From positions 7,877 to 71,876 of the forward strand of contig CAWCBC010000026.1 of assembly GCA_963793705.1 (NCBI GenBank): a stretch of 64,000 bases of DNA, given 5' to 3'. Below are positions 1 to 64,000 of the stretch, piece by piece (position 1 is the first letter of the stretch; each line of letters begins with the position of its first letter). Source of the DNA: an uncultured Acidobacteriota bacterium (lineage in GTDB: Bacteria > Acidobacteriota > Vicinamibacteria > Vicinamibacterales > UBA2999). Under the pieces are notes generated by a model, which was not told the DNA's origin, did not search any database, and worked only from the letters and a program-made list of their open reading frames with translations. Made by a program: the position numbers and the translations under genes.

Positions 1-41
1 ACCCAACTCCCAAAGGCGCTCGGACTCCAACGTCTTGGGGA

Positions 42-93
42 GTTGGAACTTGCGACTTGGAACTTGGAACTTGGAACTTGGAACTTAGAACTT
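42..93. repeat. Tandem heptamer (TTGGAAC)n array with partly inverted CCAACTCCC/GGGAGTTGG flank
   Basis: About 7 units ttggaac/ttgcgac/ttagaac; ccaactccc at 3-11 pairs with gggagttgg at 38-46; opposite-strand (tccaact) units recur at 55909-55935. Confidence 0.85.
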
Positions 94-96
94 GAT

Positions 97-552
97 TCAA
101 TCCGTCTTCCCGTCCTTCGACGTCATCGGCTCGAGCAGCTTTCCAAGGTCCGGGTTCAACGTCCCCGGCGTGCTGCGGCGGCTGCGGCCCTGATAGGGCT
201 GCAGGCAGGGCACGTCGCCCAGGGCTCCTCCCGGACAACGACGCACGGAGGCCGGCGTCCCGTCCCCACGAATCACCAGGGCGTAGGTGCCCTCGGCACA
301 CCGCACATCCCACGCTTCACTGCCCGCCACGACGTCCGCGTCGCGCAGATACGTCCGCTCGATCGCGTCACACGACTCGCCTGCCGACGCGATCAGATTG
401 CGTAACGCCCGCGCCTGCGACCCGGTCAGGGTCCGTGGCCCGGGCAGGCCATCAGACGGGTTGCTGCCGAGAATCAATGCAGAACGCGGCTCGGGCGAGC
501 CGCAGGCAAGAACCGCGAGGCAGACAAGGCAGACGACCGTTTCCCACAACAT
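97..552 (-). CDS. Hypothetical lipoprotein
   Basis: 151-aa ORF, hydrophobic N-terminus ending in lipobox-like VLAC, several Cys. Confidence 0.6.
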   Translation of the reverse strand: MLWETVVCLVCLAVLACGSPEPRSALILGSNPSDGLPGPRTLTGSQARALRNLIASAGESCDAIERTYLRDADVVAGSEAWDVRCAEGTYALVIRGDGTPASVRRCPGGALGDVPCLQPYQGRSRRSTPGTLNPDLGKLLEPMTSKDGKTD

Positions 553-716
553 GTTGGTCAGCGTGGACTTGATGGTAGCACCCCTTGTCGGGGAAAGGCT
601 TTTAACGCTTGAGATACCTGGATCATTCAGCTAAGGTTGCCTCTGAGCAATCGGGCGCGCTGTGGGCCGTGCCTCGCGCGATTTTTGTCACCCACACGGC
701 AGAATGGAAGGTAGAT

Positions 717-1303
717 GTGCGTGGATCGATGAAGTGGTTTGGAATCGGGCTGTTGTCTTTGATGGTCGTGACGTTTGCGTCTCCCGCATTAGCGCAGCCT
801 AAGGCCGAAGTCTCGGCCGGCTACAACTGGCTGGCTGCGAAAGCGACCGGTGACGAGACCTGGGAGAAGTTCCCCAAGGGCTGGTACTCCGATATCGCCG
901 GGAACGTGACACCAATGGTCGGCATCGTGTGTTCGGCCACCGGCGAACTACAAGCACTTCGAAGACGACGGCTTCAAGCTCAAGGCCCATTCGTTCATGG
1001 GCGGTGTGCGCGCAGGCAACGCAGGGCCCGTCCGTGGGTTCGGGCAAGTCCTTTTCGGAGGCTTTCGCCTCTCGGGCGAAGACGATGACGGACTGTTCAG
1101 CGTTTCTGAAACACATACGGCGTTCGACGCTGGGTGGCGGCGTGAACGTCGGGAGCGGGCCAGTCGGCCTCCGCCTTGGCTTGGATTACATCCGCGTCAT
1201 GAAGAAGGACGACAGCCTTATCCTCTCCGACGACCATGGCAACGGGCTCAATCTCAGCGGGTACAGGTTCTCCGTCGGCGTCACCTTCGGCTTCGGCAAC
1301 TAG
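717..1303 (+). CDS. Outer-membrane beta-barrel protein (OmpA/Ail-like), frameshifted in assembly
   Basis: Signal peptide, AQPKAEVSAGYN, GWYSD, GGGVNV, C-terminal GVTFGFGN; pieces lie in ORFs 609+, 997+ and 929+. Confidence 0.7.
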
Positions 1304-1310
1304 CAATCTC

Positions 1311-1334
1311 CGGGGCCAGCCTCGGCTGGCCCCG
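1311..1334 (+). terminator. GC-rich hairpin after first OMP gene
   Basis: cggggccagc-ctcg-gctggccccg perfect 10-bp stem; weak U tract. Confidence 0.55.
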
Positions 1335-1483
1335 TCGTTCCCTCGGAACCCTTTCCCTTATAGATCCTAGATCCTTAGACTTGAGCTGGCGGAACTGTTG
1401 AGCTAAGTTACTTCCGCACGTGTTCGTGGGGCCGCGACACGAACGAGGCGATCAGCAGACGCGCGGCAGAAAAGAAGGTCGAT

Positions 1484-2067
1484 GTGCGTGGAGCAATGAA
1501 ATGGCTCGTCGTGTGTGCCGTCTGTGTCGGGGTGACTGGATTCGCCCGCACGGCGTCAGCACAGGACGTCCCAAAGGTCGAGGTGTCGGGCGGGTGGAAC
1601 TATCAGGCAATGAAGTCGAACGACGATGAAGACTGGACCCACTTCTCGAAGGGCTGGTACGCCGACGTCGCGGTTGCCGTGACCAACATGTGGTCGGCCG
1701 TCGGACAGGTCGCCGGCGACTATAAGACCATCACCGAGCAACGAAGGTGCGCTCGACGTCAGCCTCCATCCGTACCTGTTCGGCGTCCGCGCCAGCGCGA
1801 GAGGGAACGCCGAAGGCGACGCCCTACGCGCAGGCACTGTTTGGCGCGACGAGACTGAAGGTGAGCGGGATCGGCTTCAGCGTCTCTGAGAACATGTTCA
1901 CGTATCAGGTGGGTGGCGGCGTGAACGTCAAGGCGAGAGAGAACCTCAGCGCCCGCGTCAGCGCCGACTACGTCCGCGCCATGCCTGGCGATGCCAGTGA
2001 ACTCGCGGAGGAGGCCTTCCAGGGCATTCGTCTGGGGGTCGGCCTGGTCTTCGGCTTCGGCAAGTAG
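1484..2067 (+). CDS. Outer-membrane beta-barrel protein, paralog of 717-1303 (frameshifted)
   Basis: MRGAMKW start like MRGSMKW; PKVEVSGGWNY, KGWYAD, GGGVNV, GLVFGFGK. Confidence 0.75.
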
Positions 2068-2082
2068 CGATCAATCTGACAG

Positions 2083-2109
2083 CGGGGCCGACGATCGTTG
2101 GCCCCGTTT
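2083..2109 (+). terminator. Rho-independent terminator-like hairpin between convergent genes
   Basis: cggggccgacg-at-cgttggccccg followed by ttt. Confidence 0.6.
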
Positions 2110-2131
2110 CCTCACGGCCCGCGCCCACGAT

Positions 2132-3133
2132 TCAGCCGCGCGCGTCGCGCAGCACCTCTGCGGCTTCCTCCGGCGACGTCGGGTTGAGATAGAACCCGGT
2201 CGCCCATTCAAAACCCGCCACCTTCGTCAGCGTCGGGATGATCTCGACGTGCCAGTGATAGAACTCTCCGGCCGCGGGTTCATGCAGCGGCGCGCTGTGA
2301 ATCAGCAGGTTGTAGGGCGGCATCCGCAGCGAGCGGTTCATGCGGCGCAGGATGTCTCCAAGCAGCCGTCCGAGCGCCGCGTACTCATGCCGCGGCGCAT
2401 CCTCGAACGACGCCTGGTGCCGCTTCGGCAGGATCCAGGTCTCGAACGGAAACCGCGGCGCATAGGGCGCCACCGCCACCATGTCGGCGTTCTCCGCAAT
2501 GACCCGCCGGTGCTCCTGCGTTTCCTGCCGGACGATGTCGCAGAAGACGCAGCGCTCCTTCGCGGTGTAGTGCACCCGAGCGCCGTCGATCTCATCGCGC
2601 ACCTCGCGGGGAACGATCGGCAGCGCAATGAGCTGCGTGTGTGAATGATCGAGGTGCGCCCCGGCAGCCGCGCCGTGGTTCTTGAAGATGATGATGTAGC
2701 GGAAGCGGCGATCCTGCTTCAGGTCGTGAACGCGCTCGCGGCACGCCCATAACACCTGCTCGACATCCCCCTCCCCCATCGTCGCCAGCGTTTCCTCGTG
2801 GCGCGGCGTCTCGATGACCACCTCGTGGGCACCGATCCCGTTCATCTTGTCGAAGAGGCCCTCGCCCTGACGATCGAGCGTGCCCTCGACGCGAAGGACC
2901 GGAAACTGATTCGGGACAACGCGCAGGCTCCAGCCGGGGCCGTTTGGCGCGCTGCCGTTGCGATGCGCGAGCAGCTCGCGGGGTGTCATGTCCTCATGCC
3001 CCTCGCAGAACGGACAGCCGGCATCCGGCGCGATCGTCACGGACTCGAGGCGGAAGTCAGAAGGTCGTTTGCGGCGCTCAGTGGAGATGATGACCCAGCG
3101 GCCGGTGACAGGATCTTTGCGGAGTTCGCTCAT
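2132..3133 (-). CDS. galT: Galactose-1-phosphate uridylyltransferase
   Basis: MSELRKDPVTGRWVII, CPFC, GAHEVVIETP, HxHxQ (HSHTQ), AGFEWATG. Confidence 0.95.
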   Translation of the reverse strand: MSELRKDPVTGRWVIISTERRKRPSDFRLESVTIAPDAGCPFCEGHEDMTPRELLAHRNGSAPNGPGWSLRVVPNQFPVLRVEGTLDRQGEGLFDKMNGIGAHEVVIETPRHEETLATMGEGDVEQVLWACRERVHDLKQDRRFRYIIIFKNHGAAAGAHLDHSHTQLIALPIVPREVRDEIDGARVHYTAKERCVFCDIVRQETQEHRRVIAENADMVAVAPYAPRFPFETWILPKRHQASFEDAPRHEYAALGRLLGDILRRMNRSLRMPPYNLLIHSAPLHEPAAGEFYHWHVEIIPTLTKVAGFEWATGFYLNPTSPEEAAEVLRDARG

Positions 3134-3508
3134 TCAGTACGCCGATTCAAAAGCGTTCATATAGATTTCCACTCGCGGCTCCCGGCCGTTGGCAATGTCC
3201 ACTGTGACGACGTCGAACCGGCAGGGCTGATCGTCCAGCCGATGGCGAACCAGGTAATCCATGGCCATCTGCGCCAGCTTCCGCTGCTTCCACGCGGTGA
3301 CCGCCGCTGCGCCACCGCCGAACTCGTCGCCGGCCCTGGATTTCACTTCGACGAAGACCGTCGTCTCGCCGTCGCGAGCAATGATGTCGATCTCGCCAAG
3401 TTTTGTGCGGTGCCGTCTGGCAATAATTGCGTACCCGCGCTCGGTCAGCGCGGCGCACGCAAGATTCTCCCCCAGTTTTCCAAGAGATTGTCGATGGTCT
3501 TCGGCCAT
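3134..3508 (-). CDS. yraN: YraN family (UPF0102) predicted endonuclease
   Basis: LGKLGENLA, GEIDIIARDG, VFVEVKSR, RFDVV. Confidence 0.9.
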   Translation of the reverse strand: MAEDHRQSLGKLGENLACAALTERGYAIIARRHRTKLGEIDIIARDGETTVFVEVKSRAGDEFGGGAAAVTAWKQRKLAQMAMDYLVRHRLDDQPCRFDVVTVDIANGREPRVEIYMNAFESAY

Positions 3509-3552
3509 GCCCGGTGAGAAGGCATGTACCGCGCCAAGCCTGAGCCCTAGCC

Positions 3553-3597
3553 TAACCACGAAGGCACGAAGAGATCCCCTTCGTGATCTTCGTGGTT
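3553..3597. repeat. CACGAAG tandem-unit palindrome, copy P1
   Basis: taaccacgaag-gcacgaag ... cttcgtg-atcttcgtggtt. Confidence 0.9.
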
Positions 3598-4647
3598 TCA
3601 CTTCCGCAACGTTCCAGTCAGGCCCTCACGCGAGCACTTGAACGGCTCGACCTTCAGGTCGGACGGGACGTATTCGTACGTGAGCGTCGCCAGCGGTTGC
3701 TGAAAGAATTCCGGGTCGACGTCGGTGATTTCCAGCACGAGGCGCTGGCGGGCCACATCGAGGCGCAGCCGTTCGACCGTCGTCAAGGCGGAGGAATGCA
3801 GCAGTCCCCGCGTCGGCTGACCGGGCCGCTCGACATACTGATTCAGCACGCCGCTGGAGTAATTCGCCGTCTCGATGACCAGCGTGTCGCCATCGAAATG
3901 GCCGATCGAATGGCCCAGCGAGCTGCGCCGCCCGTTCTTCGGATGATCCGTCGCGTCGATGGCGATTTTGCGCCGCACGTCCATCCACTCGTGATGCAGC
4001 GCAACGTTTCGTCCGTCGCGGATGATCTCGAGCGGGGTGCCCGGCGCGGCCCACACGCGGCGGATCGCAACCGGATCGCAGCGGAACGTCGGGTCGTCTC
4101 GAAACGGATCGTAGGCGTCGACCGCCCGCTGCCCGGCCGGCGTCAGCAACGACATCGCTGAGGGACCGTTCGTGGTTCGGTTCAGCGACGGGGTCAGCAG
4201 CCAGCGGCCAAGGATGTCCTTTCGCGGCGGCAGGGACGCCGTCGTGCGTCCGGCCTGGGCCGGGCCATTTACGCTCAACGTGCGGCCGTCAGGAAATTCG
4301 ACGGTGTCGAAGAAGCACATGTACGGATCGTGCCGAGACACCGGACCGGTCACCCGAATCTGTGTGCCGGCCTTCAACATCGAGGGCGTGATCCCGTTGC
4401 GCTGCAATTGCGTGACGCCGTGCGACTCGCAGACGTATTCGCGCGTCCGTCCGTTCTCGTCGACGGCGGTCAGGTGAACGTAGGTGTGGGGATTTCGTGA
4501 CTCGAATTCCTTGACGATGCCCGAGATGGAGACCCGCTTGTTCGAATCGAAGTGCGGGGCGAAGCTGTGATGAGCGCCAGGACGCGCGCCACCGAGCAGC
4601 ACACCCATCCACACTGCCATCGCTGACGCAGTCATTCGAACGCGCAT
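3598..4647 (-). CDS. DUF6152-family secreted protein
   Basis: Signal peptide then AHHSFAPHFD, NPH; second half DPTFRC, GHSIGHFDGDTLVIET. Confidence 0.8.
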   Translation of the reverse strand: MRVRMTASAMAVWMGVLLGGARPGAHHSFAPHFDSNKRVSISGIVKEFESRNPHTYVHLTAVDENGRTREYVCESHGVTQLQRNGITPSMLKAGTQIRVTGPVSRHDPYMCFFDTVEFPDGRTLSVNGPAQAGRTTASLPPRKDILGRWLLTPSLNRTTNGPSAMSLLTPAGQRAVDAYDPFRDDPTFRCDPVAIRRVWAAPGTPLEIIRDGRNVALHHEWMDVRRKIAIDATDHPKNGRRSSLGHSIGHFDGDTLVIETANYSSGVLNQYVERPGQPTRGLLHSSALTTVERLRLDVARQRLVLEITDVDPEFFQQPLATLTYEYVPSDLKVEPFKCSREGLTGTLRK

Positions 4648-4661
4648 GGCCTCTCCTAGGA

Positions 4662-4712
4662 AACCACGAAGTCCACGAAGGAATCTTCGAATCCTTCGCG
4701 TGCTTCGTGGTT
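4662..4712. repeat. CACGAAG palindrome, copy P2
   Basis: aaccacgaag-tccacgaag ... cttcgcg-tgcttcgtggtt. Confidence 0.9.
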
Positions 4713-4813
4713 CAAGATTCTCCTCCAGTTTTCAACGGGATTGACGATGGTCGAACATTGCCCTCGAGGTAGGCATGTCGGGGGCCAACTCGCTACACTG
4801 TCTGCGCCCCCGC

Positions 4814-7283
4814 ATGAATCTCATTCCTCGACGGGTCGTTTTCGGCGCGGCCGGTCTGTGGGCCTGCGCCGCGGTCGGCGTTCAGGAGGCCGCTTCGCCG
4901 CCGCAGGCACCGCCCGCACGCGCGACGACTGCGACTGCGCTCACGGAAACGATCCGCCAGTACTGCGCCGGGTGTCACAACGAGCGCTCCGGATCGGCGG
5001 CCACGGCCACCGGTGTCGTGCTCGATCGAGCGGATGTGGCGCGCGCCGCCGAGCACACCGAGATGTGGGAGAAGGTCGTCCGGCGGCTGCGCACCGGCAG
5101 CATGCCTCCTCCCGGCATGCCGCGGCCCGACGCCGGCCGCGTACCGGAGCCTGATCGACCATCTCGAAGGCACGCTCGATCGTGCGGCGGCGGCGCGGCC
5201 GAACCCCGGCCGCCCGGCGGTTCACCGCCTGAACCGCAGCGAGTACGCGCACGCCATCCGCGATCTGCTGGCGCTCGACGTCGACACCGCCGCGATGCTG
5301 CCGCCCGACGACTCGGCCGACGGCTTCGACAACAACGCCGCGCTGCTCGGCGTCTCACCGGCGCTCCTCGAGCGATACCTGTCGGCGGCGGCCCGCATCA
5401 GCGAGCTGGCGGTGGCCAGCCCGGCGATCGTGCCGGGTTCGGAGACGTATCGCATCCGCGGCGACGCGTCGCAGAGCGAACAGAACGACGCGCTGTCGCC
5501 GGGCACGCGCGGAGGATTGCTCGCCACGCACACGTTCCCGCTCGACGGCGAGTATCTGATCAGGGTCCGGCTGCTGCAGACGAATCTGGGCTCAATCCGT
5601 GGCCTGGAGTACCAGCACCAGCTCGAGGTGACGCTCGACGGAGCGCGCGTCCTGCTCGCACCGGTCGGCGGACCCGACGACTACGTGCGGTCCTCGGTCA
5701 ACGCCACTGATGTCGTCAACTCGCTCGAGACGCGGCTGCAGGTTCGGGTCAAGGCGCGCGCCGGGCAGCGGGCAGTCGGCGCCGCGTTCCTGCGCCGGCC
5801 GCCGGTCTACGGCGGATCGCGCCTGCAGCCGTTCCTGCGCACGACGCTGATCGCCACCGATCACCTCGGCCTTCCCCACGTCGAGAGCATGACGGTCACC
5901 GGACCGTTCAACGCCGCGCCCGCCGGAGACACGCCGAGCCGGCAGCGGGTGTTTATTTGTCGTCCCCGGAACGGCACCCCTAAAGGGGCGCCCTACGGAT
6001 CCAACGCGGCCCGGCCGGTGAGCACGCTCGAAGAACAGGCGTGTGCGAACACGATCGTCGGCACGCTCGCGCGGCGCGCCTATCGGCGCGACGTGACCGA
6101 CGCGGATCTCGCGGGACCGATGGCCTTCTACGAGCAGGGGCGCACAGAAGGCGGCTTCGAGCGAGGCATCGAGCTGGCGCTCCGGGCGGTGCTGGTCAGC
6201 CCGAAGTTCGTGTTCCGCGTCGAGCGCGACCCACCGGGCCTCCGCGCCGGCGCGACGTATCGGATCAGCGACGCCGAGCTCGCCTCGCGTCTGTCGTTCT
6301 TCCTGTGGAGCAGCATCCCGGACGACGAGCTGCTGAACGTGGCGGCAAGCGGCAGGCTGCGCCAGCCCGCCGTGCTGGAGCGTCAGGTCCGGCGCATGCT
6401 CGCCGATCCGCGCGCCGACGCGCTGGTCGAGAACTTCGCCGGGCAGTGGCTGCACGTCCGCAACGTGCGCAGCTCGACGCCGGACAAGAACCTGTTTCCG
6501 AACTTCGACGACAACCTGCGGCAGGCCTTCGAGCGCGAGCTCGAGCTGTTCGTCGGCAGCATCATCCGGGAGGATCGCAGCGCCCTCGATCTGCTGACAG
6601 CCGATCACACGTTCGTCAACGAGCGGCTGGCGCGGCACTACGGGATCGGCCACGTCTACGGTCCGCGGTTCCGGCGCGTGACGCTGCAGGACGAGGCGAG
6701 GAAGGGACTGCTGGGCAAGGGCGGCATCCTGCTCGTGACGTCGCACGCCGATCGCACCTCGCCGGTGGTGCGCGGCAAGTGGATCCTGGAGAACCTGATT
6801 GGCACGCCGCCTCCCCCGCCGCCCGCCGAGGTGCCGGCGTTCCCGGAGGACGATCCGAGGGCGCCGCAGACCGTGCGCGCCAGAATGGAGCGCCATCGGG
6901 CCAGCCCCGCGTGCGCGGGCTGCCACAAGGTCATGGATCCGCTGGGGCTGGCCCTGGAGAACTTCGATGCCGTCGGCAGGTGGCGGACCGAGGACGCCGG
7001 TGTCACAATCGATGCCTCCGGTGAGCTTGGCAACGGCACGCGCGTCGACGGCGTCGTCTGCCCTGCGCACAGCGCTCCTCGGACAGCCGGAGGTTCTGGT
7101 CGGCACGATGACGGAAAAGCTGCTCACCTACGCGCTCGGCCGCAGCCTCGAGCACTACGACATGCCTGCCGTGCGAGGAATCGTCCGGACTGCGGCGCCC
7201 AGAACTACCGGTTCTCGGCGCTCGTGCTGGCGATCGCGCAGAGCACGCCGTTCCAGATGCGCAGCGTCGGAGGCGGGTCGTGA
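4814..7283 (+). CDS. DUF1592/DUF1588 (PSD/PSCyt) cytochrome c-containing protein (frameshifted)
   Basis: CAGCHN and CAGCHK heme motifs, HRLNRSEY, DGFDNNA, ELASRLSFFLWSSIPD, TSPVVRGKW; start uncertain (4775 or 4814). Confidence 0.9.
5973..5996. repeat. GTAG-type REP palindrome inside coding sequence
   Basis: ggcacccctaaaggggcgccctac nearly matches the reverse complement of the intergenic REP at 10916-10944. Confidence 0.75.
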
Positions 7284-8607
7284 CCTTCCTCTCCAGACGG
7301 GCGCTGGATCGGCGGACGTTCCTGCGCGGCGCGGGCGCCGCGCTCGCGCTGCCGCTGCTGGACGCGATGGTGCCCGCGGCAACGGCGATGCAGCGCACGG
7401 CAGCCGTGCCGCCGCGGCGGCTCGGCTTCGTCTACATCCCGCACGGCGTCATCATGAACCAGTGGACGCCGGCAGCGACCGGCGCCGGGCTTCGAGTTCA
7501 CGCCGATCCTCAAGCCGCTCGAGCCCTACCGCGAACGATCTGGTCGTGGTCAGCAACCTGACCCGCGCCGACCCGGTCAGCAATCACGCGTGCTCGGCCT
7601 CGGCGTGGCTCACGGGCGTGGCGGCCAAGCGCACCGACGGACCGGATTTCCGCAACGGCGTGTCGCTCGACCAGGTGATCGCCCGCGAGATCGGTCAGGA
7701 CACGATCTTCCCGTCGCTGGAGCTGGCCACCGAAGACTTCACAGGGCTCGTCGGCGCGTGCGACCCGGGATACAGCTGCGTCTACATCAACACGCTCAAC
7801 TGGCAGTCGGACACCACTCCGCTGCCAATGGAGATCAACCCGCGCGTCGTCTTCGAGCGGCATGTTCGGCAGCGGCGGCACCGCCGCCGACCGCGCCGGG
7901 CAGCGGCGCATCGACCGCAGCCTCCTCGATTTCGTGGCGGACGATCTGCGCCAGCTGGAGACGGGCCTCGGCGCGCCCGACCGCACCCGGCTGGGCGAGT
8001 ACCTCGAGCTACGTGCGCGAAATCGAGCGGCGGATTCAGCGTGCCGAGCAGCGGGCGCAGCAGACGCCCGACGTGCCGAACACTCCGGTCGGCGTGCCTG
8101 AGTCGTACGAGGAGCACGTGGCGCTGATGTTCGACCTGCTGGCGCTGGCCTACCAGGCGGATCTCAGCCGGGTCTTCACGTTCATGATGGCGCGCGAGGT
8201 CAGCCAGCGGACCTATCCCGACATCGGCATCACCGAGCCACACCATACGATCTCGCACCACGGCAACCGGCCGGCCGCCATCGCCGGGCATGCGAAGCTG
8301 AACGCCCACCATGTGGGTCTGTTCGCGAAGTTCGTCGATCGACTGCGATCCACGCCCGATGGGGACGGCTCGCTGCTGGATCATTCCGTCATCGTCTACG
8401 GCAGCGGGATGAGCGACGGCAACGGCCACACCGGCGGGCCCCTGCCGCACCTCGTCGTCGGCAGCGGCGGCGGACGCATCAAGGGCAACCGCCATCTGGC
8501 GTCGCCCGAGGGCACGCCGATGGCCAACCTCCTGCTGTCGCTGGCGCACGTCTCCGGCGTCGAGCTCGAGCGCTTCGGCGTCAGCCGCGGCACTGTCGAT
8601 CTTGTGA
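7280..8607 (+). CDS. DUF1552 (HXXSHH) protein with Tat-like signal (frameshifted)
   Basis: RRTFLRG...LPLLDAM, SLELATE, HHTISHH, GSGMSDGNGH; directly follows the DUF1592 gene. Confidence 0.9.
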
Positions 8608-8619
8608 GGACCGACGATC

Positions 8620-10139
8620 ACGTCACGCGCGTTCAGCGCTGGCTCGTGCGGCGGCAGCCATCTGCGCTGGTGGCGCGGCACCTTGTCAGGTCCGCGGGTG
8701 CCGGCGCCGCGGCGGACTCTCCGCTGCTCGAGGCAGTCAGGCGCGGCGACGAGAGCCGCCGTGCGATCGCTGGCGCGCCGCGCCACGGTGAACGTCGCCG
8801 AGCGCCGACGGCACGACGCCCCTGCACGTCGCCGCCCGGTCCGACCAGGTCGCCATCCTCGAAGCTGCTGATCGGGGCCGGCGCGCAGGTGAACGCCGCT
8901 GACCGCTACGGGATCACGCCGCTGGCCCTCGCGGCGATGAACGGATCGGCCCCGGCCATCGCCGCGCTGCTCGACGCCGGCGCCGACGGGAAGGCGCGCG
9001 TCGGCGATGGCGAGACCGTGCTGATGGCTGCCGCCAGGACCGGGCGAACCGACGCGGTCCGCCTGCTGCTCGATCATGGGGCCGACCCCAACGCGCGCGA
9101 GCCGTGGCAGGGCGAAACGGCGCTGATGTGGGCGGCCGGCGAGAACCACGGCGAGGTGGTGCGGCTGTTGGCGGCCCGGAAAGCCGATCTGAACGCCCGG
9201 TCGGTCGTGCCGGAATTCCCGAAGGTCAAAGTCGATCTGGCGACGATGGTCACGACCGCGCTGCCGCGCGGCGGCCTGACGGCGCTGATGTACGCGGCGC
9301 GGCAAGGTGCGGCCGACGGCGCGCGGGCACTCGCCGACGCCGGTGCGCCGCTCGACGCGCAGGATCCCGACGGCACCACGGCGCTCGTCATCGCCATCAT
9401 CAACGCGCACTACGAAGCGGCCGCGGTGCTCATCGACAAGGGCGCCAACCTCGATCTCGCGGACTCGGCCGGGATGACGCCGCTCTACGCCGCCGTGGAC
9501 ATGGAGCACCAGGAGCCGCTGATCAATCGCCCGCTGCGCGAAGCCGTCCGGCGCCATGCGGGCCCGCGACGTCGTCTCGCGGCTGCTCGCTCGCGGCGCC
9601 AACGCCAACGCGGTGCTGCAAGTCGCCGCTGCTGATGCGGCAGCACAGCGACGGCGATCCGACCTTCGGCGCGGGCGCGACGCCGTTGATGCGGGCGGCC
9701 AAGGTCGCCGACGTCGCGATCATGCGCGACCTGCTCACGCACGGAGCTGACCCGCGCCTGCGGCTCCGCAACGGCAACACGGCGCTGCACATCATCGCGG
9801 CGCGTGGCGGGAGAAACGCCGCGCCTGAGGCCACGGCCATCGAGGCCGCCGACGCTGCTGCTCGACAAGGGCGCCGACATCCAGGCCGCCACCGAGAGCC
9901 GGGCAGACTGCCCTGCATGCCGCCGTGGGCCGCGGCGACCGCCTCGTCAGGTTCCTCGTCGAGCGCGGCGCACAGCTGGACGCCAAGGATTCGGCCGGCC
10001 GCACGGCGCTCGATGTCGCGCTCGGCGTGCCAGGCGCGGCTGGTGGACGCGGTCGCGGCGGTCAGGCTCCGCCGCCCGGGACCGGTGAACGCAGACGACC
10101 GCTGCGCTGCTGAAGGAACTCGCTGGAGAACGAATGATG
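8620..10139 (+). CDS. Ankyrin repeat protein (several frameshifts; start approximate)
   Basis: Repeated GxTPL/GxTAL..AA motifs (GITPLALAA, GETALMWAA, GLTALMYAA, GATPLMRAA). Confidence 0.85.
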
Positions 10140-10143
10140 AACT

Positions 10144-10919
10144 ATGCGCAAGACTCGCAGATTCCCGTGGCGATCAGCGATCCTCACCGCGTCGCTGCCG
10201 GCAGCCGCGCAATGGAAGAACCTGCCGATGGACGGCGTGCCGATGCGCGACGGCAAGCCCGACCTGACCGCGCCGGCGCCGAAGACGCCGGCGGGCAGGG
10301 TCGATCTGTCGGGCATCTACATGCCCAACTACAAGTACTTCCAGAATCTCGCCGCCGATCTCGGCCTCGACAACGTGCCGATGACGCCGGAAGCCAGAAA
10401 GATTCACGCGGCGCGGGCCACGGGACTGCTCGGCTACGAGGAGCCCGACGCGCACTGCCTCCCGCAGGGAGTGCCCAAGATCAACATGGCGCCGGTGCCA
10501 TTCCGGATCGTGCAGACCGAGAAGCTCGTCGTGCTGGTCTACGAGGCGTTCAACCTGTGGCGGCAGGTGTTTCTTGACCAGCGCGAATGGGCTGCCGATC
10601 TGAACCCGTCCTGGATGGGCTATTCGAAGGGACGCTGGGAAGGCGACGAGTTAGTCGTGGAGACGCGCGGGCTGAACGGCAAGCAGTGGCTCGATCACGG
10701 CGGACTTCCGGCCAGCGACAAGCTGACGGTGATCGAACGGTTCCGTCGTCCCCGCTTCGGCCAGCTCGAGATTCAGATCACGATCGACGACCCGACGTAT
10801 TACACCAAGCCGTGGACGGCGAACACGTGCTGCGCCTGGTGCCGGACACCGAGCTGTTCGAGTTCATCTGCAACGAGAACGAGAAGTCCACGAAGCACAT
10901 GGGGCCGAATATTAAGTAG
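10144..10919 (+). CDS. Secreted hypothetical protein (related to the C-terminal domain of the DUF6152 protein)
   Basis: DLSGIY, DAHCLPQGVP, WMGYSKGRWEGDELVVET, DPTYYTKPW, frameshifted FEFICNEN. Confidence 0.75.
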
Positions 10920-10944
10920 GGCGCCCCTTCAAGGGGTGCCCTAC
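10916..10944. repeat. GTAG-type REP palindrome
   Basis: gtagggcgcccc-ttcaa-ggggtgccctac between convergent genes. Confidence 0.85.
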
Positions 10945-10957
10945 TCGATTGGAAGTT

Positions 10958-11407
10958 CTAGAGCACCCCTGGCTTGAAGGTGTACGGTGTGGTCTTGCCG
11001 TCACCGTCCCGATACAGCTTGTGGCACGCGCCGCACGTGGCGCCCTGGAACTCCTTGGCCGCTGCCTGCGCCGCCATCTGATCGGGCGCGGGTGCAGCGA
11101 GCATCTTGTCCAGCGCGTCGAGCTTGGCCAGACCGTCCTTGACGATGGCGACTGCATCGTCCTTCTTCTTGGACGCCCAGAACCCCTGCAGCGCCATGAA
11201 GTTCTCCCGCAGCGTGGCGACCTGCGTTCTCGCGTCTGCGAATGCGCCGGATCCGATGGCTTTGAACATCGGGCCGGCAGCCGAGCCATTTGATTTCATG
11301 ACCGCCGCGTGCTCCTCGGGTGTCGTCACCGGCTTTGTCTGAGCGCCGACGACGACTCCGAGCGCCACGATCATCAACGAAGTAACCCACACGAACAATC
11401 GCTGCAT
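10958..11407 (-). CDS. Cytochrome c (class II/c'-like) with C-terminal CxxCH
   Basis: Signal peptide, helical Ala/Lys-rich body, CGACHKLYR near C-terminus. Confidence 0.8.
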   Translation of the reverse strand: MQRLFVWVTSLMIVALGVVVGAQTKPVTTPEEHAAVMKSNGSAAGPMFKAIGSGAFADARTQVATLRENFMALQGFWASKKKDDAVAIVKDGLAKLDALDKMLAAPAPDQMAAQAAAKEFQGATCGACHKLYRDGDGKTTPYTFKPGVL

Positions 11408-11471
11408 ACCCCCTCCTTCGAACGTCACCAGAACGCGCGAATGTACCCGGGCCGGCGTGAAGCAATGCGAA

Positions 11472-12798
11472 CTACGGAACGGCGGCGGACAGCGCCCCGT
11501 CGAGGATGCGAATGGCTGTGTCGGCTTGCTCCTTGGTCAGCACCAGCGGCGGACAGAAGCGGATGGCATTCCGTCCGGCGCCCAGCACGAGCAGACCGCG
11601 GCGGAAGCACTCCCGGACGACGAGATCGCGTTCCGTGGTCGCGCGCTCCTTGCTCTGGCGGTCGCGCACGAGCTCGACGCCGATCATTAACCCCCGGCCG
11701 CGCACGTCGCCGATCAATTGGTGCTTGCCCATGAGGTTCTTGATGCCGGCGAGGAGGTGCGCGCCGACGTCCGCGGCGTTCTGCATGAGCTGCTCGCGTA
11801 TCAACTTGATCGTCGCCAGCGACGCCGCGCACGACAGCGGATTGCCGCCGAACGTGCTCGCATGCGTCCCGGGCGGCCAGGTCATGACGTGCGACCGGGC
11901 GATGACGACGCCGAGCGGAAGCCCGGAGGCGATGCCCTTGGCGGTCGCGACGATGTCCGGCTGGACGCCGGTGTGCTCGATCGCAAACCACTTTCCCGTG
12001 CGCCCCATCCCGGACTGCACTTCATCGACGATCAGCATCATCCCGTAGCGGGTCGCGAGCTCACGCAGCTTCTGGTGGAACACGTCCGGAGGCACGATGT
12101 AGCCGCCCTCGCCCTGGATCGGCTCGACGACGATGGCGGCGATTTCGTCGGGCGAGACGACATGCACGAGCGTCTGCTCCTCGACGAAGCGCAGACATTC
12201 CGCCGCGCAGCTGTCCGGCGTCGCGTTCACCGGACACCGGTAGCAGTTGGCGTAGGGCACGTGAAACACGCCCGGCATGAGCGGCGAGAACCCTTTTCGC
12301 TGCGCCGGCTTGCTGGCGGTCAGCGAGAGCGATCCCATCGTCCGGCCGTGAAAGGCGCCGAAGAACGCCAGCAGGTTCGGCCGCCGCATGTAATACCGCG
12401 CCAGCTTGATCGCCGCCTCGATGGCCTCGGTGCCGGAATTGGCGAAGAACGTCCGGTGCGGAGCCGGCATCGGCGCGATCTTCGACAACTCCTCGGCGAG
12501 CCGTACCTGCAGCTCGTAGTAGAAGTCGGTGCCGGACATGTGGAGGAACTTGCCCGCCTGCTCGACGACGGCCGCCACGACGTCGGGGTGCGAGTGGCCG
12601 GTGGCGGTCACGGCGATGCCCGCCGTGCAATCCAGGAAGACGTTGCCATCGACGTCTTCGACAAACGCGCCTTCGCCCCGGGCGATGACCAGCGGGTACT
12701 CGCGCGTATACGAGGGTGAGACCACGTCGGTATCGCGCGAGATGATCGCCTGAGCCTTCGGACCCGGGAAGTGATGTCTTCAGTAGCGGACCGATCAT
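11472..12798 (-). CDS. Class III PLP aminotransferase (acetylornithine/4-aminobutyrate type)
   Basis: NSGTEAIE, FHGRT, EPIQGEGG, DEVQSGMGRTG, TAKG, STFGGNP; N-terminus MIGPLL frameshifted. Confidence 0.92.
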
Positions 12799-14223
12799 CG
12801 CTTCTTCCACCGTGTGCCAGACGGATTGTCTTCGAGCAGAATGCCCCGTTCGGCGAGGTCGTTGCGAATCTTGATCGGCCGCGGCGAAGTCGCGCCGCAG
12901 CCGTGCCGCCTTGCGGTCGGCGATCAGCTGCTCGATCTCCTCCACCGGCACCGGCGTCTCTGCGTCCTCCGCCCGACGCAGGCTGATCACCCCGAGCACC
13001 CGGTCGAACTGATCGAATGCGTCGCGGACGACAGCCGCATCCGCGGCGCTGACCTGCCTGGCGTCGATGGCGGCGTTGACGTCGCGAATCAGATCGAAAA
13101 TCGCGGCGAGACCGGCGGCGGTATTGAGGTCGTCCTCGAGCGCGGCCTTGAATGATTCTCGTGCCGCCGCGACCAGCTGCTCGATCGCTGCGGACCGTGG
13201 CGGCTGTCGTCCGCTGGCGGCACATCGTCCAGCCGAGCGAGAAAGTCCACGATCCGCCGCAGCGATTCCTCCGCCTGCTCCAGCCCCACCCAGGTGAAGT
13301 TCAGCTGCTTGCGGTAGTGCGACGACAACAGCAGATACCGCAGCGACGACGCGCGCTGGTCGCGGGCGAGCACGTCGGTAAGGTTGTAGATGTTCCCGAG
13401 CGACTTCGACATCTTCTCGTTCTCGACGAAGAGATGCTCGACGTGAAACCAGAAGCGCGAGAACGTCTGCGTCGTCGCCCCCTCGGCCTGCGCGATCTCG
13501 TTCTCGTGATGCGGAAAGATCAGATCGACGCCGCCGGCGTGAATGTCGATCGGCGGCCCATCGAGCAGGCGCAGCGCCATCGCCGAACACTCGATGTGCC
13601 AGCCGGGACGGCCTGGACCGACGCCCACATCCCAGGTCGGCTCCCCGTCCTTGGACGCCTTCCACAGCACGAAGTCGCGGGCATCGTCTTTGGAGTACTC
13701 GTCGACGTCGACACGCGCGCCGGCCTGCAGCCCATCGTGGTCGAGACGGGCCAGCCGCCCGTAGGTCGCGAGCGACGCAATCTTGAAGTAGACCGACCCG
13801 TCGCGCCGGTAGGTGTGGCCGTTCCGTTCGAGCGCCAGGATCATCTCGCCCATCGCGCGGAGGTTCTGTTCTTCGGTCGCGCGGGGCATCTCCTCGGCCT
13901 GCTCGATCCCGAGTTGCGCCGCATCGTCACGAAACTTGTCGATCCACTGCTCGGTGTAGTCGCGCAACGGCATTCCCGCCTTCTGCGCGCCGGCGATCGT
14001 CTTGTCGTCAACGTCGGTGTAGTTGACGACGCCCTTCACCTCGTAGCCGCACAGGTGCTTCAAGCGTCCGCCGCAGCACGTCGACGCAGATGAACGTGCG
14101 GAAATTGCCGATGTGCCCGCGCGCGTAGACGGTCAGGCCGCAGGTGTACATCCGCACGAGATTGTCGCGGACCGGCGCAAAGGGCTCTTCCTGCCTTGTC
14201 AGCGTGTTGTACAGCCGGAGCAT
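12795..14223 (-). CDS. cysS: Cysteine--tRNA ligase (frameshifted in assembly)
   Basis: [45 protein letters not shown]. Confidence 0.97.
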
Positions 14224-14225
14224 CG

Positions 14226-14495
14226 CTAGGCGGGGTCCATCGTCAGCGTTCGACCGCCGACGATCGACCTGGATAGGCGGGCCGAGCTCGAGCGGCGACG
14301 GCGATCTCGCCAGTGCCACGCGTGCCGTTCGTGGATTCACGGAGGAGCGCGGCCGCCTGCTCGGCGAAGTCGCGGGCACGTCCTTCATCACCGCCGGCCT
14401 GACGGACGGCTTGCACGATCAGGTCATGGAGCGCCACGACGTGGCGGGCCTCGGCGCGGGAATGACAGGTTCAGCAGGAATCCCACGTCGCTCAC
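14226..14495 (-). CDS. Small hypothetical protein (boundaries uncertain)
   Basis: Coding-like stretch filling the ribF-cysS gap (core ORF 14243-14437). Confidence 0.35.
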
Positions 14496-14496
14496 A

Positions 14497-15433
14497 CTAC
14501 ACCGACAACCGGCTGAACAGGCGCTCGGCGCGCCGTTGATCGGCCTCGATCTGCGCTTTCAACGCGTCCACATCGTCGAAGCGGCGCTCGTCGCGAAGGC
14601 GAAGCACGAAGCCAAGCCGTACTGTGCGCCCGTACAGGTCGCCGGAATAGCCCAGCAGGTGCGTCTCAATCGTGGTTTCGGTCTCGCCAAACGTCGGCCG
14701 GATGCCGATGTTGGTCAGCCCCGCGCGCACGATCCCGTCGATCGTCATCGTCGTCGCGTAGACACCGTGCGGCGGCAGCAGCTCGTTTTCTGTCGTCATG
14801 TTCGCCGTGGGAAATCCGATTTCGCGACCGCGGTGGCGTCCCTCCACGATCGTCCCGTCGATGTAGTACGGGTGGCCGAGCAGCGCACCCGCCTCGTCCA
14901 GCCGACCTTCGGCCACCAGCCGCCGCACGCGCGTGCTGCTGACGACGAAGTCCTTATAACGCACCGGATCGATTTTGTCGGCGCGAAATCCGAAGCGTTG
15001 TCCCAGCGTGCGCAGGCTGGTGAAATTCCCGCTCCGGTCGTGGCCGAACAGGAAATTCGCGCCGACCCACACTTCCGAGACCCGCAGCCATTCGACGAGG
15101 ACCGTTCGCACGAACGTCTCCGGGTCCCACTGCGAGAGCTCCCGCGTGAACCGCACCACGGCCACGCACTGAATCCCCGCGCTGATGCAGCGCCTCGAGG
15201 CGCTGCGTCTTGGTCATGAGCAGCGGGGGTGCCTTGTCAGGCCGGACGATACGCGGGGGGTGCGGGTCGAAGGTCATCGCCATCGCCGCGCCGCCGTGTT
15301 CGGCGGCGCCCCGTTTCACGCGATCGAGGATCTTCTGATGTCCACGGTGCAGGCCGTCGAAGTTGCCAAGGGCCAGGACCGGGTGGACGAGCCACGATGG
15401 CCGGGCGTCGTCGGGGAAATGAATGGTCTGCAT
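14497..15433 (-). CDS. ribF: Bifunctional riboflavin kinase/FAD synthetase
   Basis: LGNFDGLHRGH, TFDPHP, VSSTRVR, GREIGFPTAN, GIRPTF, ETHL. Confidence 0.97.
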
Positions 15434-16230
15434 TCACTCCACGTCAACGGGCACGTCGAGCACGAGCCCATCATATGCCAGTTCAACGCCCGCGGGCAGG
15501 CGCGCGCTGGTCGCCGCGTGACCGAGGTCGTGGGACATGTGCGTCAGGTAGGCGCGCCGCGGCTTGATCCGGGCGATGACGTCCAGCGCTTCGGCGACGG
15601 TGAAATGCGTGGTGTGCGGTTTGTCGCGCAGCGCGTCGATGACCAGCGTCTCAACGCCATCGACGAGACGCCAGGCCTCGTCGTCCAGACGGTTGCAGTC
15701 GGTGAGGTAGGCGAACGTGCCGAAGCGGAAGCCGAGGATCGGCGCATCGCCGTGCCACAGCGGCACGGGTACGACCCGCACGCTTTCCGACGGCGAACGG
15801 ACCGTCGATGTCGTGCGCGATCGATCCGCGGAATGCCGCCGCCCATCCGCTTCACGCCGTCGAAGGCGTAGTGAAACGTGCGGCGGATGTCGTCCCACGT
15901 CGCCGGCGCCGCATAGCAGGCGACCGGGCCGCCCTGGATCCAGTTGAAGCGCCGGATATCGTCCAGCCCGAGGATGTGATCGGCGTGGCTGTGCGTGAAG
16001 AGGATCGCATCGATGCGCTCGATGCCGGCGGTGAGCGCCTGTTGCCGGAAGTCCGGCGTAGTGTCGATGAGGATCGAGGCGTGACCGGGCACATTGAGGT
16101 GGATCGACGGGCGCAGACGCGTGTCTCGCGGATCGGACGAGCGGCACACGTCGCAGGCGCAGCCGATCATGGGCACGCCGGACGAGGTCCCGGTACCGAG
16201 GAACGTGACGCGGCCGGAAACTCGGGTCAC
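15434..16230 (-). CDS. MBL-fold metallo-hydrolase (PhnP-like)
   Basis: FLGTGTSSGVP, CxCxVC, THSHADH, YLTD, THMSH. Confidence 0.92.
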
Positions 16231-16271
16231 CCTTCGACTCCGCTGGCTTCGCTGATGTCGCTCAGGGTGAC
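16226..16271. repeat. REP-like palindrome (GTCACCC...GGGTGAC type)
   Basis: gtcacccttcgactccgct...cgctcagggtgac; related copy inside mazG. Confidence 0.7.
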
Positions 16272-16289
16272 GCCGTGGATCGCGAGGCG

Positions 16290-16607
16290 TCAAGGAATGA
16301 TGATGCGCGAGGGCTCCGGAGCCGATCCCTGCTTGCTCACTTCGATGTAGCGGAGGCGCAGCTCGTAGAGGAGCTGCTCGAGCAGCTGGCGCTCTTCCGC
16401 GGTCAGGTTGCCGCGGGTCTTCTCCTCGATGAGCGCGAGGATGTCGATCATCTGCTGCGCCGCCGGCAGGTTTGCGGGAATCGTCTGGCCCGAGACCGGA
16501 TCCGGCACGTCCCCGAAATGGACCGCTGCCGTGTGGGCGAGCGACAGGACGAAGCCGAGGAATGTGACGGCCGACTCTTCCCGGTCCGGCATCTGATCGT
16601 CTGACAT
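16290..16607 (-). CDS. DUF1844 domain protein
   Basis: FLGFVLSLA, GDVPDP, IDILALIEEKTRGNL..EE. Confidence 0.9.
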   Translation of the reverse strand: MSDDQMPDREESAVTFLGFVLSLAHTAAVHFGDVPDPVSGQTIPANLPAAQQMIDILALIEEKTRGNLTAEERQLLEQLLYELRLRYIEVSKQGSAPEPSRIIIP

Positions 16608-16682
16608 CCGAACATCGTACACAGCTTCGCCGCGACTGGGAAGCGACGGCACGGCCTGGTTCTTAGCGCTCGAAGGGCCAGC

Positions 16683-17534
16683 TCAGGCCAACCGTGATCG
16701 CGCGTCCGACGTGCGTGTCGGTTCCGCCGGCATAGTGCACGTAAGAGGCGAACAGGTCGACTTTCGGCAGTGAGTACAGAGGCCGCCGGTGATGTGGAAG
16801 TTGTTGTCCTGGATCAGGCGGTCGTATTGCGACAACTGCTCGTCGTTGACGATCTCGTCCGAGCGAAGCCCGCCGTGCGAGTGCTGCCAGGAAAACACCG
16901 CCCGAGTCATCAGCCTGCGTGTCGTCAGGAGTCCGATTTCGAGTGCGGCGTTGCTCCGATTGTTCGGCAGGTCCAGGACCTTCTCGACAAGCGCGTAGGA
17001 GTAGCGAGCGGACACCGATAGCCGGTCTGAGATCCTGTCCAGCCGCTGCCCCACGTCCACGGCAAGGCGCACTTCATTCAGGTTGCGCCCAAGTACCGCC
17101 TCACCGAAGTAGTCGTAATTGTGCGTGGGCACACCAAAGGAGATCGACGGCGTGAATGCGAACGCGCCGTTGACCACGTTGTAGCGGGCCGTCGCTCCGA
17201 AATCCTGCCATCCGTGCTTCCAGCAGAAACAATCGTCAACCGCCAGCCCGAAGGGGCTTGGCTCCGGGCCCGTGTACTTCGACCCGAGGTAGGGGAGGCC
17301 GATTGAAAACGAGAAACGGTCGGTGAGCGCGTAGTCGAGGTTGAGCAACACGCCACGACTGAGGCTGTCGTAGCCGTCGAAGAGCGAGCCGTCGGTCAGT
17401 CGATGATTGGTGTTGTTGATCGCCTGATACACGACGCTGACCACGCCGATGCCAGCGGGAGGCACCCATGCCTGGGCAAAGGCCGGGCTCGCCGTGCCCA
17501 GCGCGAGGATCGCGAGCAGAGTTCGCGCCGCCAC
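16683..17534 (-). CDS. Outer-membrane/transporter-like beta-barrel protein
   Basis: Signal peptide ...AFAQAWVPPAG, amphipathic beta strands; joined to the upstream ORF by an apparent indel. Confidence 0.6.
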   Translation of the reverse strand: MAARTLLAILALGTASPAFAQAWVPPAGIGVVSVVYQAINNTNHRLTDGSLFDGYDSLSRGVLLNLDYALTDRFSFSIGLPYLGSKYTGPEPSPFGLAVDDCFCWKHGWQDFGATARYNVVNGAFAFTPSISFGVPTHNYDYFGEAVLGRNLNEVRLAVDVGQRLDRISDRLSVSARYSYALVEKVLDLPNNRSNAALEIGLLTTRRLMTRAVFSWQHSHGGLRSDEIVNDEQLSQYDRLIQDNNFHITGGLCTHCRKSTCSPLTCTMPAEPTRTSDARSRLA

Positions 17535-17539
17535 ACGAA

Positions 17540-18068
17540 TCAGACGGCCTTCGACTTGAGCAGCTTCTGTCTCAGCGGCCAGCGCATCGTCCATCGCCGC
17601 GAGGAACGCGTACGTCTTGATCGGTCCCTTGAGGACGCGCTGGTACTCCTTCTTGGCTTTCGCGATCTCAGTGCCCGTCACACCGTAGGCGACCGGTACC
17701 AGCATCGGCGCATCAGGCCCGCTGCTCTTCACGCGGCCACGCACGTCTGGACTGTCGGCAAGGTCGGCGAGGAGCACGTCCCAGCCGCCCTGGCGCAGCG
17801 CCTGATCGAGCTCATTCGCGTTTTCCACCCGGGTCACGCGGATGCCGGCCTTCTCGGTCACATCCTCCGAGACCTTCTCGAAGGCCTTCGGGATCGTCGA
17901 CGTCGCGTGCATGTACACGAGAATCGACGCTCCGTGACGCGCCTGACCCGCGCGCTGGTAGCGCGTGCCGCGGCTCGCGACCAGGAACTTGTCGCCGCAG
18001 GCAAGCAACTCACCTGAACCGATGCCGTAGATGAACAGGACCCCGACCGCGAGCAGTGTCTTGCGCAT
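17540..18068 (-). CDS. Secreted hypothetical protein
   Basis: Signal peptide, ACGDKFL; a one-base correction gives the end ...QKLLKSKAV* at 17540. Confidence 0.55.
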
Positions 18069-18159
18069 GATCCGCTCCTGGGTGTCGTGAGGGTTGTGAC
18101 TAAGCTGGACGGTAAACCTTCTCGTAAAGGGCTGTCAAGTAACAGTTCTGGGCATCAGC

Positions 18160-20555
<2,396 letters not shown>

Positions 20556-20676
20556 CGGAAGCTGGACTAGCTCCTCATGGCGTCGGCATTGTGTCCTACG
20601 ACCGAACGAAGAACAACTCCACGCAGGGCTGGATCCACTGTGCGAGTAGAATCGGCCCACTTGAAGGAGGCGACAG

Positions 20677-22843
20677 ATGAGGAACGTAATGCATCTGCGA
20701 GTCGCGGCCGTTCTTACGGCCACCGTGGTGGTTGCCGCATGGGGACTGACGGGCGCGGGCCAGGCGCCGGCGCGACGCGGTGGCGGTGGACGCCGACGAC
20801 ATCGGCGGCGTCGTGACCGGCCCGAAGGGTCCTGAAGCCGGCGTGTGGGTCATCGCCGAAACAACCGACCTGCCGACACGCCTCATCAAGAGCGTCGTCA
20901 CCGACGATCAAGGGCGGTACCTGCTTCCCGATCTGCCGAAGGCGAGCTACGTCGTGTGGGTTCGCGGCTATGGGCTGGTCGACTCCCCTAAGGTCAAGGC
21001 CGCACCCGGTCAGCAGCTGTCCTTGACCGCGGTGGCCGCACCCGACGCGAAGGCAGCGGCCCACTACTACCCCGCTCAGTACTGGCTGGCCATGCTGCAG
21101 GTGCCGCCGACCACGGATTTCCCCGGCACAGGTCCAACGGGCAACGGCATCTCGCCGAACATGCGCAGCCAGGGCGAATGGATCCGCAACATCGTCAACA
21201 CCGACGGCTGCACCGGCTGCCATCAGATGGGGAACAAGGCCACGCGCGAGATCCCGGCAAGCCTCGGCACGTTTGCCTCGTCGAGCGCGGCCTGGGAGCG
21301 CCGCGTGCAGTCCGGCCAGGCAGGCGCCGGGATGCTCGCGCGATTCACCCAGGTCGGCCGCGACCGCGCGCTGGCGATGTGGGGCGACTGGACCGACCGC
21401 ATTGCCAAAGGCGAATTGCCGGCCACTGCGCCGCCGCGTCCCCAAGGCCGAGAGCGCAACGTCGTCATCACGATGTGGGACTGGACGGATCCGAAGGCGT
21501 ACCTGCACGACGAGATCGCCTCCGACAAGCGCAACCCGACGGTGAACGCGAACGGGCCGATCTATGGCGCGCTCGAAGAGGCTGCGGACTACATGCCGGC
21601 CGTCGATCCGGTGCGCCATACGGCAACGCGGATCCCGCTGAAGGTGCGCGATCCGCAGACGCCGCGGCCCGGGCGCGCCGGCGCAGCCCTCGCCGTACTG
21701 GGCTGACGAAGCGATCTGGACGAGCCAGACGCAGCGCGCACAGCTTTGCCATGGACAGCCAGGCGCGCGTGTGGATTGCGGCGCGCATCCGTCCGAATCA
21801 GACGGCCGCGTTCTGCCGCCAGGGTTCCGACCATCCATCGGCCAAGGCGTTTCCGATCAACCAGAGCGGGCGCCAGATGCAGATGTACGACCCGAAGACG
21901 AAAGAGGTCGTCACCATCGACACCTGCTTCGGCACGCATCACCTGAACTTCGATAGCAAGGACATCCTCTGGTTCACCGGCGGCGGTCCCGTCGAAGGCT
22001 GGTTCAACACACGCATTTACCTCGAGACGAAGGACGAGAAGCTGGCGCAGGGCTGGACGCCGTTCATCCTCGATACAAACGGAAACGGCAGACGTGACGA
22101 GTACGTCGAGCCGGATCAGCCGCTCGATCCGGCGAAGGACAAACGGGTGAACGCGCCGTTCTACGGCGTCGAGCCGGCCCCCGACGGCTCGGTCTGGGGA
22201 TCGGTGCTCGGCGTGCCCGGAATGCTCGTGCGACTCACGCTGGGCTCGAATCCTCCGGCGACCGCGCTATCGGAGGTGTACGAGGTGCCGTGGAAGAATC
22301 CAGCCGCGAGAGTGGAGGGATATGCCCCGCGCGGGATGGACGTCGACAGCAACGGTGTCGTGTGGACGGTTCTGTCGAGCGGGCATTACGCCAGCTTCGA
22401 TCGCCGCAAGTGCAAGGGACCGCTGAATGGTCCCAAGGCAACGGGTCAGCACTGCCCGGAGGGCTGGGCGCTTTCTGCCTTCCCCGGCCCCAATTACAAG
22501 GGCGCGACCGAGTCAGGCAGCGCCGAGAGCGCGTACTACAACTTCATCGATCGCTTCGACATGCTGGGGATCGGCCGCAACGTACCGCTCGCCACGGGCA
22601 ACGAATCGGAATCGCTCCTCGCGCTGGTCGACGGCAAGTTCCTGACGTTCCGCGTGCCGTACCCGATGGGCTTCTACGCGAAAGGCATGGACGGCCGCAT
22701 CGACGATGCGAAGGCTGGCTGGAAGGGCAAGGGCATCTGGACGACGTTTGCGACACGCGCGCCCTTCCACATTGAGGGCGGCAAGGGAACGACCAGCAAG
22801 GTCGTGAAGTTCCAGGTACAGGCCGGATCCGCTGGCGAAGTGA
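20677..22843 (+). CDS. Secreted carboxypeptidase-regulatory-like domain plus monoheme and beta-propeller (Vgb-like) protein (frameshifted)
   Basis: AAGGAGG RBS; GVWVIAET, TDDQGRY, CTGCH, TCFGTHH, RVPYPMGFY. Confidence 0.75.
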
Positions 22844-23690
22844 CGAGGGCCGGGCGAACGGTTCGACCGGCTGGTCGACATCATGCGGACGCTGCGATCG
22901 CCCGACGGGTGTCCGTGGGACCGCGAGCAGACCCAGGCCTCGCTGCGGCCGTTCGTCCTCGAGGAAACCTACGAGGTGCTCGAGGCGATCGAGAGCGGCA
23001 GTCCGGCACACCTGTGCGAGGAGCTCGGCGACTTCCTGTTCGAAGCCGTGTTCCTCGCCCAGATCAGCCGACGAGCGCGGCGAGTTCACAATCGCCGATG
23101 CCATCGACGGCGATCTGCGACAAGCTCGTTCGGCGTCACCCGCACGTCTTTGCGCGCGAAGACGGCGATCCGTCGCTCACTCCCGGTCAGGTCATCGAGA
23201 AGTGGGAGGCGCTCAAGGCGCGCGAGCGCGAAGCCGGCCTGTCCCGAGCGAGCGGGACGGCCGGCGAGTCAGGGACCAGCCGGCGAAGACCGACCGCTCA
23301 GCGGGGTGCCGAAGACGCTCCCCTCATTGCTGCGCGCGTACGAGGTGAGCGCGCGTGCAGCGGCCGTCGGGTTCGACTGGGCGAAGGCCGGCGACGTCCT
23401 CGACAAGATCGAGGAAGAGGTCGCCGAGCTGCGGCAGGAAGTCGAGTCCGGCGCGACCGGCGATCTCTCGCGCGCCGAGGAGGAGATGGGCGACCTCCTG
23501 TTCGCGATCGCCAACCTCTCGCGCAAGCTCGGCATCGAACCCGAGGCGGCCCTGCGCCGCGCGAACGACAAGTTCACGTCGCGCTTCGACGCCGTCGAGC
23601 AGGCCTTCGCCGCCCGCAATCAGTCGATGAGTGATGCCACGCTGGAGGAGATGGAAGCGGAGTGGCAGAGAGTCAAAGGCTTCTTCGTAG
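22840..23690 (+). CDS. mazG: Nucleoside triphosphate pyrophosphohydrolase (frameshifted; stop approximate)
   Basis: GCPWDREQT, EETYE, EELGD, RRHPHVF, GFDW, EEEMGDLLF. Confidence 0.93.
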
Positions 23691-23714
23691 CAGCGTTCAC
23701 TGATCTTGACTACG

Positions 23715-23820
23715 AACCACGAAGGCACACGAAGGTCACGAAGAGAAACATTGATCTAAAGGTCTTTCTTCGCGCTCTTCGTGCTCTTCGAGGTCCACCG
23801 ACTTCGTGTGCTTCGTGGTT
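23715..23820. repeat. CACGAAG palindrome, copy P3
   Basis: aaccacgaag-gcacacgaag-gtcacgaag ... cttcgcg-ctcttcgtg ... cttcgtggtt. Confidence 0.9.
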
Positions 23821-23837
23821 TAAGCGATCGTGCGACA

Positions 23838-24942
23838 ATGCCGCGCATGTCATACGCTCGAGGCGTCCTTCTCACCGCGCTGGCCGCGCTGACGTTCATC
23901 ACACTGCTCATCACGTCGCCGTCGCTCGGTGCACAGTCGGTGCACAGGCTGGCGCACGGGGCGGCGCACAGGCGGGAGCACAGGCCCCACCGGCACAGCC
24001 CACGCGCACCGTGCAGGACGGCGTCTTCAGCGACGCGCAGGCTACGCGCGGTCAGGCGCTCTACGCGCAGCGCTGCGCCGGCTGCCATGGCCCTGCGCTG
24101 GCGGGCGCGTCAGCGCCGGCGCTGACCGGCGATCCGTTCACGAACAAGTTCCGGATGGAGCCGCTCTCGGCGCTCTTCATCCAGATTCGCTACGCGATGC
24201 CGCCAGTGCCAGTGGCTCCAACGCCGGCGGCTGCAGCACCGCGGGCCCGGCGCCGGCCGGGGGGGGTGACGTCGCAAGTGCCGCCTGCCAGCCCCAGCTG
24301 ACGAACGACCAGGCTGCGGATCTGGTTGCGCACATTCTCAAGAGCAACGGCTTCCCTGCCGGCAAAACCGACTTCGCGTCGGCCGATGCGGTCAACAGCC
24401 AGATCGCGTGGCCCGCCGGTCGCGGCGTCGGGGCAGGCAGCGCGCCGGCGTCATCCTGGTATGCGCCCACGGGCAATCTCGCCCAGTTGATGCGCGGCGT
24501 CTTCTTCCACAACTCGAATCTGATCTTCTCAATCCAGGAAATGGAAGCGAAAGACCTGCCGCCGAAGCCGCCGGACTCACGACCAGACGGGCTGACGACG
24601 TTCGATTGGGGTCTGATGATTTACACGGGCTGGAGGGCGGTCGAACAGTCCGCCACCGCGCTCGCCGATGCCTCGTCTCTGATGATGCTGCCGGGGCTTC
24701 GCTGCGAAAACGGGCGGGCCGCTCCGGTCACCGAGCCGGACTGGATCAGGTTCACCGATCGGATGGTCTCGGTGGCCAGGCGGGCGTATCGGCTGGCGCA
24801 GACCAAGAACAAGGAAGCCCTCTCGGAATACACCCTGGATCTTTCCAATGCCTGCAACGCGTGCCATCTGACGTATCGCGACGTCGGCGGCCGCGGCCGC
24901 GGCGGTGCAGGGAACACCGCCGGACGCTGCATGCATCGGTGA
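23838..24942 (+). CDS. Diheme cytochrome c (class I N-domain plus c'-like C-domain), copy A (frameshifted)
   Basis: DGVFSDAQATRG, CAGCHG, distal Met in YAMP, CNACH. Confidence 0.85.
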
Positions 24943-24970
24943 TCGCGTCGCGGCAGTCTTCACCGGTCCT

Positions 24971-25093
24971 TAACCGCGAAGACCACGAAGGACGAACCAG
25001 TCAACGGCAAGGACGCGAAGATCCTTTGTAAAAGGAATTCTTCTTCGTGTTCTTCGCTGTGCTTCGGTGCCGGCTTCGTGTTCTTCGTGGTTA
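24971..25093. repeat. CACGAAG palindrome, copy P4
   Basis: taaccgcgaag-accacgaag ... cttcgtg-ttcttcgtggtta. Confidence 0.9.
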
Positions 25094-25107
25094 AGCGTCG
25101 TGCGACA

Positions 25108-26094
25108 ATGCCGCGCATGTATGCGATCCGTCGTCATCGCGGTGTTGGCCGCAGCCGCAGTCGTCTTCCTCGTCTCCACATCGATCTCGATCGAGGCGCA
25201 GGCCGCCAACGAACCGTACAAGACGGCGTCTACAGCGACGCGCAAGCGACTCGCGGCCAGGCGCTCTACGGGCAGCGCTGCGCCGGCTGCCACGGCCCGG
25301 CGTTGGCGGGCGCCCAGGCGCCGCCGCTTGCGGGCAGCGCGTTCACCTTCAAGTGGCGCAAGGAACCGCTGTCGGCCCTCTTCATCAAGATCCGGTACAC
25401 GATGCCGCCCAACCCGGCACCGGATGCGACTCCGCGGCTGACGCCCGAACAGGGCGCCGATCTCGTCGCGCACGTCCTGAAAACCAATGGCTTCCCCGCC
25501 GGCAAGACCGACTTCGCCGCGTCGGATGCGACCACCAGCCGCATCGGCTGGCCCCCCGCACCTGCGTCAGGGGAAGAACCGCCCGTCGTCGCGGCCAGGT
25601 ATCCGCCAACGGGCACGCTCAACCAGTTGATGCGCGGCGTGTTCTTCCCGAACTCGAATCTGCTCTTCACGGTGCAGACGCGCGACCCGGCGGCACCGGT
25701 CCCGCCACCAGACCCGGCGGCGAAGGGCGCCGGGTTCTCGGTGTTCGAATGGGGTCAGGGGATTTACACCGGCTGGCCGGTCATCGAAAACGCCGCCGCG
25801 GCCCTCGCCGATGCATCGCCGTGGATGCTCTCACCGGGATTGCGTTGCGAGAACGGCCGACTCGCTCCGGTCACCGAGCCCGACTGGATCAGGTTTACGG
25901 AGCAGATGGTCTCGGTGGCCAAACGGGGCTACCGCCTGGCGCAAACGAAGAATCAGGAGGCGGTCTCGGAATGGACCGGCGATCTGTCCGACGCCTGCGC
26001 CGCGTGCCACGGGACGTATCGCGATGTCGGCGGCCGCGGGCGCGGAGCGAACCCGCTCGGCGGTAACAACTCCGCGCGCTGCACGCACCGGTGA
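25108..26094 (+). CDS. Diheme cytochrome c, copy B (tandem paralog)
   Basis: CAGCHG, YTMP, CAACH; shares PGLRCENGR.APVTEPDWIRF with copy A. Confidence 0.85.
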   Translation: MPRMYAIRRHRGVGRSRSRLPRLHIDLDRGAGRQRTVQDGVYSDAQATRGQALYGQRCAGCHGPALAGAQAPPLAGSAFTFKWRKEPLSALFIKIRYTMPPNPAPDATPRLTPEQGADLVAHVLKTNGFPAGKTDFAASDATTSRIGWPPAPASGEEPPVVAARYPPTGTLNQLMRGVFFPNSNLLFTVQTRDPAAPVPPPDPAAKGAGFSVFEWGQGIYTGWPVIENAAAALADASPWMLSPGLRCENGRLAPVTEPDWIRFTEQMVSVAKRGYRLAQTKNQEAVSEWTGDLSDACAACHGTYRDVGGRGRGANPLGGNNSARCTHR

Positions 26095-26125
26095 CGTCTG
26101 CTTTCGTGGCGCTGTTCGCTGGCCT

Positions 26126-26652
26126 TAACCACGAAGTGCACGAAGATCGCGAAGCCCGCGAAGAGATTCGTTGTTAGTGGGATAGGACGATCCGCTGCAG
26201 TCCATCTTTCAGAAGTCGCACTCGAAAGTTGATCAGCAATCCACCTCTGAGGCCCGATCGTTCGCAGGTATGAGATCACCTGGGCGCGGTGGATCTCGTC
26301 AAGCTCGGTCACCGCTTTCAGCTCGACGACGATGAGCCCTTCGACGATCAGATCGACTCGTTGCCCGGGAATCGGGATACCGCGATAGTTGACGTCAATC
26401 GCGCGTTCGCGCTCGTAGGCCAAGTTCGCGGTTCTCGAGTTCGATGCACATGGCCTTTCGATAGATCGACTCGAGGAATCCCGGGCCCGAGCGCCCGATG
26501 AACGGCAATTGCGCACCCGATCGTCTGATGCATCACCCATTCATCTCGAGGTGACAAGGGAGTCGGGCGCACACCACGCATACGCGTGAACCGAAACGGG
26601 ATCTCTCGCGGTCCTTCGTGCCCTTCGCTGCTCTTCGTGTTCTTCGTGGTTA
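26126..26652. mobile_element. Putative autonomous CACGAAG-palindrome element (P5) carrying a GxxExxY gene
   Basis: Left arm 26126-26167 and right arm 26601-26652 are inverted, with perfect 11-bp termini TAACCACGAAG, and enclose only the GxxExxY ORF; mobility is inferred. Confidence 0.55.
26174..26581 (-). CDS. GxxExxY protein (PD-(D/E)XK nuclease-like; TIGR04256/PDDEXK_3 family), frameshifted in assembly
   Basis: IGCAIAVHRALGP-G-F-L-E-S-I-Y after removing one G in a G run; RVDLIVEGLIVVELKA; AQVISYLR; GLLINF. Confidence 0.92.
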
Positions 26653-29119
26653 TCTTTTTTCATCGGTGAACGTCCTCACGACTACATTCCTGCAGTCCGA
26701 TTCCAGCGTGATCTCCCCGTCCCGATCGGTGCGGTAGACCCGCGCACCAATCGATTCGAGGCGCTCGAGTACCTCGGGCGCCGGGTGTCCGAACGTATTG
26801 CCGCGACCGGCGCTGACGAGCGCGATCTGCGGCCGCCAGCTCTCGAGGAGCGCCACCGATGACGACGTGCGGCTGCCGTGATGACCGATTTTGAGGATCC
26901 GGGTGCGCGCGTGGGTCAGCTGCGGGGCGATCGCACGTTCCACGTCCCCGCTGATATCCCCGGTCAGCAGCAGCGCCACGTCACCGCAGGTCACTTCCAG
27001 CACGACCGAGTCGTCGTTGCGCACGCGCGGCCGCTCCCAGTCCGGCTCCGGCGGGTGAAGCACGCGGATCCGGGCACGCCCCCATTGAAACGACTCGCCG
27101 GCGCGACGGAGATCCACTCCGACGCCAGCCGAGACGGCTCGCTCGCGTAGTCGACGAGACGGTTCGTGTCGCGGAACGACCACGCCCTCCCACAGGCGGC
27201 GCGGACGGAAGGTGTCGAGCAGCACCAAGGCACCGCCGATGTGATCGGGATCGCCATGCGTCAGCAGCAAGGCATCCAGGCCGCTGACGCTCCGCGCCCA
27301 CAAGGCCGGTGCAACGACGCGTGCGCCGATGTCGAAGCTGCCGCTGCCGAACGGCGCGCCGCCGGCATCGACCTGGAGCCGCGACGTCCCTGACTCCAGC
27401 AGCATCGCTTCCCCCTGTCCGACATCGAACAGCGTCAGCCGGATGCCAGGGACCATGGGCGGTTGGCCGTGCGGATACGCACCGATGACCAGCAGCATCG
27501 CGACGGCAAGGACGGGGAGTCACGGCGAGGCGCAGGCGCAAACGCGACGCGAACAGCAGCCCGAGCAGCGAGCCGTAATAGACAACAAGCAGCGGGATAC
27601 CTGGCGGTGGCACGCGCCAGGACAACGCGGGCGCCGCATCGACAAACCGAGCGCTCTCCACGATGCCGGAGGCGGACACGGCCGCCAGCCATCCCGCCGG
27701 TCCGGCGACGATCGGCCAGGCATCGAACGCGGCGACGACAAGTCCACCGACCTGCGCCACGGCCATCAGCGGCACCGCCACGAGGTTCAGCAGCGGCCCG
27801 GCCAGCGTCACGCGTGAGAACGACGCCGCGGACACCGGCATCAGCGCAATCTCGACGGCGACCGAGGCCGCCGATCGAGGCGGCAATCCAGATGAAGGGA
27901 TGGTATCCGGCTGATCCGGCGTCGATACGGCGGTCGCAGCCGGACCATCAGCGTCCGCATCCAGCGCGCGCTCTCGAGCAGGGCCGCCGTCGCGCCAAAC
28001 GTGAGAAGGAATCCCGCGCTCCGCACATCGAGCGGCGCCACGCCCGCCATCACCGCCCGCAGCCAGCGTCGTTGCCTGCCATGGCGGCGTCCGGTGATCG
28101 AACAGCCTCGCCGCCAGATACACGACCGCCATCAACGTCGCCCGCCAGACCGACGGTCCGGTCGTCGCGATCTGCGCATAGACCAGGAGCACGCCGATGG
28201 TGATCACGGCGCGTACGCGGCCATGAACGCCGACCAGCGCGAGCAGCGCGAAGGCGAGTCCCGCGAGAACCGCGATGTTGCCGCCCGAAATCGCGATGAC
28301 GTGGTACGTCCCCGCACGCTGGAGTCGTTCGGACACGTCATCCGACAAGCCGGTCCTGTCGCCGATCAACACGGCGGTAACGATCGCCGCCGCCGTCTGG
28401 TCGTGCGGCGCGACCCACCTGCGGACGACGTGGCGGACGCGCGCGCGCACACCGGCGGCCCACTCCTGAAATGGCGAGCCCTTCGAGACGACGTCGACGA
28501 GCAGGCCGCTCTTGACGGATGCGAACAGCGCCGTGCCGCTGAGTGCCAGTTGACGCTCGAAGTCCGGAACACCATCGTCGAGATATCTCGCCGGGCGCCT
28601 GAAGGTGGCGCGCGTCTCGATCACTCGCCCGGCGCGCCACTCATCCGCTCGTGTCGCGGCCGCCTCGCCACTGACGGTCAACGCAACACCGCCTGCCACA
28701 CCGTATCGACGCCCGTCGATGTCGACGGCTGCCACGTTCACGCGGAGCGAGACGTAGTCCTCGCGGAGGGCCGCGTCCTCGAGCAGCTCCGCGCGAACGG
28801 GGATCGGCTCGTGGTCGTTCTCGGGACCAAGGCTCTCGATCTGAAAGCCGCCGACCCGAGCATCGAGAACGTCGCGCAGTGAGGGATGCAGGGCCTCTTC
28901 GCGGGCATCGGCGGCCAGAACCGCGGCCGCGAGGCTAAAGCCGGCACATGTGGCCAGCAACGCCATCCAGGACATGCGACGCCACCAGGCCACGGTCGCC
29001 GCGGCACAGAGGACCGGCAGTGCCGCCACAGCGAGCCAACCCGGGACGTCGATGGACGTTCCGGCAACGGCGCCGACGAGGACGGAGAGTGCTGGACACA
29101 GCGCCGGGGGCACGCCCAT
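26650..29119 (-). CDS. comEC: DNA internalization competence protein ComEC/Rec2 (frameshifted)
   Basis: GTYHVIAISGGN, SVWRA, FDVGQG, THGDPDHIGG, NDDSVV, HHGS, GNTFGHP. Confidence 0.93.
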
Positions 29120-29272
29120 CGACCTGCAAGTGGGCGATCCGGGCGCGCCTGGCTCCGGGTCAGCGACTTACGGCGACTGGTTGCAGAAAGTGATCACACC
29201 ATCGCCGGATCAGCGCGCAGTTTTTGATCCGCCAGGAGTAATATGGCCGGCCGGCGCTCACCAGGAGGATCT

Positions 29273-29885
29273 ATGTCCACGCGCACATGCGTGGATGGCG
29301 GCCATCGCCGTCGGGCTGATGTTGACGGGAGGTATGCGGGCCGAGCAGAGCGCTCAGGCCAACGCGCGGCCGATGGCGCTGGACGCGCTGGACTACATCG
29401 AGATCCAGCAGCTCGTCGCCAAGTACGCGCGAGCGATCGACACCTGCTCGAACAACGGCTACGACTATGCCGACCTGTTTACGCCAGACGGCTTCTTCGC
29501 TCCGTCGCAGAACGGTGTGGTCGGCACGCGATTCCAGGGTCGGGAAAAGCTGGCCGAGGTCTCGGGAGGCGGTGTCGCCGGTTGCAAGAATGTCGGGTGG
29601 ATCCGCCAGGGCGTACTGCACATCTATACGAACCACATCATCACGCCAACCGCCGATGGCGCGACCGGAACGGTTGACATGCTGATGATCGGGCTTGGCG
29701 GCGACCCCAACCGCATTCAGCACGACGGTTACTACGCCGACACCTACGCGAAGACGCCGCAAGGGTGGCGGTTCGCGTCGCGGATCCATCACGTGAAAAT
29801 CCAGCCACCTCGCGCGGCCGCTCCAGCGCGCCCCAGTTCGTGGACAATAAGCGGCGCGTTCACGTCCTGGACTCAGCAGGCGTAG
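29273..29885 (+). CDS. SnoaL-like/NTF2 family secreted protein (ends approximate)
   Basis: AGGAGG RBS; DYIEIQQLVAKYARAID, LFTPDG, GYYADTY..T..GWRF. Confidence 0.8.
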
Positions 29886-29959
29886 ATCAGACGACTGGCA
29901 CGACTTCTGCGGGTTGTGTTCTGGTCTGCGCTTCTGTGGACCAATCGGAGAGGTGCTCA

Positions 29960-30548
29960 ATGACCCAGCAACAATGGCGGGGCGCGATCGCGCGGACGCT
30001 GTGCACCGCGATGCTGGCGGTCTCGGGTGTCGCGGCGCAGCAGGAGTCCGCCACCAAGCAACTCGGTCAGGCCGCCGTCCAATATCGCGACAAGGCCATT
30101 CACGTCGTCGCGGCGTACTACTACTCACAACGCAACCACGACTCGCGCTGGCTCCTGATTCAATCCGGTGTCTCGACCGCCGACGAAGCGGTCATCAAGC
30201 GGGACGCGATCGCCCTGCGGACGCCGAAAGGAGAGGCGATTCCCCTCGCGACCCAGCGACGCGTCGGCGAGGACACCAAGCAGGTCGAGCAGCTGCTTCA
30301 GAACGCCAGTGTTCAGACGCACAACGTGGCGTCCTACTTCAAGCAGCCGGATCGGATCGAAGACATGCAGCTGTTCAGGCTCGCGTTCGGTCCCGTCGTT
30401 CATGACGAATTCATCGTCGATCGCGATCGGGCGGCCGTTGGTCCGCTCTTCTTCGAGTCGCCGAACGGGCGCCTGGGAGCCCGGCACCTACACGCTCGTC
30501 GTGCGGCATCGCAAGGGGACCGCTGAACTGCCGATCACCTTGGAGTAG
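29960..30548 (+). CDS. Secreted hypothetical protein (frameshift near 3' end)
   Basis: GGAGAGG RBS, signal peptide, continuation WEPGTYTLVV...LPITLE. Confidence 0.6.
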
Positions 30549-30561
30549 CGCGTGGCGAGGA

Positions 30562-31413
30562 TCAGGGGTTCGCGGACTTCGCCGAGAAGCTGAATGAGAT
30601 GCCGGCGGACACGGCAAGGCTGGTCTTGTTGGATTCGTCGGGACTCGAGACGGTGCGGCCGACGCCAACGTAGGCCGACATCGCCTCGTTCAGCGACCGT
30701 CCGACCGCCACGCTGACATCGGATCGTCCGCCCCCCAAGCCGGTCGTGTCCTCACCGGTCGGAATCGAGCGCGTGAGGCTGAACGTCAGCGACGTACCCT
30801 CCGGCGACGTCCACTCGATCGCGCCCGCGGCAAAGACGGCGCCGCGCGAGAAGTATCCAGTCGATCCGTAGACACGCACGGGCGACGCGCGGAACTCGGC
30901 GCTGACCGGCAACGCCCAGTGCACGCGATCGTCGAAGAAGCCGGGACTGAGGACCTCGAGGACGGGGATCACGGCAACGCCGAATCGTGCGTCCTTCAGC
31001 GCCGGATCGATCAACACGATCTTGCCGCTGAAATACATGTCGTCAACGCCGCGCGATGTCGTTCCCCCGTCTTCGGTCCGGTAGAACGGCACGCTCATCC
31101 CGAACTGGAATCGATCGGTCACGGCGTAGGAGCCGTCGAGCATCGGAATGTCGAGCAGGGATGCGCCGGCGCCGCGCCAGTAGCCAATGCCAAGCCCGAC
31201 GCTGCCGCCGCCTTCCGCGCGCGTCGTCGCGTCGTCCAGCCACACGCCGAATTGTCTGAACTGTGAGGTGGAAATGCTGGCCGTTCCGGGACCGCCGGAT
31301 TCGGACGACGCCTGCGGATTCTTCGGTCGTCCCTGCCCCTGACCCTGCGCCTCCGCGCGATGCGGAAGGACGAGCAGGACGAGCACGATCGTCAGAGCCG
31401 GCAGGCGTCGCAT
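30562..31413 (-). CDS. Outer-membrane beta-barrel-like hypothetical protein
   Basis: Signal peptide, alternating beta strands, C-terminal AGISFSF. Confidence 0.65.
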   Translation of the reverse strand: MRRLPALTIVLVLLVLPHRAEAQGQGQGRPKNPQASSESGGPGTASISTSQFRQFGVWLDDATTRAEGGGSVGLGIGYWRGAGASLLDIPMLDGSYAVTDRFQFGMSVPFYRTEDGGTTSRGVDDMYFSGKIVLIDPALKDARFGVAVIPVLEVLSPGFFDDRVHWALPVSAEFRASPVRVYGSTGYFSRGAVFAAGAIEWTSPEGTSLTFSLTRSIPTGEDTTGLGGGRSDVSVAVGRSLNEAMSAYVGVGRTVSSPDESNKTSLAVSAGISFSFSAKSANP

Positions 31414-31419
31414 CGATCG

Positions 31420-32020
31420 CTACCTTACGGGGTCGGGTCGTGGTCGTCGTCGTGGTCGTCGCCGTCGTTGTCGGAGTGTCGGCGTGGCCGCCTTGACGAA
31501 CGCCACGGCATCCGGAAGGCTCTTGCCGTTCGTGACCATCTCCGTGTAGATCGACGCGAACGACAGGTTGTTGTTCTTCGCCGCGTTCATCGCCGCCACC
31601 AGCTGACCCTGGTTCTTCCAGCCGGTCGTCGCCTGGTCGAAGGTCAAGGTGCTGCCCACGAGCAGACGTATCCAGACGCGTTTTCAGCGTGTTGTTCAGC
31701 GCGATCTTCTCGCCGAGCGGGAGCTGACCGCGGCCCTTCGACGCCGAGTCCTCCGTGGTGGTGGCGTCCGTCGTTCCGGCCGTGTTCGCGTGATCACCGC
31801 TCTTACCGTGATTGCCGCTCTTGGCGTCCGCGCTGTTGCCCTTCACGAGCGTGCCGCTCTTGGCGTCAGCACTCTTCCCTTTGACCGCAGGCCCCTTGAC
31901 GATTGCCGTCGCCGGTTTACCGGCGCCCGCAGGTTTTCCGATCGCCTTGCCTTGTGCCGCGGCTGGAAGCGCGGGCAGCGCAAGCGCAGCTATCAACGTA
32001 AGAATCCGGGACAACCTCAT
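31420..32020 (-). CDS. Secreted low-complexity (Lys/Ala/Thr-rich) hypothetical protein
   Basis: GGAGG RBS, signal peptide, repeated VKG.SADAKSG, Thr-rich tail; frameshifted. Confidence 0.55.
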
Positions 32021-32211
32021 GGTTATGGTTCCTCCAAGGACTCCCAGGCTTCTCCAAGGCAGATGCCACTGCTGAACTCGGGCAATGAGGCCAGAAAAAG
32101 GCCCATTCACAGCGATACATTGGCCGCGAGTGCACAGATCCGGCACCCCAGGCACATGTTCGAAACTGAGGCGAGAAGTGCAAAAACTTCCCGCCTCAGC
32201 ATGTGGCAGAT

Positions 32212-32254
32212 TTCTTCTTCGTGGTCTTCGACTCTCTTCGTGCCTTCGTGCTTA
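32212..32254. repeat. Solo arm of CACGAAG palindrome (P6)
   Basis: cttcgtggt-cttcgact-ctcttcgtg-ccttcgtgctta; overlaps the receptor stop codon; no partner arm seen. Confidence 0.75.
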
Positions 32255-35200
32255 GAAGTCGAGCTGCGCGCTGAACTTGAACAGCCGTCCCGCTGTGACC
32301 GACACCGGCGAGAGATACGGATCTGCTCCCCATAGGTCTGCAGGAGACGTCCGTCGTATTGGAGTTCGTCAGGTTGTAGACGTCGAGGGCGAGCATCGTC
32401 CGCGTCCCGTTGTATCTGCAGGAATTTGCCGAACCGGAGATCGACGCCGTTCAGGCGATCGCCGTACTTCGTTCCCGGCTGGACGAGGTTGAGGAACTGG
32501 ATGGCCTGGCCGCTCGAGAACCCCCGTCCAAGGTTCGTCTGGAACGGGAGCGCCAGCACCTGCGCACCGAGGCTCTGGCCGGCAATGCTCGGGAAGTTGG
32601 CTCCGGCATAGGGCACGCTGCGGAACGTGCCGCTGACGAGCACGTCGATCCGCGGCACGGTGTAGCTCGCCAGACCCTTTCCAGTTCGTCTGCCATCCCG
32701 ACTCGCGATGGCAGAAAGCCTGCGGCCACTGGCCAAGCCCGCCGACAAAGGGCGAGTCCGGCTAAGAACGGCTGCGAGCCGCCCCACGGACGCGAAGATG
32801 TAGACCTCCGGGTGCGCCTGGACCATTCCGCAATCGTCCTCGACGCGGTTGCCTGTGCTGAAGCCGCCCTGGATGGTCACGTCCCGGAGGCGGGCGTGTG
32901 CCGTCATGTCGATGCCGTTGAAGGTGTTGTCGACGCCGCCAAGGTTGTCGGCGAACGTGCGGAAGTTGTCGAACTGGCCAAACTTTGCCGGTTTGATGTC
33001 CTGGAACGTCAGCGGGTATCCACCGCCGCCCGGCAGCTTCGGATCCGACGGCGACGTTGTAGACGAACGAATCAAAGTCCGCCGGCGTGAGCGCGCGGTT
33101 GACCGTGGCCAGCGTATTTCCCCAGGTGCGCCGGACGTAGGCCAGTTCCACGGACACGCGCGGAAAGACTTCCTGCACGACCGCGAGGTTCAGATCCCAG
33201 CTGTACTCCCGGGTGTTCCAGCCATCGGTGACCGCCGGATCCACCGTGAGCGGGTTGATCTGCTTGGCGAAGTTCGGATTCGCCATCGGGCCGCACTCAC
33301 CATTGGCGGCCGTGTTCAGCAGGTCACAGTTGGGGACGAAGTTGCCGGTTCTGGAATCGCCGGCTCCGAAGAGGCTGTCGTTCCATGGCCTTGTCGTCTG
33401 TGCGACGAAACGCCCGAGTCCTGCCGGACTGTAATTCGCCCACTCGTCCACGGTGTTCGTGGTCGTCACGTACCGGCCAAGGAACACCTTCGCCGCCGTC
33501 CTTCCGTTCCCGAACACGTCGTAGGCGGCGCCGAACCGCGGCATCAGGTCCTTCTGGCTCAGCGGACCGTCCTGCGCCGCGAAGACCAGAGGCGGTGGGA
33601 ACGAAAATGTTCGGCCCCATCTGCTGCTGCTCGAACGAGTCGCGCAGATACTCGAAGCGCAGGCCACCCTGCAGCGTGAGTCGGCCGAGCGTCCAGCGAT
33701 CCTGCGCGTACATCGCGAAGATCCCCTGGTGCTGGTGCTGGTCCGACGCGTGATCCGCGTACATCGTCAACTGGTAGGGAACACCGCTGTTGAAGTTGTA
33801 CTTGAGCTGCGAATCGTTGTAGAAGTTCTTCGGGAACGTCGAGTCGTTGGCGTGGTGGCGGACGCCGAATTTCGCCGAGTGCGTTCCGGTCACGTACGAC
33901 AGCGCGCCCTCATAGATGGTCGTAAACCCCGTGTGGCCGGACCAGAAGGCCGATCTGTAGTTGATGCCCGGGATGGCGCCGCCGTCGTCCTGCACCTGAA
34001 TCAACGTACTGTCGAACGAATTCTTCTGTTCGCTGCCCCACCAGAAGTACGGCCCCAACCCCACGTTGGCCTCGAGCAGCATGCGATTCGTCACCGGCGA
34101 TGACCAGCTGACCTTGCCGAGCATGCTCGGGTGGTTCTGTGTCTGGCTCTGCGCTTCAGGCGAGGCGATCAAGCCGGTGAACGACAGGCCGGATCGGGAG
34201 CCGCCCTCGACGCAGTGCTGGCAGTTGTACTGCACGTTCATCCAGCCATCGATCTTGTTGCGCGGCGACGCCTGCCAGGTCAGCCGGCCGGAATAGTTCT
34301 TCCACGTGCCATCGTCGATCGCCTGCTTCGTCGTCGGCTGCGTAGGTCCATTTCGTGGCATCGCCGGCGTTCGCGTTGGTGAACATGTTGATCTGCTGAC
34401 GGTTGCCCTGGTGGCGGAACGAGCCGAAGAACCACAGGCGATCGCGGCATGATCGGCCCGCCGAACGACGGGTTGACGTCCCAGAGCTTCTGCGAGCTCG
34501 ATTGGCGTCAGGCCGGTGTCCTTCTGCGCCTGGCTCAGGTTCTCGGCCTGGAACGAGCTGTTCGCGAAGTTCAAGAACATCTGCCCGCTGAATATGTTTC
34601 CACCCTGCCGGCTGATGACGTTCACCTGCGGCCCGCCGGTGACGGCCTCGCCAAGAGCGCCGCTCAGCGTGACGTTGATTTCCTCCGCGTTGCCCACCTC
34701 CGGCGTGTATCCCGACACGCCCATGCCCTGGTAGCCGGCGCTCTGTCCGTTCACCTGGACCTGCCCTTCGTTGCGGCGGCCACCGTGAATCTGGAACACG
34801 CTGAAGATCGGGCCAGACGACGAGCCGACGTCGTTGCCCTGCACGTTGATCGCGGGCACGAGCGCGGTGAAGCTGAAGTACTGTCGGCCGGACGGGATAT
34901 CGGCACCGTCTCGCCGCTGAACGTCTGCTCGGTTCGGGCGCTCGTGATATCCACCACCGGTGCTTCGCCGGTGACCGTGATCGCCTCGGTCACCGCGCCA
35001 ACCTTCAGATCCTGGTTCACGGTGGCGATGAACGTGCCGGTCAGCACGATCCCTTCACGCCTGACCGGGACAGAATCCGGAGATCGAAAACGTGACCGTA
35101 TAGGTGCCCGGCCTCAGGTCTTCAATCGCGTACTGGCCGACGCCGTTGGTCACGACCGAACGCGTTTTCTCGATCAGCGCCGGGCTGGACGCTTCGACGG

Positions 35201-35326
35201 TGACGCCGGGCAGCACGCCCCCGACGCGTCTCTCACGGTGCCGACAATCGAGCCCTGCGCGAAGGCGACTGTGGGTGCCAGGACGAGCCCGATGACGACG
35301 AGGAAGTTCTTTGCCAACCGATCCAT
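32252..35326 (-). CDS. Oar-like TonB-dependent receptor with carboxypeptidase-regulatory N-domain (many frameshifts)
   Basis: AQGSIVGTVRDASG, LPGVTVEASSPALIEK, QDRWT, PRFGAAYDVFG, C-terminal ..RLDF. Confidence 0.88.
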
Positions 35327-35519
35327 GGTCCTCCTCCGAAGTGAATAAACCCCGCACGAAACCAGCAACATCTGTGCCGTTTCCCGGTGTACCAGAAGCG
35401 TTGCTCGGCCAGAAATATATGTTTCGTTCGGATTGAGAGGTTTTCGATATCAGTCGACGCCGGATCTTCAGTGCAAACACGATGGGAACGCGGGTCGGGT
35501 GTGCTAGCCTCTCGACCGC

Positions 35520-36467
35520 ATGGAGCTACGTCATCTGCGGTACGTCGTCACGGTGGCCGATACGCTCCACTTCGGCCGCGCCGCCGAGCGGCTGCATCTG
35601 AGTCAGCCACCGCTCAGCCAGCAGATTCGGCAACTGGAGACGGAGCTCGGTGTGGCGCTGTTCCACCGCACGAAGCGCCATGTCGAACTGACCGACGCCG
35701 GCAGGATGTTCGTCGAGGAGGCGCGCGTCATCCTCGCGCATGCCGCGCATGCATCCAACCTGGCGCTGCGCGTGAACCAGGGCGAAGTCGGTCAGCTGTC
35801 CATCGGCGCGGCTGGGCCCGCCGACGCGCAGATCTTTGTCGAGATTCTCCGGGCGTTCGCGCGGCGTCATCCACAAGTCCGCACGGTCGTGCGGAACATG
35901 GGCTCCGCCGAACAGGCCCGCGCGCTCAGCGAAGGACGCCTGCACGTGGGATTCGTCGCGCTTCCGATCGACGAACCCGATCTCGCCACTGAAACGGTGC
36001 TCCGCCAGCCGATCGTCATCGCGTTGCCACGCGATCACCCGCTGGCCTCCCGGGCGCGCGTGCCGCTGCATGCCCTTGCCAACGAGCCGCACATCATGTT
36101 CGCCCGCCGCATGGGACCCCGCCTGTACGATGCGGTGCTGGCCGCGTGTCGCGAGGCGGGCTTCAACATGCAAATCGCCCACGAAGTGGACAATCTCCAC
36201 ACGGCCTGTGCGCTGGTTGATGCCGGCCTGGGCGTGTGCTTCGTGCCGGCCGGGGTTCAGGAAAAGCGATCGAACGGCATCGTCTTGCGGCCCGTGACGC
36301 CGGCCTTGCCGCACGTCGATTCCCAACTCGCGATCGCGTACAAGCCACACTCCTGCGAGCTGGTCTCCCTCTTCATCGAGGTGGTGCGGGAGGTCATGGC
36401 GTCGAAACGATCGCGATCGAGAGCCCCTCGACTCCGCTGGCCGGCCGGCCGAATGGCGTCGGCGTAG
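35520..36467 (+). CDS. LysR-family transcriptional regulator
   Basis: MELRHLRY...HFGRAAERLHLSQPPLSQQIRQLE; divergent from the TonB receptor. Confidence 0.96.
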   Translation: MELRHLRYVVTVADTLHFGRAAERLHLSQPPLSQQIRQLETELGVALFHRTKRHVELTDAGRMFVEEARVILAHAAHASNLALRVNQGEVGQLSIGAAGPADAQIFVEILRAFARRHPQVRTVVRNMGSAEQARALSEGRLHVGFVALPIDEPDLATETVLRQPIVIALPRDHPLASRARVPLHALANEPHIMFARRMGPRLYDAVLAACREAGFNMQIAHEVDNLHTACALVDAGLGVCFVPAGVQEKRSNGIVLRPVTPALPHVDSQLAIAYKPHSCELVSLFIEVVREVMASKRSRSRAPRLRWPAGRMASA

Positions 36468-36482
36468 GCGCCGCGATCGCGC

Positions 36483-36854
36483 TCAGGGCCGCACGCCCAC
36501 CAGCTGTCTCAATCTGGCGTTCGTGTCGTCGTCCATGTCGGCAAAGCGGACGGCAAAGCCAACTCCAGGCGTCGCGGAGAGCACGGTCCCATGAACGCTG
36601 AGTGGACCTTCGGGGACCGCCAGGCAGATTTCCCGGACATGGGTGCCCTGCGGCGGTACGGAGAAGCGGCTGTCGATATAGCAGCCGGTCGGGCTGATAC
36701 TGCTGATGCGGGTCTGTTCGTCTCCCCACGGACTGACCCAGTTGCACTCGATGTATCGTTCGATGCGCTGTCGCTTCGGACGTCGCCTCGGACGCCCGCC
36801 GCTCGGTGCATTTGGTACTCGATTCCACAGCGCGGCGAACCATCGCTGAGCCAT
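36483..36854 (-). CDS. PilZ domain protein
   Basis: RRPKR motif, SISPTGCYI (D/NxSxxG-like), GFAVRF. Confidence 0.7.
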   Translation of the reverse strand: MAQRWFAALWNRVPNAPSGGRPRRRPKRQRIERYIECNWVSPWGDEQTRISSISPTGCYIDSRFSVPPQGTHVREICLAVPEGPLSVHGTVLSATPGVGFAVRFADMDDDTNARLRQLVGVRP

Positions 36855-37002
36855 CGCCTTACTCCGTCAGATCACAGGGTCCGCGCGCTTCAGCGCAAGA
36901 ACGGCGCCAAGCGCGACAAGGCCAGTCTGCGTCCGCTTAAAGGCGTACGCCACCGCGGGCCGATCACAGTTGTGTGGGTGGAATGACGTCTGAAGGACTG
37001 GC

Positions 37003-40264
<3,262 letters not shown>

Positions 40265-40280
40265 CAGGCGTTGCTGGCGT

Positions 40281-40375
40281 TAACCACGAAGGACACGAAG
40301 GATCGAAGATCACGAAGAATGTTTTTCATCAAGATGAACTTCGTGTCCTTCCTGCGCTTCGTGCTCTTCGTGGTT
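40281..40375. repeat. CACGAAG palindrome, copy P7 (between carA and carB)
   Basis: taaccacgaag-gacacgaag-gatcgaag-atcacgaag ... cttcgtg-ctcttcgtggtt. Confidence 0.9.
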
Positions 40376-40380
40376 CAAAG

Positions 40381-41522
40381 TCACCGTTTCTCCATTGACT
40401 CGATGAACTGCCTGAACAGGTAGTCCGCGTCGTGCGGGCCGGGTGATGCCTCGGGATGGTACTGCACCGAGAAGATCGGCTTCGTCAGATGCCGGAATCC
40501 TTCGACCGTGTTGTCATTCAGGTTCATGTGCGTGACGGTCACGTCGGACGGCAGCGACTCCGCTTTCACCGCGAAGCCGTGATTCTGCGAGGTGATCTCG
40601 ACCTTCCCGGACTGCAGATCCTTGACCGGATGATTCGCGCCGCGGTGCCCGAACTTCAGTTTGAAGGTCTCGCCGCCGACGGCGAGCCCGAGGATCTGGT
40701 GGCCCAGGCAGATCCCGAACATCGGCACGTCCGTCGTGCGTCAGCTCGCGCACGTTGTCGATCGCGTACGGCAGCGCCGCGGGATCGCCGGGACCGTTGC
40801 TCAGGAAGATGCCGTCGGGCTCGATCGTCGTCAGCTCCGACGCCGGCGCCGACGCTGGAAACACGTGCACGTCGCAGCCATACGCATCGAGCCGGCGCAG
40901 GATGTTGAATTTCACGCCGAAGTCGTAGGCCGCCACGCGAAGCCGCCGCGTGGCCCGGGCTTCGGTTGGAATCCCGAACATTTCGTGGTCCGCGTCGCCG
41001 ACGCGCCCGGCGAACTGGCGCCATTCGAACTGCCGTGTCGCACGTCACGCCGCGCACAAGGTCCGCCCCTTCCATCTTCGGGATGGCGCGCGCCTTCTCG
41101 ATCAGCTCCGCCGGATCGACCTGCCCGGTGGCGATCACTCCGCGCATGACACCGGCGTTGCGCAGCCCGCGTGTCAGCGCCCGCGTATCGATGTCGGCGA
41201 TGGCGACGATGTGATGACGAATGAGGTAGTCGCGCAGGGTGCCGTCGGCGCGCCAGTTGCTCGCCAGCGGCGACGCTTCCCGCATGACGAAGCCGGCCAC
41301 GCGCGGCGCCTGCGACTCCGCGTCGCCCGCCGCCACGCCGTAGTTGCCAATCTGCGGCGCCGTCATCGTCACGATCTGGCCGGCGTAGGAGGGATCGGTC
41401 AGCACTTCCTGATAGCCGGTCATGCTCGTGTTGAACACGACTTCGCCCGACGTCTCGCCAGTGGCTCCGGCCGCGACGCCTTGATACCAGGTGCCATCTT
41501 CGAGCGCCAGGACAGCGTTCAT
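40381..41522 (-). CDS. carA: Carbamoyl-phosphate synthase small subunit (frameshifted)
   Basis: [38 protein letters not shown]. Confidence 0.97.
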
Positions 41523-41531
41523 GCGGCGCTC

Positions 41532-41618
41532 CAATGCAAATGCAAATGCAGAATGCCGAGATTCACGCAGGTTTCTCGACTTCTCGAGTTTGCATTTTGA
41601 ATTTCATTGCATTCATTG
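41532..41618. repeat. AT-rich tandem/inverted (AATGCA)n element
   Basis: caatgcaaatgcaaatgcagaatgc ... tgcattttgaatttcattgcattcattg. Confidence 0.8.
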
Positions 41619-42418
41619 CTCTAACGACGCCGTCACGCGGAGTCGGACTACCGGCCTTCACGTCGACCGTGGTCGACCAACGGTTGAACCCCGGAAGCTC
41701 GAGCCGGATGCTGTGTTCTCCCGCGGCCACATCGGCGATCGAGAGCGGCGTCCGCCCGACCGCCCGGCCGTCGAGGATGACCTGGGCGCCCGCGGGCCGG
41801 GAAATGACCTGCAGCGACCCGGGCCCGGTGGCAATCTGCGCATCCGGCGGGATCCGCCTTCGCCGGAACCTGTCTCTTCGCTGGCAGGTCTCGCGCTCGC
41901 TCGGGCGGGTTCCGCGCCGCGCTCACAGCCGGGCCCTGCCGGATCGTCCGGCGACGGCACGATCGGCTCAGGATCGACCCGCACGGGCTCGGGAACAGCA
42001 GACTCACTGAACGGCTGTCCGGAGGCCGCACCGGGCGTCGGCGTCGGCGTCGAAGGCCCCTGCTCCGTCGCCGCTGCGGCGCTCGTCCGTTCCCCCAACT
42101 GATACAGCCCCGCCCGATATCCGCTCGCAAAGCCAATGAGGATGCCGAGCACGAGAGAGCCGGCGGCAGCGAACCAGATGCTCAGTCCGCCGCGGCGGCG
42201 CGGTTCCTCGATTGACGACGCAAACATCGGTGGCGCGCCGTACGTGGTGTCCGGCTCTTGCCGGACCTCCGTAAGCCCTGGCTCGCCGAAGCCGAGGCGC
42301 GGCGAAGGCGGCAGCCCTTCCGTCTCCCGCAACGGAAAATCAACGAGCGGATCGTCGGGTGAAGAGTCTGACCCCTGCAGTGGAAGAACCTTTCCGTGAA
42401 GCCTTGCGATCGTAGCAT
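41613..42418 (-). CDS. PEGA-domain membrane protein (start uncertain, frameshifted)
   Basis: TM LVLGILIGFASGY, Pro-rich linker; corrected C-terminus reads SRPAGAQVILDG..GRTP..GEHSIRLE. Confidence 0.65.
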
Positions 42419-42436
42419 GTGCAAAAGGTGGGTAAC

Positions 42437-42554
42437 GTGCCTGGGTGCCTGTAGTGCCAGGTCGACGGCAGCACAGGCCTGCGAAGCACTCAGACCGTAG
42501 GCACTCGGCTGCCTCGGCAACCCAGGACCTCGGACCCTGGCACCCTAGGCACTT
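42437..42554. repeat. Degenerate (GTGCC/GGCAC) tandem-inverted element
   Basis: gtgcctgg-gtgcctgt-agtgccagg ... ggcactc-ggcaacc-ggcaccc-taggcac. Confidence 0.65.
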
Positions 42555-42557
42555 AAG

Positions 42558-42587
42558 TTGACACTGCGCGCGAGGCTCTGCGACAGT
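42558..42587 (+). promoter_or_regulatory. Sigma70-like promoter upstream of bshC
   Basis: TTGACA-18 bp-GACAGT with extended TG. Confidence 0.45.
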
Positions 42588-42595
42588 ACCCGGCG

Positions 42596-44294
42596 GTGAT
42601 CCCACAGTCTGGCGTGTCAGCCTCGGTACCCGTGCGCGCGGGTGCACGCGCCGGGGACGACATCTCCACCGTGCGCCTCCCCATCGACATTCGACGGTTC
42701 CCCTGGATTCGCCGGCTGGCGGCCGATTACGCCTTCGACTACGCGCGCGTCGCGGAGTTCTTTGCCGGCAATCCCGCCGATCCCGCCGCGTGGCGCGGTG
42801 CGATCGCGCGCGCGCAGCAACAGCCGCGGCAGCGCGAAGCCGTTGCGCAGATTCTGGAAGCGCAGCAGCGGAAACGCGGCGCGCCGCCAGAGGCGCTGAA
42901 CGCCGCCGCACAGCTCCGCGATCCGCGCACCGTCGCCATCGTCACCGGCCAGCAGGCGGTGCTCTTCGGCGGGCCGATGTTCACGCTGCTCAAGGCGATC
43001 ACGGCAATCCGGCTGGCGGAGCGCGTCGCAGACCGAATATGGCGTCCCGGCGGTGCCGATCTTCTGGATTGAGGGCGAGGACCACGACTGGGACGAGGTC
43101 AAGAAGTGCGGCGTCTTCAACGCCGACCTCGCGTCTTGTCAGGTGTCGCTTGGCGACCCGCCGGGCGCGCGTCAGACCGCTGTCGCGCGCGTCCGGCTGG
43201 ACGACTCCGCCGCCGGCGCCATCGCGGAACTGGCGTCACTGCTCCAGCAGACAGAGTTTTCGGCGTCCCTTCTCGAATCGCTCCGCCAGGCCTATCAAAC
43301 AGGGGCCGGGATGACCGACGCGTTCGGCCGCTGGCTGGAGACGACGCTCGGGTCGCGGGGCCTGGTGGTGTACGACGCCTCGGATCCGGCGGCCAAGCCG
43401 CTGGTCGCCGACCTGTTTGCGCGCGAGCTGGAAACCGCCGGCACGACGGCCAGGCTGGCCAAGGCGGCCGGCGACGCACTGCAGGCGAAGGGCTACCACG
43501 CGCAGGCGATCGCCGCACGCGGACGCCGTGGCCCTCTTCTACTTGAACAGCGGCCGGGAGGCGATCCGGCGCGACGGCCGAAGGGTTCCTCGTCGGCGAT
43601 CACACCGAGGCAGGCCGCGACCTGCTGGCGGAGGTGCGTCAGCATCCGGAACGGTTCAGCCCGAACGTGCTGCTCCGCCCGCTGGTCCAGGACACGCTGT
43701 TTCCAACCGCGTGCTATGTCGCCGGCCCCAATGAGCTTGCGTACCTGGGCCAGCTGAAGGGCGTCTATGACGCGTTCGGCTTGCCGATGCCGCTGATGTA
43801 TCAGCGTGCCACGGCAACCGTCGTCGACGCGAACGCGATGAAGTTCCTGACGCGCCACGAGTTCCCGTTCGAGGCGCTGCGCGCGCAGGACGAATCGGCA
43901 CTCAACGAGCTGCTCGAAGCGCAGCTTCCCGCGGCGGTCGAGGCCTCGCTGCAGGACGCGGCCCGCGCGATCGAGGAACGTGTCGGACGGTCTGGCGCAC
44001 GAGGTGGCCCAGGTCGATCCGACGCTGGAAGGCGCCGCGCGCTCGACGCTGACGCGGATGCAGGATGACCTGAAGAAGCTGCACGGCAAGGTGATTCAGG
44101 CGGCCAAGCGCAAGGACGACACGCTGCGCCGGCAGTACCATCATGCGCGGGCGCTCACGTTCCCCGGCGGACACCCGCAGGAGCGCGAGATTGGCTTCGT
44201 CTCGTTCCTGAACAAGTACGGCCCCACCCTCGTCGACCGTTTGAGCGAGGAGATTCCGATCGATATGGGGACGCATTGGGTGATCCAGATCTGA
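42596..44294 (+). CDS. bshC: Bacillithiol biosynthesis cysteine-adding enzyme BshC (frameshifted)
   Basis: IVTGQQ..LFGGP.FT..K, FWIEGEDHDWDE, SPNVLLRPLVQD.LFP, GPNELAY, PQER. Confidence 0.93.
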
Positions 44295-44373
44295 ACGCTC
44301 AAGGCCCACGGCCCAAGACCCAGGTAGAGGCGGTCGCCCTCTGCTCCGGATACGGCTGCCCCGCCGGCGCTGG

Positions 44374-46687
44374 GTGCGGTACCTGCTGCTGGTGACCAGC
44401 GTCTTCACGCTCGTCTTCGGCGCCGGCTTCTTCTATTTCTATTTCTCCTACGCGGACGTCATCGAAGAGCGGCTGCACGGCGAGCGCGAACGGACGCTGC
44501 CCCGCGTCTACGGCCACGCCGTGGAGCTGCGGCGCGGCCAGATGCTGTCGGTCGAGGATCTCGTCTCGCGGCTGAACGACCTCGGCTACGCCCAGCGCCA
44601 GCAGATCGACGCGCCTGGGCAGTTCACGGTCGTCCGCAACAGCGTCACGCTCTCAGCCGCGCGAAGGTCCGCTGGCCAACCGCTCCGTGCGCATCGACTT
44701 CCCGGTGCCGCGTCCGGTGAAGACGGCCCGCGGCGCCCCGCCGCCGCCGGCGCCGCGCGGGATTCAGCGGATCGAGGTTCGCGGGCGAGGCAACGTGCAG
44801 TCGGTGGAGCTCGACCCGCCGCTGCTGACGGCGCTGATGGCCGACGGTGCGCGCGAGAAGCGCCGCCACGTCCCGCTCTCCACGATTCCGCTCCGGATGC
44901 GGCAGGCGGTGATGGCGATCGAGGACCAGCGCTTCTACTCGCACGTCGGCGTGAGTCCCGTGCGCCTGGCCGCGGCCGCGATTCGCAACGCCACCAACAA
45001 GGGCAGCTCCGTCGGCTACAGCACCATCACGCAGCAGCTGGCGCGCATGTTTTTCCTGTCCGACGAGTTCAACGCGGAGCTGCAGACCGGCGAACGCGGC
45101 CGCACGTGGGGGTCGTACTGGCGCAAGGCGCGCGAAATCATGATGTCGCTCGCGCTCGAGCGCCGCGCCTCGAAGGACGAGATCCTCGAGATGTACCTGA
45201 ACGACGTCTACCTCGGTCAGCGCGGCTCGTTCGCGATCCACGGCGTCGCCGAGGCGTCGCGCATCTTCTTCGGGAAGGACGTGGCCAACGTCAGCAACAG
45301 CGAGGCCGCCACGATTGCCGGCACGATCCTGTTCCCAGGCCTCCCCTTCGCCAATCCCAAGCGGGCCACCGATCGGCGCAACACCGTGCTGCAGGCGATG
45401 GCGTCCGAGGAGTTCATCACGCAGGACACGGCCACTCGAGCCTCGCGGGAACCGCTGCAGATTGTTTCCCGCGCCGTCGACAACGAATCGCCGTACTTCG
45501 TCGACATGGTCGTGCAGCAGATTGAGGCCGCCTATCCCGGCCTGATGCTGCGGCCGGATGAAATCAGCATCTTCACGACGCTCGACCTGAACCTGCAGCG
45601 GGCGGCGCTCGAGGCCGTACGGAACGGCCTGACCCGCGTGGACGAGCTGCTCTCGAAACGGAAGCGGAAGACTCCCGGGGACCGCTCAGGCGGCGCTGAT
45701 TGCCGTCGATCCGCGCACCGGCGAGATCCTGGCGCTCGTCGGCGGCCGCTCCTACAACACCTCGCAGTACAACCGCGTGACGACGGCGCGCCGCCAGCCG
45801 GGGTCGGTGTTCAAGCCGTTCGTCTACCTCGCCGCCTTCGAGCGCGCGCGCCGAAGAAGGGCGCACCGACCTCACGCCGGCCTCGCTCACGCGCGACGAG
45901 CCGGCGCATCTTCGAGTACGACGGCATGGTCTGGGAGCCGAAGAACTACGACGACTACGACGGCGACGTGACGTGGCGGCGGGCGCTGGCGATGTCGCGC
46001 AATCTCGGCACCATCCGCGTCGGCGAGCAGATTGGCTTCGACACGGTGGCCAAGCTGTGGCGCCGGGTCGGCGTCGGCACGCCGCCGCAGGCGTTTCCGT
46101 CGATCACGCTCGGTGTCTTCGAGTTGACGCCGTTCGAGGTCGCTCAGGCCTACACGCTCTTTACCAACGGCGGGACCGTCCGGCCGCTCAAGGGGCTGAA
46201 CTACATCCAGGCCGGAGCGCGCGTGCTGAGGCCGGAGCCGGCGCAAGGACACGTCAGTGGCGCGTCCCGACACGACGTTCCTGGTCACCAACATGCTGCG
46301 CAGCGTGATCAACGAAGGCACCGGTGCCGCCGCGCGTGCGATGGGCTTCACGCCCGATGCCGCCGGCAAGAGCGGCACCACCAACGATCAACGCGACGCC
46401 TGGTTCGTCGGTTTCACGCCCGAGCTGCTGACCGTCGTCTGGGTCGGCTTCGACGACAACACGCCGATCGGCCTGACCGGCTCACAGGTCGCGCTGCCGA
46501 TCTGGACGGAGTTCATGAAGGTCGCCGTCGCCGGCCGGGCAGGCTCGCAGTTCAGCCGCCCGCAGGGATCAGCTTCGTGGAGATCGACCGCGACACCGGC
46601 AAGCTCGCCACGCCCAACTGCCCGCGAACGTTCACCGAGTCGTTCATCACCGGGACCGAACCGCTCGAACTCTGCCCGCTGCACTGA
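44374..46687 (+). CDS. Class A penicillin-binding protein (PBP1B-like; frameshifted; start uncertain)
   Basis: [26 protein letters not shown]; GSVFKP (SxxK), SRN, KSGT. Confidence 0.92.
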
Positions 46688-46726
46688 CGTGCCTGCCGAT
46701 GTGGCCGGTGAGACAGGTCGCTGTCT

Positions 46727-46890
46727 CGCGCGGGCTCGCTGGTCAGCCAGGCATTTCGGCTCCGACGGCCGGCCGCGACGCGCACGGAGAGGCGTGATCT
46801 CTGGGTGTCGTCGAAACGCCCGAACCCTGCTTGCGCGGTCCGGCCGTCTGCGCGAAACGCCTGACTGCCCAGCGTAGCGTCCGCTCGCCG
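46727..46890 (-). repeat. 164-bp structured repeat, copy 1
   Basis: Reverse complement equals 49843-50006 except 5 positions; folds as a long imperfect hairpin. Confidence 0.92.
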
Positions 46891-46911
46891 CCGGCGCGAA
46901 CACTCCGGCTG

Positions 46912-46948
46912 TTGACACGAGTCGTCGCGACATGTTACAGATCGTAAC
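46912..46948 (+). promoter_or_regulatory. -35 TTGACA and BlaI/CopY-like operator palindrome
   Basis: TTGACA at 46912; GTTAC-AGATC-GTAAC at 46934-46948 abutting the blaI start, resembling TACA-N-TGTA boxes. Confidence 0.55.
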
Positions 46949-47332
46949 GTGACTGGCAGTAACAAGTCGACGCACCCGCTCACCGACCTGCAGCAGGCGA
47001 TCCTCGATTTCCTCTGGGCCAGCGGCCCGGCGACGGCCGAAGCCATTCGCGAAGGCATCCACGTCAAGCATCCGCTCAAGGACTCGAGCATCCGCACGCT
47101 GCTGCGCCGGCTCGAGGCGCGCGGTCTGGTGAGCCACACGGTCGAGGGCAAGGTGTTCGTCTACGCGGCCGGCGTTCCCTCACAGCATGTCGCGGCGGGC
47201 GCGATCCGCCAGATCATCCAGCGCTTCTGCGCGGGATCCGTCGAACAGCTGCTGGTCGGCATGGTCGACGAAAAGGTTTTGACGGTTGGCGAGCTGGAGC
47301 GTCTGGTCCGCAAAGTCAGGAAACGCACATGA
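46949..47332 (+). CDS. BlaI/MecI/CopY family repressor
   Basis: LTDLQQAILDFLW, SIRTLLRRLEARG, F..GSVEQLL. Confidence 0.93.
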   Translation: MTGSNKSTHPLTDLQQAILDFLWASGPATAEAIREGIHVKHPLKDSSIRTLLRRLEARGLVSHTVEGKVFVYAAGVPSQHVAAGAIRQIIQRFCAGSVEQLLVGMVDEKVLTVGELERLVRKVRKRT

Positions 47333-49802
47333 CCGAACAGCTCTTACCCTGGTCATCGAAGCGGCGATTCGCGCCACGCTGCTGGCGATGCTGGTCGGGG
47401 CCCTTCTCTGGCTGCTGAGGGTTCCGCGAGGCGCTCCTCGTCACACCGCCTGGCTGATCGTCGTCATCGCGATGATCCTGATGCCGGCGCTGCAGCGTCT
47501 GACCCCTGCCCTGCCGGCACCGCTCTCACCCCGTGTGCCCGACTTCGCGACGCTGATGCCGCTGCCCGTTCCGGTGGCGCAACCGGTAACGTCTGCGATG
47601 TTTCGCCGGCACTGGCGCCTGCGAACGCAGTCAGCCGCGCACGTCCCGAGTCGCTTCGAGCCGCGTCTTCCTCAACGAATCAGGCTGCCAGCGTCTCGCG
47701 TATCGGCTGGCTCCAAATTGCCGCCGCGGCTGTACGCGCTGATCGCGATCGGACTCCTGCTCCGCGTGCATTGGCGCTGGGAACAGTCTGGACGATCTAC
47801 CGCCGAGCCAGGCCCATCGGTGATGGCCTTTTCGAATCGCCGTCGATCGCCACACCGGTGACTGTCGGCCTCGTCCGCCCGCGGATCGTGCTGCCGACGG
47901 CCTGGACCGACTGGCCGGACATCGACACGCCAGGCTGTCGTCGCCCACGAGCGCGCGCATGCAAAGCGACGCGATCCGCTGGTGGCGTTGCTCACACGTC
48001 TCAACTCCTGCGTCGTTCTGGTTCCACCCGCTGGCGTGGTGGCTGGAGCGAACGCTGGCGGATGCCGCGGAACAGGCATGCGATGAAGTCGGTGTCCGAG
48101 CGGTCCCGCACCCTCGTCAATACGCCGAGGTGCTGCTGGCGATGGCAGGCCTCACGGCAGGCTGGCGGACGGATCGTCTGGGCGGGAGTCAGCGTCGAGG
48201 GCCGCGGGCGGCTCAGCCATCGAATCGATCGAATTCTTCTTGGCCAGCAAACGACGTCGATGTCGCACGCGCGGAAATCGCTCGTTGTCGCCGGCTGCGT
48301 GATCGCGGTGACGGCCGCGGTGGCATGCCGCTCCGAGCCAGCCACCGCCTGCCCCGCTAGTTGCGGAGCAAACACCCCAGCGCGTTGAACAGCAGAAAGA
48401 GGGCGAGCGACACCAAGCCGTCCGGACGGCCGCTCACGCGATGACGTGGGAGCAGGCAGCAGAACTCGAAGCGCAGTGGCGACGCAATCCGGAGGATCTC
48501 GCGGCTGCTCGAGAAGCTGCTGTTCTTCTACGAGCCCGACATCTCCGGCAAGCACACGCCGGATGACCCGAAGAAGATTGCCGGGCGACGGCCGCTCATC
48601 CTGTGGTTGATCGAGCACCATCCGGATTCCGAGCTGCTTAAGGCGCATCCACGGCCGGATATTCGCGCCGCGGCTCGACTGGCTGACTGGATCCTCAAGG
48701 GTACGAGGCCGCCAAGAAGCTCTGGCTCGCCCATGCGGCGCGGCCCGACGTCAGCCGCATATACGCTGCGGACTGCCGCCTGGTTCCTCGACGTCGCAGA
48801 CAAGCCACTCGCAGAGCAGCTGCTGCTGCAGGGCCAGCGCAAGGACCAGGACCGAGCTGGACAGCGACCCTGGGCGACCTGTACGCAGCAGGCGATTCTG
48901 GGCTCGAATCGGTTCACGCTCTTCAACGTCATTAATTCGACGAGATCCGTGATGCAGCGCGCGGCGAGTATGCCACCAGGGTGCGGGCGACTCTCGACGA
49001 GAGCAGCTGACCCGGATCTCCTCGCCGCGAGTCGGAACCTACCTGGTCATCAATGCAAGCCAGACGAAGGTCGATTTCGATCATCTCGCGCTGGCGCGAA
49101 CGTACCTGGACCGCGCGACTTCAGCTCAATCCGAAGTCTGAGTGGGCACGCGACACGCTCGACTGTACTGGAAAGCGCGCGAGCAGGGTCAAGAAGGAAC
49201 GACAACTGCTGACTGCGACGCCCCGTGAATCGCAGCCACAAGTCATCGCGGCGTTACCGGAAGATCGAACGCCTTCCGATTCTCGTCCGCCAGGCGGCTT
49301 TCGAATACATGAGCGCCGAGTCGTCTGATTGGCGAACGCGGCATCCGCAGGCACCCGGCGACGAGCGGCCGGAACAGATCGAGGAGAACGGCAAGAAGCG
49401 CGCGGCGGCCTGGCAGCGCTCAAAGAACGTACGCGCAGGACGCCCTGAACCTCGCGAAGCGTCTCCCCAATCATCCGGATCATGCCGATGCGTTGTTCGG
49501 CGCGAATGTTGCGCTTGGCGCAAACGCTTCCGTGAGGGCGACCGCGAGACGGCCGTGCGCTACATGCTTGCAGCCGCTGAAGCTCCACCAGCGTCGTCCG
49601 AGCCGCATCGGTGTCCTGGATCATCAACGTCACTCTCGAAGGCCGACTGATCGGTCCGCTCCTGCAGTACGGCGAGCGGGAGACCGTGATTCAGTACTTC
49701 GAGCGGTCGGCGGAAAAGCGGCCAGCTGACCGCGAACGGCTCCTCGCCGCGGCCACGGCGATTCGCAACGGCAAGCTGCCGTCGAACTACCAACGCCGCT
49801 AA
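47329..49802 (+). CDS. BlaR1/M56 family metallopeptidase with helical C-terminal domain (heavily frameshifted)
   Basis: ATGA overlap with blaI; RHTAW, PVTVGLVRPRIVLP, AHERAH (HExxH), WFHPLAW, EQACD. Confidence 0.85.
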
Positions 49803-49842
49803 CCGCCCACTCCCGTTTCGCGCGAAGCGCCCGCCGCCGCGC

Positions 49843-50006
49843 CGGCGAGCGGACGATACGCTGGGCAGTCAGGCGTTTCGCGGAGACGGCCGGACCGCGC
49901 AAGCAGGGTTCGCACGTTTCGACGACACCCAGAGGTCACGCCTCTCCGTGCGCGTCGCGGCCGGCCGTCGGAGCCGAAATGCCTGGCTGACCAGCGAGCC
50001 CGCGCG
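49843..50006 (+). repeat. 164-bp structured repeat, copy 2 (inverted relative to copy 1)
   Basis: 159/164 identity by eye to the reverse complement of 46727-46890. Confidence 0.92.
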
Positions 50007-50067
50007 GACGAGGCCAGCAACGGCACCAAGCCCCGCAGCAACCCAGGCAACCTCCTATAATCGAGTT

Positions 50068-50944
50068 GTGAACCAGGAAGTCTTCGCCGCCCTCGCCGAA
50101 GCGCTGTCGCGCGGCGAGGAAGTGGCGCTCGTCACCATCACCGGCTCGACCGGCTCGACCCCGCAGCGCGTCGGCGCCAAGATGCTCGTCTACTCCGACG
50201 GCCGGACGGTCGGCACCATCGGCGGCGGCTGCTACGAGAACGACGCGTTCGGGAAGGCGCGCGAGGCGATCCTGGCACGCCGCCCGCTCAGCGTGAAGTA
50301 CGAGCTGAACGACGACTTCGCGCAGGAGACCGGGCTCGTCTGCGGCGGCCAGATGGAAGTCTTCATCGAGCCGGTCGAGGCATCGCCGGAGGTCTACATC
50401 TTCGGCGCCGGGCACGTCGGCTACTTCGTCGCCAAGATGGCGCACGACGCCGGCTTCCGGGTCCACGTCGTGGACGATCGCGAGAAGTTCGCCAACACCG
50501 AGCGCTTCGGCGAAGGCATCGACGTCGTCGTCGATCACATCCCGACCTGGCTGCAGAATCACCAGCTGCCGCCGACGGCGTACGCCGTGATCGTGACGCG
50601 CGGCCACACGCACGACCTCGACGCGCTGCGCGCCGTCGCTCGCCAACCCGATGCGCTACGTCGGGCTGATCGGCAGCAAGGCCAAGGTCCGGCGCATCTT
50701 CGACGTGCTGCGGGAAGAAGGCATGGCGTCCGACGCGCTGCGCCCGGTGCACGCGCCGATCGGCCTCGACATCGGCGCCATCACGCCCCAGGAGATCGCC
50801 GTCAGCATCGTCGCCGAGCTGATCGCCGTGAAGCACGGCAAGATTGCCGAACCCGCCGTCGCCGCCGTCAGCATGCGCTGGGAAGGCGCTCTGCAAGAAA
50901 TAGGTCGTCAGTCGACTGCCTCATCCGCAACGCCACCATCCTGA
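50068..50944 (+). CDS. XdhC/CoxI family molybdoenzyme maturation protein (frameshifted)
   Basis: GSTPQRVGAKM, GTIGGGC, CGGQM, FGAGHV, YVGLIGS, PIGLDIGA.TPQEIA. Confidence 0.92.
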
Positions 50945-52249
50945 CGATGAACGACAGGATGGACGTGGTGAACGGAGCCGTGTCCGTGCGTGATGGACGG
51001 ATCGCGTCGGTCGGCGCCGAACCCGGCCGACCTCATCGACGCCACGAGGCACGATGTCGCGATCGACGCGACTGGCCACTTCCTGCTCCCGGGTTTCGTC
51101 CAGACCCACATCCACCTCTGCCAGACGCTCTTCCGCGGGTACGCCGACGACCTGCGCCTGATGGACTGGCTGCGGACGCGCATCTGGCCGATGGAAGCCG
51201 CGCACACGCCGGCCTCGCTCCGCGCCGCGGCGCGCCTCGCGTGTCTGGAGCTGCTGCGCAGCGGCACGACGTCGATCCTGACGATGGAGACCGTGCACGA
51301 CACCGACGCGGTGATCGAGGCAACGGCGGCAACGGGCATCCGCGCGACGCTCGGCAAGTGCCTGATGGACGAGACGACGCCCGACGCGCCTGCCCGGCTC
51401 CGCGAGAACGGCCGTGCGGCGCTCGACGAAAGCCTCGCGCTCTCCGCCGCTATCACGGGACGGCGAACGGCCGCATCAGAATCGCGTTCGCCCCGCGGTT
51501 CGCGCTCTCGTGCTCACGGCAGCTGCTGGAAGCCGTCGCGGCAACCGCATCAGACCTGGCGGCGATCGTCCACACGCACGCGTCCGAGCAGCAGGACGAG
51601 GTCGCGATGGTGCGCGCGGCCACCGGGCGCGGCAACATCGAGTACTTCGACACGGTCGGGCTGCTGTCGCCGCGCCTGAACATCGCGCACTGCGTGTGGG
51701 TCGACGACGAGGAGCAGGCGCTGCTGGCGCGCGCACCAGCGTCAAGGTGACCCATTGCCCCGGTTCGAACCTCAAGCTCGGCTCGGGCATCGCGCCCGTC
51801 CCGGAGATGCGGAGCCGCGGCATCTGCGTCTCGCTCGGCGCCGACGGCGCGGCCTGCAACAACCACCTCGACATGTTCGGCGAGATGCGTCTGGCGGCCG
51901 GCCTCCAGTCGATTCGGCACGCGCCCGGAGCTCTTTCTGCGCGCGATGCGCTGTGGATGGCGACGCGGGCTGGCGCCGCCGCGCTCGGGCTGGACGCCGA
52001 AATCGGCTCGATCGAGGTCGGCAAGAGGGCCGACCTCATCCTCATCGACGCGATGTCGCCGCAAGTGGCCCCATCGCCCGACCCCTTCTCCGCCATCGTC
52101 TACGCGGCGCGCCCGAGCGACGTCAGGCTGACGATGGTGGACGGGGAGGTTCTGGTGAGGGATGGCGCAGCCGCTGCACCTGGATGCCGCGGAGATCGCG
52201 GCAGAAGCGCGAGTCGCATGCCGCGGAGCTGGCTCGAAGAGCGCTATAA
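50910..52249 (+). CDS. Amidohydrolase (5'-deoxyadenosine/MTA-SAH/guanine deaminase family; frameshifted; start approximate)
   Basis: [45 protein letters not shown]. Confidence 0.9.
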
Positions 52250-52272
52250 TTTTGCTAACCTTCTGACAGCCA

Positions 52273-53328
52273 ATGGGTTCCATTACGAAGCCTCTCCGAT
52301 CGGCCCCGCCGCGTGCTTGCCACGCTGGTCCGCGAGTACATCGAGACCGGCGAGCCGGTGTCCGTCGCAGATGCTCGCGCGCAAGAGCGGCCTCGGCGTG
52401 TCGTCCGCGACGGTGCGGAACGTGCTGGCCCAGCTCGAAGAGCTCGGCTACGTGCACCAGCCGCACACCTCAGCGGGACGCGTGCCGACCGATCGCGGGT
52501 ACCGGGTGTTCGTCGATCTGCTGCTCGAGAGCCGACAGCCGGCGCGCCCGCCGTTCAGCGTCGAGGATGAGATCCGCGCGCAGGCCGGCCGTTCGCCGCT
52601 CATCGACGATCTGCTGGTCAGCGTGTCGCACCTCGTCTCGCGCGCCGCGCGGTCATGTCGGATTCGCGCTGGCCGACAATCACGGCGGGATCCTCCAGCG
52701 CATCGAGTTCGTCGCGCTCGGCGGCCGTCGAGTGCTGGTCGTGGTCGTCTCGCGCGGCAACCAGGTCACGCAGAAGGTCGTGGACGCCGGCGAAGAGCTG
52801 CGGCCGATGGATCTGGTGCAGGCGGCGAACTACCTGAATACCGAATTCGCCGGCCTGCGGCTTGCTCGACGTGCGGGAAGCGGTGCTGGCGCGGCTGCAG
52901 CAGGAGCGCACGCCTTTACGACGAACTGCTCCGCCGGGCGCTGCGTCTGGCGCAGCAGACGCTCGAGACGCTGCCCGGCCAGACCGTCGTTCCACGTCGA
53001 AGGCGCGGCGGCGCTGCTCGACGATGCGGACGACAGCGTGTCGAGGGCCACGCTGCGCGCGCTGCTGGAGATGATGGAAGAGAAAGAGCGCCTCGTGCAC
53101 CTGCTCAACCAGTACATCGACGGCCCCGGCCTGACCGTTGTGATCGGCGCCGAGCACGCGGCCCCGAATCTCCGCTCGTTCAGCCTGATCGCCTCGACGG
53201 CTGTGGACGGCGACACCACGCGCACGGTCGGCGTCATCGGGCCGACGCGCATGCACTACTCGCGCGCGATTACGCTGGTCGACGGAACGACGCAGGCCGT
53301 CTCGCGCGTGCTGCGCGACGCGAACTGA
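52273..53328 (+). CDS. hrcA: Heat-inducible transcription repressor (frameshifted)
   Basis: [41 protein letters not shown]. Confidence 0.95.
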
Positions 53329-53358
53329 CGACATTGACGACGTCACGACGCACCTCGA

Positions 53359-53927
53359 ATGGCCGAACAAACACTACGACGATCCTGAATCACATCGAAG
53401 CGACCGCTGCCGACGACGAGACCACGGCTGAACAGTCGGACGCGGCCGGCGCAGCGACCCGCGGCAGCCGCCGACGAGGCCCTGGCTGCGCTGCAGAAGC
53501 GAACGCGACGCGCTGAAGGAGCAGTTCCTCCGCGCGGCCGCGGACTTCGACAACTACCGCAAGCGGATCGAGCGCGAGCGCCGCGAGCTGTCGGAGTACG
53601 CCGCCGCCGACGTGCTGCTCGAGCTGCTGCCGATCATCGACAACTTCGAGCGCGCGCTGCAGGCGCCGGCCGGCGGCGACGCCGACGCGTTCAGCACGCG
53701 GCATCGAGCTGATCCACAAGCAGATGCTCGACCTGCTGCGCAAGCGCGGCGTCACGCCGATCGACGCGCTCGGCGCCGACTTCGACCCGAACGTGCACCA
53801 GGCGGTGATTCACGAGCCGAGCGACGAGCATCGCGAAGGCGAAGTGATGCAGGAGCTGCAGCGCGGCTACAAGCTGGGCGACCGGCTGCTGCGCCCGGCC
53901 ATGGTGAAGGTCGCCAAACGTCCGTGA
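53359..53927 (+). CDS. grpE: Nucleotide exchange factor GrpE (frameshifted)
   Basis: [45 protein letters not shown]. Confidence 0.95.
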
Positions 53928-55071
53928 GCAAGCGCGACTACTACGAAGTCCTCGGCGGTCAAGCGGGACGCGACCGAGGTCAGGAGATCAAGAGCGCGTA
54001 CCGCAAGCTGGCGCTCAAGTACCACCCGGACCGGAACCCGGGCGACCACGCCGCCGAGGAGCAGTTCAAGGAAGTCCGCCGAGGCGTACTCGGTGCTCGC
54101 CGACGGCGACAAGCGGCACCTGTACGACCGCTACGGCCACGCCGGGCTCGGCGGCGCCGCCACCGGTGGGTTCGATCCCAACGTCTTCACCGGCTTCGAG
54201 GACATCCTCGGCGGCCTTGGCGACATCTTCGGCTTCGGCGACGTCTTCGGCGGCGGGCGCCGGCGCGGTGGCGTCCAGCGCGGCGCCGACCTCCGCTACG
54301 ACCTCGAGATTTCGTTCGACGAAGCGGCCAAGGGCACCGAAACCACCATCCAGATTCCGCGGCAGGAAGCGTGCGAGACCTGCGCCGGCACCGGTGCGGC
54401 CGCCGGGCTCGAAGCCGACGACCTGTCCGCAATGCCACGGCCGCGGCCAGCTCCGCTACCAGCAGGGCTTCTTCACCGTCGCCCGCACCTGCGGTCAGTG
54501 CCGCGGCACCGGCAGCGTCATCGCCAAGCCGTGCGCCACGTGCAAGGGCGCTGGCCGCGTGCAGAAGGAGCGCAAGCTAACCGTCCGCGTGCCGGCCGGC
54601 ATCGCCACCGGGCAGCGCCTGCGCCTCACCGGTGAGGGCGAGGCGGGCGGACCGGGCGGTCCTGCGGGCGACCTCTACGTCGTCATCCACGTCCAGGATC
54701 ATCCGTTCTTTCAGCGCGACGGCAACGACCTGTACTGCGAGGTCCCGCTCAACTTCTCGACGCGTCGCGCTTGGCGGCGAGATCACGGATCCCGACGCTC
54801 GAGGGCGACGAGCCGTTCAAGGTGCCGGAGGGCACCGAGAGCGGCCAGTCGTTCCGGCTGCGTGGGCGCGGCATGCCGGACGTGACCGGCCGCGGGCGCG
54901 GTGATCTGTTCGTGACGATGAAGGTGATCACGCCGAAGAAGCTGACCAAGGAGCAGAAGAAGCTGCTCGAGCAGCTCGCGGCCTCGCTGCCGAAGGAACA
55001 GTTCGAGCCGACGCCCGTCGAACCACGAAGACAAGGGGCTGTTCGGCCGCGTCAAGGACATCTTCGGATAG
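53924..55071 (+). CDS. dnaJ: Chaperone DnaJ (frameshifted)
   Basis: [13 protein letters not shown] region, four CxxCxGxG repeats. Confidence 0.97.
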
Positions 55072-55074
55072 CTG

Positions 55075-55905
55075 GTGGCGCGCACCTGGCCGGCGGTCGT
55101 CGTCTCCGGCCTCGCTCGGGAGAACTCGTCGACGACGCTCGGGGACGAAGCGGAGCTGCTGCACGCCACGCTCGCCAATCACAACGTCGCGGCGATCGAC
55201 GAACCCTCAGCGGATCAGTGGCGCGTCTTCTTCAACGACGCCGGCGGACCGCGGCCATGCGCTGACCGAGCTGCGCCGCGGATTCCCGCATCTGCGCGTC
55301 GATCCGCTGGACGTGGCGGACGAAAACTGGGCGGCGCGCTCGCAGGCGAACCTGCGCGCGGTGCACGTCGGGCGCATCATCGTCGCGCCGCCCTGGGACA
55401 CGCCGGTCACGATTGTGATCAGGCCGTCGATGGGCTTCGGCACCGGCCATCATGCGACCACGCGGCTGTGCCTCGCCGCGCTGCAGCAGATCAGCCTCGA
55501 CCGGTGCACGCGTGCTCGACGTCGGCACCGGCTCGGGCGTGCTGGCCATCGCCGCGAGCCTGCCTGGGCGCCGAAGAGGTCACGGGCATCGACGATGACC
55601 CGGATGCGATTCAGGCGGCGTGGGACAATCTGTCGCTGAATCCGTCGGCGCAAGTGACGCTGATCGTCGGCGATCTCAAATCGACCGAACTGCCGCCGGC
55701 CGATACCATCCTGGCGAACCTGACCGGTGGCATGCTGATTCAGTCTGCGGAGCGGCTTCGAAAGCTGACCAACGCCCATGGCCGGCTGATTCTCAGCGGC
55801 TTCACGGCGGACGAGGAGCGCGATGTGCTGGCGGCGTTCGGCGCGTTCACGGTCGAACATCGCGGCGAGGAAGGAGGGTGGGTGTGCGTGACGCTGAAGG
55901 AGTGA
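55075..55905 (+). CDS. prmA: 50S ribosomal protein L11 methyltransferase (frameshifted)
   Basis: [36 protein letters not shown]. Confidence 0.92.
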
Positions 55906-55949
55906 CGACTTCCAACTTCCAAGCTCCAACTCCCAAAAGATCGGGGTAA

Positions 55950-57275
55950 TCGTTGCGTTCTGCCTGATCCTCGTCTCGGGCAGCTGGCTCACCGCCGAAC
56001 GCTTTGGCTACCCGCCTGAGGAATTCACGGCCCGGCGCGCCAGGCTCGTGGACGTCCTGCGCGCGCAGTCGCCAGACGCGGGCACGCTGATCCTGTTCGG
56101 CAGGAGCGCGCCAATTCCCGGCGTGCGCTTCCGACAGGATCACGACTTCTACTACCTGACGGGCAACGAGGCGCTGAACGCGGTGCTCGTCATGGACGTC
56201 CAGGCAGGCGCGGCGCACCTCTTCATGCCGAAGCTGTCGGCCAGCCAGGTCCAGTACGAAGGCGGCAACTGGCTCGACGAGACGGATGCGGCGACGAAGT
56301 ACGGCTTCGCATCCGTGCAGCCGCTCTCGGCCCTTGCCGAATTCCTCGAGCGCAGGCTCAACGCGCCGGCAACAGGCGCGCTGTGGGCGCGGCTCTCCGA
56401 GGCCGACGAGGTCGATCAAGGGCGCGGCGAGGTCCGGAGCGGCGTCGCACGGCGGAAGGCGAACCCGCTCGCACAGTTTCCGACCGAGGATGCGGCCCTC
56501 GCCGCGGCGCTGCGCGCCCAGTTCCCCTCGGCCACGGTCCGGGACGTGACGCCGCACCTCGACCGCCTGCGCCTGATCAAAACGGCGCGCGAGATCGAGA
56601 TCCTTCGCTACAACGGCCGCATCAGCGCCGAGGCGATGACGCGGGCCATCAAGGCCGCGGCGCCGGGCACGTTACGAGTACGAGCTCGAAGCCGAGGCAA
56701 CGGGCTGGATGGTCAAACACGGCATCCAGGCCGCCGCCTACCCCGCCATCGTCGGCTCAGGGCCGATGGGGAATCAATGGCACTACCAGGACAACGGACG
56801 GCAGATGAAGGCCGGCGAGCTCGTCGTGATGGACTACGCCGGGTCGCTCGACTACCTGACCATCGACATCACGCGGACGTGGCCGGTCTCGGGCCGGTTC
56901 ACGGACGACCAGCGAAAAGCGTATGAGGCCGTGCTCGACACGCAGAAGGCGATCATCGGCGCCATCAAGCCCGGCGTGGCGCGCAGCGTCGTCCGGCGGA
57001 TTGCGGAGGACACGATGCGCAAGCACGGGTTCGACCCGCGCCATGCGTATACGGGACATTACGTCGGGCTGTCGGTGCACGACGTCGGCGATTGGAGCCT
57101 GCCGTTCGCGGAGGGTATGGTGCTGGCGATCGAGCCGATCATCGATCTGCCGGATCAGCAGTTACACGTGCGGGTCGAAGACACGGTGCTGGTGACCGCC
57201 ACCGGCGCGGAGGTGCTCAGCAGTGCGGCGCCGAAGGAAGTCAACGAACTGCTGCGCGCTGCTGAAACGGCTTAA
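55950..57275 (+). CDS. Xaa-Pro aminopeptidase (M24), probably secreted (start approximate)
   Basis: FRQDHDFYYLTG, RLIKT..EI, DITRTWP, GHYVGL.VHD, IEP, RVEDTV. Confidence 0.9.
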
Positions 57276-57371
57276 AGGCCGAAGCACTGAAGGTCGGCCT
57301 CTCCGGCAAGGACGCGAAAGCTGCTGGTCAGATGGTTCCTGACCTTCGATTTGCGTTTCGGGTTTTCGCGG

Positions 57372-58550
57372 TTACGTCCGGACGGCCGCCCAGCGCTCCG
57401 ACACCTTCCGGATCCGATCGAGCGCGTCCTGAATGTTCTCCAGCGACGCGGCGTAGCTGAATCGCAGATAGCCGTCGCCGTAGCTGCCGAACGCGGTGCC
57501 GCTCAGGCAGGCGACGCCCGCGTCGTTCAGCAGCATGTCGGCCAGCTCCTTGCTCGACATCCCTGTTCCACTGATATTCGGGAACACGTAGAACGCGCCA
57601 TCGGGCACGACGCAGCGGAACCCGGGAATCTCGTTCAGCCCCTTGACGATGAAGTCGCGGCGCCGCCTGAACTCGGCGACCATGCGATCGACATCGTCCT
57701 GCGGTCCGGTGAGCGCGGCCAGCCCGGCGCGCTGCGTGAAGCTGGCCGTGCACGAGTTCGAGTTCACCATCAGCTTGTCGACCGCGTCGGCCAGCCACAG
57801 CGGCATCACGCCGTAGCCGAGGCGCCACCCGGTCATCGAGTAGGTCTTCGAGAAGCCGTCGAGGATGATGGTCTTCTCGAGCATGCCGGGGAACTGCGTG
57901 ATCGACGACGGCTCGACGCCGTAGCAGATGCGCGAGTAGATCTCGTCGCTGAGCACGAGCACGTCGCGCTCACGCAGCATGTCGGCCAGCCTGGCCAGGT
58001 CCTCGCGCGGGATCATGCCGCCGGTCGGATTGGCCGGCGAGTTGAGGACGACCATCTTCGTCCGCGGCGACAGCTTCTGCTGGAACGTGTCGAGGTCGAA
58101 CGAGAAGCCGCGGCTCTCGACGAGCGGCATCGGCACCGGCGTGGCGCCGAGGAAGTTGATCATCGACTCGTAGATCGGGAATCCCGGGTTCGGATAGATC
58201 ACCTCGTCGCCCGGCTCCAGCACGGCCATCATCGTGAAGAACATGATCGGCTTGCCGCCCGGCACGACCATGACGTTCTTGCCGGTGACGCTGATGCCGC
58301 GGGTGCGCGAGATGTATTCGGCGATGGCGTCGCGGAAATCCGGGAACCCGGGCGTCGGACCGTATCCCGTCCACCCGTCCTCCAGCGCCTTCGTCGCCGC
58401 GTCTTTCACGTGCTGCGGCGTCGGAAAATCCGGCTGGCCGATTTCCAGGTGGACGATCTTCTTGCCTTGTGCCTCGAGCGCCCGCGCGCGCTGCAGCACC
58501 TCGAACGCGGACTCGATTCCGATCCGCGTCATGCGTTCCGCGAGTTTCAT
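57372..58550 (-). CDS. Class I/II PLP aminotransferase (aspartate aminotransferase-like)
   Basis: GQPDFPTP, NSPANPTG, SDEIY, GFSKTYSMTGWRLG. Confidence 0.95.
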   Translation of the reverse strand: MKLAERMTRIGIESAFEVLQRARALEAQGKKIVHLEIGQPDFPTPQHVKDAATKALEDGWTGYGPTPGFPDFRDAIAEYISRTRGISVTGKNVMVVPGGKPIMFFTMMAVLEPGDEVIYPNPGFPIYESMINFLGATPVPMPLVESRGFSFDLDTFQQKLSPRTKMVVLNSPANPTGGMIPREDLARLADMLRERDVLVLSDEIYSRICYGVEPSSITQFPGMLEKTIILDGFSKTYSMTGWRLGYGVMPLWLADAVDKLMVNSNSCTASFTQRAGLAALTGPQDDVDRMVAEFRRRRDFIVKGLNEIPGFRCVVPDGAFYVFPNISGTGMSSKELADMLLNDAGVACLSGTAFGSYGDGYLRFSYAASLENIQDALDRIRKVSERWAAVRT

Positions 58551-58575
58551 TGATCGGGTCCTCAGTGACGTCCTT

Positions 58576-58695
58576 TAACCACGAAGGACGCGAAGCCTCT
58601 ACATCCTGGTACAAGGTCACGAAGAAACAATTTCAAAGGAAATCGATCTTCGTGTTCTTGGGCCATGACTGCGACTCTTCGTGGTCTTCGTGGTT
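58576..58695. repeat. CACGAAG palindrome, copy P8
   Basis: taaccacgaag-gacgcgaag ... gtcacgaag ... cttcgtg ... cttcgtggt-cttcgtggtt. Confidence 0.9.
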
Positions 58696-58738
58696 TTATT
58701 TCGCCGCCTTGTCCACGATTCGTCATGTTCGTGCTCCA

Positions 58739-60589
58739 CTAGCGCGACAGCGCGGGAATGACTTCCGCGTGGTTGTACTTGCGCGCGAGTTCGAGAGCGG
58801 TGAGGCCGTCCTTGTTGCGGGCGTCAGCCTTGGCGCCGGACTTCAGCAGCAGCTCGATCATCGCCGGATCGCCGAAGTCGCTCGAAGCCGCCCACAGCAG
58901 CGGCGTCATGCCGAGCTTGTCGACGACGTTGACGTTGGCACCGCGGGCGATCAGCGTCCTGGCCATCGCCACTTCGTTGTTCAGCGCTGACCGGCCGAGC
59001 ATCGTGATGCCGTTGCCGTCGGCAAACTCGATCGGCGTGCCCAGCTCGAACAGCGTGCGGGCGACGTCCTCGTCGCCGAACTTGAACGCGCCCAGCAGCG
59101 GCGTCGTCCGCGACGTGCCGATCAGCGTCATCGGCTCGTCGATCTTCGCGCCAGCGTCGCGCAGCCGCTTCAGCACGGCGGCGTTGCCCGAGTAGGCGGC
59201 AAGGAAGAACGGATTGGCGTTGAATACCGGCGCGCCGCCCTCTGCCGGCGCCCCAACCTCGGCGCCGCGATCGAGCAGCAGGTTGATCGCTGCGGCCGAG
59301 TCCTGATACTGCGCGGCCACCATCAGCGCGCTGAACCGGTTTCGCGCCCGCGCGTTGACGCTGGCGCCGCGATCGAGCAGCAGCTTCATCTTTTCCGCGT
59401 CAGGCGCCGCGGCCATCAGCGCCGTCGTGCCGCCGGATTTCGTGGCCGCGTTGTGGATCCAGCCCCTGGTCGAGCAGCCGCCGCACGTCGGCGACCGAGC
59501 CAAACACGCATCGTCTCGACCCACGGCTCGACGCCCGACGGGATCGTCTCCGGCAGCGGCGGTGGCGCGACCGGCCGAGTCGGCGGCAGCGCATAGGCCA
59601 AGGCCATCACCGCCCAGCTCGCCGCGGTCATCGAAATGAACTGATCGTGCCCTTCCGGATAGCCCGCGTCGAAGTACGGAGGGCTGAGCGGCGCCGGAGG
59701 ATTCAACCGCGACTTGAGGCGCCACGAACCGTCGGCGGCCTGCGCCTTCAACAGATACTCGACGCCGCGGCGCCATCCCGTATCGATGTCGCCAACGCCG
59801 CCCTCGCGCAACGCCACCAGCGCCTGCGCCGTCGCGTAGACATCACTGTCGCGTCCGGCGAACGCGCCCCATCCGCCGTCCGGCCGCTGCGCCGCTTTCA
59901 GCTCACGCGCCAGGCGCTGCAGCGTGTTGCGATCGGCACCAGCCCACTTCAGCCCGATGATTCGATACGCGTGCTCCTCGGTGGCTCGGGCCTGCTGTTT
60001 CTCGAGAAACGTCCGCGCGCGGGCGACCGCTGCCGCCGCCGCGGCCTTCTGGCTCGAATGGTGGTACAGCTGCACGGCGCGCAGGCCGAGCGCCGTCATC
60101 GTGAAACGGCTGTACGACGAGGGCGGACGCTGATGGAAGCCGTCCCAGTCGCCGTCGCGGTTCTGCCGCGAGATCAGGAGACGCGCATACACCGCGGCGC
60201 CGAGGTTCGGCTCCACGCCCGCCGCATGCGCCGCCACCATGCGATAGGCGTCGTCCATCGCCGGCTCGATGACGTACGGAATACTGAATCGCGCGATCGA
60301 TGTCGGCAAAGGTGAAGGCCTTGACCGCATCGGCATGCGCGATCGCCTCGTCCACCGGGATGCCGCGTTCACGCGCCGCGCGGTACGCCAGGGCCGGCTG
60401 GTATTGGTGGTGGCACGAGCCGCACACCTGCTTGTTGGCGGTGTACCACGTGGACTGGGCCTTCTGAATGGCGGCAACCGCCCGCGTCGCCGCCTCGCGC
60501 ACGCGCGGCGCATCGTCTTCGCTCTGCGCGCTGGCAAGAGCCGGGATCGCGAGGAGGGCCGTCAGCATCCAGAACAATTGCTTCTTCAT
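58739..60589 (-). CDS. Secreted prenyltransferase/squalene-cyclase-repeat plus ankyrin protein with CxxCHH (frameshifted)
   Basis: CGSCHHQ; QNRDGDW, QRPDGGW, QAADGSW (QW motifs); C-terminal ankyrin repeats. Confidence 0.85.
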
Positions 60590-60604
60590 GGAGGAAGCAT
60601 TTTA

Positions 60605-60677
60605 TAACCACGAAGGCACGAAGGGGATCGAAGAACACGAAGTAAGATCTTCAGGACTCTTCGTGTCCTTCGTGGTT
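60605..60677. repeat. CACGAAG palindrome, copy P9
   Basis: taaccacgaag-gcacgaag-gggatcgaag-aacacgaag ... cttcgtg-tccttcgtggtt. Confidence 0.9.
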
Positions 60678-60685
60678 CAACACTC

Positions 60686-61652
60686 ATGAAACACGCCCTG
60701 GTGACGGGTGGCGCCGGATTCATCGGCAGCCATCTCGTCGATTCGCTGCTCGCCGACGGCTGGCGCGTCACCGCCTTCGACAACTTCGATCCGTTCTACG
60801 ACCCGGCGATCAAGGACGGCAACGTCGCCGCACACCGGAAGAACCCGTCGTATGAGCTGGTGCGCGGCGATCTGCGCGACGCGAACGCCGTGGACTCGCT
60901 GGGAGGCACGTCCTACGACGTGATCGTCCACCTCGCCGCCCGCGCCGGCGTGCGTCCGTCGATCGAAGATCCCGTCGGCTATCAGAACGTGAACGTCACA
61001 GGCACGCAGCTGCTGCTGGAGCTCGCCCGCCGCATCGGCACCCGGCAGTTCGTCTTTGCGTCGTCGAGCAGCGTCTACGGCGTGAACCCGCGCGTGCCCT
61101 GGCGCGAGGACGACCACGTCCTGCAGCCGATCAGCCCGTACGCGAGCACCAAGGTGAGCGGTGAGCTGCTCGGGCATGTCTACAGCCAGCTGTACGGCAT
61201 GCGCTTCATCGCGCTGAGATTCTTTACCGTGTACGGGCCGCGACAGCGGCCCGACCTGGCCATTCACAAGTTCGCCAAGCTGATGCTCGCGGGCAAGCCC
61301 ATCCCCGTCTTCGGCAACGGCGGCACGAGCCGCGACTACACCTTCATCGACGACGTGGTGCGGGGCGTGCGGGCGGCGATGGACTACAGCGCCTCGCCAT
61401 ACGAAGTGATCAATCTCGGCAACACGAGAACCGTGCAGCTGTCAGAAATGATTGCCGGACTCGAGCGGGCGACGGGCGTGACGGCGCAAGATCGAGCGCC
61501 ACCCCGAGCAGCCCGGCGACGTTCCGCAGACGTGGGCCAACGTCGAGAAGGCGCGCGCCCTGCTCCGTTACAACCCGACGACGCCGTACGACAAGGGCGT
61601 CGAGCGCTTCGTCGAGTGGTTTCGAACGGCAATCGTAGGGGCCGACCTGTAA
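60686..61652 (+). CDS. NAD-dependent nucleotide-sugar epimerase (UDP-glucuronate 4-epimerase-like)
   Basis: TGGAGFIG, HLAARAGVR, ASSSSVYG, YASTK, RFFTVYGPRQRPDLA; 3' frameshift near 61490. Confidence 0.93.
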
Positions 61653-61664
61653 GGTCGGCCCTAC
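61635..61664. repeat. GTAG-type REP palindrome
   Basis: gtagg-ggccgacct-gta-aggtcggcc-ctac between convergent genes. Confidence 0.85.
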
Positions 61665-62098
61665 CTACAGCGCTGACGTGCACTGCGGACAGCGCGTCGC
61701 CTTCACCGGAATGCTGGACGCGCAGAACGGGCACTCTTTCGTCGGCGGAGCGGGCGCGTCGGGCGGCTTGAACCGGTTCGCCTGCTTGACGACGACGAAC
61801 ACGGCGAGCGCGACGATCAGGAAGCTGATGATCTCGTTCAGCAACTGGCCGTAGGCGATGACAGGAATCCCAGCGTCCTTCGCCGCCTTCAGCGACTCCG
61901 GAATGGCTTTTCGACCGATCGAGCACGATGAACAGGCTCGAGAAGTCCACGCTTGCCAAGCGCAGTCCAATCGGCGGCATCAGCACGCCCTCGACGAGCG
62001 TGGTGACGATTTTGCCCGAAGGCGGCGCCGATGATGACGGCCACGGCCAGATCGATCACGTTGCCGCGGCTGAGGAAAGCCTTGAACTCTTTCAGCAT
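61665..62098 (-). CDS. mscL: Large-conductance mechanosensitive channel with C-terminal Cys4 tail (frameshifted)
   Basis: [34 protein letters not shown]; CPFC...CPQC. Confidence 0.93.
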
Positions 62099-62120
62099 GT
62101 GCGTCCTGTCGAGTGCGTGT

Positions 62121-62702
62121 CTATTTCTGGACCGGCGTTTCGGTCACTCTCCGCCAGCTCGCGTCGAGCCGCTCGGCCTGACGAAGCTCCTCCCACATCT
62201 CCTGCTCGACCTCGGGACTGATGCGCAGGGCGCGGTTGACGCCTCGCGTCAGGCCGTCCGTGTAGCCGCGCAGATAGGAATCGGACAGCGCCGGTGCGGA
62301 CATGGCGGCCAGAAACGCCGGCAGCGCCATCAACAGCCCCACGGTGGTGGCGACGGCAAGCACCGTGAACCAGACGCCGGGAACCGTCAGCCCGAATAGC
62401 CACTGCGCCGCACCCGCCAGCCCGTCTGACTCGAACCAGAGCCCCCAGGCAGCCACGGCACCGGCAAGCCACAGGCCGAAGCCGAGCGCGCCCAGGCGCA
62501 CGTACTTGCGGTGCCACGCGTGCCACTCGTTGTGGATCGCCGTCCGCTCTTCGTGTGAGAGAAAGGTGAGGCGGTGAATGTCGCCAAGGCTGTATGCGAC
62601 CTGGTACTGCTCCGGCCGCTCCATGACCGAGACGGACAACCGGTGCTTCGCGCGAAATACCTCGCGAACGGCGGCTGGGTCGGACTCGTTGACCGCCCCC
62701 AC
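62121..62702 (-). CDS. Hypothetical membrane protein
   Basis: 193-aa ORF with about 3 hydrophobic segments. Confidence 0.55.
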
Positions 62703-62858
62703 CGCATCCGTGGACGCCGGCGCGCTGCCTCGATCGGCCCTTCTTCAGCCACAGGGGCGTGATTGTAGTCGGTTCAGGGTTCGAGTGTGACCGTGCTCGA
62801 TCCCGACACGCAGAAGGCGGCATTCTGGCGCATGCCGCTGGCGGTGGTGCCGTTGCCG

Positions 62859-64000
62859 TCAGTTGCGCAGGCTGGCGGCGCGCTTGATCCAGCGCGCACG
62901 TGTCGTCACTGGCGGCTCAGGACGCAGTACACGGCGCGGCAGACGAATCTTCAGGACCATGTCGCCCTGCGGCTGCGCCATCATCCACAAGTGGCCGCCG
63001 CAGCTGCTGACCAGCGACTGCAGGGTGCCGAGGTCGACTCCCGGACGGTTGGCCCTGGACAGCAGGCTATCCACCCCGGGCGTGCGCGCCGCCAGCACGG
63101 CGCCCGGCGGCGCCGCGCCTCTCGTCTCGTTGATCGTCAGCAGGACATGGGCGCCAGGCCGAACGTTCGGGTATTTCGCCGCAAACTTGCGACCCACCGT
63201 AATCGGGGCGACCTGGAACATCAACCTGCCACCGACCGGCATCCGTTCGCGGCCGAAGGCCGCGACGCTGACGAGCATCCGTTCGACGCGCTCGGACTCG
63301 ACATCCAGATTGAGCGAGGGCGCGCCCTGCGGCAGAACGAGATCGATGTCGCCGCCGGACACACGCTTGAGCACCGGCGCGAGATCCTTCAGCACCTGGT
63401 TCAGGTCGACTGTTTCGGAGCCCTTCTTCTCCTCGTTGCCGTACACCGCGAGCTGCCGTAGGTACTTGGCCGCGCGGCTCACTTCGTCGAACAGCAGTTC
63501 ACCGTGGTAGCGCGTGCCATCGCTCTGGCATTCGGCCAGCCACAGCCGGCCTTCCAGTTCGACGTGCTGGAGCAGATTTTCGCAGGTGACGGCTACCTCG
63601 GACGCGTATCGTGCGACCGCTTCCTTGCGCTGCGAGACGCGCAGCTTTTCCTCGAGCACTCGCGGGGTGGTGATGTCCTCGGGGGTGATCTCGATTGAAT
63701 CGGGCGTAGCGGCGACCGCCAGCACCCGGACGATGATGCGGCTGCCATCTCTCTTGGTCCACGTCGTTTCGATCGATTCCGTCGAGCGCGACGCGAGGCA
63801 CCGCCCGACGATCCACTGCAGCTCCTCAGCAGACTCGAACACGCTCGCCGCGAGATCAACCTCGTGCAGCTCCTCCGGCCTGTCGTAGCCGAGGAAGCGC
63901 GCAAAGGCATGGTTCGCGAGCGAGACCGTGCCGTCCGGCGTGCAGCGGCACATGCTGACCGGCGCGTGGTCGAAGCGGCGGCGATGCTCGCTCTCCACCG
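62859..64000 (-). CDS. PAS domain plus degenerate CckA-like histidine kinase (5' part outside window)
   Basis: PAS (ANHAFARFLGY, KRDG), LEEKLRVSQRKEAV, DLNQVL, SCGGHL. Confidence 0.8.
   Translation of the reverse strand, partial: VESEHRRRFDHAPVSMCRCTPDGTVSLANHAFARFLGYDRPEELHEVDLAASVFESAEELQWIVGRCLASRSTESIETTWTKRDGSRIIVRVLAVAATPDSIEITPEDITTPRVLEEKLRVSQRKEAVARYASEVAVTCENLLQHVELEGRLWLAECQSDGTRYHGELLFDEVSRAAKYLRQLAVYGNEEKKGSETVDLNQVLKDLAPVLKRVSGGDIDLVLPQGAPSLNLDVESERVERMLVSVAAFGRERMPVGGRLMFQVAPITVGRKFAAKYPNVRPGAHVLLTINETRGAAPPGAVLAARTPGVDSLLSRANRPGVDLGTLQSLVSSCGGHLWMMAQPQGDMVLKIRLPRRVLRPEPPVTTRARWIKRAASLRN

Follow-up and report, generated by a model that had tools for sequence, protein, structure and literature searches.

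The hairpins scattered through the window, the whole 64-kb stretch of DNA analyzed here, are probably copies, lacking the reading frame, of a cassette in which a GxxExxY nuclease gene is enclosed by arms of the same repeat, and would thus be analogous to the REP-RAYT and NTS-Ssn pairings of an enzyme with a repeat. The same hairpin is found across phyla and its arms enclose a nuclease gene; it therefore resembles selfish repeat DNA tied to an enzyme. The family links a repeat of many phyla to an uncharacterized nuclease family whose repeated 'word' differs between close relatives, and the window hairpins sit at the exact junctions of gene gain and loss between congeners. Neither the CACGAAG family nor a link between GxxExxY genes and repeats was found to be described in the literature searched, which lay outside subscription journals.

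A preliminary description of this DNA had counted eight complete copies and one half copy, and all nine places hold such arrays, in which CACGAAG units stand opposite CTTCGTG units with AACC...GGTT ends. The copies and the genes around them are as follows.

3553-3597: el1, a CACGAAG hairpin with two units facing two (MFE -26.3, z -6.9); synteny at this site is broken in relatives
3598-4647, minus strand: DUF6152 gene, its stop codon (3598-3600) abutting el1
4662-4712: el2, a CACGAAG hairpin 15 nt upstream of the DUF6152 gene start
5013-7283, plus strand: PSD-domain gene, divergent, opposite el2
23715-23820: el3, a CACGAAG hairpin 80 nt past a MazG-like gene (ending at 23634) and ahead of a plus-strand ORF (23929-24942)
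24971-25093: el4, a long CACGAAG hairpin (MFE -66.6, z -9.0) whose diverged inner units still pair, between ORF 23929-24942 and a cytochrome c gene (25078-26094)
26126-26652: el5, the full cassette (CACGAAG left arm, GxxExxY ORF remnant, right arm) directly downstream of comEC, its right end overlapping the comEC TAA (26650-26652, minus strand) by 2 nt
26118-26540, minus strand: the GxxExxY (TIGR04256 / PDDEXK_3) reading frame in el5, broken in this assembly
32212-32254: a single arm with only CTTCGTG-type units, immediately following the stop codon (TAA, 32255-32257) of a minus-strand ORF that resembles an outer-membrane receptor and ends in ...LDF*; no partner arm was seen upstream
40281-40375: el7, a canonical 95-nt hairpin inside the carA-carB operon (both genes minus strand), between the carA stop (40381, 5 nt away) and the carB start (40264, 16 nt away)
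58576-58695: el8, a CACGAAG hairpin between the stop of an ankyrin gene (58739) and the start of an aminotransferase gene (58550), both minus strand; in two relatives a 1.4-kb dehydrogenase-like gene lies at this position
60605-60677: el9, a CACGAAG hairpin between divergent genes, 8 nt before an epimerase start (60686); relatives hold the left arm alone or small remnants

Arms of the family consist of two to five tandem units of 8-9 nt with the core CACGAAG, and the canonical arm reads AACCACGAAG-NN-CACGAAG-RR-ATCGAAG-NN-CACGAAG. This 36-nt arm, including its odd third unit ATCGAAG, is common to copies with differing loops, which are 4-25 nt long, AT-rich, and unconserved. The core occurs 52 times in the 64-kb window, compared to 11.3 ± 3.4 (maximum 22) in 100 dinucleotide-preserving shuffles. 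Unit cores are 97% identical between arms, while the first spacers, in the 27 hairpins where these are 2 nt long, pair no more than expected by chance (11 of 54 positions Watson-Crick vs 15.2 ± 2.7 with partners shuffled). Whole elements are strong hairpins (z from -6.1 to -9.0 in the seven tested; equaled by 0 of 200 shuffles). The CACGAAG element is an imperfect hairpin with conserved cores and spacers unpaired beyond chance, as the earlier claim of a conserved CGAAG register had it, and this register is easier to reconcile with sequence-specific recognition than with a plain stem.

The window copy of the nuclease frame is split, its family match being spread over two frames with four TGA codons on read-through, and since carA and comEC are likewise split, the break may be an assembly error. 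Its profile scores (55.2 bits against TIGR04256, cut-off 35; 56.7 bits against PF13366, cut-off 22), together with the 124.7 bits that an ortholog (L181:1114-1509) reaches against TIGR04256, place the cargo of el5 in the GxxExxY family (TIGR04256 / Pfam PDDEXK_3). No variation occurs at G30, G32, E35, Y38, D74, or K86 across 18 sequences, and conservation at E84 is at least 90%; these positions include the catalytic D74 and E84-x-K86 as well as the G..E..Y motif. A structure model (pLDDT 93.4) has as its best fold matches, all weak (E 5e-3), Cas4, lambda exonuclease, and RecB-type nucleases. To our knowledge, the GxxExxY nuclease family is biochemically uncharacterized.

An ortholog of this gene (at least 55% identity) adjoins comEC in 11 congeners, or 12 genomes with the one studied here. 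Of nine orthologous cassettes between MazG and comEC, its own included, eight have an intact ORF of 130-157 aa (G048, G008, G021, G024, G018, G006, G023, and G013); the arms are of CACGAAG type in seven of these and of CACGACG type in G013. Two further genomes (G014 and G053) have CACGAAG/CGCGAAG units beside the comEC-site ortholog, with the 3' side in G014 lying off the contig end. The cassette downstream of comEC has been inherited in place through the diversification of the genus. Within the orthologous cassettes, arms form a stronger duplex with their cognate partner than with non-cognate arms (-37.1 vs -30.2 kcal/mol), and in five of seven rows no arm pairs better than the cognate one; the two arms co-evolve. 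The preliminary view that the variable bases are unpaired is borne out for the spacers, which pair no more than chance would give, but the elements as a whole fold as strong hairpins, and the co-evolution of the arms indicates that pairing matters. Intact GxxExxY genes with CACGAAG arms on both sides also occur in Thiohalophilus (L162), in G042 (L158), and in a Pyrinomonadaceae MAG (L157). Counting against a general pairing of gene and repeat, the 124 cross-phylum loci among the matches listed include just two with a GxxExxY gene next to the arm (within 400-nt flanks), and none was found at the 119 IMG/VR loci, where flanks were taken for 80 only.

Copy number varies widely between close relatives. 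With 105 arm motifs the window genome, probably a Vicinamibacterales MAG, ranks first among 36 genomes of the genus (range 0-105), and six congeners have none. Where the comEC-site ortholog is present (12 genomes), counts run from 10 to 105 (median 27.5), compared to 0 to 66 (median 3) in the 24 genomes where it is absent, these being raw counts that ignore kinship. One congener (G052) has no CACGAAG arms and 92 CACGGAG arms, along with its own GxxExxY gene in CACGGAG arms; the window genome, by contrast, has 105 CACGAAG arms and a single CACGGAG arm. There are genomes that depart from this link: G010 (92% complete) has 34 arm motifs without a GxxExxY match at E 1e-10, G002 has 66 without a comEC-site ortholog, the site lying at a contig end, and G013 has 43 CACGAAG motifs despite the CACGACG arms on its comEC-site cassette. 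The same ends and cores recur in distant phyla in at least 124 stretches, counting one genome per species. The matches listed share termini, core, and odd third unit across more than ten phyla, and include Chloroflexota, Gamma- and Betaproteobacteria, Cyanobacteria, Bacteroidales, Planctomycetes, and Verrucomicrobia. Within the phylum, the motif is present in 28 of 401 sampled genomes, with at most 47 per genome, and a reversed-pattern control gave one match overall. The spread of the core across phyla is patchy.

The 4.23-Mb genome holds 174 termini, with 2.21 per 10 kb on the window's contig, and 44 copies with strict termini are spread over 20 contigs. Flanks face gene 3' ends more often than 5' ends (42 vs 24), and of 41 gene-facing flanks genome-wide, 14 have a stop codon no more than 2 nt from the end of the element. 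Eleven of these 14 stops are TAA, compared to 325 of 1986 genes across the genome as delimited by a crude gene caller. The coincidence of stops with element ends, which the preliminary description had seen at comEC and the TonB receptor, holds genome-wide. The target preference for TA/TAA that had been proposed to explain it finds no such backing, as only 21 of 44 copies have a T ahead of AACC. Tabulation of the flanking bases revealed no target duplication among the 44 copies (flanks identical in two at 2 nt, one at 3 nt, and none at 4 or 5 nt). Intrinsic (Rho-independent) terminators, which the preliminary description had also doubted, can be set aside: none of the five elements in 23000-41000 is terminator-like, el7 lies inside carA-carB, and el2 and el9 lie upstream of gene starts. 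The layout of el3, gene, el4, gene, el5 resembles a small integron cassette array and some ends read CCTTAAC...GTTAAGC; the copies are dispersed over the 20 contigs. In integrons, cassettes of an attC array lie beside the intI integrase gene, and attC ends follow RYYYAAC...GTTRRRY with extrahelical bases.

Turnover is visible between carA and carB, where both flanks were found at 28 loci. Four hold a CACGAAG hairpin (the window genome, G008, G002, and G021), seven hold hairpins of other units (CGCGGAG, CACGGAG, CACAGAG, AATGCAA, GGCAGC, GAATGCA, and CTGCAGG), approximately 13 have just a spacer of 4-26 nt, and a few are partial or unclear. Presence and absence thus vary at this site, which the preliminary description had proposed as a test, and the lack of such variation that it had named as refuting its reading is not what was found. 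Unit number also differs between orthologous hairpins. Conversely, el5 and el9 are old copies that hold the same position in different species, so that movement is slow or infrequent, and the genomes compared yielded no recent insertion with clean boundaries. The genome contains 137 inverted pairs of 7-11-nt arrays, amounting to many hairpin families with unrelated units, and many long 'pairs' of like arrays surround ordinary host genes and not a nuclease gene. A composite junction, CCGCAC-NN-CTTCGTG x3-GGTT, recurs at six loci. It should be noted that the preliminary description had overlooked both the nuclease gene in 26126-26652 and these many other tandem-unit families.

We infer an action of the nuclease on the arms, a form of substrate, and a route of copying along the following lines. 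The GxxExxY nuclease would recognize its own arms, either as the unit array or as the hairpin, and the DNA that it reads would most likely be single-stranded or extruded. Where intergenic sites are prone to form hairpins, breaks would then be repaired from other copies, and such repair could copy, replace, or lose hairpins at these sites without target duplication, with genes sometimes gained or lost at the same junctions. This would follow the logic of REP/REPIN-RAYT and of NTS-Ssn, the enzyme being a different one and the arms being built of tandem units.

Several other explanations account for part of these observations. The hairpins could be RNA-level cis elements kept by selection site by site (an mRNA stabilizer, an RNase III processing site, or a cistron uncoupler), with the nuclease cassette as one transcript on the same stem, comparable to the intervening sequences of 23S rRNA that contain an ORF. 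Strong folds, transcribed spacers, including the one inside carA-carB, the co-evolution of arms around a 400-nt ORF, and the retention of a hairpin at the same site while its sequence changes would all be expected of such elements, and sense RNA folds more stably than antisense in 18 of 24 informative cases, with one tie (mean difference -1.46 kcal/mol; two-sided binomial ~0.02), though this bias is equally possible from transcription-linked C-to-T mutation. We consider this unlikely, as about 13 of the 28 congeners and relatives lack a hairpin at carA|carB, copy number runs from 0 to 105 within the genus with families replacing each other, el2 and el9 occupy divergent spacers, ahead of gene starts, and a stem alone does not need conserved cores and unpaired spacers. 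The conserved cores (0.97), free spacers, and regular 8-9-nt period are what would be displayed by arrays to which a regulator or nucleoid protein binds, immobile and independent of the nuclease; the preliminary description had favored such protein-binding arrays. Such arrays are an improbable explanation when the elements are not tied to promoters (divergent contexts make up 2 of 24 among fully classified copies, and flanks favor 3' ends), are present or absent and swap units at orthologous sites, and share one core patchily among many phyla; no candidate regulator co-varies with them, and the nuclease gene is the only gene type found enclosed by CACGAAG arms here.

It is less probable still that the hairpins arose in place, with replication slippage yielding tandem units, template switching the inverted arm, and concerted evolution the uniformity, so that nothing moves and the nuclease gene is incidental. 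The wealth of hairpin families with unrelated units, the variation in unit number between orthologs, and the heptamer arrays known as slippage products (in the accessible part of PMC4679880) all agree with such an origin, which nevertheless leaves unexplained the same termini, core, and odd third unit in more than ten phyla, 105 near-identical arms against none in six congeners, and the recurring composite junctions at six loci. The most remote of these explanations, and one largely refuted, is that of conventional miniature transposons, whether MITEs that depend on a DDE transposase or REPINs mobilized by the RAYT of this genome. Terminal inverted symmetry and a dispersed, intergenic, copy-number-variable distribution would suit them, and the single Y1/RAYT-like gene (PF01797) of the genome has CACGAAG arms ~0.5 kb to either side. 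That RAYT, however, is directly flanked by its own GTAG-type REPs (GTAGTGTCCGCC..GGCGGAC), a separate family, and the stretch between the surrounding CACGAAG arms also contains a ccmE-like ORF. Membership among REP/REPIN elements was accordingly rejected, the arms being of tandem units with no single GTAG-headed palindrome and the Y1 gene not directly CACGAAG-flanked. MITEs were rejected on the lack of target-site duplication (none of 44 copies has identical flanks of at least 4 nt) and of a transposase inside any copy, the long copies carrying GxxExxY or unrelated host genes. Nor is the IS110-family fragment in C8 a full-length relative of this kind: it is part of a composite element and is not bounded by CACGAAG arms.

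Copying of a nuclease cassette remains the reading that we prefer, and it may have a wider, speculative reach. GxxExxY and tandem-unit hairpins could form a widespread, undescribed enzyme-repeat system in which a nuclease of 130 aa reads a repeated word, such as CACGAAG, CACGGAG, or CACAGAG, in DNA that is single-stranded or folded as a hairpin, a change of word makes a new specificity, the comEC copy acts on transforming DNA, and hairpins are places of gene gain and loss; we regard this extension as doubtful. If it were true, congeners would carry different families because a change of word makes a new specificity, and the copy at the comEC end in this genus might mark or restrict incoming word-bearing DNA, as Ssn does with NTS. 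Should the nuclease read the word, GxxExxY would be a small site-specific nuclease family with its specificity visible in the flanking DNA. The system would also account for thousands of odd 'hypothetical proteins' made from the arms (NHEGHEG..., FVFFV...), which we take to be gene-caller products of CACGAAG arms. Enzyme-linked hairpin repeats such as REP-RAYT and NTS-Ssn shape genome structure and are a source of useful enzymes.

REP/REPIN-RAYT systems combine a population of short gene-less hairpins with an enzyme gene at a fixed locus that has this repeat on its flanks; their copy number varies widely between relatives, they leave no target duplication, and they prefer intergenic sites near gene ends. 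The CACGAAG family shares the repeat-flanked enzyme gene at a fixed locus, the dispersed gene-less hairpins, the variable copy number, and the intergenic sites near gene ends without target duplication. It differs in its enzyme, a PD-(D/E)XK GxxExxY nuclease where theirs is a Y1 HUH transposase, and in having tandem 8-9-nt units in place of a single 20-40-nt palindrome with a GTAG head.

Tandem units of 7-9 nt, often in facing pairs, intergenic, multicopy, and with the same unit in unrelated phyla, are also reported as paired repeats in Geobacter metallireducens, read there as binding sites of a global regulator (PMC2700814), and as heptamer arrays in Xanthomonas/Nostoc and Beggiatoaceae (PMC4692102; PMC4679880). 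In the accessible parts of these three sources, regulator binding, G-quadruplexes, or translational control are proposed, no enclosed gene is linked to the repeats, and neither the CACGAAG unit nor a GxxExxY link appears. The ORF-bearing 23S rRNA intervening sequences of Coxiella and Leptospira, in the available portion of PMC4990558, likewise form a long stem around a small ORF, and genes of the IVS-protein family (PF05635) in the window genome are also bracketed by inverted tandem-unit arrays. The copies here differ in lying outside rRNA and in that their ORF is a predicted nuclease and not a four-helix-bundle protein.

The NTS/SRM repeats offer a close parallel to a small nuclease and its repeat. 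According to the accessible text of PMC11893778, their Ssn (GIY-YIG) nucleases are single-strand-specific and Ssn modulates transformation. The systems differ in nuclease superfamily and in the tandem-unit arms seen here, and because the GxxExxY enzyme is not GIY-YIG the match is one of analogy only. As with NTS-Ssn in PMC11893778, there is a small single-domain nuclease gene with its own hairpin repeat on either side and many dispersed copies, repeat variants matched to enzyme variants, and a wide, patchy spread across phyla; a copy here adjoins the competence gene comEC, the transformation link being one of adjacency alone. As an analogy, CACGAAG and GxxExxY fit the nuclease-repeat pattern of NTS-Ssn, with a flanked gene and many copies in the genomes that carry it.

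The nine sites of the preliminary description, coordinates included, were borne out when the nine stretches were read. At eight of them CACGAAG-type units on the left face CTTCGTG-type units on the right, with ends of the form AACC(A/G)CGAAG...CTTCG(T/C)GGTT, and the ninth is a single arm, i.e., one row of tandem units. Contexts were placed from Pfam annotation of the flanking ORFs.

3553-3597: complete hairpin (el1), at the stop of a DUF6152 gene
4662-4712: complete hairpin (el2), 15 nt upstream of the DUF6152 gene start
23715-23820, 24971-25093 and 26126-26652: complete hairpins (el3, el4 and the long copy el5), surrounding two small genes beside comEC
32212-32254: single arm, immediately 3' of a TAA stop
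40281-40375: complete hairpin (el7), between carA and carB
58576-58695: complete hairpin (el8), between two co-directional genes
60605-60677: complete hairpin (el9), in a divergent spacer

The CACGAAG core occurs 52 times in the window versus 11.3 ± 3.4 times in shuffles, and the contig of the window has the highest density of termini in the assembly (2.21 termini per 10 kb). The genome (4.23 Mb in 29 contigs, 66% G+C) holds 44 copies with strict termini and 105 arm motifs. A canonical copy is 85-95 nt long and consists of the arm AACCACGAAG-NN-CACGAAG-RR-ATCGAAG-NN-CACGAAG, an AT-rich loop of 15-25 nt that is unconserved in sequence, and the mirror arm. All seven copies that were folded form strong hairpins (z -6.1 to -9.0), with 97% identity of the unit cores between arms. 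The variable bases between the cores had been described as unpaired, and this holds: Watson-Crick partners occur at 11 of 54 positions, versus 15.2 ± 2.7 with partners shuffled, and no spacer covariation was detected among the paralogous copies of this genome. Among the 27 hairpins of the genome with a 2-nt first spacer, a G opposite a T, a wobble when read on the contig + strand, is seen 12 times and the reverse arrangement 0 times; this bias spans 9 contigs, both signs of GC skew and both gene orientations, and is weaker once all arms are counted.

Local coding-potential tests were used for genome-wide contexts because two home-made gene callers under-call (coding fractions of 0.69 and 0.76) and the assembly has split genes. 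By these tests, 8 copies are convergent, 14 tandem and 2 divergent, with the remaining 20 unclassified, and 42 flanks face gene 3' ends while 24 face 5' ends. The coincidence of stop codons with element ends, first seen at two genes in the window, extends to the whole genome, where 14 of 41 gene-facing flanks have a stop no more than 2 nt from the element end; nine of these are T-AACC overlaps, and 11 of the 14 stops are TAA, versus 16% genome-wide. A search for target duplications gave direct repeats of at least 4 nt at the flanks of 0 of 44 copies. The proposed preference for TA or TAA targets was not established by the T that precedes AACC in 21 of the 44 copies, which means that the palindrome often extends to TTAACC...GGTTAA.

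Comparison with congeners revealed turnover of the elements. The suggested test of presence and absence at carA-carB found variation: a CACGAAG hairpin is present at four loci (the window's own included), a bare spacer of 4-26 nt at about 13, and elsewhere there are partial hairpins and hairpins of seven other unit types, among them a CGCGGAG hairpin in an unpublished genome (G009). Arm-motif counts range from 0 to 105 across 36 congeners, with zero in six, two of which are 100% complete. CACGAAG and CACGGAG counts are reciprocal, at 105 and 1 in the genome of the window, 0 and 92 in G052, and 1 and 96 in G015. The hairpin el9 is complete in this genome, reduced to the left arm in G002 and present as remnants in G008 and G048. 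Contigs of a related strain from four DNA runs (identity mostly 88-95%) end or become divergent where the elements lie, and these contigs contained no clean empty-site junction; the joints with short sides (21-35 nt) probably stem from other copies.

At three places in the window (3598-4647, 23929-26094 and 58576-58695), the gene order shared with congeners ends precisely at hairpins. In G008 and G004 the DUF6152 gene that el1 and el2 enclose is on other contigs, most congeners lack the two genes flanked by el3, el4 and el5 at the corresponding site, and the position of el8 is occupied in G008 and G002 by a 1.4-kb dehydrogenase-like gene.

The long copy beside comEC (el5, 26126-26652) holds a reading frame of the small PD-(D/E)XK nuclease family GxxExxY (PF13366 and TIGR04256), and this frame is broken in the assembly. 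It should be noted that comEC (26650-29119) and carA (40381-41534) are each split over two overlapping reading frames, which, with an assembly completeness score of 54.5%, suggests indel errors. Calls of pseudogenes are thus unsafe, and the broken nuclease frame may be an assembly error, as carA and comEC are frame-split as well. In eight congeners the cassette at this place, with a MazG-like gene on one side and the comEC stop on the other, contains an intact GxxExxY ORF of 130-157 aa, seven with CACGAAG-type arms (G048, G008, G021, G024, G018, G006 and G023) and one with CACGACG-type arms (G013). The ortholog is further present in G014, G053 and the unpublished G009. One terminal unit is retained in G046 and a CACGACG hairpin is present in G051; the spacer of G010 lacks CACGAAG units, and that of G020 is short by its match coordinates. 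Across the 36 congeners, the median number of arm motifs is 27.5 with the comEC-site ortholog versus 3 without, a contrast uncorrected for relatedness, to which G010 (34 motifs) and G002 (66, with the site at a contig end) are exceptions.

The GGTT end is overlapped by the comEC stop at every locus read, and in several congeners an (A/G)TGA start-stop overlap begins a frame that extends through the arm into the nuclease. This frame starts at ATGA or GTGA and reads the arm as MNHEG... (L181:1066-1512 and orthologs), which suggests translational coupling to ComEC or a mere by-product of a stop-free arm frame. The two arms of the nuclease cassette co-evolve: among comEC-site cassettes the cognate arm duplex has -37.1 kcal/mol and non-cognate duplexes -30.2 kcal/mol, and 5 of 7 rows have the cognate arm as best-binding partner. 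Among GxxExxY sequences, the catalytic D...E-x-K and the G..E..Y motif vary little or not at all. The structure model is confident (pLDDT 93.4), with weak resemblance to Cas4, lambda exonuclease and RecB-type nucleases (Foldseek, best E 5.5e-3); PADLOC likewise returned only weak Cas4 hits, and a sequence search of the PDB returned zero matches.

The association of arms and nuclease is not confined to one unit type. Other GxxExxY genes of this genome are each bracketed by inverted tandem arrays, and the GxxExxY gene of G052 has CACGGAG arms. All six loci for the four-helix-bundle 23S rRNA IVS protein (PF05635; C23:23150-23619, C10:231384-231695, C13:249338-249990, C25:26652-27284, C23:49867-50408 and C27:80374-81505) are bracketed in the same way by other 7-9-nt units (CAGGAGA, ATGAGTT, GGTGCGAG, CCTGGGT, AATGCAA and AAGGCC), several of which also form gene-less hairpins (~17 AATGCAA pairs). 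Inverted pairs of tandem arrays with 7-11-nt units number 137 in the genome and cover many unit types; long array pairs, 400-1300 nt apart, mostly enclose ordinary host genes and hence were not counted as cassettes.

CACGAAG hairpins are found within hairpins of the CAACTCC/TTGGGAG family and form recurrent composites with ACGGAG-type cassettes. In the composites below, a CACGAAG arm is joined at a fixed junction, CCGCAC-NN-CTTCGTG (x3), to two parts of another type of GxxExxY cassette, its inner hairpin module and its ACGGAG-type arms.

C8:29038-30019: composite element
C22:4651-4895: composite element
C11:37020-37290: composite element
C9:226030-226290: composite element

Targeting of the hairpins by IS110 was rejected: the sequence GGGGTGCGGCCGTTCGATT beside some arms belongs to ACGGAG-type GxxExxY cassettes, as their inner module, and is no IS end, and the IS110-family transposase in C8 is a fragment within the composite.

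Beyond the genus, a scan of one genome per species placed the arm motif in at least 124 stretches from very distant phyla, and of 12 loci read among the matches listed, 11 share this architecture; L012 (Kalamiella) is a chance match within coding DNA. CACGAAG arms bracket intact GxxExxY genes in Thiohalophilus, G042 and a Pyrinomonadaceae MAG, and other GxxExxY genes are bracketed by CGCGGAG, CACAGAT, CACAGAG, CACATAG and more. Most copies are gene-less, with a GxxExxY gene within 400 nt at 2 of the 124 loci listed. Within the phylum the motif has a patchy distribution, with 28 positives among 401 sampled genomes and at most 47 motifs per genome (one match in the control). In a Bacteroidales MAG contig (L051, JAISWE010000169.1, 12827-14236), eight hairpin copies stand head to tail with an 85-bp period, and their arms, CACAAAG versus CTTCGTG, can pair completely on one strand only, as G:U. 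IMG/VR contigs contain 119 stretches with the arm motif, with a GxxExxY or IVS-protein gene in none of the flanks examined; as IMG/VR includes prophage and host DNA, no conclusion on phage carriage is drawn. Some contigs filed as viral are rich in the motif (for example IMGVR_UViG_3300032046_000115, at least 9 matches, and 3300003358_000002, at least 8).

The best-supported reading is that the CACGAAG hairpins would be gene-less members of the nuclease-cassette hairpin family. The main rival is a role at the RNA level; in 18 of 24 informative cases the sense-strand fold has the greater stability, and a search of sequencing runs for 23300-33200 of the window listed zero RNA runs with this DNA. 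Zero Rfam families matched the whole window at gathering thresholds. The earlier impression that the elements look unlike a terminator agrees with the five copies in 23000-41000, none of which resembles an intrinsic terminator. A RAYT/REPIN origin was rejected in view of the flanks of the sole RAYT-like Y1 transposase gene of the genome (C6:13124-14338; L001 776-1993, outside the window), which are GTAG-headed REPs (GTAGTGTCCGCC..GGCGGAC); the CACGAAG arms there lie further out, with a ccmE-like ORF also between them. As gene-less members of a nuclease-cassette family, the hairpins would have arms on which the GxxExxY nuclease acts, and the pair would be analogous to the known repeat-enzyme pairs REP-RAYT, with its Y1 transposase, and NTS-Ssn, with its GIY-YIG nuclease.

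What the first reader, a model, noticed from the sequence alone, without database searches (positions are those of the whole stretch)
26126..26652. GxxExxY nuclease gene sits inside one copy of a dispersed tandem-unit palindrome: candidate new autonomous/non-autonomous mobile element system
Seen: the left arm reads TAACCACGAAG-TGCACGAAG-ATCGCGAAG-CCCGCGAAG-AGAT (26126-26167). The reverse complement of the right arm reads TAACCACGAAG-AACACGAAG-AGCAGCGAAG-GGCACGAAG-GACCGCGAGAGAT (26601-26652). Together they enclose only a ~135-codon GxxExxY gene (GFLESIY; D..ELK). The same arms occur with short spacers and no gene at 7 other sites in the window. Known: GxxExxY proteins are PD-(D/E)XK-fold proteins of unassigned function, and REP/RAYT pairs set a precedent for a palindrome family plus a cognate enzyme (an HUH enzyme in that case). 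Inference: the GxxExxY protein recognises the tandem 9-bp units and spreads or excises these palindromes, and the empty copies are MITE-like derivatives. I am not aware of this being experimentally described.
Basis: partly seen in the sequence, partly recalled or inferred. Interest (0 to 1): 0.9.

Follow-up and report, generated by a model that had tools for sequence, protein, structure and literature searches.

The report
Small nuclease gene framed by heptamer arrays
A small nuclease gene of unknown function sits between two mirror-image arrays of a 7-letter DNA word, the same layout surrounds this gene family in many bacterial phyla, and this gives the family its first testable role as the partner of a widespread class of repeat elements.

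Summary
Window 26126-26652 holds a GxxExxY (PF13366/TIGR04256) gene on the minus strand between two inverted arms built from CACGAAG units. Seven gene-less copies of the same arms lie in the window.

One correction: in this assembly the gene needs three +1 frame changes. Ordinary genes in the window are also frameshifted, so decay cannot be claimed.

The pattern generalises:
- All 6 PF13366 loci of this genome have unit-built inverted arms.
- 21 of 28 loci in relatives do.
- In other phyla, 52 of 75 loci carry at least 2 inward-facing C-R-C-N-R-A-G words on both flanks. Controls gave 1 of 131 shifted windows and 0 of 25 loci of another small-gene family.

The "recent mobile element" reading is only partly supported:
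- The cassette is ancestral at this site (14 of 30 genus loci).
- The protein is under purifying selection.
- The cassette decays in place into gene-less palindromes.
- No target duplication or clean empty site was found.
- An unrelated family, PF05635, has the same layout with other units.

Best reading: a gene-plus-binding-array cassette whose nuclease recognises the heptamers. Spread is rare and its mechanism is unknown. My literature searches found no description of this.

The parts
26126..26167 (.). Left arm: terminal TAACC followed by four CGAAG-ending units at 9-bp spacing
26601..26652 (.). Right arm, the inverted counterpart. Its end overlaps the stop codon of the comEC C-terminal frame.
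26174..26581 (-). GxxExxY (PF13366/TIGR04256) gene, about 134 codons, read through three frames in this assembly
26475..26485 (-). First +1 base relative to intact orthologues (G/C run)
26415..26426 (-). Second +1 base relative to intact orthologues
26249..26259 (-). Third +1 base relative to intact orthologues
26650..29119 (-). comEC, the upstream neighbour on the same strand. It is split by one frame change near 27513-27524 in this assembly.
25078..26094 (+). Cytochrome c-type gene, the convergent neighbour
3554..3597 (.). Gene-less palindrome, same termini
4662..4712 (.). Gene-less palindrome, same termini
23715..23820 (.). Gene-less palindrome, orthologous copy in G028 with fewer units
24972..25092 (.). 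Gene-less palindrome (left terminus variant AACCGCGAAG), orthologous copy in G028
32211..32254 (.). Right-arm-only remnant
40282..40375 (.). Gene-less palindrome in the spacer I read as carA-carB. G008 holds a palindrome of a different unit family at the same site.
58577..58695 (.). Gene-less palindrome
60606..60677 (.). Gene-less palindrome

Best explanation
The segment is a complete 'GxxExxY cassette'. It consists of a roughly 134-codon minimal PD-(D/E)XK nuclease gene with a Cas4/RecB-like core, bounded by two inverted arms. Each arm is a head-to-tail array of a heptamer at 8-10 bp spacing that ends in AACC. The heptamer here is CACGAAG, a local form of the family-wide word C-R-C-N-R-A-G.

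Shown:
- Gene plus arms is the unit that recurs around this gene family across bacterial phyla.
- The heptamer is specific to this family.
- The heptamer cores are kept while the spacers between them drift.
- At this locus the cassette is ancestral to the genus and the protein is under purifying selection.
- In some species the cassette has decayed in place to arms with gene remnants, then to bare palindromes.

Inferred:
- The arrays are double-stranded-DNA recognition or cleavage sites for the encoded nuclease, which probably acts as a dimer. They would play the role that the subterminal repeats of a transposon play for its transposase.
- The abundant short palindromes are gene-less derivatives that depend on the protein in trans.
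- Spread to new sites is rare. It would occur through nuclease-made breaks repaired by the host: either excision and rejoining, or gene conversion using the arms as homology.
For: - Own genome: 6 of 6 PF13366 loci have inverted unit-built arms, in 2-3 unit families that match the protein clades. 5 of 6 reach an inverted-flank score of 40 or more, against 4 of 1000 random windows.
- Relatives: 21 of 28 scored loci reach 40 or more.
- Other phyla: 42 of 70 loci reach 36 or more, against 1 of 135 shifted controls.
- The C[AG]CN[AG]AG word occurs at least twice, facing inward, on both flanks in 52 of 75 loci. Controls gave 1 of 131, and PF05635 loci 0 of 25.
- Closed isolate records show the same layout: Bacteroides finegoldii, and Sphingomonas parapaucimobilis between fabD and fabG.
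- Between the two arms of 28 solos, cores agree 0.87 and spacers 0.54.
- The catalytic D..ExK residues and E22 are invariant in 17 sequences. The AF2 model has pLDDT 93, and its best fold matches are Cas4.
- 17 of the 20 best library hits are two-domain fusions of 240-389 aa, which points to a dimer.
- comEC locus: the gene is present in 14 of 30 genus loci, always with arms, and the unit is changed on both arms together in G040, G023 and G029. A decay series is seen in G026, G037, G035, G033, G032 and G011.
- Omega is about 0.14 with saturated synonymous sites.
- Terminus counts are 27.5 (median) with the clade-A gene against 3 without it.
- One site holds different unit families in two species.
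Against: - PF05635 genes, which are non-nucleases, show the same architecture: 24 of 32 reach a score of 40 or more, with other units.
- A methylpurine glycosylase gene and a CarboxypepD_reg gene are framed by a third unit family. Unit-array framing therefore does not need a GxxExxY enzyme.
- There is no target duplication: 30 of 40 elements have none and 8 have 1 base.
- No clean empty site was found. Two window solos and the cassette itself are orthologous in G028.
- G010 (34 termini, 92% complete) and G002 (66 termini, 74% complete) have no PF13366 found.
- Across phyla, the core type does not track the protein tree: 18 changes against 18.3 in shuffles.
- From general knowledge, no PD-(D/E)XK protein of this size is known to carry out strand transfer.
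- Binding and cleavage are untested.
Confidence: 0.5

Rival explanations
1. Host-kept DNA-binding system, not a mobile element. The GxxExxY protein would be a resident factor, in repair, regulation or chromosome architecture, that acts on heptamer arrays scattered through intergenic DNA. Its own gene simply lies between two of them, for example for autoregulation.
For: - The cassette is ancestral and syntenic in 14 of 30 genus loci, and the protein has omega about 0.14.
- Solos are orthologous between G000 and G028, with cores kept.
- There is no target duplication.
- The gene is rare on plasmids (6 of 72,556 records) and was not found in phages.
- Solos lie next to both 5' and 3' gene ends: 27 and 32 of 72 sides.
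Against: - The gene is lost or decayed in 16 of 30 genus loci without obvious replacement.
- One genome carries several paralogous clades with different arm units.
- At least 11 gene-less copies of about 280 bp exist for a second arm family.
- The family is patchy across hosts: PF13366 was found in 11 of 21 relatives, and phylum labels change 43 times on a 76-row tree.
- Nested copies exist.
Confidence: 0.2
2. RNA-level element of the rRNA intervening-sequence type. The two arms would pair in the transcript to form a long interrupted stem that is processed or that insulates the small gene from neighbouring transcription. Solos would be REP-like RNA hairpins.
For: - Solos fold strongly: median RNA MFE z-score -8.2.
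- Cassettes and solos sit inside operon spacers, such as fabD-fabG and the spacer I read as carA-carB.
- PF05635, a family first known from rRNA intervening sequences (Pfam's name for it; the history is recalled), shares the layout.
Against: - A stem needs no particular sequence, yet one heptamer class is kept across phyla for this family only.
- Spacers between cores are not kept complementary: 0.54 against 0.87 for cores.
- Transition mismatches between arms show no excess of G-U-compatible pairs in the sense RNA: 111 against 139 in 84 cassettes, p = 0.09.
- No Rfam family matches.
Confidence: 0.15
3. Passive cargo. The unit-array palindromes would be moved by some other enzyme or host process, and small genes such as GxxExxY, PF05635 and others are merely trapped in them or inserted into their loops.
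For: - Several cargo types are framed by unit arrays.
- Nested elements exist: a family-B derivative inside family-A arms at G000 C22:4648-4898 and C8:29035-30022.
- A RAYT gene exists in the genome.
Against: - The RAYT is flanked by its own, different REPs.
- The heptamer class is tied to the protein family across phyla, whatever the host: 52 of 75 against 0 of 25 for PF05635.
- Within one genome, arm families follow protein clades.
- Random genes are rarely framed: 4 of 1000.
Confidence: 0.1

Closest known systems
REP elements with their RAYT (Y1/HUH) transposase
   Same: Dispersed intergenic palindromes, plus a low-copy gene for a nucleic-acid enzyme that is itself flanked by copies of the palindrome.
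   Different: - The enzyme here is a PD-(D/E)XK fold, not HUH.
- The arms are arrays of 2-5 heptamers, not a single hairpin.
- This genome's RAYT (G000 C6:13849-14133) has its own, unrelated REPs.
Transposons with multiple subterminal binding repeats and their MITE derivatives (Mu, Tn7, CACTA-type; recalled)
   Same: Several copies of one short word in inverted orientation at both ends, a distinct tip (AACC), the enzyme gene inside, and short gene-less derivatives with the same ends.
   Different: - No known transposase fold.
- No target-site duplication.
- No demonstrated insertion event.
- This copy has been fixed for the life of the genus.
23S rRNA intervening sequences carrying a PF05635 (four-helix-bundle) ORF (recalled)
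   Same: A small ORF enclosed by inverted arms. PF05635 genes in this genus are framed by tandem-unit inverted arms.
   Different: - Not in rRNA.
- Different protein fold.
- GxxExxY arms keep one heptamer class, whereas PF05635 arms use many different units.
- No sign of RNA-level selection.
Cas4 / RecB-type nuclease domains and small PD-(D/E)XK homing endonucleases (the latter recalled)
   Same: Fold and catalytic D..ExK. The best fold matches are Cas4 4r5q and 4ic1, with query-normalised TM 0.53-0.56, and there is a weak sequence match to 4ic1.
   Different: - Half the size.
- None of 431 Foldseek matches has E <= 0.001.
- Not linked to CRISPR; PADLOC gives only weak Cas4 hits.
- Not inside an intron or intein.

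Membership tests
GxxExxY protein (TIGR04256 / Pfam PF13366 PDDEXK_3) | Profile match above the curated cut-off | tested here: met
   Window gene: PF13366 scores 56.4 bits for the middle frame piece and 21.9 bits for the next piece, against a cut-off of 22. Orthologue G008 scores TIGR04256 123 bits against a cut-off of 35.
GxxExxY protein (TIGR04256 / Pfam PF13366 PDDEXK_3) | One uninterrupted reading frame | tested here: not met
   Three +1 insertions relative to G028, G008 and G009. This may be assembly error: about 11 frame changes were counted in about 14 kb (a rough tally) of ordinary genes compared. Reads did not cover the gene.
PD-(D/E)XK nuclease superfamily | Conserved acidic and lysine catalytic residues (D ... 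E-x-K) on the core sheet | tested here: met
   D61, E71, K73 and E22 are invariant in 17 sequences. The window gene reads D..ELK.
PD-(D/E)XK nuclease superfamily | Fold similarity to solved members | tested here: inconclusive
   The model has pLDDT 93.4. Top Foldseek hits are Cas4, the R2 endonuclease domain, AdnAB and lambda exonuclease, but the best E-value is 1.6e-3 and TM 0.53.
REP/RAYT system | Cognate enzyme is a Y1 (HUH) transposase, PF01797 | tested here: not met
   The enclosed gene is PF13366. The only PF01797 match lies elsewhere, with different REPs.
Autonomous transposon with MITE derivatives | Gene-carrying and gene-less copies share terminal inverted repeats | tested here: met
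   Same AACC tip and four-unit arm layout in solos and in the G028/G009/G000 cassettes. At least 11 gene-less copies exist for the second arm family.
Autonomous transposon with MITE derivatives | Target-site duplication | tested here: not met
   30 of 40 elements have no flanking direct repeat, 8 have 1 base, 1 has 2 and 1 has 3.
Autonomous transposon with MITE derivatives | Presence/absence polymorphism with an empty site | tested here: inconclusive
   No clean empty site among 30 genus loci; G010 lacks any arm but is distant. One spacer holds different unit families in G000 and G008. No close strain was available.
rRNA intervening-sequence type element | Arms act as a paired RNA stem | tested here: inconclusive
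   Strong predicted folding but no wobble asymmetry. Processing cannot be tested here.

The most novel reading that the evidence does not exclude
GxxExxY proteins (about 36,000 clusters at 50% identity) would be the site-specific nucleases of a previously unrecognised, pan-bacterial class of gene cassettes. The ends of these cassettes are arrays of a 7-bp word, and their decay and rare spread would seed many REP-like 'tandem-unit' palindromes. PF05635 four-helix-bundle cassettes, including the ORFs of rRNA intervening sequences, would be a sister class that uses its own words. If so, one shared architecture would explain two large families of unknown function and a common kind of intergenic repeat.
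Probability: 0.3. Interest if true: 0.9.

Novelty: new variant of a known kind. Interest (0 to 1): 0.8.

Why it matters
PF13366/TIGR04256 is a very large family: 36,053 library representatives at E <= 0.001. It has no assigned function; a 2012 survey table lists it as 'Unknown' (PMC3424549, passage seen).

The family-specific heptamer arrays give a concrete candidate substrate for biochemistry. They also give an origin for a class of intergenic palindromes and link the family to the equally obscure PF05635 genes.

If the nuclease does mobilise or convert these arrays, it would be a new enzymatic route to repeat spread in bacteria.

As a practical point, the arms are often translated into false N- and C-terminal extensions of annotated proteins.

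Tried and rejected
- Reads: no public run held more than 0.11 of the sampled words. Laying X1, X2, X3 and X20 covered the arms and neighbouring genes but not the gene interior, so the three frame changes stay unverified and nothing can be said about expression.
- RNA pairing: the wobble-asymmetry test gave no support.
- Covariation of core type with the protein tree across phyla: not significant. Labelled rows gave 18 changes against a mean of 18.3. CAC against CGC gave 9 against 11.3, with 20 of 300 shuffles at or below the observed value. 31 of 74 rows were dropped from the labelled test as 'none/other', and the tree was the quick method on 115-residue proteins.
- Target duplication: none.
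- Extension of the palindrome into the flanks: 2 of 40 reach 8 of 12 matches, against 1.33 in shuffled pairings, so it was rejected.
- Terminator-like placement: not seen. 32 sides face 3' ends, 27 face 5' ends and 13 are non-coding, out of 72; 7 of 72 termini abut a stop codon.
- Rfam: no relevant match.
- PADLOC: weak Cas4 hits for 1 of 3 proteins.
- Phages: no match. Plasmids: 6 records.
- Solved structures by sequence: only 4ic1, at E = 0.1.
- Literature. 'GxxExxY' appears in 3 papers, 2 of them listed. I read the one passage in PMC8934634; PMC12085832 was seen only as a search listing. PF13366/PDDEXK_3/TIGR04256 appear in 2 papers; I read a table passage of PMC3424549, and PMC9756366 was seen only as a search listing. 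For the searches on four-helix-bundle/IVS protein terms, on STRR/heptameric repeats, and on PDDEXK plus repeats, I looked only at the search listings (titles and abstract starts) and saw nothing describing the architecture. Subscription journals and supplementary files were not seen and may bear on priority.
- Complex prediction and the protein atlas were not used.

Full report
**1. What is in the window**

The left arm, 26126-26167, is TAACC followed by four units ending in CGAAG. The right arm, 26601-26652, is its inverted counterpart. The repeat finder pairs the two outer 21-mers at 90% complementarity.

The tip word AACCACGAAG occurs 16 times in the window, against 0.05 expected. It defines seven complete gene-less palindromes of 44-121 bp, one right-arm remnant and one lone tip.

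Between the arms, on the minus strand, lies a GxxExxY gene (26581 to 26174, about 134 codons). As assembled it changes frame three times. Against the intact orthologues of G028, G008 and G009 it carries exactly three extra bases.

I do not read this as decay. Proteins of G028 and G008 laid on the window change frame in many ordinary genes: three times in 12798-14229, twice in 20665-22818, twice in 40384-41330, and once in comEC near 27513-27524. My tally is about 11 frame changes in about 14 kb; the base count is a rough estimate. The genome scores only 54.5% complete despite 29 contigs. Three changes in 0.4 kb is still denser than that rate. Public reads did not cover the gene, so the state of this copy is open.

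**2. The rest of the genome**

The genome (4.23 Mb, 65.9% GC) has 65 left and 88 right exact tips. Forty tip pairs lie closer than 1.2 kb, mostly 32-127 bp. The modal layout is: tip unit, NN-CACGAAG, GATCGAAG, NN-CACGAAG, an A/T-rich loop, then the mirror image.

PF13366 matches six loci. All six are framed by inverted unit-built arms:
- The window copy uses CACGAAG.
- Four copies of another protein clade use ACGGAGG-type units plus a shared internal hairpin module.
- One copy uses CACGGAG.

An inverted-flank alignment score of 40 or more is reached by 5 of 6 of these loci and by 4 of 1000 random windows.

The second arm family also has at least 11 gene-less copies of 240-290 bp. The single RAYT gene is flanked by its own, unrelated REPs.

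**3. Generality**

In 20 relatives, 21 of 28 scored PF13366 loci reach a score of 40 or more, again with periodic arms.

A scan of one genome per species returned 80 loci from about 20 phyla and one archaeon.
- Of 70 loci with enough flank, 42 reach 36 or more, against 1 of 135 windows shifted by 1.5 kb.
- The arms share one word class, C-R-C-N-R-A-G. CACAGAG is the commonest form, usually after an ACC tip.
- At least two inward-facing copies on both flanks occur in 52 of 75 loci, in 1 of 131 shifted controls and in 0 of 25 PF05635 loci.
- Closed records of cultured bacteria show the same layout: Bacteroides finegoldii between radA and an FAD protein, and Sphingomonas parapaucimobilis between fabD and fabG.
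- Predicted proteins in the large library sometimes begin with peptides that read like translated arrays.

**4. History of this locus**

The comEC C-terminal frame was found in 31 of 36 genus genomes, and 30 loci were fetched.

A GxxExxY gene lies directly downstream, on the same strand, in 14 of the 30. All 14 have arms that start at or next to the comEC stop. The unit is CACGAAG in most, CACGACG on both arms in G040, and CACGGAG/CACCAAG higher-order arrays on both arms in G023 and G029.

Among the other 16 loci:
- G026, G037 and G035 keep arms plus a 5' gene remnant.
- G033 and G032 keep arms plus internal or 3' remnants.
- G011 keeps a one-unit mini-palindrome.
- Six keep one arm only.
- G007 ends in a long array.
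- G010 has nothing, and two loci have other neighbours.

The 13 intact orthologues have saturated synonymous sites (pS 0.57-0.86). Omega has a median of 0.14 over the 35 of 78 pairs where it is computable.

Two window solos are orthologous in G028, with different unit numbers. The solo in the spacer I read as carA-carB is replaced in G008 by a palindrome of another unit family.

The cassette is therefore old, constrained and slowly eroding. Turnover does occur on the time scale of the genus.

**5. The protein**

Seventeen sequences keep E22, D61, E71 and K73. The AlphaFold model is confident, with pLDDT 93.4. Its nearest solved folds are Cas4 proteins, followed by the R2 endonuclease domain, AdnAB and lambda exonuclease; all matches are weak.

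The family has 36,053 representatives at E <= 0.001. Seventeen of the 20 best hits are two-domain fusions, which suggests a dimer as the working unit.

**6. DNA or RNA?**

Solos fold strongly as single strands (z = -8.2). However, cores agree between arms far better than spacers do, 0.87 against 0.54.

The 250 transition mismatches between arms of 84 cassettes show no bias toward G-U-compatible pairs in the sense transcript: 111 against 139.

The fact that one word class is kept only for this family argues for sequence recognition rather than pairing alone.

**7. What weakens the mobile-enzyme reading**

- PF05635 genes in the same genomes are framed by inverted unit arrays too (24 of 32 reach 40 or more), with many different units.
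- A third unit family frames a methylpurine glycosylase gene and a CarboxypepD_reg gene.
- There is no target duplication and no clean empty site.
- Within the genus, tip counts are higher with the clade-A gene: 12 genomes with a median of 27.5, against 24 genomes with a median of 3 (one-sided Mann-Whitney p = 2e-5; related genomes are not independent). But G002 (66) and G010 (34) have many tips and no PF13366 found.
- Across phyla, core type does not follow the protein tree.

**8. Verdict**

That the nuclease reads these arrays is the most economical inference. That it moves them is plausible but unshown. This particular copy is an old resident.

G009 is unpublished. It contributes rows to the counts above, but no claim depends on it alone.

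Noticed in passing
G000 C13:249338-249990, C25:26667-27276, C27:80374-81492, C23:23252-23551, C10:231384-231695; loci L065-L094: PF05635 (four-helix-bundle / rRNA-IVS protein family) genes are framed by inverted arrays of short units that differ from copy to copy (e.g. GGTGCGAG, CTGGGTCGC, AAGGCC, GGCAGC, AGGGATT). 24 of 32 reach a score of 40 or more.
   Followed up: partly
L177 (G000 C6:17329-18167) and L179 (G000 C9:246392-247578): Inverted arrays of a third unit (TCGTTCGAR) frame a methylpurine-DNA glycosylase gene (PF02245, E = 1e-57) and a CarboxypepD_reg-domain gene. The same unit also forms short palindromes.
   Followed up: partly
G000 C10:204579, C11:123482, C13:224506, C18:32741, C20:161567, C22:4653, C23:161102, C24:48814, C24:107780, C8:22190, C9:219836: At least 11 gene-less copies of 240-290 bp of the ACGGAGG-unit arm family. 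They keep the internal nested-hairpin module that follows the gene in full copies.
   Followed up: partly
G000 C22:4648-4898 and C8:29035-30022: Nested elements: an ACGGAGG-family derivative inside CACGAAG-family arms. The C8 copy also holds about 700 bp of other coding-like sequence that was not identified.
   Followed up: no
window 12798-14229, 14500-16575, 20665-22818, 24005-24939, 27513-27524, 40384-41330: Ordinary conserved genes change frame relative to G028/G008 proteins, so the assembly looks rich in single-base indels. 37085-40267 (3.2 kb) has none.
   Followed up: partly
G000 C6:13200-14400 (L008): A RAYT (PF01797) gene flanked by its own REPs (GTCCGCCT..AGGCGGAC type). A lone CACGAAG-family left arm lies just upstream of the REP cluster.
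   Followed up: partly
window 40282-40375 versus L175 about 10890-10975 (G008): The same spacer, which I read as carA-carB, holds palindromes of two different unit families in two species (CACGAAG against RAATGCA).
   Followed up: partly
L062 (G023), L058 (G029), L054 (G007), downstream of comEC: The arms are expanded into higher-order tandem arrays, about 33-bp super-units of three cores repeated 4-8 times. The G007 contig ends inside one.
   Followed up: no
window 3536-11486: About 8 kb present in the window but not in the syntenic G028 contig. Two solos (3554-3597, 4662-4712) lie at its left edge.
   Followed up: no
P0001-P0017 and others: Many library proteins of 240-295 aa are tandem fusions of two GxxExxY domains.
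   Followed up: no
window 23929-24942 and 25078-26094: Two paralogous cytochrome c-type genes in tandem, separated by a solo palindrome. G028 has the same arrangement.
   Followed up: no
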